Part shown: piece by piece, positions 1 to 47,021 of the stretch | How positions within the stretch are numbered: position 1 is the first letter of the stretch | Layout of the letters: each line of letters begins with the position of its first letter | Assembly: GCA_002763225.1 (NCBI GenBank) | Contig: PFAI01000028.1 | Coordinates: forward strand, 1 to 47,021 | Reading direction: 5' to 3' | DNA length: 47,021 nucleotides | Source of the DNA: Candidatus Diapherotrites archaeon CG10_big_fil_rev_8_21_14_0_10_31_34 | GTDB lineage: Archaea; Iainarchaeota; Iainarchaeia; Iainarchaeales; 1-14-0-10-31-34 | Translations under genes and position numbers: made by a program | Notes under the pieces: generated by a model | What the model saw: only the letters and a program-made list of their open reading frames with translations | Told to the model about the DNA's origin: nothing | The model's database searches: none

Positions 1-134
1 CATAAAAGGAATAGCCTACAACATAGAGCACATAGATAAAACAATAAAAATCAGGTTAATTATAACCTGCTAAGGATTTCTACACCGCCTAGAAAACAGA
101 AAAGCTTAAATATCTCTTTTTACATAATCTTTTA

Positions 135-356
135 ATGGAAAAAAATACATTAATTAGTTTAGTAATTGGATTAATAGTTTTTGCAATAGTGCTTTTTATT
201 ATAGCAGACAGTGCTTTTTGCACTGATATTTCAAAAGAAGCTTGTTTTAATTCAGTTTTGTTTCATCCAGTTTCAATAATTATGGCACTTATTATAGGGC
301 TAATTGTTTTTGTAATTGCCTATTTTGTTACTAAACGATTTAACTCTTCCAAGTAA
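135..356 (+). CDS. Small two-TM membrane protein, unknown function
   Basis: 73-aa ORF with two hydrophobic helices joined by a CTDISKEAC loop; BRE/TATA-like GAAAAGCTTAAATA about 25 nt upstream. Confidence 0.7.
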   Translation: MEKNTLISLVIGLIVFAIVLFIIADSAFCTDISKEACFNSVLFHPVSIIMALIIGLIVFVIAYFVTKRFNSSK

Positions 357-401
357 CTTGAATCTGATCAGTCCTTTGTTTTGGTAAAATTTTGCTGTCT
401 T

Positions 402-1520
402 TTATTTTAGTCCTTTTTCAGAATATAAATATGTAGTTTGACTTTTGTCAACATTAATCAAATTTTCTTTCTCTAATTGTTTTAAATAATGTGAAATTAC
501 ACGCTTTTTTTTATTTAATCTATCTGCAAAGTCTTTAGCAGTGCTTTTTTTGTTAAGTTTTTTTAATTTGTTCAAATAATATTTTTTGGCAGTATTTCTT
601 ATTACTTGCTTTTTTTTGTAAGTTAATAATATTTTCTTAAATTTGTTCTTCTTATTCTGGTGATTCAAATTAAAGCTCAATTCTTTCAATTTCTTAAACT
701 TTTGATAACTGGTAATAGTTAATTGGGTTATTTGTTTGCCTTTATTAATTGATGCTGAGATTCCAACTTTTTTGAGAAGCTTTTTCCATTCTAATAAATA
801 TTTTTCATTTTGCATTCTCACTCTTATCCTTCTGTTAAGTTTATATTGATTAATGCTTCCTTCGCAATCAACAACGACTCCAAAAACAGGCGCGATAATT
901 TCTTTTGGTGTTGTTTTTAAATACTCATTAATTTCTATTGTAAGTGAATTTGTTTTTTCTTCCAAAATTTCTCTTAAAAAAGTAGTAAAACATTTGTTGG
1001 AAGCTCTGAGTGTGCAATAAACAAAGCTATTAGAATTACTAATTTTGAACTCATTTTGAGTTATTGTCGTGTTAATGTTAATTTTTTGATCGCCATATTT
1101 TAAAGAATACTTTGAAGATTCAAAGTTACTCCAAAATGAAATCCTGTCTAATTCATTTGAAAAACCATTCCTGCCAAAATGGAATTTTTTTGTTTTATTA
1201 TTTTCATATGATTCTATTTTATTTTTTTCATTCCATTCTTTTGGAATTTTAATTCTTATGTTTAATAATTTTGATGTTTTGATTCCCTGTTCTTCTAGTA
1301 AAGATTCAAATAATTTTATTAGTTCTGGTGTTTTGCTAGTAATTGAAATGCGTCCTTTTTTGTTTCACCACCCTTCAACTTTTAAAGCTTCTACAAGCAT
1401 TGCTAGTTCTAAATAGTATTCACTGCGTTTTAATAGAAATGAATTTTTAGCATGTTTAGTTTTTACTAAAATTTTGTTTTTATCATTTGTAATTTGGAAT
1501 GTTTCATTATCAATAAGCAT
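402..1520 (-). pseudogene. Double-motif LAGLIDADG endonuclease-like protein with C-terminal HTH, interrupted by one in-frame TGA
   Basis: Manual translation from ATG 1520: MLIDNET...LAMLVEALKVEGW*NKKGRISITSKTPELIKLFESLLEEQGIK...VFGVVVDCEGS...TAKDFADRLNKKKRVISHYLKQLEKENLI. The frame is open for 373 codons except TGA at 1367-1365. The track ORF 402-965 is the 3' half. Confidence 0.75.
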
Positions 1521-1580
1521 ACTTAAAATAGATTTCTCTTTTTTTTAAATGAAAACGAAACGCCAAGTTGCTGGTGATGT

Positions 1581-2561
1581 TCATGTCCAAGTAATCTGAA
1601 TTTGATCTGTACGTTCCTTTGGTCTTATCTGACTTTCTGATAGTTTTGTTGTAATTCCATTTTTGAACATTAAAAGTCCTAGCCAGCTGATTTGTGTGCC
1701 ATTATCCACGCAGACTTCTCTTGGAGGAACAAAAAATTTTGCTTTTCTTTGTTTGCACATTTCTTTCATCATTTTTCTTAATGCATTGCTTGAAGCAACT
1801 CCTCCGGTCAAAAGCAGTTCTTTTTTTCCTGTGTGCGCCATTGCCCTTTCAGAAACCTCTGTCAGCATTGAAAAAGCAGTATGCATTAAACTATACACTA
1901 AATCTTTTTCGTTTTCTTTTTTGATTTTTTGTTTTCCTGCTGTAAGCAGGCCGGAAAAAGCCAAGTCCATTCCTTTAACAGTATAAGGCAGTTCAATAAA
2001 TTTTTTTCCAGTAAAATACATTTCATCCATTTTTGGGCCGGCAGGAAATCCCAGATGTATTTCTCTTCCAAAAACATCCAAAAAATTTCCTATTCCAATA
2101 TCAATTGTTTCCCCGAAAACCCTGTATCTTCCTTGTTCTAAACCAATAATCTGTGTATTGGCGCCGGAAGCATAACAAGTAATTGGATCTTTTGCTTTTG
2201 TAAGTTTCCTGCCGATTTCAATGTGTGCAATGCAATGATTTACCCCAACCAAAGGCTTGTTATGTATAAGAGAAAGAGTTCTTGCTGTTACTGCTCCTAC
2301 TCTCAAACAATTTCCTAATCCAGGTCCTTGAGAGAACGCAACCAAATCAATTTCTTTCCATGAAACATCTGCTTTTTCAAGTGCATTCTGAATTACTTTT
2401 TTTGCATTTTTATAATGAAAGTCTGCTGCTTCTCTTGGATGAATTCCAACAGAATCTTTTTTAACATAAGAAATTTTTTCGTTTGCAAGAATTTTGCATT
2501 TTTCGTTTACTATTCCTATCCCGAAAGTATGTGCAGTTGACTCAATTCCTAAACAAATCAT
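1581..2561 (-). CDS. kae1: KEOPS tRNA t6A transferase Kae1 (standalone, no Bud32 fusion)
   Basis: LGIESTAHT, SQGPGLG, NHCIAHIE, SGANTQ, GETIDIGIGN motifs. Confidence 0.97.
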   Translation of the reverse strand: MICLGIESTAHTFGIGIVNEKCKILANEKISYVKKDSVGIHPREAADFHYKNAKKVIQNALEKADVSWKEIDLVAFSQGPGLGNCLRVGAVTARTLSLIHNKPLVGVNHCIAHIEIGRKLTKAKDPITCYASGANTQIIGLEQGRYRVFGETIDIGIGNFLDVFGREIHLGFPAGPKMDEMYFTGKKFIELPYTVKGMDLAFSGLLTAGKQKIKKENEKDLVYSLMHTAFSMLTEVSERAMAHTGKKELLLTGGVASSNALRKMMKEMCKQRKAKFFVPPREVCVDNGTQISWLGLLMFKNGITTKLSESQIRPKERTDQIQITWT

Positions 2562-3172
2562 TTTTTCGCCATCTTTTTGATGAAACTTTTTCTAAAAGTT
2601 TCTATTTCTTTTAAAGTTGTTTTTCCTTTTCTCACAATCTTTTTTTCTTGAACATCATAAATCGTGCTTGGTTCATTTTCTGCAAGAGTTTTTGCATCAA
2701 AAATAAAGTCAACTTTTTTTCCAAGTATTTTGACTGCTTCTTTAAAAGAATAAATTGGTTTTTTTCCTGAAAGGTTTGCGCTGGTTGAAATTATTGGTTC
2801 GCCTATTGTTTCAACAATTGAGTTTGCAATTTCATTTGAACTAATCCTTAAAGCAATTGTTTTTTCGCTTACTTCTTTTGGAATTAATTCTGTCCCTCTT
2901 GTTTTTTTCGGTACAATCAAAGTTAAATTCCCTTTAAATTCTTCAAGCAGTTTTTCTGCTTCAGGATTTATTTCAGCAAATTTTTGGGCCATTTCTTTTG
3001 AAGAAACAAGAATTACAAATGGTTTTTTTCTGTCTTGTTTTATTTCCCTGATTCTTTTAATTGATTTAATATCACTTATTTTACAGCCTATTCCATAACT
3101 TGTTTCTGTGGGATAAACTATTACCCCGTTTTTTTTCAGCACAAATACTGCTGTTTTTATTCCAACATTCAT
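2558..3172 (-). CDS. sua5: Threonylcarbamoyl-AMP synthase (single-domain Sua5/YrdC)
   Basis: YPTETSYGIG, STSANLSG and PSTI motifs; overlaps the kae1 start. Confidence 0.92.
   Translation of the reverse strand: MNVGIKTAVFVLKKNGVIVYPTETSYGIGCKISDIKSIKRIREIKQDRKKPFVILVSSKEMAQKFAEINPEAEKLLEEFKGNLTLIVPKKTRGTELIPKEVSEKTIALRISSNEIANSIVETIGEPIISTSANLSGKKPIYSFKEAVKILGKKVDFIFDAKTLAENEPSTIYDVQEKKIVRKGKTTLKEIETFRKSFIKKMAKK
2575..2602. repeat. AT-rich palindrome copy inside the sua5 3' end
   Basis: TTTTGAT-GAAACTTTT-TCT-AAAAGTTTC; encodes ETFRKSFIK. Confidence 0.75.
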
Positions 3173-3696
3173 TAAATCACCAGAATCAGGCTGACTGCAT
3201 TAAACGCCATGTGCCCTAAAATTACTGGAATCAAATTATTGGTTTTTTTAAAATAATAAGCTAAAAACAATCCTGCAATAAATGCTCCTATTATCTCAAT
3301 TATCGAACCATACATAAAATGGGCTAACCCAAAAATAATTGAAGAACCAAAAATGCCGATTTTTGTTACTAAAAATCCTCTGAAAAAAATTTCTTCTGCA
3401 AAAACCCTTACAACTAAATAGTATAACATTAGAAAAGGGCTTACTTCAACTATTGTTTTGACTGTTTCATTTACCTTATCTAAATCATTTACTTGAATTA
3501 AACTGCTTGCAATTGATATGGCAAACATTATTGCAATCAATCCGGCTAAAATTTGAATTGAGTTTTTTGTCAGTTCTTTTTTGTCTATTTTTTTGATTCC
3601 CAGTTCTTCAAAAGATTTTTTTATTGAATGATTTTTGAAGTAATAATAAATTAATGGAAAGAGAATCAGAATTAAATCCAGTGAAATTATTTGCAT
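3172..3696 (-). CDS. CPBP (Abi/CAAX) family intramembrane protease
   Basis: AEEIFFRG, FGLAH and HMAFN motifs, multiple TMs; start probably ATG 3696 rather than 3735. Confidence 0.92.
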   Translation of the reverse strand: MQIISLDLILILFPLIYYYFKNHSIKKSFEELGIKKIDKKELTKNSIQILAGLIAIMFAISIASSLIQVNDLDKVNETVKTIVEVSPFLMLYYLVVRVFAEEIFFRGFLVTKIGIFGSSIIFGLAHFMYGSIIEIIGAFIAGLFLAYYFKKTNNLIPVILGHMAFNAVSLILVI

Positions 3697-3707
3697 TATT
3701 TTTTGGA

Positions 3708-3905
3708 TTATTTTTGTTCCCCTTTGTCTTTCCATTCAGTGTAAGAACAGTTTCCACAAGAATACCTGTTTTTGTGTTCAGCTAAAAATACCCCTGAACC
3801 ACATTTAGGGCAGAACTTGCTTTTTCTTTTTAGTTCTCCGCCTTTTACTTCATATTTTTCTGATTTCTTTGAATTTGGGTGTTTTTTTCTAACTTTTTTT
3901 GTCAT
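3708..3905 (-). CDS. rps27ae: 30S ribosomal protein S27ae (eS31)
   Basis: [23 protein letters not shown] zinc ribbon. Confidence 0.97.
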
Positions 3906-3921
3906 TTATTTCACCTTGTTT

Positions 3922-4008
3922 TTTTGATGCAGCTTTTTTCTAAAAAGTTGCTTTTGATTAAACTTTTCCTAAAAGTTTTTTTTGTTAAACCTTTTTTTAA
4001 AAGTTTTT
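3922..4008. repeat. Three tandem copies of the AT-rich palindrome
   Basis: TTTTGAT-GCAGCTTTTT-TCT-AAAAAGTTGC (3922), TTTTGAT-TAAACTTTT-CCT-AAAAGTTT (3952), TTTTGTT-AAACCTTTT-TTT-AAAAGTTT (about 3980). Confidence 0.85.
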
Positions 4009-4009
4009 T

Positions 4010-4148
4010 GCAGTGCTATCGCAGACCCGCTTTCGTGCGGGTGTAACGGTGCACCACTTTCAGTGGTGCTAGCCCCGTGCAAAGCACGGTGCCTCGTACT
4101 CAACTGCTGAAACAGTTGTTTTGATTAAACTTTTTTTAAAAGTTTACT
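4010..4148. repeat. GC-rich multi-hairpin REP/BIME-like element, copy A
   Basis: 4025-4148 matches 10665-10788 at 123/124 nt; four GC hairpins followed by the AT palindrome. Confidence 0.9.
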
Positions 4149-4152
4149 CACC

Positions 4153-4515
4153 TTACTTTTTTTTCTTTTTACTTTCAAGTTTCTTTTTTTCTTTTGCTGC
4201 TTTTTTTGATTCTTTTGTTTTTTTTATTCTTTCTTTGTCTCCAGCAAAATTTCTTCCCAGAACATAATCTAATTCAACTTCTTTCATTTTTTCTTTGTCT
4301 TTGTATGTTCTTGCTTTTCCTGTGCAATACTTTTCTCCAAAATTTTGCTTTATTTCTGTTATTACTGTTGAATCAGAGTTTGATTCAGTTAAAGCTGAAA
4401 TTTTTTCTTTTAAGTCTGTTATTTTTGGTGTTGAATTAATTTCTGTTACTTTAAAGTCTATTTCTTCTCTTGAAAGTAATGGATTGCTTTTTTTGTTGGT
4501 TATTTCTACTTTCAT
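4153..4515 (-). CDS. rps24e: 30S ribosomal protein S24e
   Basis: NPLLSREEIDF...IKQNFG...GKARTY; conserved position after spt4. Confidence 0.93.
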   Translation of the reverse strand: MKVEITNKKSNPLLSREEIDFKVTEINSTPKITDLKEKISALTESNSDSTVITEIKQNFGEKYCTGKARTYKDKEKMKEVELDYVLGRNFAGDKERIKKTKESKKAAKEKKKLESKKKKK

Positions 4516-4536
4516 TGTGATTCCTCCGGTTTCTTT

Positions 4537-4731
4537 TTATCTGCTTAATCTTAATGCGTGTTTTCCTGTGGTTGTAATTCCCATTTTTTTTGCTATCTCT
4601 GATTTTTCCGGGTCAGTTATTACTACATAGCCTCTCCAGAAAGTAGTAAAGCTGTTGCTTCCACAGTTAGGACATTTGTCTCCTTCTTCTATTACCCTTC
4701 TGCATTCTCTGCATGCTTTTCCTTTACTCAT
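4537..4731 (-). CDS. spt4: Transcription elongation factor Spt4 (RpoE'')
   Basis: KACRECRR...CPNCGS...WRGYVVITDPEKSEIAKKMGI. Confidence 0.97.
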   Translation of the reverse strand: MSKGKACRECRRVIEEGDKCPNCGSNSFTTFWRGYVVITDPEKSEIAKKMGITTTGKHALRLSR

Positions 4732-4751
4732 TTATTCTCCAACTCCATTTT

Positions 4752-4779
4752 TTTTGATTAAACTTTTTTTAAAAGTTTA
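4752..4779. repeat. AT palindrome copy supplying the last codons and stop of rpoE1
   Basis: TTTTGAT-TAAACTTTT-TTT-AAAAGTTTA; reads KLLKKV* on the minus strand. Confidence 0.85.
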
Positions 4780-5399
4780 TTTTTCTGGGTTTTTTTTTCA
4801 ATTTCTTTTTTTTCTACTTTTGGTGTGTTTTCTTTTCCTTTCTTTATTTTTTCTTTTCTTTTTAAGTCTATTGCAAGCCATTCCTCTTTTCCTAATCCTG
4901 GCTGTCTCATTGTTAAACCTAATTTTGAATTTGGGATATTCCCTTTTAGACTGCAGGTTACAATTCTTGCTATTACTTGGTCTTCTAAACCCAGTTTTTT
5001 GTTTGTTTCTTTTCCAATAAACCCTGGGCCTTTTGCATCATAATTAATATAATCATTCATTATCTGGCTTACATGAATTAATCCTTCTATTGGTCCTGTT
5101 CTGACAAATGCCCCGAATTCAGTTATTTCTGTTATTGTTCCTTCAACTATTTCTTTTGGTTCTGGTTTGTAAACTAATGCCTTATATTCTGATTCATAGT
5201 AGGCTGATCCGTCCCCTGGAATTACTTTTCCTTCTCCTACTTTGTCTACTTCTAATACGGCAACAATTACTCCGACACTTTCATCTACTATTCCTTCATA
5301 TTCCTCTTTTACTATTTTTAAAATTGATTCTTCCAGTTTTCCTCCAAAGTCTTTTGGCGGGACCCTTACAGTGTCTTTCATTGAAATTATTGCATACAT
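4758..5399 (-). CDS. rpoE1: RNA polymerase subunit E' (Rpo7)
   Basis: VRVPP, GKVIPGDG, FGAFVRTGPIEGLIHVSQI, LGLTMRQPGLGK. Confidence 0.97.
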   Translation of the reverse strand: MYAIISMKDTVRVPPKDFGGKLEESILKIVKEEYEGIVDESVGVIVAVLEVDKVGEGKVIPGDGSAYYESEYKALVYKPEPKEIVEGTITEITEFGAFVRTGPIEGLIHVSQIMNDYINYDAKGPGFIGKETNKKLGLEDQVIARIVTCSLKGNIPNSKLGLTMRQPGLGKEEWLAIDLKRKEKIKKGKENTPKVEKKEIEKKTQKNKLLKKV

Positions 5400-5415
5400 T
5401 TTGTTTCCTCCTTAT

Positions 5416-5796
5416 TTATTCAACAACAATAACCTTTTTTTGTCTTACGAATGCGGTTTTAAAACCTTTCTTTTTTATTGCTCTTCTTAACTCTTTATCA
5501 TTGGTTGCTATAATAAAACCTTGTTCTGCTAATTCCTTCATTTTTTTATCTGCTTCCTGGTTTTCTCCTTTAATTATTTTGCATTTTTTTTTAATCATTA
5601 TTTCTGCTATTAAAACATTTTTTGCTTTTGTTTTGTTTTCTTTTTTTAGTTTTTCCATTTCATGTAATACTTCTGTTGGAACAAAAAATTCTGTTTTTCC
5701 CAAAAATTTTTCTATTTCCTCAAAAACATCTAGTTTTAGTTCTCCTATTGCTAAAAGCATGTTTGTATCTAACACTACTTTATTGAATTTCTCCAT
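5416..5796 (-). CDS. PIN-domain protein (Fcf1/Utp24-like)
   Basis: VVLDTNML, VPTEVLHE, AD, IATNDKELR; conserved position between aIF2g and rpoE1. Confidence 0.92.
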   Translation of the reverse strand: MEKFNKVVLDTNMLLAIGELKLDVFEEIEKFLGKTEFFVPTEVLHEMEKLKKENKTKAKNVLIAEIMIKKKCKIIKGENQEADKKMKELAEQGFIIATNDKELRRAIKKKGFKTAFVRQKKVIVVE

Positions 5797-6985
5797 AAGC
5801 AATTAATCTCCATCTTGTTGCATCTTTTATGCTTACTGCAATTCTTTGTCCTTTGTCTACTGAAATTGGAACTTTAAGCGTAACGTCAATTAAATCTTTT
5901 TTTAGTGAAACAATGGTTCCAATTGTTGTTGCTGTTCCGGCACTTAATACAATTATTTCTCCTTGTTTTACTTCGTTTTTTTTGTCTGTTATTTCTCTTT
6001 TAAAGTAATTTAATTTCATTTTTATTTCTGAAACAGGATCTGAAACTGTTCCTATTTTTCCCAGTACATTTCCTTTCATTTGATCGTTTTTTGTTAAATT
6101 TGGATCAATTAAAGTTTTAACTGAAATTAATCCGCCTGGAACTGCTTTTTTTATGGTTCCTCCGGCAGTGCTTAATTCAACTACTTTTATTTTTGTTTTT
6201 TTATTGTTTATTCCAGGGCTTAACTCCAGTTCATCTCCTTCTTCTATTTTTCCCTGAAGTATTGTTCCGCCTAAAACCCCTCCAACTATTTCTTTTGGTT
6301 TTGCGCCTGGTTTGTTAATGTCAAAACTTCTTGCAATAAACATTTTTACTGGTTTTTTTTCATCTACTTTTGGGGAAGGAATATTTTTTTCTATTGCTTC
6401 AATCAATAAATCCATGTTTGTTCCGAAATGTGCGGCAGTTGGAATTATTTCAACTTTTTCGTATTCAAATTCTTTCAGGAAATTTTTTATTTGCTTGTAA
6501 TTTTCTTCTGCTTTTTTTTTGTCAACTAAATCTATTTTGTTTTGTGCTACAACAATGTTTTTTATTCCGCTGATTTTTAATGCCATTAAATGTTCTTTTG
6601 TTCTTGGTTGAGGGCAGAATTCATTTGCGGCTATTACTAGTATTGCTCCATGCATTAATGCTGCTCCTGAAAGCATTGTAGTCATTAGGGTTTCGTGTCC
6701 TGGCGCATCAACAAAACTTACTTTTCTTAATTTTTTTCCTTTTTTTTCGCAGTTAGGGCACTTTTCTTTTGTAGAAAAAGCTTCTGCTCCTTTGCAGTCA
6801 GGACACTTATAAAATACTGTGTCTGCATAACCTAATCTGATTGAAATTCCTCTTTTTAGTTCTTCTGAATGAGTGTCAGTCCATTTTCCGCTTAATGCCT
6901 GGGTTATGGAAGTTTTTCCATGGTCAACATGGCCTATTAAGCCAATGTTAACTTCTGCTTGTTCTGCTTCTTTTTTCATTTTCAT
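5780..6985 (-). CDS. eif2g: Translation initiation factor aIF2 gamma
   Basis: GHVDHGKT, EELKRGISIRLGY, zinc knuckle, DAPGHETLM, NKID. Confidence 0.98.
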   Translation of the reverse strand: MKMKKEAEQAEVNIGLIGHVDHGKTSITQALSGKWTDTHSEELKRGISIRLGYADTVFYKCPDCKGAEAFSTKEKCPNCEKKGKKLRKVSFVDAPGHETLMTTMLSGAALMHGAILVIAANEFCPQPRTKEHLMALKISGIKNIVVAQNKIDLVDKKKAEENYKQIKNFLKEFEYEKVEIIPTAAHFGTNMDLLIEAIEKNIPSPKVDEKKPVKMFIARSFDINKPGAKPKEIVGGVLGGTILQGKIEEGDELELSPGINNKKTKIKVVELSTAGGTIKKAVPGGLISVKTLIDPNLTKNDQMKGNVLGKIGTVSDPVSEIKMKLNYFKREITDKKNEVKQGEIIVLSAGTATTIGTIVSLKKDLIDVTLKVPISVDKGQRIAVSIKDATRWRLIAYGEIQ

Positions 6986-6998
6986 CTTCTCGTTTTTT

Positions 6999-7046
6999 GC
7001 AGTACGGGCTTGTCCCGTACCTCGTATTCAACTGCCGAAACAGTTG
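6999..7046. repeat. Short variant of the GC-rich hairpin element (copy C)
   Basis: GCA-GTACGGG-CTTGT-CCCGTAC-CTCGTATT-CAACTG-CCGAAA-CAGTTG; shares the CCTCGTAYTCAACTGCYGAAACAGTTG module with copies A and B. Confidence 0.85.
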
Positions 7047-7544
7047 TTAAGCTTTCTTAATTTTTCCTTTTGCTGTTTTTGCATCTCCTGCCAGTTCCAC
7101 ATTACCTACATTTTCCAGTGAATCTTTAACCAGTTTTTCTTTTGCGCTAATTTTTTCTTCTTTTTTGTCTTCTGTGATTTCTTTCCCAAATATTTCTTCT
7201 AGTTTTTTTGTTCCTTGTTTTGTTATAACCAAATTAACTTGTTCTGTTTCTTCACTAATAGTGTTTCCTCTTACACTGACTCTTTTTCTTTCTCCTTTTC
7301 GTTTTGGATGAAAGCCAATGCCACCTTTAATGAAAATTTTTTTTCTTGCGATTCCAGGAATATCTGTTCTCATTGGAAATCCTTGTTTGTCGCTGCCTCC
7401 GCTGATTTTTGCTTCATATCCTTCTAATCCAATGGAATCCAGTTTTACTTGTTCTCCTATTTTTTTGTTTAATAATAATGCTGTTGTTTCAACTTTTTTT
7501 CCAAAAGCTTTTCTGGTTTTTGGATCACTTAATACTATGTTCAT
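7047..7544 (-). CDS. rps6e: 30S ribosomal protein S6e (with C-terminal extension)
   Basis: IVLSDP, GGSDKQGFPMR, GERKRVSVRGN. Confidence 0.97.
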   Translation of the reverse strand: MNIVLSDPKTRKAFGKKVETTALLLNKKIGEQVKLDSIGLEGYEAKISGGSDKQGFPMRTDIPGIARKKIFIKGGIGFHPKRKGERKRVSVRGNTISEETEQVNLVITKQGTKKLEEIFGKEITEDKKEEKISAKEKLVKDSLENVGNVELAGDAKTAKGKIKKA

Positions 7545-9289
7545 TTAGCTTCCTCCTGTAATTTAACTTCTTTTATTTTTTTAAGTAATTCTTTTTCTTC
7601 TTCATTTAATATTCCTTGGCTGTTTTCCAGTTTTTCCATGTCTTTTTCTGAAATAAAACTAATTAATTCATCATTGTTTTCTATTCCTCTTCCTAGTACG
7701 GCATCGCTTATTGAGATTGCTACTTCTTCTCCTTTTGATGCGTTTTTTATTGTTTCTCCGTTGTTTTGTATTCCCTGAACTTTTCCGACTATTTTTCCAT
7801 TTTTCATTAATTTTGTTCCTGTTTTTAATTTTCCTTCCAGTATTTTTGCTCCGATTATTACTGGTTTAGCATTTCTGAAAACATTTTCCGGCATTAATTT
7901 TATTTTTACCGGAAACACTACTTCAGCTAAAAAATCTTTTTTTGCTTTTTCTTTTTCTTCAATAACCCATTTCTCGTATTTTTCAATTAAATTATAAATT
8001 ATTTTTTCATTGAATATTTTTATTTCATTTTTTTTTGCTTCTTCTATTGCTTCTGGATTAATTTTTGTGTTAAAAGCCAGAATTACTCCTTGAATTTTGT
8101 CTTTTTCTTTTACTCCTTCTGCTTCAATTACATCTCTTCTTGTTATTTCGCCTACATTTGCTTTTCTTACTTTGATTCCTTTTTCTTGTAATAATTTTAT
8201 TGTTGCTTCTAATGACCCTAATGTGTCTGTTTTGATTATTACTCCGTTTTCTTCTGAATCAATTTTTATTGACTGAATTTCTTTTTTGATTTCTTCTATT
8301 TCTTCTTTTGTTGCTTTAACTATTAAAGGTGAGCCGGCTAATGCATTTTCTAATCCTGGTGCAGCAATCTTTAATCCTGATGCAGCATGAACTTCTTTAA
8401 CTGAATCAAATCTTTCTTGCGGTGCACTAATTTCATCTAATGGTTTTGGCAGCAGTAATGCCCTGATTTTTGTTTCAATTATTCCTTGTTTTCCTGCTAA
8501 AACAATTTGGTCTCCTGTTCTGATTGTTCCGTCATACAAAATTACATCAATTGTTTTTCCCAAGCCTTTTTCTTCTTTTACTTCTAATATTGTTCCTTTT
8601 CCTCTTCCTTTTACTTCAATGTTTAATTTTTTTTCTAAATATTTTTGGCTTAATCCTGCTAAAAACATCAGTACTTCAGGAAAGCCTTCTCCTGTTTTAT
8701 TGCAGATTGGGATTATTGGAATTTCTTTTGTGAAATTCTGTATTCTGTCAAATCTTTCAGTTAAAAAACCTTTTTTGTGGGCTTCTCCTACAATGCAGTA
8801 AAGTTTTTTGTCTAATTCTTCCAGCAATTCTTTGCTTTGGTTTTCTTTGTTTTCGGTAAAACTTAATTTTTTTGAATCCCATCCCTGCATTTTGTCTATT
8901 TTAGTCATTGCAATGATGAAAGGAACTTTAAATGCCTTTAAAATATCCAAAGATTCCAGTGTTTGTTTTTCGCATCCTTTAATGCAGTCAACTGTTAATA
9001 CTGCCAAGTCTGCAATGCTTCCCCCTCTTTTTCTTAAATTAGAGAATGCTTCGTGCCCTGGGGTGTCAATAAATAATAATCCCGGAATCTTTAATTCAAA
9101 CCCGTATTTTTTTGTTAGTTCTCCGGCCAAATTTTTTACTATTTCAATTGGAACTTCTGTTGCACCAATATGCTGTGTTATTGCTCCTGCTTCCTGTGAA
9201 ACAATTTTTGTGCCTCTAATCATGTCTAAAAAACTTGTTTTTCCTGAGTCGACATGACCTAATACAGTTATTATTGGCTTTCTAATCAT
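7541..9289 (-). CDS. infB: Translation initiation factor aIF5B (IF-2)
   Basis: LGHVDSGKT, EAGAITQHIGATE, DTPGHEAF, DTLGSLEA. Confidence 0.98.
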   Translation of the reverse strand: MIRKPIITVLGHVDSGKTSFLDMIRGTKIVSQEAGAITQHIGATEVPIEIVKNLAGELTKKYGFELKIPGLLFIDTPGHEAFSNLRKRGGSIADLAVLTVDCIKGCEKQTLESLDILKAFKVPFIIAMTKIDKMQGWDSKKLSFTENKENQSKELLEELDKKLYCIVGEAHKKGFLTERFDRIQNFTKEIPIIPICNKTGEGFPEVLMFLAGLSQKYLEKKLNIEVKGRGKGTILEVKEEKGLGKTIDVILYDGTIRTGDQIVLAGKQGIIETKIRALLLPKPLDEISAPQERFDSVKEVHAASGLKIAAPGLENALAGSPLIVKATKEEIEEIKKEIQSIKIDSEENGVIIKTDTLGSLEATIKLLQEKGIKVRKANVGEITRRDVIEAEGVKEKDKIQGVILAFNTKINPEAIEEAKKNEIKIFNEKIIYNLIEKYEKWVIEEKEKAKKDFLAEVVFPVKIKLMPENVFRNAKPVIIGAKILEGKLKTGTKLMKNGKIVGKVQGIQNNGETIKNASKGEEVAISISDAVLGRGIENNDELISFISEKDMEKLENSQGILNEEEKELLKKIKEVKLQEEAK

Positions 9290-9719
9290 TTAATTTCAGT
9301 CCTGTTGAACCAAATCCGCCTTCGCCTCGGGAAGTGTCATCTAGTTCTTCAACAAATTCTATTTCAGCTAATTCAATTTTATTAAATACTAATTGAGCAA
9401 TTTTTGTTTTTTTTTCTGCAGTAAATTTTTTTTTTCCGTGATTAATTATTATTACCCCTATTTCTCCTCTGTAACCTGAGTCAATTGTTCCCGGAGTATT
9501 TAAAACAGTTATTCCTTTGTTTAATGCCAAACCAGATTTTGGTCTTACCTGCCCTTCAAATCCTTCCGGAATAGCCACTTTAATTCCTGTTTTAACTAAT
9601 TTTATTTCGCCTGGAAGAATTTCAATTGTTTCTGCTGCATACAAGTCTATTCCTGCATCTCCTTTGTGAGCTAATTCCAGTTTTACTTCTGGATTTAATT
9701 TTTTTACTTGTACTTTCAT
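9282..9719 (-). CDS. dut: Trimeric dUTPase
   Basis: DAGIDL, RPKSGLA, PGTIDSGYRGE, KIAQLV, RGEGGFGSTG. Confidence 0.97.
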   Translation of the reverse strand: MKVQVKKLNPEVKLELAHKGDAGIDLYAAETIEILPGEIKLVKTGIKVAIPEGFEGQVRPKSGLALNKGITVLNTPGTIDSGYRGEIGVIIINHGKKKFTAEKKTKIAQLVFNKIELAEIEFVEELDDTSRGEGGFGSTGLKLND

Positions 9720-9846
9720 TTAATTCCCTTTTTCTTTTTTTTGATTTTAATTTCTTTTTTTATGGTTTTTTTCAATTCTTTAATTTTTTTTTCTTCAATT
9801 TTTTTAACTTATTCTTTTTAATTTATTTTTTTTGTTTTTCTTTTTT

Positions 9847-10410
9847 TTATTTGTGCATTACTTCCCATTCTTTTTTTGTGTATGCATGCAGTTCTTTTTT
9901 GTCAAACCATAAGTTTACTTCTCTGGCTGCCTGCTCTAAGTCTTCTGATGCATGAATTAAGTTTCTTACACTTCTTTGTTTTTCATCAGCTAAATCATAT
10001 GAGTCAACTGTAAAATCCCCTCTAATTGTTCCTAAGTCTGCTTTTCTTGCTTCAGTGTTTCCAATTAATTTTCTTCCAATTTCAATTGCATGGTATCCTT
10101 CAAATGTTATTGCCACTATCGGCCCTTCAGTTAAATACTCTGAATTTTGTGAATGAATTCTTTTTGCTATTTCTTCGTCTGTTTCTTTTACTGTTATTCC
10201 TTTTTTTTCAGCTAACTTTCTTGCATTTTCTCCAAGTTTTTTTGTCCATTCAGGGGTAATCACATAATGTTTGTCTGCTGTTTCTTTTGTTGCCTGAACC
10301 ATTTTCATTCCTGCAATCTTTAATCCTTTTTGTTCAAATCTTTTGATTATTTCTCCAATCAAACCTCTTTGAACTCCATCGTGTTTAACTAAAATCAAAG
10401 TTCTTTCCAT
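9847..10410 (-). CDS. ndk: Nucleoside diphosphate kinase
   Basis: ERTLILVKHDGVQRGLIGEII, GTIRGDF, RNLIHAS. Confidence 0.97.
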   Translation of the reverse strand: MERTLILVKHDGVQRGLIGEIIKRFEQKGLKIAGMKMVQATKETADKHYVITPEWTKKLGENARKLAEKKGITVKETDEEIAKRIHSQNSEYLTEGPIVAITFEGYHAIEIGRKLIGNTEARKADLGTIRGDFTVDSYDLADEKQRSVRNLIHASEDLEQAAREVNLWFDKKELHAYTKKEWEVMHK

Positions 10411-10429
10411 TTAATCACCTATTTTTCTT

Positions 10430-10455
10430 TTTTGATTACTTTTTTTAAAAGTTTA
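10430..10455. repeat. Degenerate AT palindrome copy (rpl24e-ndk spacer)
   Basis: TTTTGATTACTTTTTTTAAAAGTTTA. Confidence 0.7.
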
Positions 10456-10461
10456 TCGCAT

Positions 10462-10650
10462 TTACTGTTTTTTTCCTTTTTTTATTTTATGGTATTCGCT
10501 TGCCCATTTAGTGTTTCTTGGATTCCGCTTTAATTTCAGCAAATTTTTTTCGCATTTGCCTGAACAAAAATTAAAGGTTGTACCCTCTTTTTTTACAAAC
10601 ATTAATCCTGTTCCTTTTTTTATTTCTTTTCCGCAAAAACTGCATTTCAT
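10462..10650 (-). CDS. rpl24e: 50S ribosomal protein L24e
   Basis: CSFCGKEIKKGTGLMFVK...FCSGKCEKN. Confidence 0.97.
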   Translation of the reverse strand: MKCSFCGKEIKKGTGLMFVKKEGTTFNFCSGKCEKNLLKLKRNPRNTKWASEYHKIKKGKKQ

Positions 10651-10664
10651 TTTTTCTCACCCCA

Positions 10665-10788
10665 ACCCGCTTTCGTGCGGGTGTAACGGTGCACCACTTT
10701 CAGTGGTGCTAGCCCCATGCAAAGCACGGTGCCTCGTACTCAACTGCTGAAACAGTTGTTTTGATTAAACTTTTTTTAAAAGTTTACT
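10665..10788. repeat. GC-rich multi-hairpin REP/BIME-like element, copy B
   Basis: Identical to 4025-4148 except A10717 versus G4077. Confidence 0.9.
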
Positions 10789-10996
10789 AAGCTTTGATTT
10801 CTTTTGCTTCTCTTTCAGTTGAAAGCAAAATTATTACGTCTCCTTTTTTGATTATTCCTTTAACATTTCTTCTTTTTACTCTGCCTTGTTCTGGTCCTTC
10901 TAAAATTTTGCAGAGTACTTGGATTATTTCTCCATGAACTCCTGTTCTTTGGATTACTTCAACTACTTCTGCTGGTGTTCCTCCTCTTTCTGCCAT
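10787..10996 (-). CDS. rps28e: 30S ribosomal protein S28e
   Basis: PAEVVEVIQRTGVHGE...RRNVKG...TEREAK. Confidence 0.97.
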   Translation of the reverse strand: MAERGGTPAEVVEVIQRTGVHGEIIQVLCKILEGPEQGRVKRRNVKGIIKKGDVIILLSTEREAKEIKA

Positions 10997-11000
10997 TTAT

Positions 11001-11369
11001 TCACACCTTTTTTAATTCGCTTACTTTTTTTATTACTTCTTCTAGTTCTTTTTTTGCGCTTCCTTCTTCTATTAATGCGATTGAAGCTGTTCCGACTGCT
11101 ATTCCTGCTTTTTCCCCTAGTTCTTTTTTTGTTGAAATAAAACTATAAGGAATTTTTTTTTCTTCGCACAGCAAAGGCAAATGCATTACTAGTTCTTGTG
11201 GAGAAACATCTTCTGCAATAAAAATGATTTTTGCTTTTCCTCTTTCTATTGCTTTAGTTGTTTCATTTACTCCAATTCGAATTTTTCCTGTTTTGGTTAC
11301 TTTTTCGATTAATTCGAATTGCTTTTCTTTTAATTCCTTGCCTACGCTGAATTTAACGTATTCTGCCAT
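11001..11369 (-). CDS. rpl7ae: 50S ribosomal protein L7Ae
   Basis: GKIRIGVNETTKAIERG, IAEDVSP, HLPLLCEEKKIPY. Confidence 0.98.
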   Translation of the reverse strand: MAEYVKFSVGKELKEKQFELIEKVTKTGKIRIGVNETTKAIERGKAKIIFIAEDVSPQELVMHLPLLCEEKKIPYSFISTKKELGEKAGIAVGTASIALIEEGSAKKELEEVIKKVSELKKV

Positions 11370-11378
11370 TTAAAATCA

Positions 11379-11418
11379 ACCTCCTTGCAGCCATTTATGG
11401 CTGTTCATTGTCATCGGC
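11379..11418 (-). promoter_or_regulatory. Putative double kink-turn L7Ae autoregulatory 5'-UTR covering the SD
   Basis: Minus-strand RNA CC-GAU-GA-C-AAU-GA-A-CAGCCA-UAAA-UGGCUG-C-AA-G-GA-GG. Confidence 0.65.
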
Positions 11419-11488
11419 AAAATGAGACTTATTAAAACGTGTGAAAAAAGCTTTTTAAAGGTATTTTAGAGGGATAATTTGAGGTTTT

Positions 11489-13183
11489 TCATTTATGGGT
11501 AAACCATAGCGTAATGCTTTTTTTGTTTATTTCATCTATTCTGCAGTAACCAAAGGATTCCAGCTGAACTGTGTTTCCTGTTTCTTCTTCAAGAATTTCT
11601 TTGTCTATTATTCCGTGTTTTTTGGTTGAATCATCCATTATTATTTCTGCATTGGTTTCAGATAAAATCCAGTTAATTAAAGGCTTGTTTTCAAGTTTTT
11701 GTATTCCAGTGAACTCGCCAAAAATTTGCATTTCGTCTTTTCTAATGACTCTGAAGTTTAGTGCATGCTTTAATCTCGCAATTTTTCCTATTTCTAATTT
11801 TTTAACATCTTTTTTTGAAATCAAAAAACTTTGTGTTCCTGCTTTTAATCCATAAACTCTTACTTGATCAGGGTAATCAGGATGCAATGGCTTTTCTATT
11901 TCCATTTCAGGAATAAAATTCACTTCTAACCTGATTGGCTCTTCAATAAAATAATATCTGTCTGATTTAGAGTCAATAAAACTTTTGTTTAAGTCAATTA
12001 TTCTGTTAAAATCAATTGTCACATCAGAGCTTTTTACTCCAATTTCTTTAATTATTTCTTTGATTGTTTTAGCTGAAAAACCTCTTCTGCGAAGCGCTTG
12101 AAGTGTGCCTAATCTTGGGTCATCCCATCCTTTATACATTCCTTGTTCTATTCCTTCTTTTATTTTTGAAGTGCTTAACACCATTTCTTTTAGTTTGATT
12201 CTTCCTGTGTGAAATGTATGCGGATAAATCCATTTGAAGTAGTCATACAAGAATTTTTGTTTTTCAGCGTTTTGTGCATGTTCTTGCCCTCTGATAATTA
12301 GTGTTACTCTTAGTTCATGGTCGTCTATTGCTGAAGCAAAATTATATGACGGCCATACATGATATTTGTCTTTTACCCTTGGGTGCTCTGGATTATCAAC
12401 TATTTTTGCTGCCCACCAGTCTCTTAAAGAAGGGTCTTTTGAATTCAAATCTGTTTTAATTCTTAGTACTGCTGTTCCTTCTTTTATTTCATGTGAAAGC
12501 ATTTTATCAAATTCTTTTGCTTGTTCTTTTGCATCTTTTTCCCTGCAACTACATCCTTTATTTTGGTCAATTAATTCTTTCCATTTTTCTTTTTCACAAA
12601 AACAAACATATGCTTTTCCCATTGAAATAATTTTTTTCATAAAAGCATAATATACTTCCATTCTGTCTGAAGCAAAATACATTTCATCTACTTTTACTCC
12701 AAGCCAGTCAAAATCTTTTTTGAATACTATTTCAGGGTTAGCCATTGGTTTTTTTACTTTTGGGTCAGTGTCATCAAACCTTAAAATAAATTTTCCATTA
12801 TATTTTCTTGCATATTCATGAGAATTTAATAAAGCTCTTGCGTTTCCTAAATGAATTGGCCCATTTGGATTTGGAGCATATCTTGTTACTACTTTTTCTT
12901 TGTCTGCCCAGTCTAACTGCATTTCTTCTTTATGTTTTCTTTCAGGCAGTTCATCAAATGAATCAAATGAATTGAATTTTTCTTCTAATTCTTTTTTGTC
13001 CATTGAATTAACTTTTTCAACTATTTCAGTTATTTCTTTTATTTCTACACTTAAATTTTTAGCTAGATTTTTGTCTATTGCCATTAGTTTTGAAATAACT
13101 GCTTTTAGTTCTGCTTTGCCTTGGTGTTCTATTGCATTTTTTACTGCATACTTTAAAGTTAATTGCTTTAAAAGTTCATCCAT
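11489..13183 (-). CDS. gltX: Glutamyl-tRNA synthetase (archaeal type)
   Basis: TRYAPNPNGPIHLGNAR, RFDDTDP, IRGQEH, LSTS, GWDDPRLGT. Confidence 0.98.
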   Translation of the reverse strand: MDELLKQLTLKYAVKNAIEHQGKAELKAVISKLMAIDKNLAKNLSVEIKEITEIVEKVNSMDKKELEEKFNSFDSFDELPERKHKEEMQLDWADKEKVVTRYAPNPNGPIHLGNARALLNSHEYARKYNGKFILRFDDTDPKVKKPMANPEIVFKKDFDWLGVKVDEMYFASDRMEVYYAFMKKIISMGKAYVCFCEKEKWKELIDQNKGCSCREKDAKEQAKEFDKMLSHEIKEGTAVLRIKTDLNSKDPSLRDWWAAKIVDNPEHPRVKDKYHVWPSYNFASAIDDHELRVTLIIRGQEHAQNAEKQKFLYDYFKWIYPHTFHTGRIKLKEMVLSTSKIKEGIEQGMYKGWDDPRLGTLQALRRRGFSAKTIKEIIKEIGVKSSDVTIDFNRIIDLNKSFIDSKSDRYYFIEEPIRLEVNFIPEMEIEKPLHPDYPDQVRVYGLKAGTQSFLISKKDVKKLEIGKIARLKHALNFRVIRKDEMQIFGEFTGIQKLENKPLINWILSETNAEIIMDDSTKKHGIIDKEILEEETGNTVQLESFGYCRIDEINKKSITLWFTHK

Positions 13184-13236
13184 GATTTATTCCTTCAATT
13201 ACTAAATCTGAATAAAATTAGTTTTAATTTTATGCT

Positions 13237-13512
13237 TTAGCTTTTTTTGCAGCAAAACTGGTTGTTTGGACAAAAATTGTCTTTTGTTGTGTATCCTTCA
13301 GCACAGGTTTCTGAAGAGCATATTCCGTTTATTTCATCACAGGTTTTTTCTTTTGGCTGAATTGCTTTTCCAACTGGATCTCCACCAATAACATTTAACA
13401 GTAAAACAGCAGTTAAAATCACTAAGACAAATGTTCCATATCTTTTTGCCTGGCCTTTTTCTATTGCGTCTTTTAATTTGCTTAAATAATTCATTTCTGT
13501 TTTTTCATCCAT
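13237..13512 (-). CDS. Small membrane-anchored protein with a six-Cys C-terminal domain
   Basis: One TM/signal segment followed by C-X6-C-X4-C-X10-C-X5-CC. Confidence 0.8.
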   Translation of the reverse strand: MDEKTEMNYLSKLKDAIEKGQAKRYGTFVLVILTAVLLLNVIGGDPVGKAIQPKEKTCDEINGICSSETCAEGYTTKDNFCPNNQFCCKKS

Positions 13513-13550
13513 AATATCACATTAGTTTTTTGTATATTTAAATTTTACTT

Positions 13551-14276
13551 TTATTTCTCCCATTTTTGGCTGAAATGAGTTGATAAAGCGTCAATTAAAC
13601 TCTTGTTTTGAAGTATTGCAAAATAATATCTTTGCTTTTGTTCTTTGAAGTCATCTAATCCTAAAACAATTTTTTTTCCGTCAATTACAAAAGCATTAAG
13701 TGAATGAACTGAATTTTTTGAAGAAACCGCTGAACCAAAAATTTTGTTTATTTCTTTATCACTGTGAATTAATTGAACATTAACTTTGTTTTTTACTGCT
13801 TTAGCTAAAGCTTCATCCAAAAAAATTCTTTTTTCTTTTATTTCAGTGAAACCTATTACGTTTTTTTTTGCTTTTAAAATCTCTGATGCAAGAATTCTAT
13901 CAAAATCAGTTAAACTTTTCACTCTTAAAACATTTTCTTGTGTTTCATTTATTTCGTTAAATTTTATTCCTTGCTTTAGTTTTAATGCGTTTTCTTCTAT
14001 TTCTTTGAATTCTTTTCTTTTTACTTCAATTAGTTTTTCTATTACTTTATTTGATTCAATTGACTGAAACTTTTTTGGTCTTCCGTGCAAAGGAATAACC
14101 AAACCTTTTTTTTCAAGTTTTTCAAGCACATCATAAACTCTTGTTTTTGGAATGTCTGTGTTTCTGCTGATTTCCGGTGCCTCTAAAGCCCCTTTTTCAA
14201 TTAAAGACAGAATTGCTTTGGATTCATATTCAGTTAAACCCAGTGAATTCAGATAAGAAACAGTTTCAGAGTTCAT
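13551..14276 (-). CDS. TrmB-family transcriptional regulator
   Basis: LGLTEYESK...EISRNTDIPKTRVYDVLEKLEKKGLV...GRPKKF; C-terminal PLD-like region. Confidence 0.93.
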   Translation of the reverse strand: MNSETVSYLNSLGLTEYESKAILSLIEKGALEAPEISRNTDIPKTRVYDVLEKLEKKGLVIPLHGRPKKFQSIESNKVIEKLIEVKRKEFKEIEENALKLKQGIKFNEINETQENVLRVKSLTDFDRILASEILKAKKNVIGFTEIKEKRIFLDEALAKAVKNKVNVQLIHSDKEINKIFGSAVSSKNSVHSLNAFVIDGKKIVLGLDDFKEQKQRYYFAILQNKSLIDALSTHFSQKWEK

Positions 14277-14328
14277 ACTCTAAACAAAGACAGAAAGGAA
14301 TTTAAATTTACTCTTTACAGTGAACTAA

Positions 14329-15354
14329 TTAGGCATTAATCCATTCTCTTAGATTGTCCTGTAAAACAAACTTTTTGTGCTTTAATTCCTCAGTATTTCT
14401 TGCTCCAATTAAAAACATTGAAATAACCAGTTCTTCTTTAAATGAATCCAACAAATTTTCAACTGATTTTTCGTTTCCTGCATTTCTGATAGCAGGAACA
14501 GCTATTCCTGCTAAATCTGCTCCTAATACAAGGCTTTTACACACATCTAATCCATTTCTTATTCCGCCAGAAGCAATAATCTTTTTTTTAGAAGCTTTTT
14601 TTGTAAACAAAACTGAGGCAGCAGTCGGAATCCCAAACTCGCCAAAAACTTCTCCTAATCTTTTTTTTCCATGCAAAATTGAATCAATTTTGACAAAAGA
14701 AGTTCCTCCTCTTCCGGCAACATCAATTGCATTGATTTTAGTTGAATCAAGTTTTTTTGCGGTTTCAAATGAAATCCCGTTTCCGACTTCTTTAACTATA
14801 ACAGGAAAATTGCTTTGTTCAGCAAAATTTTTAATGCTGTTAAAAACTTCAGAAAACCCTTTTGTTTTTGAGTTCTGCATTAATTCCTGTGCAGAATTCA
14901 AGTGAACTGAAACTGCATCAGCCTGTATTTCTTCAGCAAAATCATCAATTTTTTTTGCAGAGTGTTTTGCCAGTTCTAATGCCCCTATATTTGCTTCCAA
15001 AAAAATTGAAGGGCAATATTTTCTTAATTTGAAGAATTCTATTTTAGATTTGTTTTCTAACCCTGCTCTCATTGAACCCAAAGCAAAACCAATGCCTTTT
15101 TTTTCGCATGCCAAAGCAATGTTTTTATTTAATTCAAAAGATTTTTTTGTTCCTCCTGTAATTGGTCTGATGCAAAGCGGGAAAGAAAATTTTTTTCCCA
15201 AAAAAGTTGTTTGGGTTTTAATTTCAGTTAGTTCACAATCCAATAACGGATTATGTATAAGTTCAATCTCTTCGAATAAACTTGTTTTTCTGAATTGGCT
15301 TTCTTTTTTCATTGCAGTTTTTAAATGCAAATCTTTTCTTTTTTCTGTTTTCAT
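14329..15354 (-). CDS. fni: Type 2 isopentenyl-diphosphate isomerase (IDI-2), divergent
   Basis: RKDLH, TGG, GSMRA, ANIG, HLNSAQE, KEVGNG, DVAGRGGTS, ASGGIRNG. Confidence 0.93.
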   Translation of the reverse strand: MKTEKRKDLHLKTAMKKESQFRKTSLFEEIELIHNPLLDCELTEIKTQTTFLGKKFSFPLCIRPITGGTKKSFELNKNIALACEKKGIGFALGSMRAGLENKSKIEFFKLRKYCPSIFLEANIGALELAKHSAKKIDDFAEEIQADAVSVHLNSAQELMQNSKTKGFSEVFNSIKNFAEQSNFPVIVKEVGNGISFETAKKLDSTKINAIDVAGRGGTSFVKIDSILHGKKRLGEVFGEFGIPTAASVLFTKKASKKKIIASGGIRNGLDVCKSLVLGADLAGIAVPAIRNAGNEKSVENLLDSFKEELVISMFLIGARNTEELKHKKFVLQDNLREWINA

Positions 15355-16160
15355 TCAAAAAACCCTATTGAAGCATAAGCTACAACACTTGAATTATCCC
15401 CTGTTGTTTTTCCTGAATTGCTATAATCTATGAGTTCAGCTTTTTTTATGCCTTTCTTTTTGCAGTATTGCATTAAAACTTCTATTGCTGAGTGCCCGCA
15501 AATGCTTAACCTTTCATTTTTAACAAGCTCGTGAAATCCTTTTACATTCATTTTTTTGATTAATTTAATTGCCTTGAAATCGTTTTCTTTTGCTTTTTTT
15601 GATGACAGAAAATGAGTGAAATCGCTTGAAGCAATCACTGAAAACTTTTTTCCAAGAATTTTTTCTGTTTCAATCAATGTTTCTGCCAGTTTTTCAAGTT
15701 CTTCAGAATTTTCTGTCATTAAAGTAATTGGAACAATCTTGAATTCTTTAAACAGATACTGCAAGAAAATCAGTTGAATTTCAATTGAATGTTCTTGTAA
15801 ATGAGCTATTTCATCTTTTTTTGCTTTTGAATTTAATTCAGTTATTTTTTCAACAGCTTTTTTGTCTATTTCTGTTTCTCTTAAAGGAGTAACCCATGTT
15901 CCTTCCGGATAAACTGATATTTTTTCTCCGTAACCAGTGTGATTTGGGGAAAGAATCACAACTGTTTCAGGTTTTTGCATTAAAGAATAAGAATATGAGG
16001 CAGTCTGGCCTGAATAAATTGTTCCTGCGTGAGGTGAAATAAAATAATTAGTTTTTTTTGAAGTTTTTTTCACTTTAGAAAAAAAAGTTTTTAATTGAGT
16101 AATTATTTCTTGTTTGTTTTTTGGATAAAAGCTTCCTTTAATTACTGCTTCTCTTAGCAT
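15351..16160 (-). CDS. MEMO1 family protein
   Basis: GSFYP, PHAG, PNHTG, EHSIEIQ, SSDFTH, ICG; conserved position after rps2. Confidence 0.95.
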   Translation of the reverse strand: MLREAVIKGSFYPKNKQEIITQLKTFFSKVKKTSKKTNYFISPHAGTIYSGQTASYSYSLMQKPETVVILSPNHTGYGEKISVYPEGTWVTPLRETEIDKKAVEKITELNSKAKKDEIAHLQEHSIEIQLIFLQYLFKEFKIVPITLMTENSEELEKLAETLIETEKILGKKFSVIASSDFTHFLSSKKAKENDFKAIKLIKKMNVKGFHELVKNERLSICGHSAIEVLMQYCKKKGIKKAELIDYSNSGKTTGDNSSVVAYASIGFFE

Positions 16161-16231
16161 AATAAAAAAATGGGAAAATGTTTTTTTAAAGAGTGTTTTT
16201 GTTAAAGATTTTTTTTTAAACGGTTGTTTTA

Positions 16232-16978
16232 TTAGTATCTTTGATTTGATGAACTTTCTCTTCTGTTTGTTGGACCGTCTCTTCTGTCTGAAGTACTGTC
16301 TCTTCTAAGTTGTTTTCCGCCTTTTTTTCCTCTTCTTTTTGCTTCTGCAGTCCTTTTTTCTTTTAGTAATTCTTCTTTTCCTTCTTTTATTTTGTATTCA
16401 AAGTCTTCAACTGTTACTTTGAATTCTTCTTCGTTTTTTATTTCTTTTCTTTCAGTTAAAGTTTTTTTTGCAAGCATCCAGTAAACTAATGCAAGGCTTT
16501 TTCTTCCTTTGTTGTTGACTGGAATAATTAAATCAACATCTTTTGTGTTGTTGTTTGTTGAACATAAGGCTATTATTGGTATTTTCAGTTTTTTTGCTTC
16601 TTTTATTGCCTGAAAATCTGAATCTGGTTCAGTTACAATTAATAAATCTAATTCAAGAAATTTTTTTCCTTCTGGATTAGTAAAGCTTCCTGGAATAAAT
16701 CTTCCAGTTAATGCTTTTCCGCTTGTTGCTTGAGCAAACTGAATTACCGGAGTTTTTCCGTACAATTTTCTTGATGCAACAATTATTTTGTTTTTATCGT
16801 ATTTTGAAATAAATTTTGATGCTATTTCTATTCTTGAGTCAAGTGTTTGAATATCCATTACTTTTAATCCATCATCTCTTCTTTTATAAATATATTTTTT
16901 CATTCCGTCTGTTTTGTATTTTGTTCCAATATGGGCGCCTGTTTTAAGGTATTTTTCTGAGTCAGTACTTTCATTCAT
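16232..16978 (-). CDS. rps2: 30S ribosomal protein S2 (charged C-terminal tail)
   Basis: YLKTGAHIGT, GRFIPGSFTNP, IPVNNKGRKSLALVYW. Confidence 0.98.
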   Translation of the reverse strand: MNESTDSEKYLKTGAHIGTKYKTDGMKKYIYKRRDDGLKVMDIQTLDSRIEIASKFISKYDKNKIIVASRKLYGKTPVIQFAQATSGKALTGRFIPGSFTNPEGKKFLELDLLIVTEPDSDFQAIKEAKKLKIPIIALCSTNNNTKDVDLIIPVNNKGRKSLALVYWMLAKKTLTERKEIKNEEEFKVTVEDFEYKIKEGKEELLKEKRTAEAKRRGKKGGKQLRRDSTSDRRDGPTNRRESSSNQRY

Positions 16979-16988
16979 TTTTTATCCC

Positions 16989-17183
16989 TCATTTGCTGTA
17001 TTTTATTATATCGTCCATTAAATCTACGTGGCTTAAAAGCATTCTTCTGCAGCAATATCTGTCTATTCCTAAACTGTTTAATATTTCTTCTGCGTTTTCT
17101 CCTTTTGAAACTCTTTTAGCAAATTCTTCGTAATATTCTCCTACAACTTTCCCGCATGAAAAGCATCTTACTGGAATTATCAT
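16989..17183 (-). CDS. rpoN: RNA polymerase subunit N (Rpo10)
   Basis: [12 protein letters not shown]...RYCCRRMLL; start moved to ATG 17183 after the GAGGTGA SD. Confidence 0.97.
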
Positions 17184-17190
17184 TTTCATT

Positions 17191-17910
17191 TCACCTCTTT
17201 GAGCTCTGCTTCTTTTTTCTTGCTTTTGTTCCCAATGGTTTTTTTGGTTCAACTCTTCTGTGGTCATCAACCATCAATAATCTATCATATTTAATGTATT
17301 TTTCTTTTAGTTTTTTGTCGTTAGTGTATTCAACTATTGCTTTTGCTATTGCGCTTCTTGCTGTTACTGCTTGGCCCATAAAGCCTCCGCCTTTTACATT
17401 GATTTTAATGTCTGTTTCTTTTATTAAATCTCCGGCCAGTTTTATTGGCTCTAAAATCATTTCTTTAACATAATATGGCTGAACAAATTCGATTTTTCTT
17501 TTGTTTAAAGTTATTTTTCCTGTTCCTGTTTTGATTACTGCTCTTCCAATAGCTCTTTTTTTCTTTGATTTAATCATCATTCCATATTTTTTGCTTCTTT
17601 TTGCCTTTTTTTTCTTTTTTTTTGATGGTTCTGTTTCTTCGTCTTCTGTTGCTTTTTCTTTCATTTCCTCAAATTCTTTTTTTATTTCTTCTTTTTTCTT
17701 TTCCTCTTTTTTTTCAACTGGTTTTTCTTTTATTTCTTTTTTATTTTCAGCAGGAATTTCTTTTTTAAGTTCTTTTGTTTTTTCTTGTGTTTCTTTTTTT
17801 TGGGCTTCTTCTTTTTCTTTTTTAACTGGTTCTTTTTTTGTTTCTTCTATTTTTTCATTTGTTTTTGATGAAACTTTTTCTAAAATTTTCTTTTGTTCTG
17901 TTTCAGTCAT
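17191..17910 (-). CDS. rps9: 30S ribosomal protein S9 with ~110-aa Lys/Glu-rich N-terminal extension
   Basis: [28 protein letters not shown]...KQSSKR. Confidence 0.96.
17863..17890. repeat. AT palindrome copy inside the rps9 5' end
   Basis: TTTTGAT-GAAACTTTT-TCT-AAAATTTTC; encodes KILEKVSSK. Confidence 0.7.
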
Positions 17911-17914
17911 TTAA

Positions 17915-18334
17915 TCACCATTTTGCTCCAAGCAATTTGCTTATTTCCCCTAATTGAACTGTTTTTTCGTTTGTCTGGCTTTTTGCTTCTTTTATTTCAA
18001 AAAAATCTTTTTTGTTGAATTCTTCTGGTTCTCCAATATAAACTTTAAGTTTTTTTCCTGCTTCTTTTCCTCTTTTGTTTTTTTTGGGAAGCATTCCTGT
18101 TACTGCTTTTTTGAATAATGCATCAGGTCTTCTTGGGTATTTTGGGCCATAATTTGGGTTAGAATGAACTGAAGCATCAACTTTTTTCTTGTATCTGCTT
18201 AAAATAAATTCTTTTGATCCGGTAATTAATACTTTTTCTGCGTTAACTACCTCAATTTTTTCCCCGTTTAAGAGTTTTTCACTTATTTTTGATGCAAGTC
18301 TTCCTAATATGAGTCCTTTTGCGTTTATTATCAT
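17915..18334 (-). CDS. rpl13: 50S ribosomal protein L13
   Basis: GLILGRLAS, VNAEK, GPKYPRRPD, GMLP; ATG 18334 after GGTGA. Confidence 0.97.
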   Translation of the reverse strand: MIINAKGLILGRLASKISEKLLNGEKIEVVNAEKVLITGSKEFILSRYKKKVDASVHSNPNYGPKYPRRPDALFKKAVTGMLPKKNKRGKEAGKKLKVYIGEPEEFNKKDFFEIKEAKSQTNEKTVQLGEISKLLGAKW

Positions 18335-18343
18335 TTTATTCAC

Positions 18344-18700
18344 CTATTTTACCAGCATTAATTCTTTTGCGTCAATTTTGATTGCTTCCTCTAAACTTAA
18401 TACTTTTCCGTTTTTTGCTTTAATTTTTTCTGCTGCTGTTTCAGAGAATTCTAATGCAGCAACATTTAATTGTTTTGTGATTTCTCCTTTTCCCAATACT
18501 TTTCCTGTAACTAAAAAAGTTTTATTTTGGAATTTGTTTGATAATTTTTCTATTTTCCATAAGTTTATGCTTAATCTTTTTCTTCTTGGAGCGTTTATTC
18601 TGTCAGCTACTTCTTTCCATATCTTTTTATTTTTTCCTTCTTTTTTTAGAAAGGAAATTAATTTTTTTGTTTTTTCTTTTGTTGGTCCAGTTCTTTTCAT
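18344..18700 (-). CDS. rpl18e: 50S ribosomal protein L18e
   Basis: IWKEVA...PRR...INLWKI, GKVLGKG, VAALEFS. Confidence 0.96.
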   Translation of the reverse strand: MKRTGPTKEKTKKLISFLKKEGKNKKIWKEVADRINAPRRKRLSINLWKIEKLSNKFQNKTFLVTGKVLGKGEITKQLNVAALEFSETAAEKIKAKNGKVLSLEEAIKIDAKELMLVK

Positions 18701-18736
18701 TTTTATCACTTTATTTTTGGAAATTTTTTATTTTGT

Positions 18737-18816
18737 TTTTGATTAAACTTTTTTCTAAAAGTTTTTAGCAGTGTTATTGAAAATAGCACGCTCTCTTCGC
18801 GCGAGCAGGCGCGAAG
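18737..18816. repeat. AT palindrome plus GCAGT-led hairpin module downstream of tRNA-Leu (variant D)
   Basis: TTTTGATTAAACTTTTTTCTAAAAGTTT, then GCA-GTGTTATT-GAA-AATAGCAC and CTTCGCGC-GAGCAG-GCGCGAAG. Confidence 0.7.
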
Positions 18817-18817
18817 A

Positions 18818-18979
18818 TGCAGGAGGAGAGATTCGAACTCTCGAAGGCACTAAGCCACAGGATCGCTTAAAACATTAAAATAATGTTTTTGCCCAAGCAA
18901 ACTTTTTTGATACAACTTTTTTTCTAAAAAGGTTGTGTTTTCTTAAGTCCTGCCCCGTTGACCGCTTGGGTACCCCTGC
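18818..18979 (-). tRNA. tRNA-Leu(TAA) with a 78-nt intron at 37/38 (18864-18941)
   Basis: GCAGGGG acceptor pairing with CTCCTGC-A, CAGGA-CT-TAA-G^intron^A-TCCTG anticodon arm, long variable arm, GAGAG-TTCGAAT-CTCTC T arm, perfect bulge-helix-bulge; no encoded CCA. Confidence 0.96.
18905..18936. repeat. AT palindrome copy inside the tRNA-Leu intron
   Basis: TTTTGAT-ACAACTTTTT-TTCT-AAAAAGGTTGT. Confidence 0.8.
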
Positions 18980-18985
18980 ATTATA

Positions 18986-19558
18986 CTATTTTGTGCTTAA
19001 TGCTTTTCTTAACCCTTCTGTTTTTTCTTTTATTTCTTGTGCTGCTTGAATTAAGATTTCTTTGGGTTCCATACCTCCAAATGATTCTAAATTTATTGTG
19101 AATAAATCTTTATCGTAATTATAGCTTAGTACTCCTGAAATCCATTTTGTGTGGGTTTTTCCTGAATCAACTACTGCATCCATTTCTGCTTTTAGTTTTT
19201 GACCTTTCCCTAGTTTTAATATTGGAATTTTTTTGTCTACTACTTCTATTTTTGGGTCAGTGCTTCTCACGTCTTTTGAGTAAACTGTACAAGGCCCTTC
19301 TTTTTCTATCATTAATGTCACTTTGTCTTTTGTTTTGTATGTTTTTGGGTCTCCTTGAATTGGAAGCATTCCCATTCTGTGTGAAAGCATTTCATTGAAC
19401 ATTACTGAAGTGTTTTCATAAATATTTATTGAGTCTACTGCAAAGCTTTTAACATTTGTTTGAATTGCTCTTCTTATGCCGTTTACAAATGCAGGGTTAG
19501 TGCCTTTTAATTGGAATTTTATTTTTCTATCCCCTTTTTTTATTTGTTTTATTTCCAT
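18986..19558 (-). CDS. rpoD: RNA polymerase subunit D (Rpo3), short form without the Fe-S domain
   Basis: FVNGIRR, ENTSVMFNEMLSHRMGMLP, EGPCTVYSKD, HTKW. Confidence 0.96.
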   Translation of the reverse strand: MEIKQIKKGDRKIKFQLKGTNPAFVNGIRRAIQTNVKSFAVDSINIYENTSVMFNEMLSHRMGMLPIQGDPKTYKTKDKVTLMIEKEGPCTVYSKDVRSTDPKIEVVDKKIPILKLGKGQKLKAEMDAVVDSGKTHTKWISGVLSYNYDKDLFTINLESFGGMEPKEILIQAAQEIKEKTEGLRKALSTK

Positions 19559-19569
19559 TCAATCACCAA

Positions 19570-19953
19570 CTACTTTTTCTTTCCTCTAAATCTTTTCTTT
19601 TTTCTGCATCCATTGTGTGGCAGTGGAGTAACATTTTCTATTGTTCTTATTCTTAATCCTGCTCTTGTTAAACTTCTTATTGCTGCTTCTGCTCCTTGTC
19701 CAGGGTTTTTTGATCTTATTCCCCCTTGACCTCTTACTTTAACTATTACTTCTGTTATTGATTTTTCTTTTGCTTTGTCTGCTACTATTTCTGCTACTTT
19801 CATTGCAGCATAAGGGGATCCTTCTTTGTGTTGTGCTTTTACTACTACTCCTCCGGAACATTGTGCTATTGTTTCTTGTCCTGTAATATCAGTCAATAAA
19901 ATTATTGTGTTATTATGTGATGCATAAATATGAATTATTCCTTTTTTGCTCAT
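19570..19953 (-). CDS. rps11: 30S ribosomal protein S11
   Basis: HIYASHNNT, SPYAAM, PGQGAEAAIR, VTPLPHNG. Confidence 0.98.
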   Translation of the reverse strand: MSKKGIIHIYASHNNTIILLTDITGQETIAQCSGGVVVKAQHKEGSPYAAMKVAEIVADKAKEKSITEVIVKVRGQGGIRSKNPGQGAEAAIRSLTRAGLRIRTIENVTPLPHNGCRKKKRFRGKKK

Positions 19954-20720
19954 TTTTTGTCTCCCTCTTTAGGTTTTTCTTCAGTTTTTTGCTCTTTTTT
20001 TTCTATTGGCTTTTCTTCAACTTTTTTCTCTTCTTTAACTGGTTTTTCTGTTTTCTTTTCTTCTTTTTTTTCATCAATTTTTTCTTTTTTGATTTCTTTT
20101 GGTTTTTCTTTTACTTCAACTTTTTCTTTTTTTTCAATTGGAGTTCCTTTTTTCTTTTCTTCGATTTTAAAAACTTTTTCTTCAAAAGAGGATTGTTTAA
20201 AATCTTTTTTGATTTCTTTTGTTGGTTTTTCTGTTGTAAGTTTTAATGCTTTTTTGTAGTAAGTTATTTTGCTTTCTTCTTCTGCTTTAACTATACATGA
20301 AGGGGTTTTTACTTTTTTTCCGTTTATTGCAATATGCCCGTGTACAATAAATTGTCTTGCTTGTTTTGGGGTGTTTGCCATTCCTTTTCTCCAAATAATT
20401 GTTTCAAGTCTTCTTTCAAGGAATTCTTCTATTTTTAATCCTAATACATCATCTAATATCGCGTTTCCTTTTAGTATTCCTATTGCTTTTAGGCTGTCAA
20501 GCAATTCTTTTTCTCTTTTGAGTCTTTTTTCTAATTCTAATGCTAATAGTTTTCTTGCATTCTGTCTTTTCTTTTTTAGCATTTTTTCTGTCATCCAAAG
20601 CTCTTTTTTGTTTTTTAATCCATAGTCTTCTTTTAATTTTCTTTCTTCTTCTAGCCTTGTGCTATCCCAAGGTTTTCTTGGTCTGCTAAATTTACTTTTT
20701 AATTTCTTTGGATCTCCCAT
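19950..20720 (-). CDS. rps4: 30S ribosomal protein S4 with Lys/Glu-rich C-terminal extension
   Basis: MGDPK, YGLKNKKELW, LERRLET, QARQFIVHGHI. Confidence 0.97.
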   Translation of the reverse strand: MGDPKKLKSKFSRPRKPWDSTRLEEERKLKEDYGLKNKKELWMTEKMLKKKRQNARKLLALELEKRLKREKELLDSLKAIGILKGNAILDDVLGLKIEEFLERRLETIIWRKGMANTPKQARQFIVHGHIAINGKKVKTPSCIVKAEEESKITYYKKALKLTTEKPTKEIKKDFKQSSFEEKVFKIEEKKKGTPIEKKEKVEVKEKPKEIKKEKIDEKKEEKKTEKPVKEEKKVEEKPIEKKEQKTEEKPKEGDKK

Positions 20721-20730
20721 TGTTATTCAC

Positions 20731-21198
20731 CTATTTTTTTGCATCCTTTTTTTGTACTCCTACTGCTGGTCCTTTTCCTCTATGAGTTGATTTTGTTTTT
20801 TGTCCTCTTACTGTTAACCCCCAGCCTCTTCTTAGTCCTCTGTAACTTTTTATTTTGCTCATTCTTTGATGGATGTTTCTTTCATCAAAATCTAAATCTG
20901 CCATTATTAAGTGTTTGTCTTCTCCTGTGTCATATTCTTTTTGTCTGTTTAAGTTCCATAAAGGAACCTTGAATTTTTCCGGGTTTAATACAATTTCTTC
21001 TAATTTTTTGTCTTTGTCTTCTGGTAATTCTCCCATTTTTGAATCCCATTTTATTCCTGTTTCTTTTTCAAACATTTTGGCTATAATTTTTGCTATTCTG
21101 TGGCTTACCCCTTTTATTTCCATTAATGCTTTTGGGATTTTTGATTTTCCATTTAAATCTTTGTTTGCTATTCTTACTATTAATCTTAATTCTGCCAT
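20731..21198 (-). CDS. rps13: 30S ribosomal protein S13
   Basis: IVRIANKDL, IKGVS, SYRGLRRGWGLTVRGQKTKSTHR. Confidence 0.97.
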   Translation of the reverse strand: MAELRLIVRIANKDLNGKSKIPKALMEIKGVSHRIAKIIAKMFEKETGIKWDSKMGELPEDKDKKLEEIVLNPEKFKVPLWNLNRQKEYDTGEDKHLIMADLDFDERNIHQRMSKIKSYRGLRRGWGLTVRGQKTKSTHRGKGPAVGVQKKDAKK

Positions 21199-21202
21199 TT
21201 AA

Positions 21203-21379
21203 TTACACCTTTTTTATTTCTTTTGTCGGATACAAATGCCTGATGTTTATTTTTCCTTTTTTTACTTCTTTTCCTTCTACAAAAGCATAGTTTCCTTTAA
21301 CTGAAGTTACAACTACTTTTTTTCCTGTTTTTCTTCCTTTTCTTATAATACATATTCTGCCTGAATCAATTAACTGCAT
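21203..21379 (-). CDS. rpl14e: 50S ribosomal protein L14e (short, absent from the ORF track)
   Basis: Manual translation MQLIDSGRICIIRKGRKTGKKVVVTSVKGNYAFVEGKEVKKGKINIRHLYPTKEIKKV*; KOW motif; canonical position after cmk. Confidence 0.92.
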   Translation of the reverse strand: MQLIDSGRICIIRKGRKTGKKVVVTSVKGNYAFVEGKEVKKGKINIRHLYPTKEIKKV

Positions 21380-21383
21380 AATA

Positions 21384-21896
21384 TCACTCTTTGTGCATTT
21401 TCTCCAAATATTTTTTTATTATTCCAATTATACTGTCTTGTTCTAGTTTGTCAATGTTTACAACTAAATCATAAACTTGTAAATCATAAATATTTATTCC
21501 ATAATTATTCAAAAAACTTTTTTCTTGTTCTCTTTCTTTCATTTCAATTGAGTCTATTGCTTCTCTCATTGGAATTTTTTGTTTTTCTGAAATTGTTTTT
21601 GCCCTTATTTTTTTATAGGATTTCAAAAAAACTTTTAAATCTGCATTATTTATTGTCCATGCTCCTAATGTATGGTCAATTATTATATCGTTTTTTTTGG
21701 CTTCTTGTTCTATTATTTGTTTTATTTTTTCAGTGAATTCTTCTTCTTTTATTTTTTCTATTGGCAAGTTTGTTTCTACTGCAATTCTTTTTTTTATTTC
21801 ATTAGCTGAAAAATATCTTAATCCTACTTGTAATGCCAGCAATTTGCTTAGTTCTTTTGTTTCTGTTCCTGGAAAGCTTGTTATTGTTATAATCAT
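21384..21896 (-). CDS. cmk: Cytidylate kinase homologue with a degenerate P-loop
   Basis: Canonical position between L34e and L14e; ADLKVFL, RA, YGINIYDLQVYDLVVN; P-loop reads SFPGTETK. Confidence 0.8.
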   Translation of the reverse strand: MIITITSFPGTETKELSKLLALQVGLRYFSANEIKKRIAVETNLPIEKIKEEEFTEKIKQIIEQEAKKNDIIIDHTLGAWTINNADLKVFLKSYKKIRAKTISEKQKIPMREAIDSIEMKEREQEKSFLNNYGINIYDLQVYDLVVNIDKLEQDSIIGIIKKYLEKMHKE

Positions 21897-22234
21897 TTTA
21901 TCATCTCAATCATTTGTTTTACATAGTTTTTTGTTTTTAGTTCCAAGTCTTGTTCTTTTTTTTCTTTTGAAATTATTTTTATTGCTTCATCTGTTATTTG
22001 TGTTCTGCATTTTGAACATAACATTCCTCCAAATGCTACTGAAGGCCTTTTTTGTGTTTTGCTTAGCTTACTTATTTTTCCAATTGATTTTGAGTGTGGT
22101 GTTCCATGCAGTACGTTTTTGCATAATGCACATGCATGCTTTGCTTTTTTTTCTTTGGTGTAATACGCCTTGCTTTTTCCTTTAATGCTTTTTCTAAATT
22201 TTTTTTTCTTGTTTTTGTCTTTTGGTTGAGTCAT
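21893..22234 (-). CDS. rpl34e: 50S ribosomal protein L34e
   Basis: CALC...LHG, SKTQKRPSVAFGGMLCSKC. Confidence 0.95.
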   Translation of the reverse strand: MTQPKDKNKKKKFRKSIKGKSKAYYTKEKKAKHACALCKNVLHGTPHSKSIGKISKLSKTQKRPSVAFGGMLCSKCRTQITDEAIKIISKEKKEQDLELKTKNYVKQMIEMIK

Positions 22235-22247
22235 AAAATCCCTTTGT

Positions 22248-22703
22248 TTATTTCATTTCACTTTTTTCTACTGCTTTCATTATTAAATTAAATACAATGC
22301 TGAATCCAATGCTTGAAATAATATACCATACAATGTGCGGCGGAAAGAAAAATTGCGGCACAATCCAGCCAAATACATTAAATGTTTCTTCTTTGTATGC
22401 ACTTACAAATAAATAAAATATTGGAATTATCACTATAAAGGATGCAATCATGAATTTTTGCATTCCTTTAAACATTTCTTTCATGTCATGCATTAATTCC
22501 ATATTTAATTTTTCTGCTTCTTTTTTTGATTGTTCATCTCCTTTACTCATTAATTCTTTTAATTTTTTTTGTTTTTCTTTCATGCCATCTTGTTTTGCTT
22601 TTTGTGCTTTTTTGTCCATTAATTTTCTTTGCAATGCCTGAGAGATTACCCCTACAAGTATTGCAAGAAGAGTTATGTCTATTACTGCACTAAATACAAC
22701 CAT
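22248..22703 (-). CDS. DUF106 / EMC3-TMCO1 (Oxa1 superfamily) membrane protein
   Basis: TM-coiled coil-TM-TM layout, WYIISS motif, position after secY. Confidence 0.88.
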   Translation of the reverse strand: MVVFSAVIDITLLAILVGVISQALQRKLMDKKAQKAKQDGMKEKQKKLKELMSKGDEQSKKEAEKLNMELMHDMKEMFKGMQKFMIASFIVIIPIFYLFVSAYKEETFNVFGWIVPQFFFPPHIVWYIISSIGFSIVFNLIMKAVEKSEMK

Positions 22704-22793
22704 AAAAAATTCACTTTAAAAAATTTAATTAAAATCACGTAAAAAAGGTTTAACACTTATTATTTTATTTAACATCATAGTTTTAAACCTTGT

Positions 22794-24149
22794 TTAACCC
22801 CCAAATAATTTTTTCATTAATGGATTTGTTTCCATTAACTGTTGTTTTGCTAATTCTTCGTATAATCTGTAAACAATTCCTACTGTCAGTAAGATTCCTG
22901 TCCCTGATCCTAATGCACTTGTTAAATCTGCTAATCCTGCTAATAATCCGACAAAAATTGAACCTAAAATGGTGATTGGAGGAATATATCTGTTTAAAAT
23001 GCTTTTAATTATTCTTGGGTCTCTTCTGAATCCAGGAATATACATTCCTGATTTGCTTAACTGGTTGCTTACTGCTTCTGGTCCTTGTCCTCCCATTTCA
23101 ACCCAAAATCTTCCAAATACCACACAAGCTAATAATAAAATAATCAAATAAACTATTGCATGGAATATTTTTGGTAATGCAGCACTTAATCCTGAATAAG
23201 CCAGTGTTTCAATTAAATCATATGGTACTGTTACATAAAATGCAATTGTTTTCATTATTGGTCCAATAAATTCTCCTATAAAAGGTATTCCTGGAGAAAT
23301 TATTGCCCATAACTGTATGTTTGCAAATAATGCTACAGCTAAAATAACTGGAATATTTGAAACATATAATAATTTTACAGGAAATCTTCCTCCTGTTCCT
23401 CTTCGCCCCATTGTAATTGGAATATTTACATGCATTCCTTCAGCATAAACTACTACAAAGAATACTGTTAATGTTGCAATTACTGGCAGCAGCATTAAAA
23501 AATTTATTCCTGTTGCAAAAGAAGCAATAAACTGCCAGATTATTCCTGTTGCCTGCCCTGCGCTTTCCGGAGTTCCAATTGCAAAAGCTCTCCAGAAAAT
23601 TGATTCTGATACTCCTCCTGCAATAAACAATCCAATTCCTGAACCTATTCCATATTTTGATACTACTTCATCTAAATACAATAATATAATTGAACCAAAT
23701 GCAACCTGAAGTATTACAAATCCAGCCATTCCTTCTGATGGTAAAAGCATTCCTGAAATAGTGTAAACTCCTGCTTCAAAAAAACATAAAACTACTGCAA
23801 ACAGTTTTTGTAAACCAGAAAATCTTGCTTTATCTTTTGGATTTGATAAATCAATATTAATTAGTTTTCCTCCTACAAGCAGCTGAAGAATGATTGAAGC
23901 CAAAACAATTGGGCCGATTCCAACAGTAATTAATGTCCCGATTTTTGAAGCCAAAATTACCTGTAAATTAGTTAGAGCTCCTGCAGATGACGGGTTTATC
24001 CCGATTACTGCAATGTTTCCCATTACAAAAAACAAAACTAAAGCTAATGCACTCCAAAGCATTTTTTTCTTTAATGGGGGAGCTATTTCTGGGACTTTAA
24101 CTTCTGGCAGCATTCTGTAAACAGGCTCTAGTATATCTAGAATACTCAT
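22794..24149 (-). CDS. secY: Preprotein translocase SecY
   Basis: GIGPIVLASIILQLL, GIGSGIGLFIA, PVKLLYVSNIP, IPGFRRD, GTGILLTVGI. Confidence 0.98.
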   Translation of the reverse strand: MSILDILEPVYRMLPEVKVPEIAPPLKKKMLWSALALVLFFVMGNIAVIGINPSSAGALTNLQVILASKIGTLITVGIGPIVLASIILQLLVGGKLINIDLSNPKDKARFSGLQKLFAVVLCFFEAGVYTISGMLLPSEGMAGFVILQVAFGSIILLYLDEVVSKYGIGSGIGLFIAGGVSESIFWRAFAIGTPESAGQATGIIWQFIASFATGINFLMLLPVIATLTVFFVVVYAEGMHVNIPITMGRRGTGGRFPVKLLYVSNIPVILAVALFANIQLWAIISPGIPFIGEFIGPIMKTIAFYVTVPYDLIETLAYSGLSAALPKIFHAIVYLIILLLACVVFGRFWVEMGGQGPEAVSNQLSKSGMYIPGFRRDPRIIKSILNRYIPPITILGSIFVGLLAGLADLTSALGSGTGILLTVGIVYRLYEELAKQQLMETNPLMKKLFGG

Positions 24150-24559
24150 TTAATTTTGCCCCCTAATTCTTCTATTTTTTCTTTTGCTTTTTCTACTGCC
24201 TTAACATTTGTTGTTTCAATTTTAATTGTTGTTTGGCCTCTTCCAAGGATTTTGTCTAACCCGCATTTTTTTCCATCTACTATAAAAACATCATTATTTT
24301 TTTCAACTAATTTTTTTTCTAGTTTTTTGTTTAAATATTTTTCTAAATCAGCTATATTTACTGCGTCTCCTTTTTGTTTTGGCTTTAATCTGATTTTTAC
24401 TCCGAATTCAGTGTAATATTTGCTGAATTTGTGTTTATGGCTTCCGGCTTTTCCTACTCCTCCTCTGACTCCTGCTCCTCTTCTGTTTTTCGTGTCTCCT
24501 TTTCCATGAGATCTTTGTCCTCTGAGCTTGTTTGTTTTTTTCTGTCTTCTTACAACCAT
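24146..24559 (-). CDS. rpl15: 50S ribosomal protein L15
   Basis: RGQRSHG...RGAGVRGGVGKAG, KILGRG, KIEELGG. Confidence 0.97.
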   Translation of the reverse strand: MVVRRQKKTNKLRGQRSHGKGDTKNRRGAGVRGGVGKAGSHKHKFSKYYTEFGVKIRLKPKQKGDAVNIADLEKYLNKKLEKKLVEKNNDVFIVDGKKCGLDKILGRGQTTIKIETTNVKAVEKAKEKIEELGGKIK

Positions 24560-24568
24560 TTTTACACC

Positions 24569-25030
24569 TTAAACCATTTTGTTAATTAATTTGTTTATTT
24601 CTGTTGCCCTATAGCCTAATGCACCTCCAATAGAATAAGCTTTTTTTATTCCTGCTCTTTCATATCCTTTTTTTGGAGGTTTTAACCTGAACACAGGTTT
24701 TATTTCTAAATCTTTTAATTGAATTTCTTCTTTGATTATTTTTTCTGCTAATTCCTTAAATGAATTAATCTTTTTTTCTTTTAAGTATTCTATTAATACT
24801 TTTTTGTTCCCTTTCAAAAAAGCTCTTTTTGAGAGAACTTTTTCTAAGGTTTCAGCTTCTATTTCTCCGTAAGTTACATAGTCTTTTACTTTTTCAACCA
24901 TTTTTTTCATTTGCTTTTTTTCTGAAATCAAAACCAAATGGTTTACTCTGAATAACCTTAGCATTTTCATTGTATCGTTTATTTCGATTTTTGTTCTAAT
25001 GCTTCCTCTAACTCTTATTACTGCCAACAT
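24569..25030 (-). CDS. rpl30: 50S ribosomal protein L30
   Basis: AVIRVRG, KVKDYVTYGE, FRLKPPKKG, GGALGYR. Confidence 0.97.
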   Translation of the reverse strand: MLAVIRVRGSIRTKIEINDTMKMLRLFRVNHLVLISEKKQMKKMVEKVKDYVTYGEIEAETLEKVLSKRAFLKGNKKVLIEYLKEKKINSFKELAEKIIKEEIQLKDLEIKPVFRLKPPKKGYERAGIKKAYSIGGALGYRATEINKLINKMV

Positions 25031-25036
25031 TTTTTA

Positions 25037-25714
25037 TCACTTTGAAATTTTTTTCTTTATTTCTTCTGAAACTTTCATTGAAGTTGTTTGAGATAAAGCG
25101 TCAATTGTTGCTCTGATAAAATTCAGTTTGGTGTCTGTTGCGCCTCTTGTTTTACTCCAAACATCTTTTATCCCAACAAAATTAAAAACATCTTTTATGT
25201 TATTTCCTACAACTAATCCTGTTCCTTTTGGTGCAGGAAGTAAATTAATTTTAACTGCCCCGCAGCTTCCAGTTACTTTAAATGGAATTGAGTGTCCTGT
25301 TCCGCAAGTACATTCCCATGACCCGCATCCTTTTCTTACTCTTATTAAATTTAGTTTTGCTCTTCTTGTAGCTTTTCTTATTGCAGGCCATTTTTCTTTG
25401 TGTTTTCCTGTTCCAATTCCAATGAATTCATTTTTATCTCCGATAATTACTGTCGCTCTAAAAGAAAACTGTCTTCCGGCTCTTCTTACTTTAGTTGTTT
25501 TTTTAAAGTCAACCATTTTTTCTTCTAAGTCTCTGAGTAAATAATCAATTATAGCTGGTTCAATTAATGGAAGTTTTGATTCCATTGCTTCTTTCATAGT
25601 TGCTATTTCGCCGCTTTTAACTTTTTTTCCTAAAACGGTTTTTGGAATCCATTCAATTTCTTCTGGTTTCTTTTTTTCTCTTTCTCTTCTTTCTCTTTTC
25701 GGTTTTTGTGCCAT
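25037..25714 (-). CDS. rps5: 30S ribosomal protein S5
   Basis: WIPKTVLG, GCGSWECTCG, PAPKGTGLV, GIKDVWS. Confidence 0.97.
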   Translation of the reverse strand: MAQKPKRERREREKKKPEEIEWIPKTVLGKKVKSGEIATMKEAMESKLPLIEPAIIDYLLRDLEEKMVDFKKTTKVRRAGRQFSFRATVIIGDKNEFIGIGTGKHKEKWPAIRKATRRAKLNLIRVRKGCGSWECTCGTGHSIPFKVTGSCGAVKINLLPAPKGTGLVVGNNIKDVFNFVGIKDVWSKTRGATDTKLNFIRATIDALSQTTSMKVSEEIKKKISK

Positions 25715-26295
25715 TATCTCTCACCATACTTTTTCTTTATTTCATTTAATACTTCTTGAAAATGATTGCTTACCTTGGTTTTGTCCAGTCCTTTTTTTGC
25801 ATATTCTGCAAACTGTTTTTTGAATTTTTCTTCGTCAATCGAAGTTAAGTATTTTTCTATTTCTTTTCCGTTTATTTTTTCTTCTTTGGGTAAAGCTTTT
25901 TTGTCAAAAGGAATATTCAATTTTGCATCTACTGCTCCTTTTAGTGCTGCAAAAATAAGTGATCCATGAACAGGAGTGTTTCTTCCAATATCCAGTACTG
26001 CTTCTTTTGTTTCTTTTGCTTTTGAAACACAAAGGAATCCGGTTAAATATGCTGCCGGAAGGTTTTTTGTGTTTAGTTTCCATCCAAACTTTTTTAAATC
26101 ATTTGAGGTTGAATGAGCTAACACTTTATCTCCTTCTTTTTTGTATTCAATTAATTGTGCGGTTATTTTTTTGCTGCTTTTTCTTACAACAAGTCTTGGT
26201 TTGTTTCCTTTAAGTAAAGCAAGCCTTTTTTTGTAGTCTGTTTTTCCTTCTCTTCTTCTTCTGAATTTTACTTCGTATGTTGCGTTGTGGCTCAT
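25714..26295 (-). CDS. rpl18: 50S ribosomal protein L18
   Basis: RRRREGKTDY, RLVVRKS, NLPAAYLTG, LDIG. Confidence 0.97.
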   Translation of the reverse strand: MSHNATYEVKFRRRREGKTDYKKRLALLKGNKPRLVVRKSSKKITAQLIEYKKEGDKVLAHSTSNDLKKFGWKLNTKNLPAAYLTGFLCVSKAKETKEAVLDIGRNTPVHGSLIFAALKGAVDAKLNIPFDKKALPKEEKINGKEIEKYLTSIDEEKFKKQFAEYAKKGLDKTKVSNHFQEVLNEIKKKYGER

Positions 26296-26732
26296 TTTTT
26301 ATCACCTTTTACTGCTGCTTCAACATATTTTTTTCCTTTAAAGTAGTTTCCTTTAATTCTTCTGTAAATTTTTCCGTATTCTCCTTTTTCCATTTTAACT
26401 TCTTTTTTTAATTCTTTAATTTTTTTTCTTTGGGCTCTGACTGTTTTAATCCAGCTTTTTTTCTTTCTTGTTCTTGTTTTTATTGTTCCTTTTCTTTTTC
26501 CCTGCCCTCTTTTTCTTCCTTTCTTTTTCTTTTCTTTTAACTTTCTTGCTCTTCCTTTACTTTGATAAGCATCTTTTCTTTTTTTGACTATTCCATCTTT
26601 GATTAACTGCCTTACATCTTCTTTTGTCATGCTTTCAGCTATTCTTTCTCTTTCTTTTTCTGAGAAAACAATTTTGCTTTTTCCGATGTTTAGTATTTCT
26701 GCTGCCATTCTTCTTATTTTGTTTAATTGCAT
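26292..26732 (-). CDS. rpl19e: 50S ribosomal protein L19e
   Basis: RRMAAEIL, TKEDVRQLIKDG, SKGRAR, GKRKG, WIKTVRAQR. Confidence 0.97.
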   Translation of the reverse strand: MQLNKIRRMAAEILNIGKSKIVFSEKERERIAESMTKEDVRQLIKDGIVKKRKDAYQSKGRARKLKEKKKKGRKRGQGKRKGTIKTRTRKKKSWIKTVRAQRKKIKELKKEVKMEKGEYGKIYRRIKGNYFKGKKYVEAAVKGDKK

Positions 26733-26742
26733 TTTAATACAC

Positions 26743-27393
26743 CTAATTTAATATCCTTAAATTCATTTCTTTTGCAGTTTTAAGTATTTCTTTTTTTGAT
26801 TTTTTTCCGATTGTCCTTTTCAGTCTTATAACAATGTTTTTTTCTTTTATTTTTTTTAGTTCGTTTAAATTGTTTACATATACTTCTCTTAATCCTGATG
26901 GATGCAATCCTCTTATTTCTTTTGTTGTTCTATAACCCATTTTTGGTCTTGCCCCATTGTCTTTTTTCAAATAAAAGTCAATTCCTCTTGCTTTGCTCCA
27001 TTTAGCCCATTTTTTGATTGCTTTTCTTCTTAACCATGATTTTCCGAAGTTTCCTCTTATTATTGGAACTTTTTTTTGCTTTATTTTTTCCTGTAATTTT
27101 TTTTGTTCTTCTGTTTTTTTGATTTTGTTTACTGCTTTTGGTTTCTTTTTTTCTTTTGGTTGTTGAACCTGAACTTTCTTTTTTTCAGTTTTAATATCTT
27201 TTTTTGAAACTTCGTTTCCCTCTTTTTTTTCTTCTTTTGTTTTCTTTTTCTTTTCTTCAGCTTTTTTGTCTTCTTTAGGTGTTTCTTTTTTATCTTCAAT
27301 TTTGAGTAATTCAGCTTTTTCATCAATTTTTTCTTTAGTAATTTCTTTTTTTGTTGCTTCTTCTTTTTTATTGTCTTTATTTTCTTCTGCCAT
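26743..27393 (-). CDS. rpl32e: 50S ribosomal protein L32e with ~100-aa charged N-terminal extension
   Basis: WSKARGID, PKMGYR, RGLHPSG, LRILN. Confidence 0.94.
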   Translation of the reverse strand: MAEENKDNKKEEATKKEITKEKIDEKAELLKIEDKKETPKEDKKAEEKKKKTKEEKKEGNEVSKKDIKTEKKKVQVQQPKEKKKPKAVNKIKKTEEQKKLQEKIKQKKVPIIRGNFGKSWLRRKAIKKWAKWSKARGIDFYLKKDNGARPKMGYRTTKEIRGLHPSGLREVYVNNLNELKKIKEKNIVIRLKRTIGKKSKKEILKTAKEMNLRILN

Positions 27394-27929
27394 TACTCAT
27401 TCACCTTTTTTTCTGTTAAGTATATTCCGTCCTGGAAAACTCTTGGGTCTCTGTTTTTGATTTTTGTTGCTTTTTCCAGGTTTGCAGCTGTTTGGCCTAT
27501 TTCTTCTTTGTTTATTCCTGTTAAAGTGATTTCTTTTCCTTTTATTTCAACTTTTGTTTGACCGATTATTTTTGATTTTCTTGGTTTTTTTTCTCCAACA
27601 AAATTATTTATTTCCACAGTGTTTCCTTTTACTGTGACATTTATTGGAAAATGTGAAAATACAACACGCATTTTGTAAGTATATCCTTTGTTTGTTCCTT
27701 CAACCATATTTTTTATGTGTGCTTCAACTGTGTTAATTGTTACTTTGGCTCTTTTTGATCCTGCATGAGAAGAAACTGTTATTTTGTTTTCTTTTAATTC
27801 AATTTTCACTTTTGTGTGAGTTAAATCTCTTTCAATAACCCCTAATTTTCCAGTAATCTTTACGTTTGCTCCTGTAACTTCTGCTTTTGTTCCTTCTGGA
27901 ATTTCAATTGTTTTTGGTTGTGCTTTCAT
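27393..27929 (-). CDS. rpl6: 50S ribosomal protein L6
   Basis: IPEG, HIKNMVEG, SHFPI, NFVGEK, GQTAANLE, DPRVFQDGIY. Confidence 0.97.
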   Translation of the reverse strand: MKAQPKTIEIPEGTKAEVTGANVKITGKLGVIERDLTHTKVKIELKENKITVSSHAGSKRAKVTINTVEAHIKNMVEGTNKGYTYKMRVVFSHFPINVTVKGNTVEINNFVGEKKPRKSKIIGQTKVEIKGKEITLTGINKEEIGQTAANLEKATKIKNRDPRVFQDGIYLTEKKVNE

Positions 27930-27939
27930 TTTTATCACT

Positions 27940-27966
27940 TAAACTTTTCAGAAAAATTTAATCAAA
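27940..27966. repeat. AT palindrome copy in the opposite orientation (rps8-rpl6 spacer)
   Basis: Reverse complement reads TTTGAT-TAAATTTTT-CTG-AAAAGTTTA. Confidence 0.7.
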
Positions 27967-27969
27967 TCC

Positions 27970-28362
27970 TTAATATACAAAGGCGATTAATCTTCCTCCA
28001 ACATCTTTGCTTTTTGCTTCTTTGTGGGTCATTACCCCTTTTGAAGTTGAAACTATTAATATCCCGATTTCTTTTGAAGGTAAAAATCTTTTTTCGTATT
28101 TTTCAAATTCGTGTTTCTTTACAGCATATCTTGGTTTTATTGCTTTGCATTCATTGATTTTTCCTTTTAATTCTACTTTAAACATTCCGTCTCTTCCGTC
28201 ATCAATTAATTCATATTTTTCGATAAATCCTTTTTTCATCAAAATTTTGAGTATTTCAGTGATTAATTTTGATGCAGGCTTAAATGTGCATTCTTTTTTT
28301 GATGCCATTTCATAATTTTTCAAGTTTATTAATGCATCTGCTACTGGATCTGTTAAACTCAT
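27970..28362 (-). CDS. rps8: 30S ribosomal protein S8
   Basis: DPVADAL, KPASKL, DDGRDG, IKPR, STSKGVMTH. Confidence 0.97.
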   Translation of the reverse strand: MSLTDPVADALINLKNYEMASKKECTFKPASKLITEILKILMKKGFIEKYELIDDGRDGMFKVELKGKINECKAIKPRYAVKKHEFEKYEKRFLPSKEIGILIVSTSKGVMTHKEAKSKDVGGRLIAFVY

Positions 28363-28376
28363 GTTTTTATTCACCT

Positions 28377-28511
28377 TTAATTATATTTATTAAATCCTAT
28401 TTTTGTTGCTCTTTCTTTGAAGCATCTTCTGCAAATTTGCATTCCGTATTTTCTGATTACTCCTCTCCTGCTTTTGCATACTGTGCAGTTCACTTCTTTT
28501 TTGTTAATCAT
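28377..28511 (-). CDS. rps14: 30S ribosomal protein S14 (zinc type; absent from the ORF track)
   Basis: Manual translation [44 protein letters not shown]. Confidence 0.95.
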
Positions 28512-29017
28512 TTTATTTCAACTCCAAATTCTTTTTTCACAAAGTTTATTGCTTCGTCTTTTGTTACTCTGTGTTTTATTGGAACTTTTTTTGAATTGTT
28601 TTTTCTTCTTTTAATTCTATAACCTTTTTTTTCCAAGCTCACTAAAACATTAAATCCTTTTATTCCAAGTGCTGGGTCATATTTTACTCCCGGCAAGTCA
28701 ATGTATTCTTTTATTCCAAATCCGAAGTTTCCTGTTTTGTCAAAGTTCTTGTTTAATAAAATATTTTCTTTTGCTTTAAATGCAGTTTTTAAGAATTCTT
28801 TTGCTTTTTCTTTTCTTAGTGTTACTTTTACTCCGATTGGCAGCCCTGGTCTAATCCCCCATGTCGGTTGTTTTACTTTGCTTTTTGTTTGGACTGCTTT
28901 GCTTCCAGTTATTTTTTCCAGTATCTTTTGTCCTTTTTTTAGTTCGTCTCCGGCTTCTCCGACACCCATGTTTAATACAACTTTTTCTATTTTGACTTCT
29001 TTCATTGGGTTTTCCAT
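28508..29017 (-). CDS. rpl5: 50S ribosomal protein L5
   Basis: [42 protein letters not shown]. Confidence 0.98.
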
Positions 29018-29026
29018 TTTTTACAC

Positions 29027-29740
29027 CTATAATTCTATTTCTGATTTTTTTTCTCCGATAACAAATACATTTGTTTCAGTGGTTTTGAATTCTTTTTCTT
29101 TTGTTTTTAGTTTAACTGTTTTAACTCTGTTTATTGTTCCCTGAAGTATTTCTTCTATTTGTGCTTGTGTTCCTGTGTGGCTTCCCCCTGTAATATAAAC
29201 AAAATTTCCTTTTTTTTCTGGAATTTTTTCCAGTATTTTTTGGTCTGGCAAAGAAATTTTAATTGAGTCTCCTATTTTTAGTTCTGTTTCTTTTTCAATA
29301 AAAGTTCTTCCATCATTTGTATTTAATTGAATCTCTTTTTTTCCATTGACTTTTTTCCCGGTTATTTTGCATAATTTTACCGGCTTTTTTTCTTCTGTAT
29401 TTATTGTTTTAAGCCTTCCTTTCGAATCTAATACTATTCGATAATTTTCTTTTATGTCTTCGATTGAAATCAAATCAAATAAACCTATTGGAAATTTTAA
29501 TTCTTTTCTTATTTTTCCGTCTACTTTTACTTTTCCTGCGTTTAATATTTTTTTTACTTCTTTTTTGTTGGTTGCAATCTTTAAAATATCTCTGATTAAA
29601 AATCCTAATGGGATTGACTGAGTAAAATTATGAGGGCCTGACTTTAATTTTATTGTAAAAGTGTTTTCTTTTCTGTCCATTTTTCTTACTTTGTTTGTTG
29701 ACAGTCTTTTCTGCTTTTTTTTGCTTCCTTTTTTTGCCAT
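29027..29740 (-). CDS. rps4e: 30S ribosomal protein S4e
   Basis: GPH...IPL, VKVDGKIR, FPIGLFD, KLCKI, GGSHTG. Confidence 0.96.
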   Translation of the reverse strand: MAKKGSKKKQKRLSTNKVRKMDRKENTFTIKLKSGPHNFTQSIPLGFLIRDILKIATNKKEVKKILNAGKVKVDGKIRKELKFPIGLFDLISIEDIKENYRIVLDSKGRLKTINTEEKKPVKLCKITGKKVNGKKEIQLNTNDGRTFIEKETELKIGDSIKISLPDQKILEKIPEKKGNFVYITGGSHTGTQAQIEEILQGTINRVKTVKLKTKEKEFKTTETNVFVIGEKKSEIEL

Positions 29741-30235
29741 TTACTTTCCCTCTTTTATAGTTTCTTCTTCTGTTTTTTTTTCAACAGGTTTTTCTTCAAC
29801 TTTCTTTGTTTCTTTTTGAACTTCTTCTTTGTTTATTTCTTTTTTCTTTCCAGTAACTTTTGCTTCTTCTTTTTTTGATGTTGGTTTTTTTGCCCTTTTT
29901 AATCTTTTATCATCTTTTGTTTCTAATTCAATTAACATTAAATTGCTTGCCTTAAACGGAATTAATTTTTCTGTTCCGTCTGCTTTTTTTCTTGTCATTT
30001 TGTCAATAAACACTTTTGCTTTTTTGTGGTGTACTTTTACTATTCTTCCTTCTTTTTTCTTGTGGCTTCCTCTCATAATTTTTACTTTATCATCTTTTCT
30101 TACCATTAAACTTCTTTTTCCTGTTTCTTTTCTTAACTCTTTACTTAAGTTTGCAGTTAAAACAATTTTTCTTTCATGAAGTTTTCCTTTGTATAATCTT
30201 TTTCTTTGTTTTGATGGTTTTTTTGTTTTATTCAT
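29741..30235 (-). CDS. rpl24: 50S ribosomal protein L24 (with charged tail)
   Basis: PSKQRK, LSKELR, VRKDDKVKIMRG, ASNL. Confidence 0.96.
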   Translation of the reverse strand: MNKTKKPSKQRKRLYKGKLHERKIVLTANLSKELRKETGKRSLMVRKDDKVKIMRGSHKKKEGRIVKVHHKKAKVFIDKMTRKKADGTEKLIPFKASNLMLIELETKDDKRLKRAKKPTSKKEEAKVTGKKKEINKEEVQKETKKVEEKPVEKKTEEETIKEGK

Positions 30236-30244
30236 GTTTACACC

Positions 30245-30643
30245 TTAAACTATTCCTTGTGCTATTCCTGCCACTTTAGGCCATCTTTCTCCGACTTCTT
30301 TTGCTACTACTCCTTTGATTTCTGATGCTTTTGGTAATCCTTTATCATCAACTAATACTACTGCATTGTCTTCAAATTTTATTCTTGTTCCGTCTCTTCT
30401 TCTGTATTCTTTTTTTACTCTGATTACTACTGCTCTTTCAACTTTTTTCCTTATTTCTGGTTTTCCTTTTTTTACCACTACATTAACCATGTCTGCTATT
30501 CCAGCTTTTTGTGCCATTTTTTTTCTTGATTTAAAATGAAATACAGTAATTATTTCAACTATTTTTGCTCCACTGTTGTCTGCACAAATACATCTTGTTT
30601 TTTGTGTTAATCCTTTTGTGGCGTTTGCATTAATCGCTTTCAT
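30245..30643 (-). CDS. rpl14: 50S ribosomal protein L14
   Basis: CADNSGAK, KKGKP, RRDG...FEDNAVV. Confidence 0.98.
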   Translation of the reverse strand: MKAINANATKGLTQKTRCICADNSGAKIVEIITVFHFKSRKKMAQKAGIADMVNVVVKKGKPEIRKKVERAVVIRVKKEYRRRDGTRIKFEDNAVVLVDDKGLPKASEIKGVVAKEVGERWPKVAGIAQGIV

Positions 30644-30929
30644 TTGATTCTACCTCTAATACAACAAAACTTTTTGTTTTGCTTATTCTTCTTGTTTCCC
30701 CTATTTTAACTTTATTGCCTTCTTGTGCGTTAATGCATTTAGGGTTATGTGCTGTAATCTTTGATCTTATTTTTTTGTATCTTTCATATTTTGGTATTTT
30801 TTTTGTCAGTATTCTTTCAATGGTTATTGTTTTGTTTCCTTTATCGCTGATTACTTTTCCTGTGAAAACATTTCCTCTTACTTTTATGTTCCCGTGTTTT
30901 GGGCAGTTTTTATCTTTGCATTCAGTCAT
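30630..30929 (-). CDS. rps17: 30S ribosomal protein S17
   Basis: CKDKNCPKHG, KYERY, AHNP, ETRRISKTKSF. Confidence 0.97.
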   Translation of the reverse strand: MTECKDKNCPKHGNIKVRGNVFTGKVISDKGNKTITIERILTKKIPKYERYKKIRSKITAHNPKCINAQEGNKVKIGETRRISKTKSFVVLEVESNESD

Positions 30930-31221
30930 TTTTTTTCCTCCAAAACATCTTGATTCTGTCTTCTGGTTTCATCAAAATTTTTTCTCCGTTTATTTTTGTT
31001 TTTTTCCCTTTTAATTCAAATTCTATTTCTGCTTCTTTTTTTGGAATCTTTTTTTCTCCTTTTTTTGTTTCTATTATCAGCAAATTTTTTGTTTCTTTTA
31101 TTATTTTCCCTGAAATTTTTTTTGTTTTATCATTGCTTTTTGTTATTTTCACTTTTAATCCATTTATTTCATGCATTGCAACATTTTCTTGTGTAATTGC
31201 ATATTTTTTTTCAAACATCAA
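30922..31221 (-). CDS. rnp1: Ribonuclease P protein component 1 (Rpp29)
   Basis: HEINGLKV, GKIIKETKN, IPK, PEDR; canonical position. Confidence 0.93.
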   Translation of the reverse strand: MMFEKKYAITQENVAMHEINGLKVKITKSNDKTKKISGKIIKETKNLLIIETKKGEKKIPKKEAEIEFELKGKKTKINGEKILMKPEDRIKMFWRKKND

Positions 31222-31513
31222 TTAATTCCTCTTTATACCCTTGTTCCAGTAATGCTTTTTTGATGTGTTTTTTATGGTCTCCTTGAAGTTCTATTGTATT
31301 TTCTTTTACTGTTCCTCCGCACGCAAACTTTTTTTTCAGGATTTTTTCAAGGTTTTTTGCTGCTTCATGGCTTTCTAATCCCTGCATTATTGTTATCCAT
31401 TTCCTGAATTTAATTTTTTTTACAAATATTTTGATTTTTTGGCTTTCTTTTGCGATTTCCTGGCAAACGCAGAGGTTTTTAGGAAGCCCACATGTTTGAC
31501 ATACTTCATTCAT
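31211..31513 (-). CDS. Translation initiation factor SUI1 / aIF1
   Basis: CGLPKNLCVCQEIAKE, KKKFACGGTVK, IELQGDH. Confidence 0.96.
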   Translation of the reverse strand: MNEVCQTCGLPKNLCVCQEIAKESQKIKIFVKKIKFRKWITIMQGLESHEAAKNLEKILKKKFACGGTVKENTIELQGDHKKHIKKALLEQGYKEELIDV

Positions 31514-32022
31514 TTTTTTTCATTTCCTCCTTTTTTTCCCTTTTTCTTTTTTGATAAAACTTTTCTCAAAATTTTCTTTTGCTTTTTTTTGCTGATTGTT
31601 CTTCCTTTTTTCTTTATGCTTTTCTTTTTGGCTTTATTTTTTTTCTTTCTTGTTCTTTTTTTTGTTTTCTTCTTTTTTGATGAAACTTTTTTCAAAAGTT
31701 TCTTTTTAATTGAAATTTTGTCTTTTTTTTCGTCTTTTGTTTTTTGTTCAACCTTTCGTTTTGATAAATCTTTTTCTAAAAGATTTAAAGGTTGTTTTGT
31801 TTCTTCTGGTTTTTCCTTGCCTGCAAGTTTCTTTTCGTTTATTATTGTTAAAGTTCTTGCAATATCTCTTCTGATTTTTTTTATTTTTCCTGGATTTTCT
31901 GCTCTTGTTCCTGAACTGATTTGTGCTTTTTCTTTTGCTAAATCCCCTTTCATTGAAATAACTTTATCTTCCAGTTCTGTTATTGGGAGTTCTCTTATTT
32001 CTTGAATTTTTTTCTTTGTCAT
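31510..32022 (-). CDS. rpl29: 50S ribosomal protein L29 with ~105-aa very basic C-terminal tail
   Basis: EIREL...ENPGKIKKIRRDIARTLT core followed by a Lys-rich tail. Confidence 0.93.
   Translation of the reverse strand: MTKKKIQEIRELPITELEDKVISMKGDLAKEKAQISSGTRAENPGKIKKIRRDIARTLTIINEKKLAGKEKPEETKQPLNLLEKDLSKRKVEQKTKDEKKDKISIKKKLLKKVSSKKKKTKKRTRKKKNKAKKKSIKKKGRTISKKKQKKILRKVLSKKKKGKKGGNEKK
31549..31787. repeat. Three AT palindrome copies in the L29 tail (31549-31575, 31675-31702, 31759-31787)
   Basis: Encode KILRKVLSK, KLLKKVSSK and NLLEKDLSK; the last is a perfect TAAATCTTTT/AAAAGATTTA stem. Confidence 0.8.
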
Positions 32023-32029
32023 TTAATCA

Positions 32030-32908
32030 TCACTTTTCTTTCTTTTCTTTTGATACAACTTTTTCTAAAAGTTGTTTTTCGTCTTTTTTTGTTTCTTTGC
32101 TTTTTTCTTCATCTTTTTTTTCTTTTTTGTATTCTTTTGCTTCTTCTTTTCCTTCGTCTTTCTTTTTGTGTCCTTTTTTTTCTTTTTTATCGTCTTTATC
32201 TTTTTTCTTGTGTTCTTTTTTGTTTTCTTCTTTTTCTTCGGTTTTCTCTTTTTTCTCTTCTATTCTGGTTTCTTTTTTAGTTTCTTCTTTTGGTTTTTCT
32301 TTTCTGCTTTCAATTAATTCTTTAATATCAATTTTGTCTGGGAAAACTGTGCCTGGTTTAACTATTCTTATTTTTACTCCTATTGTCCCAAATTTTGCTT
32401 TTGCAGGTGCAGCCCCGTAATCAACCATTTTTGCTTGTTCTCCGATTTTTTTCATATATCCTTCTGCTACTCTTTGTTTTCTTTTTCTTACTCCTTTTCC
32501 GCCTAGTGCTCCTGACAAAACTATTTCTACTCCTTGTGCTCCTGCTCCGGTAATATCTTTTACTGTTCTATACACTACACTTCTCCAGCTAAAACCTCTT
32601 CCAATTAAACTTGAGATTTTGTCTGCCATTGCCTGTGCATCTAATTCAGGGACAGTAATTTCTTTTATTTCTATTTGAGGGTTTTCTATCCCGAATTTTT
32701 CTTCTAATATTTTTGTCAGTTTTTTGATGTTTGTTCCGCCTTTTCCTATTGCTAGTCCTGGTCTAGTTACATTTAATACAATTCTTGTTACCAGAGGGGT
32801 TTTGACTGTTTCAAGTTTGGTAAAACCTGCTTTATCTAATTCTTTTTTTAAGTAATTTTCCATTTCAATTTTTTTTATTCCTTGTTTGATGAATATTCTT
32901 TCAATCAT
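32030..32908 (-). CDS. rps3: 30S ribosomal protein S3 with charged C-terminal extension
   Basis: RPGLAIGKGG, PELDAQ, AGAQGVEI, GYMKK, GTIGVKI. Confidence 0.97.
   Translation of the reverse strand: MIERIFIKQGIKKIEMENYLKKELDKAGFTKLETVKTPLVTRIVLNVTRPGLAIGKGGTNIKKLTKILEEKFGIENPQIEIKEITVPELDAQAMADKISSLIGRGFSWRSVVYRTVKDITGAGAQGVEIVLSGALGGKGVRKRKQRVAEGYMKKIGEQAKMVDYGAAPAKAKFGTIGVKIRIVKPGTVFPDKIDIKELIESRKEKPKEETKKETRIEEKKEKTEEKEENKKEHKKKDKDDKKEKKGHKKKDEGKEEAKEYKKEKKDEEKSKETKKDEKQLLEKVVSKEKKEK
32048..32075. repeat. AT palindrome copy in the rps3 3' end
   Basis: TTTTGAT-ACAACTTTT-TCT-AAAAGTTGT; encodes QLLEKVVSK. Confidence 0.8.
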
Positions 32909-33382
32909 TTATTTTCCCTCTTGAAGTATTATTTCAATGTGAGCTGATTTTCTTGTTCTTCTTTTTCCTGAAATTTTTCCTTTTGGCTGATGTGTTGCTC
33001 TTCCATAACCCATTGAAGTAAAACCATGTTTTACAAACAAGTTGTCTGTGTCTAATCCTTTGTAATCTGCGTTTGCTTTTGCGCTTTCAATTACTCCTAA
33101 AAAAGCTTTTGCTACTTTGAGTGGATATCTCCCTGATTTTACTTTATCTTGGGCGTTTCCTTTTCTGTGTGCTACTTTTTTATTGTATCTTCTTAATGGA
33201 AGGAATTCTTTTTTTTCAATCATGTTTTGCAGAAATTCTTCAACTCTTTTAACTTTTTTTCCTTTTATTCTGTTAATCATTTCTGTTGAATATTTTAGTG
33301 AAACATTTGCGTTTTTTTTAATAGCTTTAGCTGTAATTTTGTCGTTGATTTTTTCCTGCAAATTATATTCTTTTTTAACCAT
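32909..33382 (-). CDS. rpl22: 50S ribosomal protein L22
   Basis: VSLK, VAHRKG, GRYPLKVA, ANADYKGLD, HIEI. Confidence 0.97.
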   Translation of the reverse strand: MVKKEYNLQEKINDKITAKAIKKNANVSLKYSTEMINRIKGKKVKRVEEFLQNMIEKKEFLPLRRYNKKVAHRKGNAQDKVKSGRYPLKVAKAFLGVIESAKANADYKGLDTDNLFVKHGFTSMGYGRATHQPKGKISGKRRTRKSAHIEIILQEGK

Positions 33383-33386
33383 TTTA

Positions 33387-33788
33387 TCACTTTCTTGCAG
33401 TTATTGCAGTACTTGATTTTGTTGCTCCAATTCCTGCTTTTCCATGCAATAATCTTTTTCTTGTTAAAACCATTTCACCTAAATAATGGCCTAACATTTC
33501 TTGCATTATTTCTCTTATTTCAAATTCTTTTCCATTGTATATTGCAAAACTTAATCCAACCATTTTTGGAATTACTATTGCATCTCTGTCGTGGGTTCTG
33601 ATTGGTTTTGGTTCTTTTCCGCTTGACTTAACTTTTAGTGCTTTTTCTATTTGATAATCTAGTTTTTTGTTTTGGTTTCTTTTAAGGCTTCTTCTTGTTC
33701 TTGAAGTAACCAGTTTTGAGAATTCATCTAAATTCATTTTTTCCAGTTCTTCTAATGTTTTTCCTTTAAATGTAAATATTTTTGCCAT
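33387..33788 (-). CDS. rps19: 30S ribosomal protein S19
   Basis: IRTHDRD...IPKMVG...YNGK...MLGHYLGE, GIGATKSS. Confidence 0.97.
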   Translation of the reverse strand: MAKIFTFKGKTLEELEKMNLDEFSKLVTSRTRRSLKRNQNKKLDYQIEKALKVKSSGKEPKPIRTHDRDAIVIPKMVGLSFAIYNGKEFEIREIMQEMLGHYLGEMVLTRKRLLHGKAGIGATKSSTAITARK

Positions 33789-33795
33789 TAATTAT

Positions 33796-34518
33796 TCACC
33801 TTTTCTTTCTTCCTGTTCTTGATGAAGCTATTGCTCCGATTTTTCTTCCTGGAGGGGCGTGTCTTGAAGTGCTTTTACTTTTTCCTGGATGGTGTTGTCC
33901 TCCACCAAATGGATGTGAGTCAGCATTCATTGCAACTCCTCTTACTGTTGGGTATTTTTTTCTTTTTGATTTCATTAAATGGAATGCTTTTCCTGCTTTG
34001 ACAAACGGTTTTTCTTTTCTTCCGCCTCCTGCTACACAGCCTATTGTTGCTCTGCAGTCAGGCAAAAATGGAACTTTTTTTCCTGAAGATAATTTAATAT
34101 AAATATTTTTTGAGTCTTTTGACATGATTATTGCATATGATCCTGCACTTCTGATTAATTTTCCTCCGTCTCCTGGAGTTAATTCAATGTTAAATATTGG
34201 ACATCCTTCTGGTAGGTCTTTTAAGGGCAAGGCATTTCCTAATCCTATTTCTGCGTTTTTTCCGTATTCAATTCTTTGTCCTGTTATTGCTCCTTCTGCT
34301 GCATAAACTGTTGAAACATCTGCATTTTCAAATAAAATTTCTGCTAAAACGCCTGTTTTTCCTTTGTCAGTCATTATTCTTGTTATTTCTCCGGTTAATT
34401 TGTCTTTTTTTTGTTCTTCTTTGTAAGAAATATATTCTATTTTGTGTCTTGCTCTATGGGTTGCTCTATGTCTTGGAGAACCTTTTCCTGATCTTTGAGT
34501 TTTAATTCTTCTTCCCAT
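33796..34518 (-). CDS. rpl2: 50S ribosomal protein L2
   Basis: PGDGGKLIRSAG, AGGGR, VRGVAMN..HPFGGG, APPGRKIG. Confidence 0.98.
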   Translation of the reverse strand: MGRRIKTQRSGKGSPRHRATHRARHKIEYISYKEEQKKDKLTGEITRIMTDKGKTGVLAEILFENADVSTVYAAEGAITGQRIEYGKNAEIGLGNALPLKDLPEGCPIFNIELTPGDGGKLIRSAGSYAIIMSKDSKNIYIKLSSGKKVPFLPDCRATIGCVAGGGRKEKPFVKAGKAFHLMKSKRKKYPTVRGVAMNADSHPFGGGQHHPGKSKSTSRHAPPGRKIGAIASSRTGRKKR

Positions 34519-34785
34519 TTACAATACACCTAATTTAATTGCTATGTCTCCTGCCTTGAATTCCTTGTTTATTTTTACTATTGCTTTTTTTCTCCCTTTT
34601 CTGTCTCTGATTACTCTTACACTGTCAACTTTTACTTTATATAATTTTTCAATGTTTTCTTTTACTTGTTTTTTGTTTGTTTTGTCGTTTACAATAAAAC
34701 AAATTTTGTTTTCTGCTTCAATCATGTTTACTGCTTTCTCTGAAATTAATGGATGAATAACAATTTCATAATCTTTTAAACTCAT
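34519..34785 (-). CDS. rpl23: 50S ribosomal protein L23
   Basis: PLISEKA...ENK, KKAIVK, IAIKLG. Confidence 0.96.
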   Translation of the reverse strand: MSLKDYEIVIHPLISEKAVNMIEAENKICFIVNDKTNKKQVKENIEKLYKVKVDSVRVIRDRKGRKKAIVKINKEFKAGDIAIKLGVL

Positions 34786-35585
34786 TTTTTATCACTCAAA
34801 TATTTTATTGCGTTTTCAGTCCATAAAGTGAGTCTTCCTGGTTGTGCTCCAGGAGCAAGCAACTTTGCATTTAAATTTCTTGCATTTGAAACATCTACTC
34901 CTTCCAAATTTCTTGAGCTTTTTGCTATATTGCTTTTTTCTCCTGTTACAATCAAAATGCTTTTAGCTCTCTTGTATTTTCTTCCTCTTCTTTTTCCTTT
35001 TCCTGCTCTTGTTATTTTTCTTTTTTTTGCTCTTTCAATATCCTGCCATAAATTCAATTTCTTCAAAATTTCACTTACTTCTTTTGTTTTGGTTTTTTTT
35101 TCAAATTCATTTTCTATTATTATTGGAAACTCTAAATTTTCAATTTTGTGCCCTCTTTTTTTTACTATTTCTATTTTTGTTGTTGCAGCTATGGCTGAAT
35201 TTAATGCCTGTTTTTTTTCTTTTTTGTTTATTTTTTCTTTTATTTTTTTGTCTGCCATTGGAGGGAAAGCTTTTGGTCCTTTTACTGCTCCGGAAATTCC
35301 TGCAACTTTTCCGCTTAGTAAATGCCTGTTGTTTTTTGTTCTTGGTCTTCTTGCTCTTCCTGTGTTAATACTTCTGTTTGCGGTAGATGGTTCTCTTATT
35401 CCGACATATATTGCAGTTGTTTTTCTTCCTGCCCAGATGTCTCCGCCTTTTGGCTGTAATGCATTTGATTCAATTGACAGGACTGCTCGTTTAATTAATC
35501 CTGGATCATATTCTGTTTCAAATACTTCAGGCAGTTCAATTTCTTTGATTTTTTTTCCTTCAACTGAATAAACGTTTGCTTTCAT
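34782..35585 (-). CDS. rpl4: 50S ribosomal protein L4
   Basis: GRARRPR, INKKEK, RAGKGKRRGRKY, LLAPGAQPGRLTLWT. Confidence 0.97.
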   Translation of the reverse strand: MKANVYSVEGKKIKEIELPEVFETEYDPGLIKRAVLSIESNALQPKGGDIWAGRKTTAIYVGIREPSTANRSINTGRARRPRTKNNRHLLSGKVAGISGAVKGPKAFPPMADKKIKEKINKKEKKQALNSAIAATTKIEIVKKRGHKIENLEFPIIIENEFEKKTKTKEVSEILKKLNLWQDIERAKKRKITRAGKGKRRGRKYKRAKSILIVTGEKSNIAKSSRNLEGVDVSNARNLNAKLLAPGAQPGRLTLWTENAIKYLSDKK

Positions 35586-35591
35586 TTAAAA

Positions 35592-36554
35592 TCACTTTAA
35601 AATGTTTACTTCCACTATTTTCATTTTGTTTTCATCTGCTTTTCTTATTGGTTCTCTTAATGCAATGCATCTTTTTGTTGTTCCTGGAATGCTTCCTGCA
35701 ACTAAAACAATATCGTTTTTTATGTTGCCGTATTTTTTTAATTCACTTATTTCTTTTCCGTTTCCGATAATCAAAATTTTTTTATTGTATTCTGTTCTGG
35801 TGTGATAACCCATTTGTCCTGGTCTTGCTACAGTAAACATTACTGTTGCCGGAGTCCAAGGAGAAATTGATCCTACTACTCTTCTTTTTTTTGCTTTTGG
35901 TCTTCCCATTTTTACTCCAAATCTTTTTATTACTCCCTGCATTCCTTTTCCTGTTGTTACTGCTTTTACATCAATAAACTGCAGTTCTTTAAATACTTCA
36001 TTTACTTTTAGTTCCTTCCCAAACTTTTCTTTTGCAAACTCAAATTGTTTTTCTTTTTCTCCAGAAAGCCTTATTTCGCTTACATCAGGTTTTTTTTTTC
36101 CAAAACCTGTTTCAAATGGTTTTGTGTGAACTAATAAACTTACATAAACAGTTTTATCTAATTTTTTTTCTAAGTCTTCTATTGAATGCTTTTTTTTCTT
36201 TTTTGTAATGCTTTTGATTTTTCTTTCTAAATGTTTTTCAGTTTTGTCTGTTATTACTTCGCCTAAAACTGTAAACCCATAATTAGTTTTTCCATAAACT
36301 CTTATTCCAAAAATTTGTATTGGAGGGCATTCAATTATTGTAGCTGAATGAACTTCTTCCTGGCCAAAGTTTTTTGATTTTTTTTGGTCGTTTTTTACTG
36401 TAACTGAAATCATTCCTGCTTTATAACCTAAAAAGTTTAATGGCTTGGTTTCTTCTATTGATGGAAAAGTCTGGAAAGTAGGTGTTTCTTTTTTAGCCCT
36501 TTTTCTAGGGTAATACGCCATTGAACCAGAACGTGGTTTGTTTAGTTTTCCCAT
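35592..36554 (-). CDS. rpl3: 50S ribosomal protein L3
   Basis: PRSGSMAYYPRKRA, GYKAGM, GKGMQGVIKRFG, GQMGYHTRTEYNK. Confidence 0.98.
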   Translation of the reverse strand: MGKLNKPRSGSMAYYPRKRAKKETPTFQTFPSIEETKPLNFLGYKAGMISVTVKNDQKKSKNFGQEEVHSATIIECPPIQIFGIRVYGKTNYGFTVLGEVITDKTEKHLERKIKSITKKKKKHSIEDLEKKLDKTVYVSLLVHTKPFETGFGKKKPDVSEIRLSGEKEKQFEFAKEKFGKELKVNEVFKELQFIDVKAVTTGKGMQGVIKRFGVKMGRPKAKKRRVVGSISPWTPATVMFTVARPGQMGYHTRTEYNKKILIIGNGKEISELKKYGNIKNDIVLVAGSIPGTTKRCIALREPIRKADENKMKIVEVNILK

Positions 36555-36712
36555 TTTATCACTTTCACTTCAACCATTCAAGGATGGTGAAGTTTAAAGC
36601 CAAAATTTCTGCTTTAAAGAAAAGCATTTTTTTAGCATTTATGCTCTTTTCAGAGCACAGTCTACTATTACAAGTAGTGTACTATTTTATCTGGTAAAAG
36701 CTATTTAAAGCT
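36555..36712 (-). promoter_or_regulatory. Promoter (BRE/TATA GAAAGCTTTAAATA at about 36702-36715) and structured ~125-nt leader of the rpl3 operon
   Basis: Four short inverted repeats between the TATA box and the rpl3 start. Confidence 0.5.
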
Positions 36713-36717
36713 TTCTG

Positions 36718-39509
36718 TTATTTTCTGACTAGTAATACAACTACTATAATAATTATGATTATCAGGCCTATTGCTGCAGGAACATTTTCTGCCAGTAAAG
36801 CAAAAGCTGTTCTTAATCCCTGTTGAGTGAATTCTGCTTTTGAATCAATTTTTTGTCCGTTATCTAATTCAAGTGAAACAGGAATTTCCTGTTCTATGTC
36901 TTTGCCGTCAGTTTTCAAATAAATTGAAAACTCTTTTTTTGTTTCTGGTTCAACTGAAATTGAAGTGTCTCCTTCTAATTCCCAGTTTTCAGGCAAATCA
37001 ATTATTAAATTTCCGTTAATTCCTTCTCCTGTTGGATTGTCTATTATTATAACTAATTCTAATTCATTTAATGCACTTGTTTTGGTTTCAGCTGAAACTT
37101 TTATTTTTGTTTTTTCTTCTGTTACAGTTAATTCAATTTCTTTTTCAATTGTTTTTCCTGCTGATTCAACCAGTAATAATGTACTATAAGTTCCTTTTTT
37201 TCCTGCTTCAACTGAAAGGCTGACTGTTCTGTCAGAGTTTCCTGGAATTACAACACTTTTTTCATTTGCATTCCAGTTTTCAGGGACATTCATTGAAATT
37301 TTAAAGTCTCTGCTTGTTCCAGAATTATTTTTTATTGTAAAAGAAATTTTGTCGTTTAATCCGATTGTTTTTTCTCTTGGATAATCAACTACTTCAAAAG
37401 AAGTTATTGCTGAAGTAATTTTAGTTGTTTTAGATGAAATATTGCATCCGTTGATTGAAACATTATATACCAAAAAACTTTCTGTTCCTTCAAGCAATTC
37501 CACTTGGACTCTTTTTGTAACTGAATAATTTGCCGGAATTTCAATTGTATAAGGGCTTACACTCAAGTTTGTCCCGCTTAATCTGATTGTTCCTGTTTTG
37601 TTTGTTGGATTATCGATGTTTACTGTTATTTCTTCTTGCCCTAAAATGCTTTTAGCGCTTGGAACATCTAATTTAAAGTCAGAGCAAGAATCTGTTGTTG
37701 TTGATCCGGTTCCAACTTCAACTAAAAAGCTTTCTCTTCCAATATCAGTTGCATTACAAGTCCTTCCATTTTCGTAATGCCCTGTTACCTCAATATAAGC
37801 TGTTGCACTTCTGTCAGCATTTGCAGTAATCCTTGCTGTAATTGTTCCGGTATTGTTTGCTGAAATTGAGCTAAAAGAATTATATTCTCTTGAATCAATT
37901 CCTGAATCATTATCATAAACCCTTATTTGGTCAATGTAAAACTTGTTATTNNNNNNNNNNNNNNNNNNNNNNNNNNNNNNNNNNNNNNNNNNNNNNNNNN
38001 NNNNNNNNNAGAAAAAGAACATGTTCTTCCGTCTTCAAATTCTCCTCTGACTTCAAAATAAGAAGTAATTGTTTTATCTGAAGAAACATTTTCTGTTTCA
38101 GCAGTAAAATTAATTGTTTTATCTGAATTAGAATAAACAGTAAAATTTCTGGAATAATTACTGAAATTCAAATAAGAACTGTTTTCTTCAAAATCCACAT
38201 CCTGAACATAAAATTTTTGGTTTGAATTGTTTTCAATTACAAAAGAATTTAAATTGCTGTTATCTTCATATAAATTTAATGTTTTGGTTCTTAAAATTAA
38301 ATCTTCACAGTCTCCTAAACCAAAACTGTCTTCTATTGTTAAATCAATTATTTCTTCGCCTATTTCAGAATAAGAACAGCTGTCCCCTCCTGAATAATGG
38401 CCTGAAATTCTTATTTTAATTTCTCCTGTTTTATCTGAACTAATGCTTGTACTTGAAACTTTATAGTTGAATTCTCTGTCTGAATTTCCCGGAATAAAAC
38501 TTGGTTTATAGTCTTCTGTTGCATTAAAGTAAGAACTTGAATCAGATACATCAAATCCATCAATATAAAATCCTGTATCAGAATCATTTCTTACTCTAAA
38601 ATTAAAGTATTCTGTGTCATTTTCCTGCATTCTTTCATCTGAAGCAATGATTTCAATTTCACTGCAAGATTCATTTGAAGAATCATTGTAAACTTTAACT
38701 AAAAAGTCTTTTTCTATATCTGAATAACTACAGCTTTTCCCTGAATTAAATTCTCCTTGAATTCTTAGTGTTGCTGTCCCTGTTTTGTTTGTGCTTACAT
38801 CTGAACTTACAACCTTTAATTTTACTTGTCCAGTGCTTCCAGCTGAAATAGATGAATCATTTGTATAAGAAAAAACTCCAAAAAATTGTTCATAGTCAAT
38901 CGGAGCAACTCCTTTAATATAAAATCTTTCATCTGAATTATTTTTTATGTTAAAAGTCACATAATCTGTTTCATTTTCATTCATTGCAACAGAGTTTTCA
39001 TAAATTTCGATGTCTGAACAATATGAATCTTTTCCAGAAATCACTTCATTAATAAAAGCTGATTTCCAGTCTTCATTTGAATACTCATAAGCGCTTCTTG
39101 CATGAACAACCACTTCATAATTGTTGTATCTGTCATCAGCATAAAATGCATTATTCCATTCAACTTCTCTGTAATTTAACTGATTTATGTAATAAGTTTT
39201 TGTGGAAGTTCTTTTCAGAAACATTCCGTCTCCATAAATTTCAGCCCAAACCTGTACTTCGTCATAAGGGTCATAAACCTGTTCATAATAAGGATAATTA
39301 TCATAATCATAACTCACATAAATTTGTGCTCTGATGTCAATTCCGTCTCCGTCTTTTGCAGTAATTGAACTGCCGTAATTGTCATAATCGCTGTTTAGCT
39401 GAACTGATGCAACTTCAGGATAATAAGGATAATAAGTTTGAACAAGTGCACTGACTGAACTAAATAAAAAAACCAAAATAAGTATTAAAACCAAAAATTT
39501 TCCTTTCAT
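36718..39509 (-). CDS. Large secreted, C-terminally anchored surface protein with ~120-aa Cys-bracketed Ig-like repeats; spans an assembly gap
   Basis: Signal peptide at 39509; repeats C-S-[DE]-I...N.S...FY[IV]...G[EH][FY]..G..C; C-terminal TM followed by RK. The two track ORFs are halves either side of the Ns at 37951-38009. Confidence 0.85.
37951..38009. other. Assembly gap (59 N)
   Basis: Run of N in the sequence. Confidence 1.
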
Positions 39510-39634
39510 ATTATCCCCCGCAAAACACCACTACAAAGTGGTAAATTATATATAAGTCTGTGATTTAATGTATTTAAACATATCTTTTTACGTTTTCACT
39601 ATGTTAAGTGAATTAGCTTTTTATTATTCGTTAA

Positions 39635-42586
39635 TTATCCTTTTACTACTCCGATTGGAGTTAATCTGGCAACTTTTTTTGCTATTCCTGAAACTTCTAA
39701 TGACCTAATAACTTCATCTACATCTTTGTATGCTTCTGGCATTTCTTCTGATAAAGTTTTAATGCTTCTTGCTTTAACAAATCTTCCTGCTGATTCCATT
39801 TCTTTTTGTACTTGTTCTCCGTTTTTTGTTTTAATTGCTTTGCTTCTGCTCATTATTCTTCCTGCTCCGTGCGCTACAGAACCAAAAGTTTCTTGTAATC
39901 CTTTTTCTGTTCCAACTACAATCCATGAAGCAGTTCCCATTGAACCAGGGATTATTGCCGGATGGCCTGAATCTCTGTATATGGCTGGATTTTCTTTTCT
40001 TCCTGCAGGAAAAGCTCTTGTTGCTCCTTTTCTATGAACTAAAACTTTTTGTTTTTTTCCATTAATTTCATGTTCTTCAAATTTAGCTATATTATGCGCT
40101 ACATCATAAACTAAATCCATTTGCATTTCTTCTGCACTTCTCCCTAAAACTTTTTCAAAACTTTTTCTTGTCCAGTGAGTTATCATTTGTCTGTTTGCAA
40201 AAGCATAATTTACTGCACAAGCCATTGCTGAAAAATATTTTTTTCCTTCTTTAGAGTTAACTGGTGCACACGCCAGCTGTTTATCGCTCACTTCAATTCC
40301 ATATTTGTTCATTGCTTTTTCCATTTCACTTAAATAATCTGATGCAATCTGGTGCCCAAAACCTCTGCTCCCACAGTGAATCATTAAAGTCAAATTATCT
40401 TTTTTTAATCCAAATTTTTTTGCTGTTTTTTCATCAAAAATTTTCTGAACTTTCTGTATTTCAAGAAAATGGTTTCCCGAGCCAAGTGAACCTAATTGTG
40501 AAAGCCCTCGCTGAATTGCTTTTTCTGAAACTGCTTCAATTTTTGCTTCTTTCATTTTTCCGTTTTCTTCTGTTGTTTCTAAATCTTTTTTCCAGCCAAA
40601 ACCGTTTTCTATTGCCCATTGGCTTCCTTTCAGCATTACTTCTTCTAATTGTTTTCTGTCTGCCTTGAACTGCCCTTTAGAGCCTAATCCTGCCGGAACC
40701 TGATTAAATAATTCATTTAAAATAATTTTTTCTTTTCCTTTAATGTCTTTTTCTGTCAAATTTGTTTTAATCAAGCGCACGCCGCAGTTTGAGACAACAA
40801 AATTGTTTGCGATAAAATTGTGATTTTCATCTTCAACATTGAAATCATAAACTTCTTCTTTGAATGGGACTTCTTCTTTTGAAATTATTTTATCCCAGAC
40901 CTGCCCTGTTTTTGCTAACCCTTTTGTTCTTTCTTTCATAAAACTTTCAAAAGTAGGTGAGTTAAAAGTTATTCTTGAGGAAGTTTTTCTTCCTTCATAA
41001 ACAGATTTTTCAACAAACCTCAAATTTATGTTTTCATATTTTTCTTTTAGCAATTTAAATATTTTCTTTCCGCTTAAGCCTTTTTTATGCAGTTCTATTG
41101 CTTTTTTTTCTGCTTCATTTCTTTCGTTAATTATTCTTTGTTTTGATTTAAGGTAATGCACTGCAACATTTGCCAGAAACTGCCTTTTCTTGTTGTATTC
41201 AAAACCTATTTGACTCCAAAATTTAATCAGATTTTTTGGGGTTGCTCTTATGCTCAACCTTAACCTAATCGAAATCTCTCCTTTCTTATTTTTGAATTCT
41301 TCTCTTTCTTTTATAAAATCGCTTTTAACCCCTAATTCAGAAAGCATTTCTTTTATTTGCTTCAAGAATTTTCTTGCGTTTGCAACTTTTTCTTTTCTTT
41401 TGTTAATTGAGAGTAACGGAGAATTGAAGTTAAATGCGTGATTTGTAATCGTCGCTGGGCTGGATAATTCTGCCCCAAAAAATGAAGCTAAATACAGTCT
41501 TTTCATCCATTTAGGGGACTTTAGTAACCATTTTGGAACTTCAAATTCATTCACAGTTTTATTTCCCGAAGGAGTTCCAAGCAATAACAAGATTAAAGCT
41601 AATGATTGAGAATTAATTTTAATGCTTTTTTCTGTTCTATTAAATCTTATTGTATCGTAACTTGTCTTTATTTCGTGATTTCTGTTTCTTGAATAAACCC
41701 TTGAAGGGTTAAACCCGATTCTTTCAATATCTTTTCTTATTGCCTCTAAATCTTCTTCTTTTCCATAACAAAAAATTTGGCTTCTTCCTTTTTTCAGTAT
41801 TGTGAGTGTGCCGTCTCCAGTAATGAAAGCCATTAATTTTATTAAATAAGGCAATTTAGAGTTATTCATTTTTAGCGGAAGCAAATCTATTTCTTTTAGT
41901 TTTTTTGTCATTTGTTCAAAACCATGCCCTTTTTTGGGGTAATTCTTTCTTAAATTTTCTTCCGAAATCAAAATTTTATCCGATGGTTCTTCATATTTCA
42001 TGCCTTCAAAAGGATAAACCGAAATTTTTTCTCTATTTATTTTCTTTAATTCAATCATCCCTTTTTCTGTAAAAAAAGGATGCTCTTCTGTTGCAATTAT
42101 TGCTAATCCTGATTCAGTTTTCACTCTAAATACTTTGTTTTTTGTCTTGAATTTCATAAAAGCATTTATTTTTGTATCTTTAATTTTTTCAGTAGGATTA
42201 AAGCATTTAATCCTGTTTATGTTAAAATCATTTTCAAAATCCTTTATTTTTTTATGGTAGCCAAACTCATGCAATACTTTAGTGTTTCCTTTAATGCAGT
42301 TTATGTCAAACCCGATTCCGCCAGGGCTCACAACCCCTTTTTCCAAATCAAATGCGGCTACTCCTCCAATGCTAAAACCATAGCCTACATGGCAGTCTCC
42401 TTGGGCAATTGAATATTTTTGTATTCCTGGAAGCTCTGCTACATTTATTATTTGTTGTATTGCGTCTTTTTCTATGTCTTGCATTAATTTTTTTGTTGCA
42501 TAAATTCTTCCTGGCACAAGCATTTTTCCCTGCATTGGAATTTCATGAATTCCTTTTTGAATTTCTTTTAATTTCATTTTAAACAT
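39635..42586 (-). CDS. rtcB: tRNA-splicing ligase RtcB, intein-containing
   Basis: DCHVGYGFSIGG, GFDIN|CGVRL, GSLGSGNHFLE, HCGSRG, DVAHN, HRKGAT, PGSMG, HGAGR; start may be ATG 42577. Confidence 0.98.
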   Translation of the reverse strand: MFKMKLKEIQKGIHEIPMQGKMLVPGRIYATKKLMQDIEKDAIQQIINVAELPGIQKYSIAQGDCHVGYGFSIGGVAAFDLEKGVVSPGGIGFDINCIKGNTKVLHEFGYHKKIKDFENDFNINRIKCFNPTEKIKDTKINAFMKFKTKNKVFRVKTESGLAIIATEEHPFFTEKGMIELKKINREKISVYPFEGMKYEEPSDKILISEENLRKNYPKKGHGFEQMTKKLKEIDLLPLKMNNSKLPYLIKLMAFITGDGTLTILKKGRSQIFCYGKEEDLEAIRKDIERIGFNPSRVYSRNRNHEIKTSYDTIRFNRTEKSIKINSQSLALILLLLGTPSGNKTVNEFEVPKWLLKSPKWMKRLYLASFFGAELSSPATITNHAFNFNSPLLSINKRKEKVANARKFLKQIKEMLSELGVKSDFIKEREEFKNKKGEISIRLRLSIRATPKNLIKFWSQIGFEYNKKRQFLANVAVHYLKSKQRIINERNEAEKKAIELHKKGLSGKKIFKLLKEKYENINLRFVEKSVYEGRKTSSRITFNSPTFESFMKERTKGLAKTGQVWDKIISKEEVPFKEEVYDFNVEDENHNFIANNFVVSNCGVRLIKTNLTEKDIKGKEKIILNELFNQVPAGLGSKGQFKADRKQLEEVMLKGSQWAIENGFGWKKDLETTEENGKMKEAKIEAVSEKAIQRGLSQLGSLGSGNHFLEIQKVQKIFDEKTAKKFGLKKDNLTLMIHCGSRGFGHQIASDYLSEMEKAMNKYGIEVSDKQLACAPVNSKEGKKYFSAMACAVNYAFANRQMITHWTRKSFEKVLGRSAEEMQMDLVYDVAHNIAKFEEHEINGKKQKVLVHRKGATRAFPAGRKENPAIYRDSGHPAIIPGSMGTASWIVVGTEKGLQETFGSVAHGAGRIMSRSKAIKTKNGEQVQKEMESAGRFVKARSIKTLSEEMPEAYKDVDEVIRSLEVSGIAKKVARLTPIGVVKG
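40787..42298 (-). mobile_element. 504-aa intein with LAGLIDADG homing endonuclease in RtcB
   Basis: CIKGNTKV start, ATEEHPF block B, FITGDG and FFGAE endonuclease motifs, VYDFNV...HNFIANNFVVSN|C end. Confidence 0.96.
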
Positions 42587-43016
42587 CCACTAAAACTGTT
42601 GCAGTCCAATCTTTTTTCTTTTCTACTTTGAATTCGTGTTTTGTTATTGCTTTAACCTCTGTTTTGATTTCGTGTTTTTTTAAATCAATTTTTTCCCCGA
42701 AGCATGAAACTCTTAATTTGAATTCAATTTCTTTTTCACTTTTTTTTCCTTCAATTAATTCCTTTACTTTAAACCCTGAAAAAATTATTTCTTGTGAATC
42801 AATTTCAAACAAGACTTCTTTCAAAAACTCAAATAACAGTTCCTCAAAATTTTCTGCTTTTATTTCAATTACTGCTTTGCCTTTTTTTTCAATTGTTTTC
42901 AAGTCAATTATTGCATTGCATAAGGCTTTTCCTGAGTTCTCAATCAGCTCTTTTTTTGTTTTGCCGAAAGCACGAAACTTTACGTCTGCTGTGTGCTCTA
43001 AATATTCGTATTGCAT
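42579..43016 (-). CDS. Archease (RtcB cofactor)
   Basis: YEYLEHTADV, EVKAIT, C-terminal VDV; overlaps the rtcB start. Confidence 0.96.
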   Translation of the reverse strand: MQYEYLEHTADVKFRAFGKTKKELIENSGKALCNAIIDLKTIEKKGKAVIEIKAENFEELLFEFLKEVLFEIDSQEIIFSGFKVKELIEGKKSEKEIEFKLRVSCFGEKIDLKKHEIKTEVKAITKHEFKVEKKKDWTATVLVDV

Positions 43017-43121
43017 AATAAGAATTAGTGAATTAGTTTTATTAAATGCTTTTCCTGTTTTTTTGGTTTTCTTTTCTGAAAGGAAATAAATATCTATCGC
43101 ACATTATGAAATATTGTTATT

Positions 43122-44306
43122 ATGCAGAATTCATTTAAGTTTTTCAGCTTTACAAGAATAATTGTTTTTCTTGTTTTACTAGGGTTTCTTTTAACCATGT
43201 GCAGCAATTATAACTGTGGAATATCATTTCTCCAAATTTCTTTTCCTGCGTTTCTTCCAAGGCTTTTAGTGATTGTTTTTCTTTTTGTTTTTATTGCTTT
43301 AATTAATTCTTCAATTAAACTGTTTGCCCAGAAAAAAGAAGAAAATGAATCAGAATCAAAAGCAGTTAATATACTTAATTTTTTCAGGTATGGCCTTTGG
43401 GTTGTTTTTGTTTTGGTTACTGCAAGCATTTTATTTCAGGATTTTGGTGCATTACTGACTTCTCTTGGATTAATTGGTTTTGGAATAACTTTTTCTCTGC
43501 AAAAGCCTATACTGAATTTTGTTGGATGGTTTAACATTAAATTCAACAAGCCTTTTCGTGTCGGAGACCGAATCAAAATAGGAAACTTTGCAGGAGATAT
43601 AATTGAAATAAAAATGATGCATGTTGTGATGAAAAGTTTAATGGAAGAAATGGATCAGTACAGTGGAAAAATAATTACTATCCCAAATGAGCTGATTTTG
43701 ATTGAACCGGTTGAAAACTATACAAGAGAAGATAACTTTCTTAAAACAAAATTAAATATTTCTATTACTTATGAATCTGATTGGAGGAAAGCAAAAAGCA
43801 TTTTTGAGGAAATAGTCAGAGATGTAACAAAAAACAATATGCATAAATACAGGAAAAGGCTTGCAAAAAAGCTTTCTTTTATTGATGATACAATTGAAAA
43901 GCTTTCTGAAAGATTTGAAAAAACAACTTCAAGAGAAAGAGAAAAAAAAATAAAAGAACAAATAAGCGAACTGGAAAAACAAAAAGAAAATCTGCAGGAA
44001 ACAGTTGAGGAATTTCCTTCAGGTTTCAGGCCAAAAGTTTATGTTGATTTAAGTGATTCAGCTATAATGCTTTTAGCTTTGTTTTCTGTTCCCTATGATA
44101 CTACCAGAACAGTTAAAACTGAAATAAATATGCGTTTTCTTGAAGCAATAAAAAAAGAAAAAAGCATTGAAATAGCTTATCCTCATCTGCATTTAATTAC
44201 GGCAAAAAAATCAAGGCAAAACAACAGCAGTTTAACTGATTTTCTGGATGAAAGCGATTTCATTCAGGCAACTGAACAAAACAATTTCACTGAACACAAA
44301 AACTGA
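43122..44306 (+). CDS. mscS: MscS-family mechanosensitive channel with coiled-coil insertion (the ORF track lists '-', but it reads on +)
   Basis: The plus strand at 43122 reads ATG CAG AAT TCA (MQNS) and ends TGA at 44306; SLGLIGFGITFSLQ, PFRVGDRI, IPN, YESDW, IEIAYPH. Confidence 0.94.
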   Translation: MQNSFKFFSFTRIIVFLVLLGFLLTMCSNYNCGISFLQISFPAFLPRLLVIVFLFVFIALINSSIKLFAQKKEENESESKAVNILNFFRYGLWVVFVLVTASILFQDFGALLTSLGLIGFGITFSLQKPILNFVGWFNIKFNKPFRVGDRIKIGNFAGDIIEIKMMHVVMKSLMEEMDQYSGKIITIPNELILIEPVENYTREDNFLKTKLNISITYESDWRKAKSIFEEIVRDVTKNNMHKYRKRLAKKLSFIDDTIEKLSERFEKTTSREREKKIKEQISELEKQKENLQETVEEFPSGFRPKVYVDLSDSAIMLLALFSVPYDTTRTVKTEINMRFLEAIKKEKSIEIAYPHLHLITAKKSRQNNSSLTDFLDESDFIQATEQNNFTEHKN

Positions 44307-44347
44307 AAAAGAAAAGGAATAAATAGTACTTAATTTCTAATCAAACT

Positions 44348-44674
44348 ATGAAAAAAATAATTTTGGATTTGAAGAAAAATTTTATTCCATTTTTTAAATG
44401 CTATTCTGGAAAAGGGTTGTTGTTAGGAATTATTATTTCTCTTTTTTCGGTTTTTACTTTTTTTGAAGTTTTATTAGGTGCAGAAATTCCAACATTGGCT
44501 TTGCCTTTTATGCTTCTCGCATTTCCAGTTTTTTTGTTTGCATAAATTTTTCCTTTGAGTTTTAATCAATTGGAATTTAATTTGCAAGTCTTGTTTGTTG
44601 CTTTGGTTTATGTTATCTATTACACTCTACTTGGCTATATAGTAGGTTTAATTGTTCAAAAACTTAAGAAATAG
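44348..44674 (+). pseudogene. Small multi-TM membrane protein interrupted by an in-frame TAA (44543-44545)
   Basis: The frame continues past the stop as IFPLSFNQLEFNLQVLFVALVYVIYYTLLGYIVGLIVQKLKK*, ending 2 nt before the convergent rps10 stop. Confidence 0.6.
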
Positions 44675-44676
44675 TT

Positions 44677-44985
44677 TTAGTCTTTTAATTCGATTTCAAC
44701 GTGAACGTTTTCAGGGATTTCAACTCTCATTACTCTTCTGAGAGTTCTTTCGTCTGCTTCAATATCAATTAGTCTTTTATGGATTCTCATTTCCCATTTG
44801 TCAACTGATGCTGTTCCTCCGCCAGGCATTCCTTTTCTGGTAGGAACAGTTAATTTTTTTGTGGGCAAAGGAATGCTTCCTGAATGTTTTACTCCTGTTC
44901 TTTTTGCTACTTCCTTGATTTTTTCGCAAATATCTTCAAGTAACTTGTAATCCGGGCTTGTTATTTTTATTCTTGCTTTTTGCAT
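44677..44985 (-). CDS. rps10: 30S ribosomal protein S10
   Basis: KARIKI, SGSIPLPTK, WEMRIHKRLIDI. Confidence 0.98.
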   Translation of the reverse strand: MQKARIKITSPDYKLLEDICEKIKEVAKRTGVKHSGSIPLPTKKLTVPTRKGMPGGGTASVDKWEMRIHKRLIDIEADERTLRRVMRVEIPENVHVEIELKD

Positions 44986-45078
44986 TTAACCACTTTTTTT
45001 TCCTTTGCTTAAAAATAAAAAATATCTTTTTAAAAAAAACTTTAAAAAGATAAAAAAATGAAAGTAATTAATTTACTT

Positions 45079-46344
45079 TCATTTTGGAGTGATAGTTACT
45101 ATCATTCCAGCTGCAACTGTTTGTCCCATGTCTCTTATTGCAAACCTTCCTAACTGAGGAAATTTTTTGTATTCTTCTGCTGCTAAAGGTTTGGTTGGAA
45201 CAACTTTAATTATTGCTGCATCTCCTGTTTTCAAAAATTTTGGGTTTTCTTCTTTTACTGCACCTGTTTTTGGATCCAGTTTTTTTTGGATTTCAGTTAC
45301 AGTCATTGACATTTGAGCGGTATGCAAGTGGAATACCGGAGTGTAGTTAACTGGAATTGCTGTTGGATGATTTAATACAACAATTTGTGCAATAAATTCT
45401 TTTACTACTGTCGGAGGATCTTTTGTGTGTCCTGCAACATCTCCTCTTGCTACATCATTTCTTGAAATTCCTCTGACATTAAATCCAATGTTGTCTCCAG
45501 GAATTGCCTGAGGCAATTGTTCGTGGTGTGCTTCAACTGTTTTTACTTCACCGGTTTTGCCTGATGGCTCAAATATAATTGAGTCTCCTGGCTTGATTAT
45601 TCCTGTTTCAACTCTTCCAACCGGAACAGTTCCAACACCTTTAATGTTGTATACGTCTTGAATTGGAAGCCTTAATGGTTTGTCTGTTGGAAGTTTTGGT
45701 GCAGTTAATCCATCTAATAATTGCACTAATGTTTCTCCTTTATACCAAGACATGTTTTCTGATTTTTTTGCTACATTGTCTCCTACCCAAGCACTTAATG
45801 CAACAAATTTAACTGCATCTAATTTATATCCAATTCCTTGAAGTAATTTAGTCATTTCTTCTTTTACTTTATTGAATGAACTTTCTTCGTATTTTACTTC
45901 ATCCATTTTGTTTACTGCAATAATCATCTGTTTTAATCCCATTACTTGTGCCAAAAAAGCGTGTTCTTTTGTTTGAGGCTGTATTCCGTCTTTACAGCTT
46001 ACAACTAATACGGCTGCATCAGCTTGTGATGTTCCTGTAATCATGTTTTTTACAAAATCTTTGTGTCCTGGAGCATCAATTATAGTGAAAGAGTTTTTTG
46101 GTCCGTCAAATTTTTTGTATGCAACATCAATTGTTACTCCTCTTTCCCTTTCTTCTTTCAGGTTGTCCATCACATAAGCAAAAGCAAAAGTTCCTTTTCC
46201 TCTTTCTTCTGCTTCTTTTTGTAGTTTTCTGTAATCCTGTTCGCTTAATGACCCTGTGTCATACATTAGTCTTCCGACTAAAGTTGATTTTCCGTGGTCA
46301 ACGTGACCAATGAAAACCAAGTTAATGTGCGGCTTTTCTGCCAT
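45079..46344 (-). CDS. tuf: Elongation factor 1-alpha
   Basis: [46 protein letters not shown]. Confidence 0.99.
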
Positions 46345-46536
46345 TTAATACACCTCCAAGGTAAACATTCACTCTAATAAATGAATTTAAAAATTTTGTA
46401 AAAAAACACTTTTAAAGCTAAAAAATAGTGTCTTCTTCAATTATAATTCTTTAAAACAAAACCTATTTAAATGCTTTTATAAAGTGCTTTCCTGTAATAA
46501 CATAAAATTAAATTAAAGTTGAATCATATTTATTTC

Positions 46537-47021
46537 ATGCCGTCTGCGATTAAAATTCCCAAAAAAATAAGGCCTAAGAAAAGAGTTATAATTAAAGGAA
46601 TTCCTTTGAATATTGAAAAAATTGCTTTGTCAGTTAAATTTAATCCACGCATTGTCGCGAAGCAAAAAGAAATTACTAAAAAAACCGGTTATACTTTGAA
46701 TGATTTTATGACAGCTTATTCCAGGCCAAAAACAGTTGGTTCAGAAGGGTTTTTGACTTGGAGTGTTATGCCTAAAGCTGATGCAGGAAATGAAAGAGTA
46801 ATTCTTGTCGGAGGCGTTGCTGTTCCTTCTCATAAAAGAAGAAAAGGAATTAGAGTTGCTTTGCAAAGAGAATTGTTTAAGCAAATTTATTCAAGGTTTG
46901 GAGAATTAATTAAAAAAGATAAAAATGTTTTTATTCAAACACAAATTTCAGCTAAAGACAATGTCTCTTTAAAGACTCTTCAAAAACGGTTAGGTTATGC
47001 TATTTTCAAACAATTTCCTGA
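46537..47021 (+). CDS. Probable GNAT-family acetyltransferase, truncated by the window end (absent from the ORF track)
   Basis: Open frame from ATG 46537: MPSAIKIPKKIRPKKR...VGGVAVPSHKRRKGIRVAL...NVSLKTLQKRLGY. Confidence 0.65.
   Translation, partial: MPSAIKIPKKIRPKKRVIIKGIPLNIEKIALSVKFNPRIVAKQKEITKKTGYTLNDFMTAYSRPKTVGSEGFLTWSVMPKADAGNERVILVGGVAVPSHKRRKGIRVALQRELFKQIYSRFGELIKKDKNVFIQTQISAKDNVSLKTLQKRLGYAIFKQFP

Follow-up and report, generated by a model that had tools for sequence, protein, structure and literature searches.

A candidate REP-like tagged hairpin repeat that differs between congeneric archaea

Why does one short palindrome, accompanied on one side by TTGAT, recur at 16 sites among the ribosomal-protein genes of a Diapherotrites archaeon? 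We addressed this question in a 47,021-nucleotide stretch of contig PFAI01000028.1 (the window), in the 1.04-Mb genome to which it belongs (65 contigs, 81% complete) and in related genomes. On balance, we lean towards reading the 16 sites as copies of a small, non-autonomous, REP-like repeat of 28–30 nt, a hairpin with a tag, whose mover is not a resident Y1 (HUH) transposase.

Read on the gene strand, the unit consists of a 9-bp hairpin stem, a 3-nt loop and then the tag A[T/A]CAAAA, for a total of 28–30 nt. The stem has five invariant inner pairs, CTTTT/AAAAG, and four to five outer ones that are copy-specific yet complementary. TTGAT adjoins the hairpin in every copy, at one foot of the palindrome, and may be part of the unit itself. 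The earlier note had described at least 16 dispersed copies with covarying stems, a one-sided tag and a common orientation, lying in spacers, a tRNA intron and protein termini. This description holds: the motif is present at all 16 listed sites, 15 of the 16 units follow the sense strand of the genes, which are nearly all on the minus strand, and each kind of location was confirmed, the intron being that of tRNA-Leu(taa) at 18905. A strict structural search of the window recovered 14 of the sites, missing those at 10430 (3' arm truncated) and 27940 (imperfect, reversed).

The unit exceeds chance expectation in both sequence and structure. The exact 14-mer TTGATNAAACTTTT occurs nine times in the window, always on the plus strand, against 0.06 ± 0.24 expected from 100 dinucleotide shuffles, and the motif with up to two mismatches occurs 34 times against 21.0 ± 4.4 (0 of 100 shuffles reach 34). 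An iterated weight matrix found 236 sites scoring at least 20 bits, compared with 3–6 in three order-3 Markov simulations. Among the 16 window copies, 87.3% of cells are paired versus 79.9 ± 1.8 in shuffles, double-sided changes affect 10 cells versus 4.0 expected, and the covariation score is 0.180 versus 0.071 ± 0.022, a value reached by none of 500 shuffles. Across 98 distinct genome-wide copies, the outermost stem pair is Watson-Crick in 75 (34.1 expected) with all four pair types represented, and the three positions beyond the stem pair at chance level, the covariation ending exactly at the stem, in agreement with the 16 window copies. Predicted RNA hairpins of four perfect copies have energies of −6.8 to −7.1 kcal/mol (z −3.0 to −4.1). 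An Rfam search of the whole window at gathering score returned no match to curated covariance models.

Presence or absence among close relatives, the earlier note's own criterion of mobility, was assessed in two congeners, G5 and G3, over about 50 kb of synteny at 75–85% DNA identity (about 80%), and it differs. The syntenic region holds 14 units in the window, 13 in G3 and three plausible ones in G5, those common to the window and the congeners being confined to the tRNA-Leu locus and the first L29 unit; both congeners lack a unit at most window sites and carry copies of their own elsewhere. Clean empty sites were found in both directions, with three G3-only insertions of about 40 nt each and three longer window spacers. 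The first of these, which contains three tandem units (3922, 3952 and 3980; 3922..4007, minus strand, as are all features below unless stated) directly ahead of the S27ae Shine-Dalgarno site and start, measures 247 nt in the window against 52 nt (G5) and 12 nt (G3) in the congeners. The S28e–L24e spacer is 136 nt long in the window and 11 nt in G3, with a diverged hairpin chain in G5, and the L24e–NDK spacer, home of the unit with a truncated 3' arm (10430..10455), is 51, 4 and 11 nt long in the window, G5 and G3, respectively. At four recent operon insertions, the Shine-Dalgarno region is present on both sides.

Other sites vary likewise. A perfect 9-bp hairpin followed by ATCAAAA lies in the last Sua5 codons (2575..2602), 13 nt before the Kae1/TsaD start; G5 and G3 have no unit there, and about 590 nt separate their two genes. 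The unit that supplies the last residues and TAA stop of Rpb7 (rpoE), upstream of Spt4 (4752..4779), is absent from both congeners, as is a chain of five small hairpins, 124 nt in all, that follows the S24e stop (4025..4148) and begins with the unit at 4119–4146. A second 124-nt chain, between S28e and L24e (10665..10788, with its unit at 10759–10786), is 99.2% identical to the first, and the two operon spacers are unrelated; this recent copying of a unit-led chain counts for the repeat reading. The sole reversed unit, imperfect and on the plus strand between the S8 stop and L6 start (27940..27967), is an insertion of about 30 nt relative to G3. In the tRNA-Leu trailer, upstream of L18e (18737..18764), both congeners also have units, differing in number and stems.

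Genome-wide, about 127 high-confidence copies were identified: 88 intergenic, 10 in predicted tRNA introns and 29 coding. A looser structural search gave 515 matches against 256 in a reversed-genome control, a high false-positive rate, so copy numbers are taken from the stricter set of 127. Coding DNA holds its 29 units in about 936 kb, a density about 30-fold below that of spacers. Arrays run head to tail and not as inverted doublets. Among 275 loosely defined copies, at most three are identical, so no single master copy has recently proliferated.

The A/T-rich centre of the palindrome resembles a TATA box, and many window copies lie 10–40 nt upstream of start codons, so an archaeal BRE/TATA promoter of the downstream gene has to be considered. 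We regard this as extremely improbable and rejected promoter identity: in 463 upstream regions, the bin from −30 to −26 holds a sharp peak of TATA-like words (55 versus at most 22 in other bins), whereas the 3' half of the unit never exceeds four per bin and its distribution is flat relative to start codons. Units are also found downstream of tRNA 3' ends, ahead of terminator-like T-runs and in the spacers of convergent gene pairs, and the same genes are without units in G3 and G5.

The unit extends well beyond this genome. The strict pattern occurs in all eight other genomes of the family, at 5–39 copies each, with 39 in G003 (the most in the family; genome 91% complete), 20 in G007 and 7 in G006; a reversed-pattern control gave no match in any of the 41 genomes searched. 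A species-representative genome collection gave 123 matches, of which 79 are complementary at each of the four unspecified outer pairs; 74 of these 79 belong to records labelled archaeal, including Methanosarcinales, Methanophagales, Methanobrevibacter, Methanocaldococcus, Methanocellales and Thermoplasmatales as well as Altiarchaeota, Micrarchaeota, Woesearchaeota, Aenigmatarchaeota and Iainarchaeum. Contigs of a viral collection also contain the unit.

Within proteins, window units fall at termini: the C termini of Sua5, Rpb7 (where the stop codon lies within the unit) and S3, the N terminus of S9 and the C-terminal extension of L29. The S9 unit (17863..17890) lies at codons 8–17 of a Lys/Glu-rich N-terminal extension. 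The S3 unit (32048..32075) is in frame as ..QLLEKVVSK.. in a Lys/Glu-rich C-terminal tail, and three units (31549, 31675 and 31759; 31549..31787) lie in an L29 extension of about 100 residues. In alignments with relatives, the S3 and L29 units fall at gaps: the S3 unit corresponds to a 7-residue gap in G5, and the L29 extension is missing in G5 and holds only the first unit in G3. Because the 28 sense copies in genes are read in three frames (14, 10 and 4 copies) and give differing peptides, conservation is at the level of DNA and not of peptide.

The tRNA-Leu intron copy is among the few shared with the congeners. The tRNA-Leu(UAA) gene (18816..18980) has a 78-nt intron that starts with the unit at 18905–18936; ARAGORN finds it (complement 18816–18980) only when introns are allowed, and neither its default run nor Rfam at gathering score detected a tRNA in the window. 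The intron unit has an identical position in the window, G5 and G3, with stems of ACAAC/GTTGT, AAAAC/GTTTT and GAAAC/GTTTC. Since pairing is kept through compensatory changes in three species, this copy resembles the product of selection on structure.

That resemblance favours the alternative offered in the earlier note, an RNA or DNA structural signal. Recognised by a conserved archaeal factor, the unit might, for example, stabilise transcripts or insulate their folding as a hairpin, or bind a protein, and it would be gained and lost as expression needs change. The core and tag are kept across distant archaeal lineages, sense units outnumber antisense units by 28:1 in genes, 8:2 in tRNA introns and 34:19 in co-directional spacers, and the ribosomal-protein window is about three times denser in units (14–16 in 47 kb) than the genome as a whole (127 in 1045 kb). 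We nevertheless consider a signal quite unlikely, as the unit is dispensable at orthologous sites, most of which lack it in the congeners with operons otherwise intact. Units are similarly dense in co-directional (53 in 55 kb), divergent (20 in 30 kb) and convergent (8 in 14 kb) spacers, and their distances from start codons are broadly distributed with none preferred. Runs of six or more T within 100 nt lie downstream of 38 of 98 copies and upstream of 24, a weak preference. Stem mismatches on the sense strand show no G-U excess (6 versus 7 of A-C type), and differences in which encoded peptides a protein tolerates can account for the sense bias within genes.

Hairpins might instead be made in place by replication template switching, a fold-back copying of neighbouring sequence without transposition. 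According to PMC8794818, this process can create and repair perfect stems. Consistent with it, 89 of the 127 stems are perfect and mismatches lack a wobble bias; the 3' arm of the Sua5 unit matches sequence in both relatives, the window adding about 10 bases that are its reverse complement; and in the reversed insertions at 27940 in the window and 25510 in G3, one arm equals the local Shine-Dalgarno-region sequence, which is then seen twice. These arm-flank alignments are fragile because the flanks are of low complexity, and permutation tests for arm-flank repeats were weak or negative (50, 11, 16 and 77 of 300 reach the observed means). We judge template switching a very unlikely source of the unit: it cannot explain a fixed inner stem and tag in more than 100 copies and distant lineages, or the copying of a 124-nt chain to a second locus.

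A third alternative names the mobilising enzyme. Here the unit would be a minimal element of the IS200/IS605 or REP type, recognised through its hairpin plus the neighbouring TTGAT and copied via single-stranded DNA by a Y1 (HUH) transposase, whose gene would lie outside the assembled contigs or on a virus or plasmid acting in trans. The geometry fits: the palindrome is perfect, and a short conserved tag abuts one of its feet. Among 65 solitary copies no general target-site duplication was found (mean flank match 8.79 versus 8.55 ± 0.24; 40 of 300 permutations reach 8.79), and to our knowledge the IS200/IS605 family makes none. Y1 genes occur in the lineage (three of eight other family genomes; nine of 41 genomes in an order sample), and both the 81% completeness of the host genome and the viral-collection contigs leave room for a source. 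The earlier note had suggested a non-autonomous element spread by an HUH enzyme, of which the dispersed, structured element variable between relatives stands and the HUH link found no support. In this 81% complete genome, where absence is not proven, Pfam Y1_Tnp (PF01797) and the TnpB and reverse transcriptase families gave no matches, nor did Y2 families in a search that had no working positive control. Five of the eight relatives (G001, G002, G003, G005 and G007; 90–96% complete, G005 at 96%) were also negative for Y1 despite the high copy numbers of G003 and G007, and G006, with five Y1 genes, has just seven copies. Three inspected Y1 loci of relatives are ordinary insertion-sequence genes without flanking units, no gene between inverted units is transposase-like, the arrays are head to tail, and the two viral records searched have no Y1 gene. 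A Y1 enzyme is therefore, in our assessment, an unlikely mover.

We return to the reading of a tagged hairpin repeat moved by something else. Such a unit would be gained and lost fast and would survive where transcribed DNA tolerates extra sequence, namely operon spacers, the introns and trailers of tRNAs, and ribosomal-protein tails rich in Lys/Glu; in these low-complexity tails it would be translated in whichever frame is open. Copying would take place at the DNA level, through a trans-acting factor other than a resident Y1/HUH transposase that reads the fixed inner stem and tag, and inserted units would merely be co-transcribed as modestly stable predicted hairpins. Against this reading stand the negative searches for a mobilising enzyme, the lack of a general target-site duplication, the diversity of the copies and the compensatory changes in the tRNA-Leu intron copy. 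Conservation of core and tag over archaeal phyla could equally mean a function. More tentatively, and with clearly less than even confidence, the tagged hairpin may be a pan-archaeal mobile element, also present on virus-like contigs and moved by a non-Y1 enzyme that reads hairpin and tag, which would make it a main builder of long tRNA introns in small archaea and a source of new ribosomal-protein residues.

We found no description of this tagged hairpin repeat in the literature searched, but several known systems resemble it in part. REP elements are palindromes of 20–40 nt with a conserved tag, GTAG or CGTC, at one foot, present in hundreds of copies. Bacterial REPs, BIMEs and REPINs are moved by RAYT (Y1 HUH) transposases (PMC3733652, PMC12306157). 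The archaeal unit shares with them the short palindrome and one-foot tag, clustering in operon spacers and 3' regions, and complementary variable stems. It differs in its tag (TTGAT/ATCAAAA), in the lack of a detected RAYT gene in this 81% complete genome or of any flanked by the unit, in head-to-tail arrays where inverted doublets are the mobile unit of the REP system, and in placement, with 29 of 127 units coding and 10 in tRNA introns whereas REPs are extragenic.

ISDra2, of the IS200/IS605 family, has TTGAT as its target. The archaeal unit resembles the ends and miniatures of this family in setting a hairpin beside a TTGAT-type pentanucleotide, which may belong to the unit itself, and in showing no general target duplication. 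It is, however, a single symmetric hairpin, where the family has a left end distinct from the right; searches of this genome gave no TnpA or TnpB match, and in relatives the unit is not linked to Y1 genes.

Rickettsia palindromic elements, about 100–150 bp long, bacterial and limited to one lineage, are likewise found inserted in RNA genes and, with the frame kept, in protein genes, adding residues without loss of function, and we know of no transposase for them; the unit, at 28–30 nt and across archaea, is set apart by size and host. Yeast mitochondrial GC clusters and Allomyces double-hairpin elements are small mobile hairpins of organelle genomes. They too are tiny, carry no gene and have colonised the spacers, introns and, now and then, coding sequence of compact A/T-rich genomes, but they have other sequences and hosts, and we know of no shared tag. 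Finally, template-switch inverted repeats, as described in PMC8794818 and PMC8604942, resemble the unit in their perfect stems, multi-base compensatory changes and arms that sometimes match neighbouring sequence; that process predicts no common core or tag, whereas in the archaeal unit both stay fixed in upwards of 100 copies and across many lineages.

The genome assembly (G000) comprises 1.04 Mb in 65 contigs, has 31% G+C, is 81% complete and includes the window as contig C60. By Pfam, the gene content of the window is archaeal (S24e, S6e, L7Ae, eIF2-gamma, Rpb7, Spt4 and the ribosomal-protein superoperon), and nearly all genes are on the - strand. Two open reading frames of 434 and 528 aa without Pfam matches overlap by 100 nt (36718-38022 (-) and 37923-39509 (-)). 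The RtcB tRNA-splicing ligase (39635-42586 (-), 983 aa) contains an intein (Pfam Intein_splicing, residues 104-600), with Archease directly upstream (42579-43016 (-), 8-nt overlap).

The repeat unit is a real, abundant and structured element that turns over between species and is spread across archaea. All 16 window sites listed in the earlier note for a TTGAT-anchored palindrome carry the motif, and an exact 14-mer occurs nine times in the window against 0.06 expected. The note's placement of copies in a tRNA intron and in protein termini was also borne out: site 18905 lies inside a 78-nt intron of tRNA-Leu(UAA) (complement 18816-18980), and six copies fall in protein tails. ARAGORN found this tRNA gene only when introns were allowed; neither default ARAGORN nor Rfam found it in the window. 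Allowing introns raised the ARAGORN count across G000 from 24 tRNAs to 38, of which 14 bear introns (21-155 nt); some of these calls are probably imprecise.

On the gene strand, the unit is a hairpin (9-bp stem, 3-nt loop) followed by the tag A[T/A]CAAAA. Its five inner stem pairs are constant (CTTTT/AAAAG), and the outer pairs differ among copies with complementarity kept. Of 98 distinct copies across the genome, 75 have a Watson-Crick outermost pair (34.1 expected), with all four types seen (A-T 40, T-A 17, G-C 11, C-G 7), and pairing at the three positions immediately beyond the stem is at chance level. The stem covariation claimed for the 16 window copies held, scoring 0.180 against 0.071 +/- 0.022 in shuffles, none of which reached that score (0 of 500). 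Four perfect copies have a predicted RNA folding energy near -7 kcal/mol (z between -3 and -4), and the predicted fold of the opposite strand is nearly as good. A wobble test for the transcribed strand gave 19 apparent T-G pairs; these were actually register shifts of 10-bp stems, and we recounted with a structure-aware procedure. Stems are perfect in 89 of 127 high-confidence units, and the 38 single-mismatch stems show no G-T excess (six of G-T type, seven of A-C type), so that the mismatches give no sign of which strand folds. Units are frequently arranged in head-to-tail chains at ~28 nt per unit, intermixed with other small hairpins, some with UUCG- or GNRA-type loops. A second family of perfect palindromes in G000 has T/C-rich stems of 11-13 bp without the CAAAA tag, with GGCAGA at one flank and TGTAAGTTG at the other (C15:25625, C39:12556, C3:1486, C51:15328, C64:17505 and C53:9782).

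Genome-wide, the seed weight matrix at ≥18 bits returned 100 sites, 66 intergenic and 34 in genes in sense orientation, with none antisense. An iterated matrix drifted to A-rich low complexity, and counts rest on the seed matrix and structural criteria. The structural definition (arm ≥9, ≤1 mismatch, TTTT core and CAAAA tag) yielded 127 units in G000: 88 intergenic, 10 in predicted tRNA introns (eight sense, two antisense) and 29 in genes, where 28 are sense and the single antisense unit looks like a chance hit. Co-directional spacers hold 53 units (34 sense, 19 antisense) in 55 kb, divergent spacers 20 in 30 kb, convergent spacers eight in 14 kb and coding DNA 29 in about 936 kb; spacer types are therefore alike per length, and coding DNA is ~30-fold sparser. 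We rejected a promoter role for the unit, as TATA-like words peak relative to the start codon and the unit has no positional peak. In 463 upstream regions of G000, 55 TATA-like words fall in the -30 to -26 bin relative to the start codon, with ≤22 in other bins; from this peak, first genes look mostly leaderless. Genes internal to operons have ribosome-binding sites of the GGTGA type. Units also separate convergent genes, directly follow tRNA 3' ends and lie in the interval from a stop codon to a terminator-like T-run.

The 28 sense in-gene units use all three reading frames (14, 10 and 4), and their peptides are unrelated (for example, ..KLLEKVSSK.., ..QTFEKSLNK.. and ..QTFSKKFDQK..). The unit is conserved as DNA, not as peptide. 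The stop codon of Rpb7 comes from its unit. Lys/Glu-rich extensions of ~100 residues beyond the Pfam domains were seen in S9 (17191-17910), L32e (26743-27393), L29 (31510-32022) and S3 (32030-32908), varying in length and sequence among congeners.

Two congener stretches, contig C3 of G005 and contig C36 of G003, show synteny with the window (72-86% DNA identity), and units differ by site among the three, which is the presence/absence polymorphism that the earlier note set as its test of mobility. The S24e-S27ae spacer measures 247 nt in the window, 52 nt in G005 and 12 nt in G003; the S28e-L24e spacer 136, 105 (a diverged chain) and 11 nt; and the L24e-NDK spacer 51, 4 and 11 nt. Among these stretches, only the window has the units of Rpb7, S8-L6 and the S3 tail, and units two and three of L29; the first L29 unit is common to the window and G003. 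A structural scan found 14 units in the window, five in G005, of which three are plausible and all at tRNA-Leu, and 13 in G003, mostly elsewhere than those of the window. Empty sites were likewise recovered: three insertions of ~40 nt in G003 only are cleanly empty in the window and G005. The tRNA-Leu intron has a unit at the same position in all three species, with different stems (ACAAC/GTTGT, AAAAC/GTTTT and GAAAC/GTTTC) and a different count of hairpins after it.

The window has two copies, 99.2% identical, of a 124-nt chain headed by the unit, one in the S24e-S27ae spacer and the other in S28e-L24e; because G005 has a diverged chain at S28e-L24e only, the S24e-S27ae chain appears to have been copied recently. 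Hairpins distal in the chain (4025-4090) make up a multi-copy family of their own, with further sites on G000 contigs C13, C16, C25, C45, C58 and C64, mostly immediately 3' of tRNA genes. The Sua5-Kae1 interval of both congeners is a stretch of ~590 nt with an opposite-strand open reading frame; at 2558-2610 in the window this stretch is missing and a unit lies exactly at the junction.

Contigs from four groundwater DNA runs end at units and give repeat-to-repeat joints, so neither presence nor absence variants are visible in them; the few pieces that span units are identical to the window there. Many units in G008, another genome of the family, lie <150 nt from contig ends (loci L002, L004, L006 and L007), indicating that the repeat breaks assembly, and breaks at units are likewise seen in public unitigs from the organism of the window.

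A few cases give weak clues to the mechanism, and they fit microhomology-guided copying or template switching (PMC8794818). Among the few datable operon insertions, the Shine-Dalgarno (SD) region stands on both sides of the window S24e-S27ae chain and of the three G003 insertions; one arm coincides with local SD-region sequence in two reversed insertions; and the 3' arm of the unit in the Sua5 tail matches codons found in both relatives. All of these cases could equally reflect selection keeping a ribosome-binding site, or arise by chance in low-complexity DNA. A permutation test on 65 solitary units found no target-site duplication, and direct repeats between arm and flank were weak and at most marginal in a permutation test, driven by decayed neighbouring units.

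The earlier note proposed an HUH enzyme as the mover, and the genomes did not support it. The Y1 family (PF01797) has no match in G000 (81% complete), and matches occur in three of eight other family genomes and in nine of the 41 sampled across the order. Copy number does not follow Y1 content: G003 has 39 strict copies and no Y1 gene, G007 20 and none, and G006 seven and five Y1 genes. The Y1 genes inspected are ordinary, one with a TnpB-like neighbour, and have no units at their flanks. TnpB and reverse transcriptase families were not found in G000, the Y2 family had no match there or in control genomes, and no Y1 gene was found in two viral records examined. Two DDE_Tnp_1 genes (G000 contigs C27 and C36) were rejected as movers, their ends being unrelated to the unit, as were genes between unit pairs (ABC-2 permease, Fic, UbiA, zinc ribbon and L44e), which apart from Fic are housekeeping genes and include no nuclease or transposase. 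One locus (L028, G000:C47:10001-13800) carries a 322-aa Fic/DOC-family gene at about 2340-3520 between two direct repeats, each a tRNA 3' end, a unit and a second hairpin, an arrangement suggestive of a small insertion at a tRNA gene.

A strict 17-base pattern is present in every one of the eight other genomes of the family; outside the family, its presence in the order is patchy (11 of the 32 genomes sampled). The reversed pattern, used as a control, gave no match in any genome searched. In a species-representative genome collection, the pattern gave at least 123 matches at at least 120 loci. Four outer stem positions are unspecified by the pattern and were used to part real units from chance hits. 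Among the matches listed, all four outer pairs are complementary in 79 (74 archaeal, five bacterial labels), three of four in 12 (seven archaeal, five bacterial) and two or fewer in 32 (30 bacterial, two archaeal). ARAGORN placed a unit inside an intron-bearing tRNA in seven of 248 short loci among the matches listed, all seven archaeal. Among the viral-collection matches listed (at least 156), 61 of 156 have all four outer pairs and 53 have three; clusters of up to five are seen in single loci, and a distinct subfamily with GTTAC/ATTAC stems lies partly on contigs labelled giant-virus bins. A strict unit is also present in the record of a cultured carrier, Methanobrevibacter curvatus DSM 11111 (locus L078). 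At six loci (L063, L102, L103, L106, L115 and L116), whose records carry the label Methanosarcinales or Methanobacteriota, the unit belongs to a tandem array with a ~62-nt period that also includes a second conserved segment.

With an identical core and tag in carriers ranging from methanogens to DPANN, a factor that reads hairpin and tag should exist and be findable, and cultured methanogens among the carriers make the question testable at the bench. For annotation, units account for spurious long open reading frames, for tRNA genes missed at default settings and for contig breaks in these metagenome-assembled genomes. If our reading is true, the unit would provide a concrete, datable source for the growth and spread of archaeal tRNA introns, and a concrete, datable origin for the Lys/Glu-rich extensions of DPANN ribosomal proteins. 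No published description of the unit was found in the literature searched. The best reading is that it works like a REP-type passenger element: the RAYT association that defines REP-type elements was not found, yet the unit behaves as a similar passenger. Bacterial REP elements would then have an archaeal counterpart, unusual in three ways: it fills tRNA introns, occupies stop-to-RBS spots in essential operons and is translated in ribosomal proteins.

Follow-up and report, generated by a model that had tools for sequence, protein, structure and literature searches.

The 247-nt spacer between the ribosomal protein genes rps27ae and rps24e of Candidatus Diapherotrites archaeon CG10_big_fil_rev_8_21_14_0_10_31_34, an ultra-small groundwater DPANN archaeon, is probably a lineage-specific cluster of short palindromic repeats, non-autonomous modules of a family that expanded within the genus. 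The spacer looks like mobile filler DNA rather than a dedicated regulatory RNA, because the same repeats recur throughout the genome and build long tRNA introns; we infer the mobility of the modules from this distribution. The window analyzed here is a stretch of 47,021 nt of contig PFAI01000028.1. The source genome (G000), a 1.04-Mb assembly that is 81.5% complete and has a G+C content of 31%, was compared with five congeners (G001, G002, G003, G004, and G005).

Hairpin modules of the rps27ae–rps24e spacer

The spacer (positions 3906–4152) lies between the downstream gene rps27ae (3708–3905, minus strand; Pfam Ribosomal_S27, 4.3e-17) and the upstream gene rps24e (4153–4515, minus strand; Pfam Ribosomal_S24e, 5.8e-20). 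It is made up of a GC block with four to five hairpins and of four AT-rich hairpins with a WAWCAAAA tail after each; nine modules with recurring linkers were counted in the array. The original prediction, which described about 245 nt built almost entirely from hairpins, was borne out in its structural details: the spacer is real, folds more strongly than its shuffled versions, and is bridged by contigs from other samples. The AT palindromes were recovered at 3929–3951, 3958–3978, 3987–4006, and 4126–4146, GCAGT at 4010, ACCCGC/GCGGGT at 4025–4042, GCACCACT..AGTGGTGC at 4051–4069, CCGTGC/GCACGG at 4075–4089, and CAACTG/CAGTTG at 4101–4118. The core was also richer in G+C than the genome, as described (56% at positions 4000–4099 vs 31% genome-wide). 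What had been missed is that the AT palindromes belong to the same repeat system, that a near-identical 124-nt copy exists, and that tRNA introns are made from the same modules.

The array is uniformly oriented: each of the four AT modules, like the GC block, is on the minus strand. AT module 1 (3920–3951; hairpin GCAACTTTTT-AG-AAAAAGCTGC, tail ATCAAAAAAA) was identified by a pattern match at 3923–3947 and by alignment A2, and pattern matches and alignment likewise identified AT modules 2 (3952–3979; AAACTTTT-AGG-AAAAGTTT, tail AATCAAAA), 3 (3980–4006; AAACTTTT-AAAAAAA-GGTTT, tail AACAAAA), and 4 (4119–4148; TAAACTTTT-AAA-AAAAGTTTA, tail ATCAAAA). Next to module 3, a half module composed of CTGCGATAGCACTGC and a CAAAA-type tail (4007–4024) was recognized as a recurring word; its sequence GATAGCACTGC has 11 copies in the genome vs 0.14 expected, and its end, ...ACTGCAAAAAAC, also closes a shorter array at 6996–7041. 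In the GC block, hairpin Y (4025–4042; ACCCGC-ACGAAA-GCGGGT) has a variable stem and a conserved RCGRAA loop, and is joined by the conserved single-stranded linker GCACCGTTAC (4043–4052), recognized by its recurrence in the genome (10 exact copies vs 0.40 expected), to hairpin X (4051–4069; GCACCACU-GAA-AGUGGUGC), both hairpins being defined by alignment A1. Hairpin H2 (4072–4092; GCA.CCGTGC-TTT-GCACGG.GGC) was predicted for both strands, in the MFE as well as the centroid fold. Hairpin H1 (CAACTG-TTTCAG-CAGTTG), which together with the linker AGTACGAG occupies 4093–4118, has three copies, all within the window (4101–4118, 7024–7041, and one in the 10665–10788 copy described below). The word ACTGCAAAA had looked enriched as a further module tail (107 copies), and it was dropped because 94 of these copies lay in coding sequence. 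A CRISPR-like array was rejected on reading, given hairpin units every 28–30 nt without unique spacers.

The array is bracketed by a 7-nt direct repeat, AAGGTGA, both copies of which were read directly on the minus strand: the right copy (3911–3917) is the Shine-Dalgarno sequence of rps27ae and the left copy (4148–4154) overlaps the stop codon of rps24e. In the congeners, a single TAA/TAG-GGTGA-ATG junction is found instead. Read in the gene sense, the array has tails rich in A and no more than one T5 run, whereas read antisense, it would place six T6–T8 runs within the operon; such runs are archaeal termination signals.

The array is not an assembly artifact, because contigs from other groundwater samples bridge its internal junctions (run X4: 3992–4054 and 4025–4817, with 0 differences). 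A single contig in run X2 joins 3909 to 4148, skipping the array; its shorter side is 33 nt with 90% likeness, and it is only a weak hint of an empty site. The remaining joints in the cross-sample contig table are repeats from other loci.

The AT palindrome pattern had 15 matches in the window vs 1.36 expected, and none of 100 shuffles reached 15. The 111-nt core folded at -48.0 kcal/mol on the minus strand (z -3.7) and at -47.9 kcal/mol on the plus strand (z -4.1), and the whole spacer at -73.5 kcal/mol (z -6.1); for each of these three folds, 0 of 200 shuffles folded as well. In an alignment of 22 copies of the XY unit (the X-GCACCGTTAC-Y double hairpin), 81.8% of the cells were paired vs 61.3% in shuffles, a value reached by 0 of 500, and compensatory changes occurred in 11 of the 13 pairs. 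Helix Y was 97% paired, with compensatory changes in five of six pairs, and helix X was 68.8% paired, with compensatory changes in six of seven. In the AT stems of the 11 window copies, seven cells were doubly changed vs 2.5 expected (0 of 500 shuffles). Thus, in these multi-copy modules, the stems covary under conserved loops and linkers. Mismatches were G-T in four and A-C in six of the 216 cells of Y, and G-T in eight and A-C in 18 of the 252 cells of X. The two types are equally rare, with no strand-specific wobble signal, which fits a spread of the modules as DNA. The conserved loops and linkers themselves imply a specific partner, possibly an RNA-binding protein, a point that counts against our main reading.

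Insertion history and expansion in the genus

The stop-to-start spacer between the two genes was, by a rough estimate, no longer than 30 nt in 16 of the 28 relatives measured, and the original description of these genes as normally abutting is thus roughly right. Among the congeners, the orthologous spacer comprised only a Shine-Dalgarno sequence in G002 (8 nt) and G003 (12 nt) and lacked hairpins in G004 and G005; it was 11–17 nt long in two other genera of the family. The spacer of G001 contained a different module set of 103 nt, with its XY unit on the opposite strand. Furthermore, a 3.3-kb syntenic block contained five AT modules in G000 and none in four of the five congeners. This comparison shows a junction that was ancestrally 8–12 nt long and Shine-Dalgarno-only, and the array is a lineage-specific insertion. 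Because the array is missing from or flipped at the congener junctions, it is not needed for the operon. The direct repeat flanking the insertion was 7 nt in G000 and about 3 nt in G001, and none was seen at the sister copy; with its length differing between two congeners that carry insertions, a fixed target-site duplication was not established, which also weighs against the main reading.

The modules recur at many other places. A search with the 121-nt core found 27 matches in G000, one of them a 99% copy at 10665–10765. This belongs to a sister composite of 124 nt (10665–10788, minus strand) that fills the rps28e–rpl24e spacer, 6.6 kb from the rps27ae–rps24e array, and duplicates the composite of AT module 4, H1, H2, X, and Y (4025–4148, minus strand) with 99.2% identity. 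The contigs of other samples break exactly at the composite borders, 4025 and 4148. The 124-nt composite has recently been copied between these two ribosomal protein spacers. The rps28e–rpl24e spacer was 11–16 nt long in three of the five congeners and contained XY-type modules in the other two. A sequence match revealed the shorter array at 6996–7041 (minus strand), located between rps6e and the eIF2-gamma gene and composed of H1, GTACGGG-ACAA-GCCCGTAC, and TGCAAAAAAC. Different modules of the array had different best matches in the genome. Inverted XY pairs with a common hairpin X were found elsewhere (e.g., C31 16796–16888 and C51 2657–2748) and not in the array. G+C-rich islands accounted for about 8% of the intergenic bases (9,098 of 107,133 nt, tRNA genes included).

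The numbers of copies differed strongly among genomes. A covariance model of the XY unit (R1) matched 47 times in G000 and 53, 12, 37, 28, and 20 times in the five congeners, with 0–2 matches in the three other genera of the family and 0–11 in the 32 genomes of other families. The AT-module pattern matched 103 times in G000 (reversed-pattern control, five), 17–111 times in the congeners, and 13–57 times in other family members; by our own gene calls, 26 of the 103 hits in G000 lay inside coding sequences. Both the copy numbers of the modules and the occupancy of their sites therefore vary between congeners. A strict exact-pattern scan of a contig collection, from which close relatives may have been left out, returned one locus (L094). 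In a full-text literature search, we found no description of such repeats in the tRNA introns or operons of DPANN archaea or Iainarchaeota.

The core matched no Rfam family at the gathering threshold (best, Arrc14 at 20.4 bits against a threshold of 99, and COG3943 at 19.4 against 71.8), with only chance-level matches at E values up to 10, and ARAGORN with default settings found no tRNA or tmRNA in the window. A match to a known Rfam family, or restriction of the modules to these loci without variants, had been named in advance as evidence against the original prediction; since no family matched and variants occur at many loci in the assembly and in related genomes, neither objection holds. 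ORFs of 42–44 amino acids occur on both strands of the core, and a small protein was ruled out because the sister copy differs in its start and frame context and because the variation consists of stem covariation and is not codon-like.

Searches for an enzyme that could move the modules covered several families. No match to the Y1 transposase (PF01797) was found in G000 (81.5% complete), G001, G002, G003, or G005, and this domain was present only in G004, G006, and G008. Around the Y1 and OrfB genes of the family, R1 gave 0 matches (E up to 1) in 19,914 nt, and no module lay within about 1.5 kb of the family Y1 genes. In G000, neither the TnpB zinc-ribbon domain (best score 14.3 bits vs a cut-off of 26.3) nor the reverse transcriptase domain RVT_1 was found. 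All-against-all clustering of the 1,144 gene calls revealed no transposase-like multi-copy family; the search for a parent element covered 20 paralogue clusters, with six proteins from the top four scanned, and the largest multi-copy families were methyltransferases, FtsZ, and a ParE-like protein. An XY-rich 14.5-kb stretch of G001 contained ordinary-looking ORFs and tRNAs, as judged by ORF lengths and starts only. Repeats and insertion sequences are often missing from assemblies. That the 81.5%-complete assembly yielded no mobilizing enzyme counts against the reading we prefer.

The module family comprises AT-rich hairpins with WAWCAAAA tails and GC-rich hairpins joined by conserved linkers such as GCACCGTTAC. 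Under the preferred reading, these would propagate as DNA units able to form hairpins. The variety of their settings, from tRNA introns and tRNA ends to in-frame positions in the tails of uL29, uS3, and RpoE', speaks for this reading. The agent of spread could be a trans-acting enzyme, or template switching or gene conversion promoted by hairpins or microhomology, and would probably be neither a REP/RAYT system nor an IS200-type transposase. Modules would survive only in places and orientations in which they are harmless, a filter supported by the sense bias of the AT modules (65:16, see below) and by the asymmetry of T runs in the array. The array would be co-transcribed with the operon and form stable stem–loops between the two cistrons. 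Any benefits, such as protection of mRNA 3' ends, a block to antisense transcription, or an internal BRE/TATA-like promoter in an AT module, would be secondary and are hypothetical.

Modules in tRNA genes and alternative readings

The modules were also found in and around tRNA genes. Introns of 76–254 nt (as delimited by ARAGORN) in different tRNAs are filled by array-type modules, and in three tRNAs, hairpin Y ends 0–2 nt 5' of the 3' splice site. Two tRNA-Arg introns have inverted AT modules at their start and end. Furthermore, AT hairpins start directly after the 3' ends of approximately 8 of 36 tRNAs and, in mirrored orientation, end directly before the 5' ends of approximately 8 of 36. 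This exact, mirrored placement at mature tRNA ends is not predicted by random insertion, which counts against the main reading, and may reflect either a role in processing or a preference for precise targets. The orientation statistics, which depend on our own crude gene caller, were 65 sense and 16 antisense for AT modules relative to local genes and tRNAs, and 3:0 in tRNA introns and 9:3 in tandem spacers (together 12:3) for XY units. The AT (65:16) and XY (12:3) biases, too, weigh against the main reading in that they also fit an RNA-level role or RNA-mediated spread.

These observations support an alternative that we consider unlikely, namely that the hairpins are RNA-level cassettes, acting as processing or recognition modules for the tRNA-splicing endonuclease or another RNase and perhaps spreading via RNA. 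Such cassettes would be spliced out of a tRNA gene, thereby creating introns, and would punctuate or stabilize the mRNA in an operon spacer. The construction of long tRNA introns from modules, the position of Y at the 3' splice site, the AT hairpins abutting both tRNA ends, the sense bias of both module types, and the conservation of loops and linkers over variable stems are all consistent with this. So is tRNA-Tyr, in which a canonical bulge–helix–bulge (BHB) motif uses the 3' arm of Y. However, a canonical motif was found at only one of the 11 long tRNA introns scanned, leaving 10 without one, and the BHB scan of the spacer gave only low-complexity AT pairings. XY units occur in both orientations, with 10 of 38 located between convergent genes; G-U pairs are not in excess over A-C mismatches; no reverse transcriptase was found in G000; and most congeners have no array at this junction, while in one it is flipped.

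A related proposal, to which we give the same low probability, is that the modules are an archaeal counterpart of introners: RNA-level hairpin cassettes recognized by the tRNA-splicing and end-processing machinery. Insertion into a tRNA gene may then create or lengthen an intron without killing the gene, and insertion into an operon may be tolerated or trimmed. Its signatures would be the exact, mirrored placement of hairpins at the ends of tRNA exons, a sense bias, and conserved loops.

Less probable still is a reading in which the palindromic AT modules are bidirectional BRE/TATA promoters, modules 1–3 serving rps27ae and module 4 driving a stable small RNA from the GC core. Archaeal promoters of this type sit at a fixed distance, some 25–30 nt, upstream of transcription starts. 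The word AAAC-TTTTAAAA resembles the genome's own profile upstream of ATGs, in which T predominates near -30 and A near -25, preceded by an A-rich stretch; modules end 14, 21, and 17 nt before the ATGs of kae1, spt4, and rps27ae, respectively; and the core is G+C-rich and strongly folded, as are the structural RNAs of AT-rich genomes. In contrast, the distance from a module to the next ATG on the same strand ranged from 11 to >400 nt (median approximately 115), with only about 4 of 62 at 11–17 nt. Numerous copies are found within tRNA introns or directly at tRNA 5' ends, where they would be too near to serve as the promoter of the tRNA. In addition, 24 AT modules lie in frame within coding sequences, among them those translated as the lysine-rich tails of uL29, uS3, and RpoE'. 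A general promoter would not vary between 17 and 111 copies among congeners, the mini-array at 6996–7041 and most XY units have no upstream AT module, and the core has no Rfam match. Finally, an autoregulatory ribosomal protein leader or rRNA mimic for rps27ae, and for rpl24e at the sister copy, would suit a predicted strongly structured RNA 5' of ribosomal protein cistrons at two, arguably three, translation-operon junctions, but is highly improbable and, on the comparative data, is close to refuted, given its lack of conservation at the orthologous congener junctions and the occurrence of the same modules in tRNA introns, beside unrelated genes, and on either strand.

Relation to known mobile repeats and significance

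REP/BIME-type systems are known mainly from bacteria and depend on a domesticated Y1 transposase; REP hairpins have a conserved GTAG-type tetranucleotide on their 5' side, and BIMEs are mosaic clusters whose units alternate in orientation and bind IHF or gyrase. Our repeats share with REPs, REPINs, and BIMEs their imperfect, short palindromes, present in some tens to a hundred or so mostly extragenic copies, and their mosaic clusters inside operons, in which palindromic units are joined by conserved linker motifs. With REPs and REPINs, as these are defined in PMC3337134 and PMC3116915 together with RAYTs, they further share variable stems beside a conserved single-stranded word and copy numbers that differ strongly between related genomes. 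They differ in their archaeal (DPANN) host, in that no Y1/RAYT gene was found in G000 and four of the five congeners, and in that the modules are not located beside the Y1 genes existing in the family. GTAG is absent, the conserved words here being GCACCGTTAC before hairpin Y and RCGRAA in the Y loop; the AT units of the array all have one orientation and do not alternate; AT and GC classes are mixed; and the modules additionally serve as building blocks of tRNA introns and form translated parts of protein tails. Thus, of the original proposal of a mosaic of REP-like units, the recurring palindromic units with variants stood, whereas membership in the REP/BIME system did not. The array resembles bacterial REP/BIME arrays in behavior but falls outside that system, since searches of the genome yielded neither a Y1/RAYT transposase nor TnpB nor a reverse transcriptase.

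Other mobile elements offer partial parallels. The modules resemble MITEs in being small, non-coding, and multi-copy, in the AAGGTGA bracket as a possible target-site duplication, and in the inverted AT modules at the ends of the tRNA-Arg introns, which recall terminal inverted repeats; in contrast to MITEs, the searches revealed neither a parent element nor a transposase family, the array lacks terminal inverted repeats, and the flanking repeats are inconstant in length. Subterminal hairpins with an adjoining conserved short word are reminiscent of IS200/IS605 ends and PATEs, although neither TnpA nor TnpB turned up in G000; IS608 has a TTAC-type target word, and the linker of the array ends in GTTAC. 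In Thermoproteales, similar introns in different tRNA species have been read as the result of transposition (Fujishima et al. 2010, as cited in PMC4033280). Here, too, introns of different tRNAs share sequence units, but these are modular hairpins that also occur outside tRNAs, including in an operon spacer, and the introns are much longer (76–254 nt), with a border BHB in only one case. Eukaryotic introner elements are mobile DNA made into introns through removal by the host splicing machinery. The likeness to these holds only if the modules are RNA cassettes, and the splicing system differs, with excision as RNA being conjectural here; if the introner proposal is true, intron birth is in progress in this genus.

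The ultra-small genome of this archaeon contains an abundant modular hairpin-repeat system comparable to REP/BIME, in which no Y1 transposase was found. Its modules occupy the tightest places in the genome, namely the junctions of ribosomal protein operons, tRNA introns, tRNA ends, and protein tails. A caution for annotation is that structured islands rich in G+C need not be small-RNA genes or riboswitches in an AT-rich DPANN genome. The system serves two questions: the origin of the long tRNA introns of archaea, and the tolerance of selfish DNA in a streamlined genome.

Modular structure and copies of the rps24e–rps27ae array

Every gene in this part of the window is encoded on the minus strand, and rps24e (4153–4515) and rps27ae (3708–3905), both confirmed with Pfam, are separated by 247 nt (3906–4152). 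In the gene sense, the spacer begins at the rps24e stop codon, which is overlapped by AAGGTGA, and continues with AT module 4 (hairpin TAAACTTTT/AAAAGTTTA with the tail ATCAAAA) and hairpin H1 (CAACTG/CAGTTG). The linker AGTACGAG leads from H1 to hairpin H2 (CCGTGC/GCACGG), which is followed by hairpin X (GCACCACU/AGUGGUGC), and the linker GCACCGTTAC leads from X to hairpin Y (ACCCGC-ACGAAA-GCGGGT). After Y come a half module, CTGCGATAGCACTGC, whose tail is of the CAAAA type, and then AT modules 3, 2, and 1 in that order, each ending in WAWCAAAA; a second AAGGTGA precedes the start codon. All the elements named in the original prediction were found in the sequence, and the core was as GC-rich as claimed (up to 56% G+C versus 31% in the genome). 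On either strand, the core folded far better than shuffled sequences (z = −3.7 and −4.1), the whole spacer had a z-score of −6.1, and the AT palindrome occurred 15 times in the window versus 1.36 expected. In Rfam, where membership of a known family had been the counter-possibility raised by the prediction, the array had only chance-level matches, and default ARAGORN detected no tRNA in it. The internal junctions of the array were bridged by contigs from other groundwater samples, so it is not an assembly artefact.

The 121-nt core had 27 matches within its own genome. Among these, a 99% copy inside the window extends to 124 nt at 99.2% (4025–4148 versus 10665–10788); this sister composite of AT module 4, H1, H2, X, and Y fills the rps28e–rpl24e junction. 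A third, shorter array (6996–7041), between rps6e and the eIF2-gamma gene, consists of the H1 hairpin, a GTACGGG/GCCCGTAC hairpin, and a TGCAAAAAAC end, and has its first hairpin and its ...ACTGCAAAAAAC end in common with the main array. Together with the two composites, it brings to three the translation-operon junctions in one window that carry arrays.

The X–Y linker occurred in a G+C-rich context at 26 places, of which 22 were aligned as XY units (X–linker–Y); a reverse reading of a palindromic site (contig C16), a coding-sequence match (C30), an aberrant copy (C45), and a copy on C65 were left out. In the 22 copies, 81.8% of the cells were paired versus 61.3% after shuffling (reached in 0 of 500 shuffles), with compensatory changes in 11 of 13 pairs. 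Hairpin Y was 97% paired, with a conserved RCGRAA loop; the X helix was only 68.8% paired because approximately one quarter of the copies carry a non-hairpin module at that position. For the window's 11 AT modules, stem covariation was weaker but real (seven doubly changed stem cells versus 2.5 expected; 0 of 500). The modules recur across the assembly, with 27 core matches and 26 linker sites, and the notion of a mosaic of palindromic units is supported.

With a covariance model of the XY unit (E ≤ 0.01; Infernal's stricter filters were applied because the search covered more than 40 genomes), we obtained 47 matches in this genome, 53, 12, 37, 28, and 20 in five congeners (G001–G005), 0–2 in three other genera of the family (G006–G008), and 0–11 in 32 genomes of other families. 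Matches to the AT pattern numbered 103 (5 with the reversed-pattern control), 17–111, 13–57, and mostly ≤10, respectively. Taken together, the counts show that the repeat system exists at the family level and that its expansion differs greatly among sister species.

The array as an insertion at orthologous junctions

The S24e C-terminus ...KKKLESKKKKK is conserved genus-wide, and the following stretch varies by genome. The rps24e–rps27ae spacer measures 8 nt in G002, 12 nt in G003, 11 nt in G007, and 17 nt in G006, consisting in each of essentially GGTGA alone, then ATG; in G005 and G004, it is longer, A-rich, and hairpin-free. In G001, the spacer spans 103 nt and holds a single AT-type palindrome along with an XY unit, the latter on the strand opposite to that in our array (model match on the plus strand, gene on the minus strand). 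The two species have therefore acquired insertions at this 10-nt junction independently of each other, with different modules and of opposite polarity. The direct repeat AAGGTGA (7 nt) brackets the whole array, and removal of the array with one repeat copy leaves the ancestral-type junction TAAGGTGAAATAAATG. As the flanking repeat in G001 is only ~3 nt, these repeats are read as microhomology or variable duplications rather than as a fixed target-site duplication. The 3.3-kb syntenic block contains five AT modules in this genome and none in four of the five congeners.

In three congeners, the rps28e–rpl24e junction is only 11–16 nt long, whereas G005 (in sense orientation) and G002 have other XY-type modules there, so an XY unit at this site may be older. 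We infer that the 124-nt composite was probably copied in that direction, from rps28e–rpl24e into rps24e–rps27ae.

Modules at tRNA genes and in protein tails

ARAGORN called 39 tRNAs in this genome with introns allowed versus 23 without, a few calls being spurious, and at least 11 had introns of 76–254 nt. The building blocks of the long introns are the same AT and GC modules, and in three tRNAs, hairpin Y ends 0–2 nt upstream of the 3′ exon. Sense AT hairpins start immediately downstream of the 3′ ends of approximately 8 of 36 tRNAs and antisense ones stop immediately upstream of the 5′ ends of approximately 8 others, always with the hairpin toward the tRNA and the A-rich tail away (contigs C8, C9, C22, C23, C25, C31, C32, C42, C44, C47, C53, and C58). 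A further hairpin module, AAACGTTTCGCCGT, with 15 copies versus ~0 expected, has the same mirrored placement. tRNA-Leu(TAA) (18816–18980, minus strand), which was detected only with introns allowed and missed by default ARAGORN, has a ~78-nt intron containing an AT module, and its 3′ trailer comprises a GC hairpin, GCGTGCTAT, and another AT module. Outside the window, two tRNA-Glu genes (C31, ~24725–24790; C64, ~352–420) have an upstream AT module that is embedded in a duplicate of the tRNA's 5′ 16 nt together with 10 of these bases copied in inverted orientation, an arrangement resembling a palindrome extended by fold-back (template switching).

The proteins uL29, uS3, and RpoE′ have lysine-rich C-terminal tails in which AT modules are read in frame, as K-L-L-K-K-V-S or a stop; with the addition of one that lies terminally in the gene preceding kae1 (2558–3172), the in-frame modules lie at 31676–31698, 31760–31782, 32049–32071, 4753–4775, and 2576–2598. 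RpoE′ takes its final codons and its stop codon from an AT module, and the RpoE′ proteins of congeners can be aligned only to residue ~180 of 213.

Orientation, mobilization, and possible origin of the modules

Relative to the local gene or tRNA, 65 of 103 AT modules were sense and 16 antisense, the others being located at contig ends or in spacers flanked by divergent or convergent genes; the 38 nhmmer matches to XY comprised 9 sense and 3 antisense in tandem spacers, 3 and 0 in tRNA introns, 2 and 3 at tRNA flanks, 10 between convergent genes, 2 between divergent genes, 3 inside CDS calls, and 3 at contig ends, both sets of counts depending on a simple custom gene caller. This sense bias, like the exact abutment of modules to tRNA exon ends, favours the main alternative, in which the tRNA processing or splicing machinery acts on the hairpins in RNA and the modules would be intron-making cassettes. 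We consider this unlikely; against it weigh the dispensability of the modules at the rps24e–rps27ae junction, their flipped polarity there in G001, and the lack of a wobble signal in the stems: with G-U not preferred over A-C mismatches in Y (4 versus 6 of 216 cells) or X (8 versus 18 of 252), they give no sign of one selected RNA strand. The gene-sense strand of the array contains a single T5 and otherwise no T run longer than T4, whereas its complement has six runs of T6–T8. Oligo-T is a termination signal in archaea, so antisense insertion within an operon would be polar, and the asymmetry can be read as a straightforward explanation of why sense orientation predominates. Readings of the array as a promoter plus small RNA or as a ribosomal-protein leader fit the comparative data poorly.

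Searches for the Y1 transposase (PF01797), the TnpB zinc-ribbon domain, and RVT_1 gave nothing significant in this genome (81.5% complete), and its gene calls included no multi-copy transposase-like protein family. Within the family, Y1 genes occurred only in G004, G006, and G008, and module abundance did not track them: G001 has 53 XY matches and no Y1 gene, and G006 has five Y1 genes and no XY match. No XY unit lay within ~1.5 kb of any examined Y1/OrfB gene. With no significant Y1 match in this assembly and no XY unit near the Y1 genes examined, the link that defines REP/RAYT systems was looked for and not found; the predicted mosaic of REP-like units is supported in its recurring palindromic modules, but not as a member of the REP/RAYT system. 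The Y1 genes of G006 (loci L081 and L083), near full length at ~155 aa, are an IS200-like family unrelated to the XY and AT repeats. The closest functional counterparts of the array are bacterial REP/REPIN (PMC3337134, PMC3116915) and BIME arrays and, among archaea, the transposed tRNA introns of Thermoproteales (PMC4033280). A full-text literature search returned no description of such a repeat system in DPANN archaea.

We regard it as fairly probable that the hairpin modules are non-autonomous units that would multiply at the DNA level, through a factor acting in trans or through hairpin- or microhomology-promoted template switching or gene conversion, and would persist only at harmless sites and in harmless orientations. 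Fold-back copying would fit the AT module flanked by the inverted 10-nt tRNA duplication at the two tRNA-Glu genes. The genome-wide upstream profile combines a TTT-AAAA signal centred ~27 nt before start codons with a GGTG Shine–Dalgarno motif, which suggests that leaderless and leadered mRNAs coexist. In the rps24e–rps27ae operon, the array is most likely simply co-transcribed. Possible side effects would be a more stable 3′ end of rps24e, blockage of antisense transcription, or promoter activity of AT module 1, the loop of which lies ~31 nt from the rps27ae ATG.
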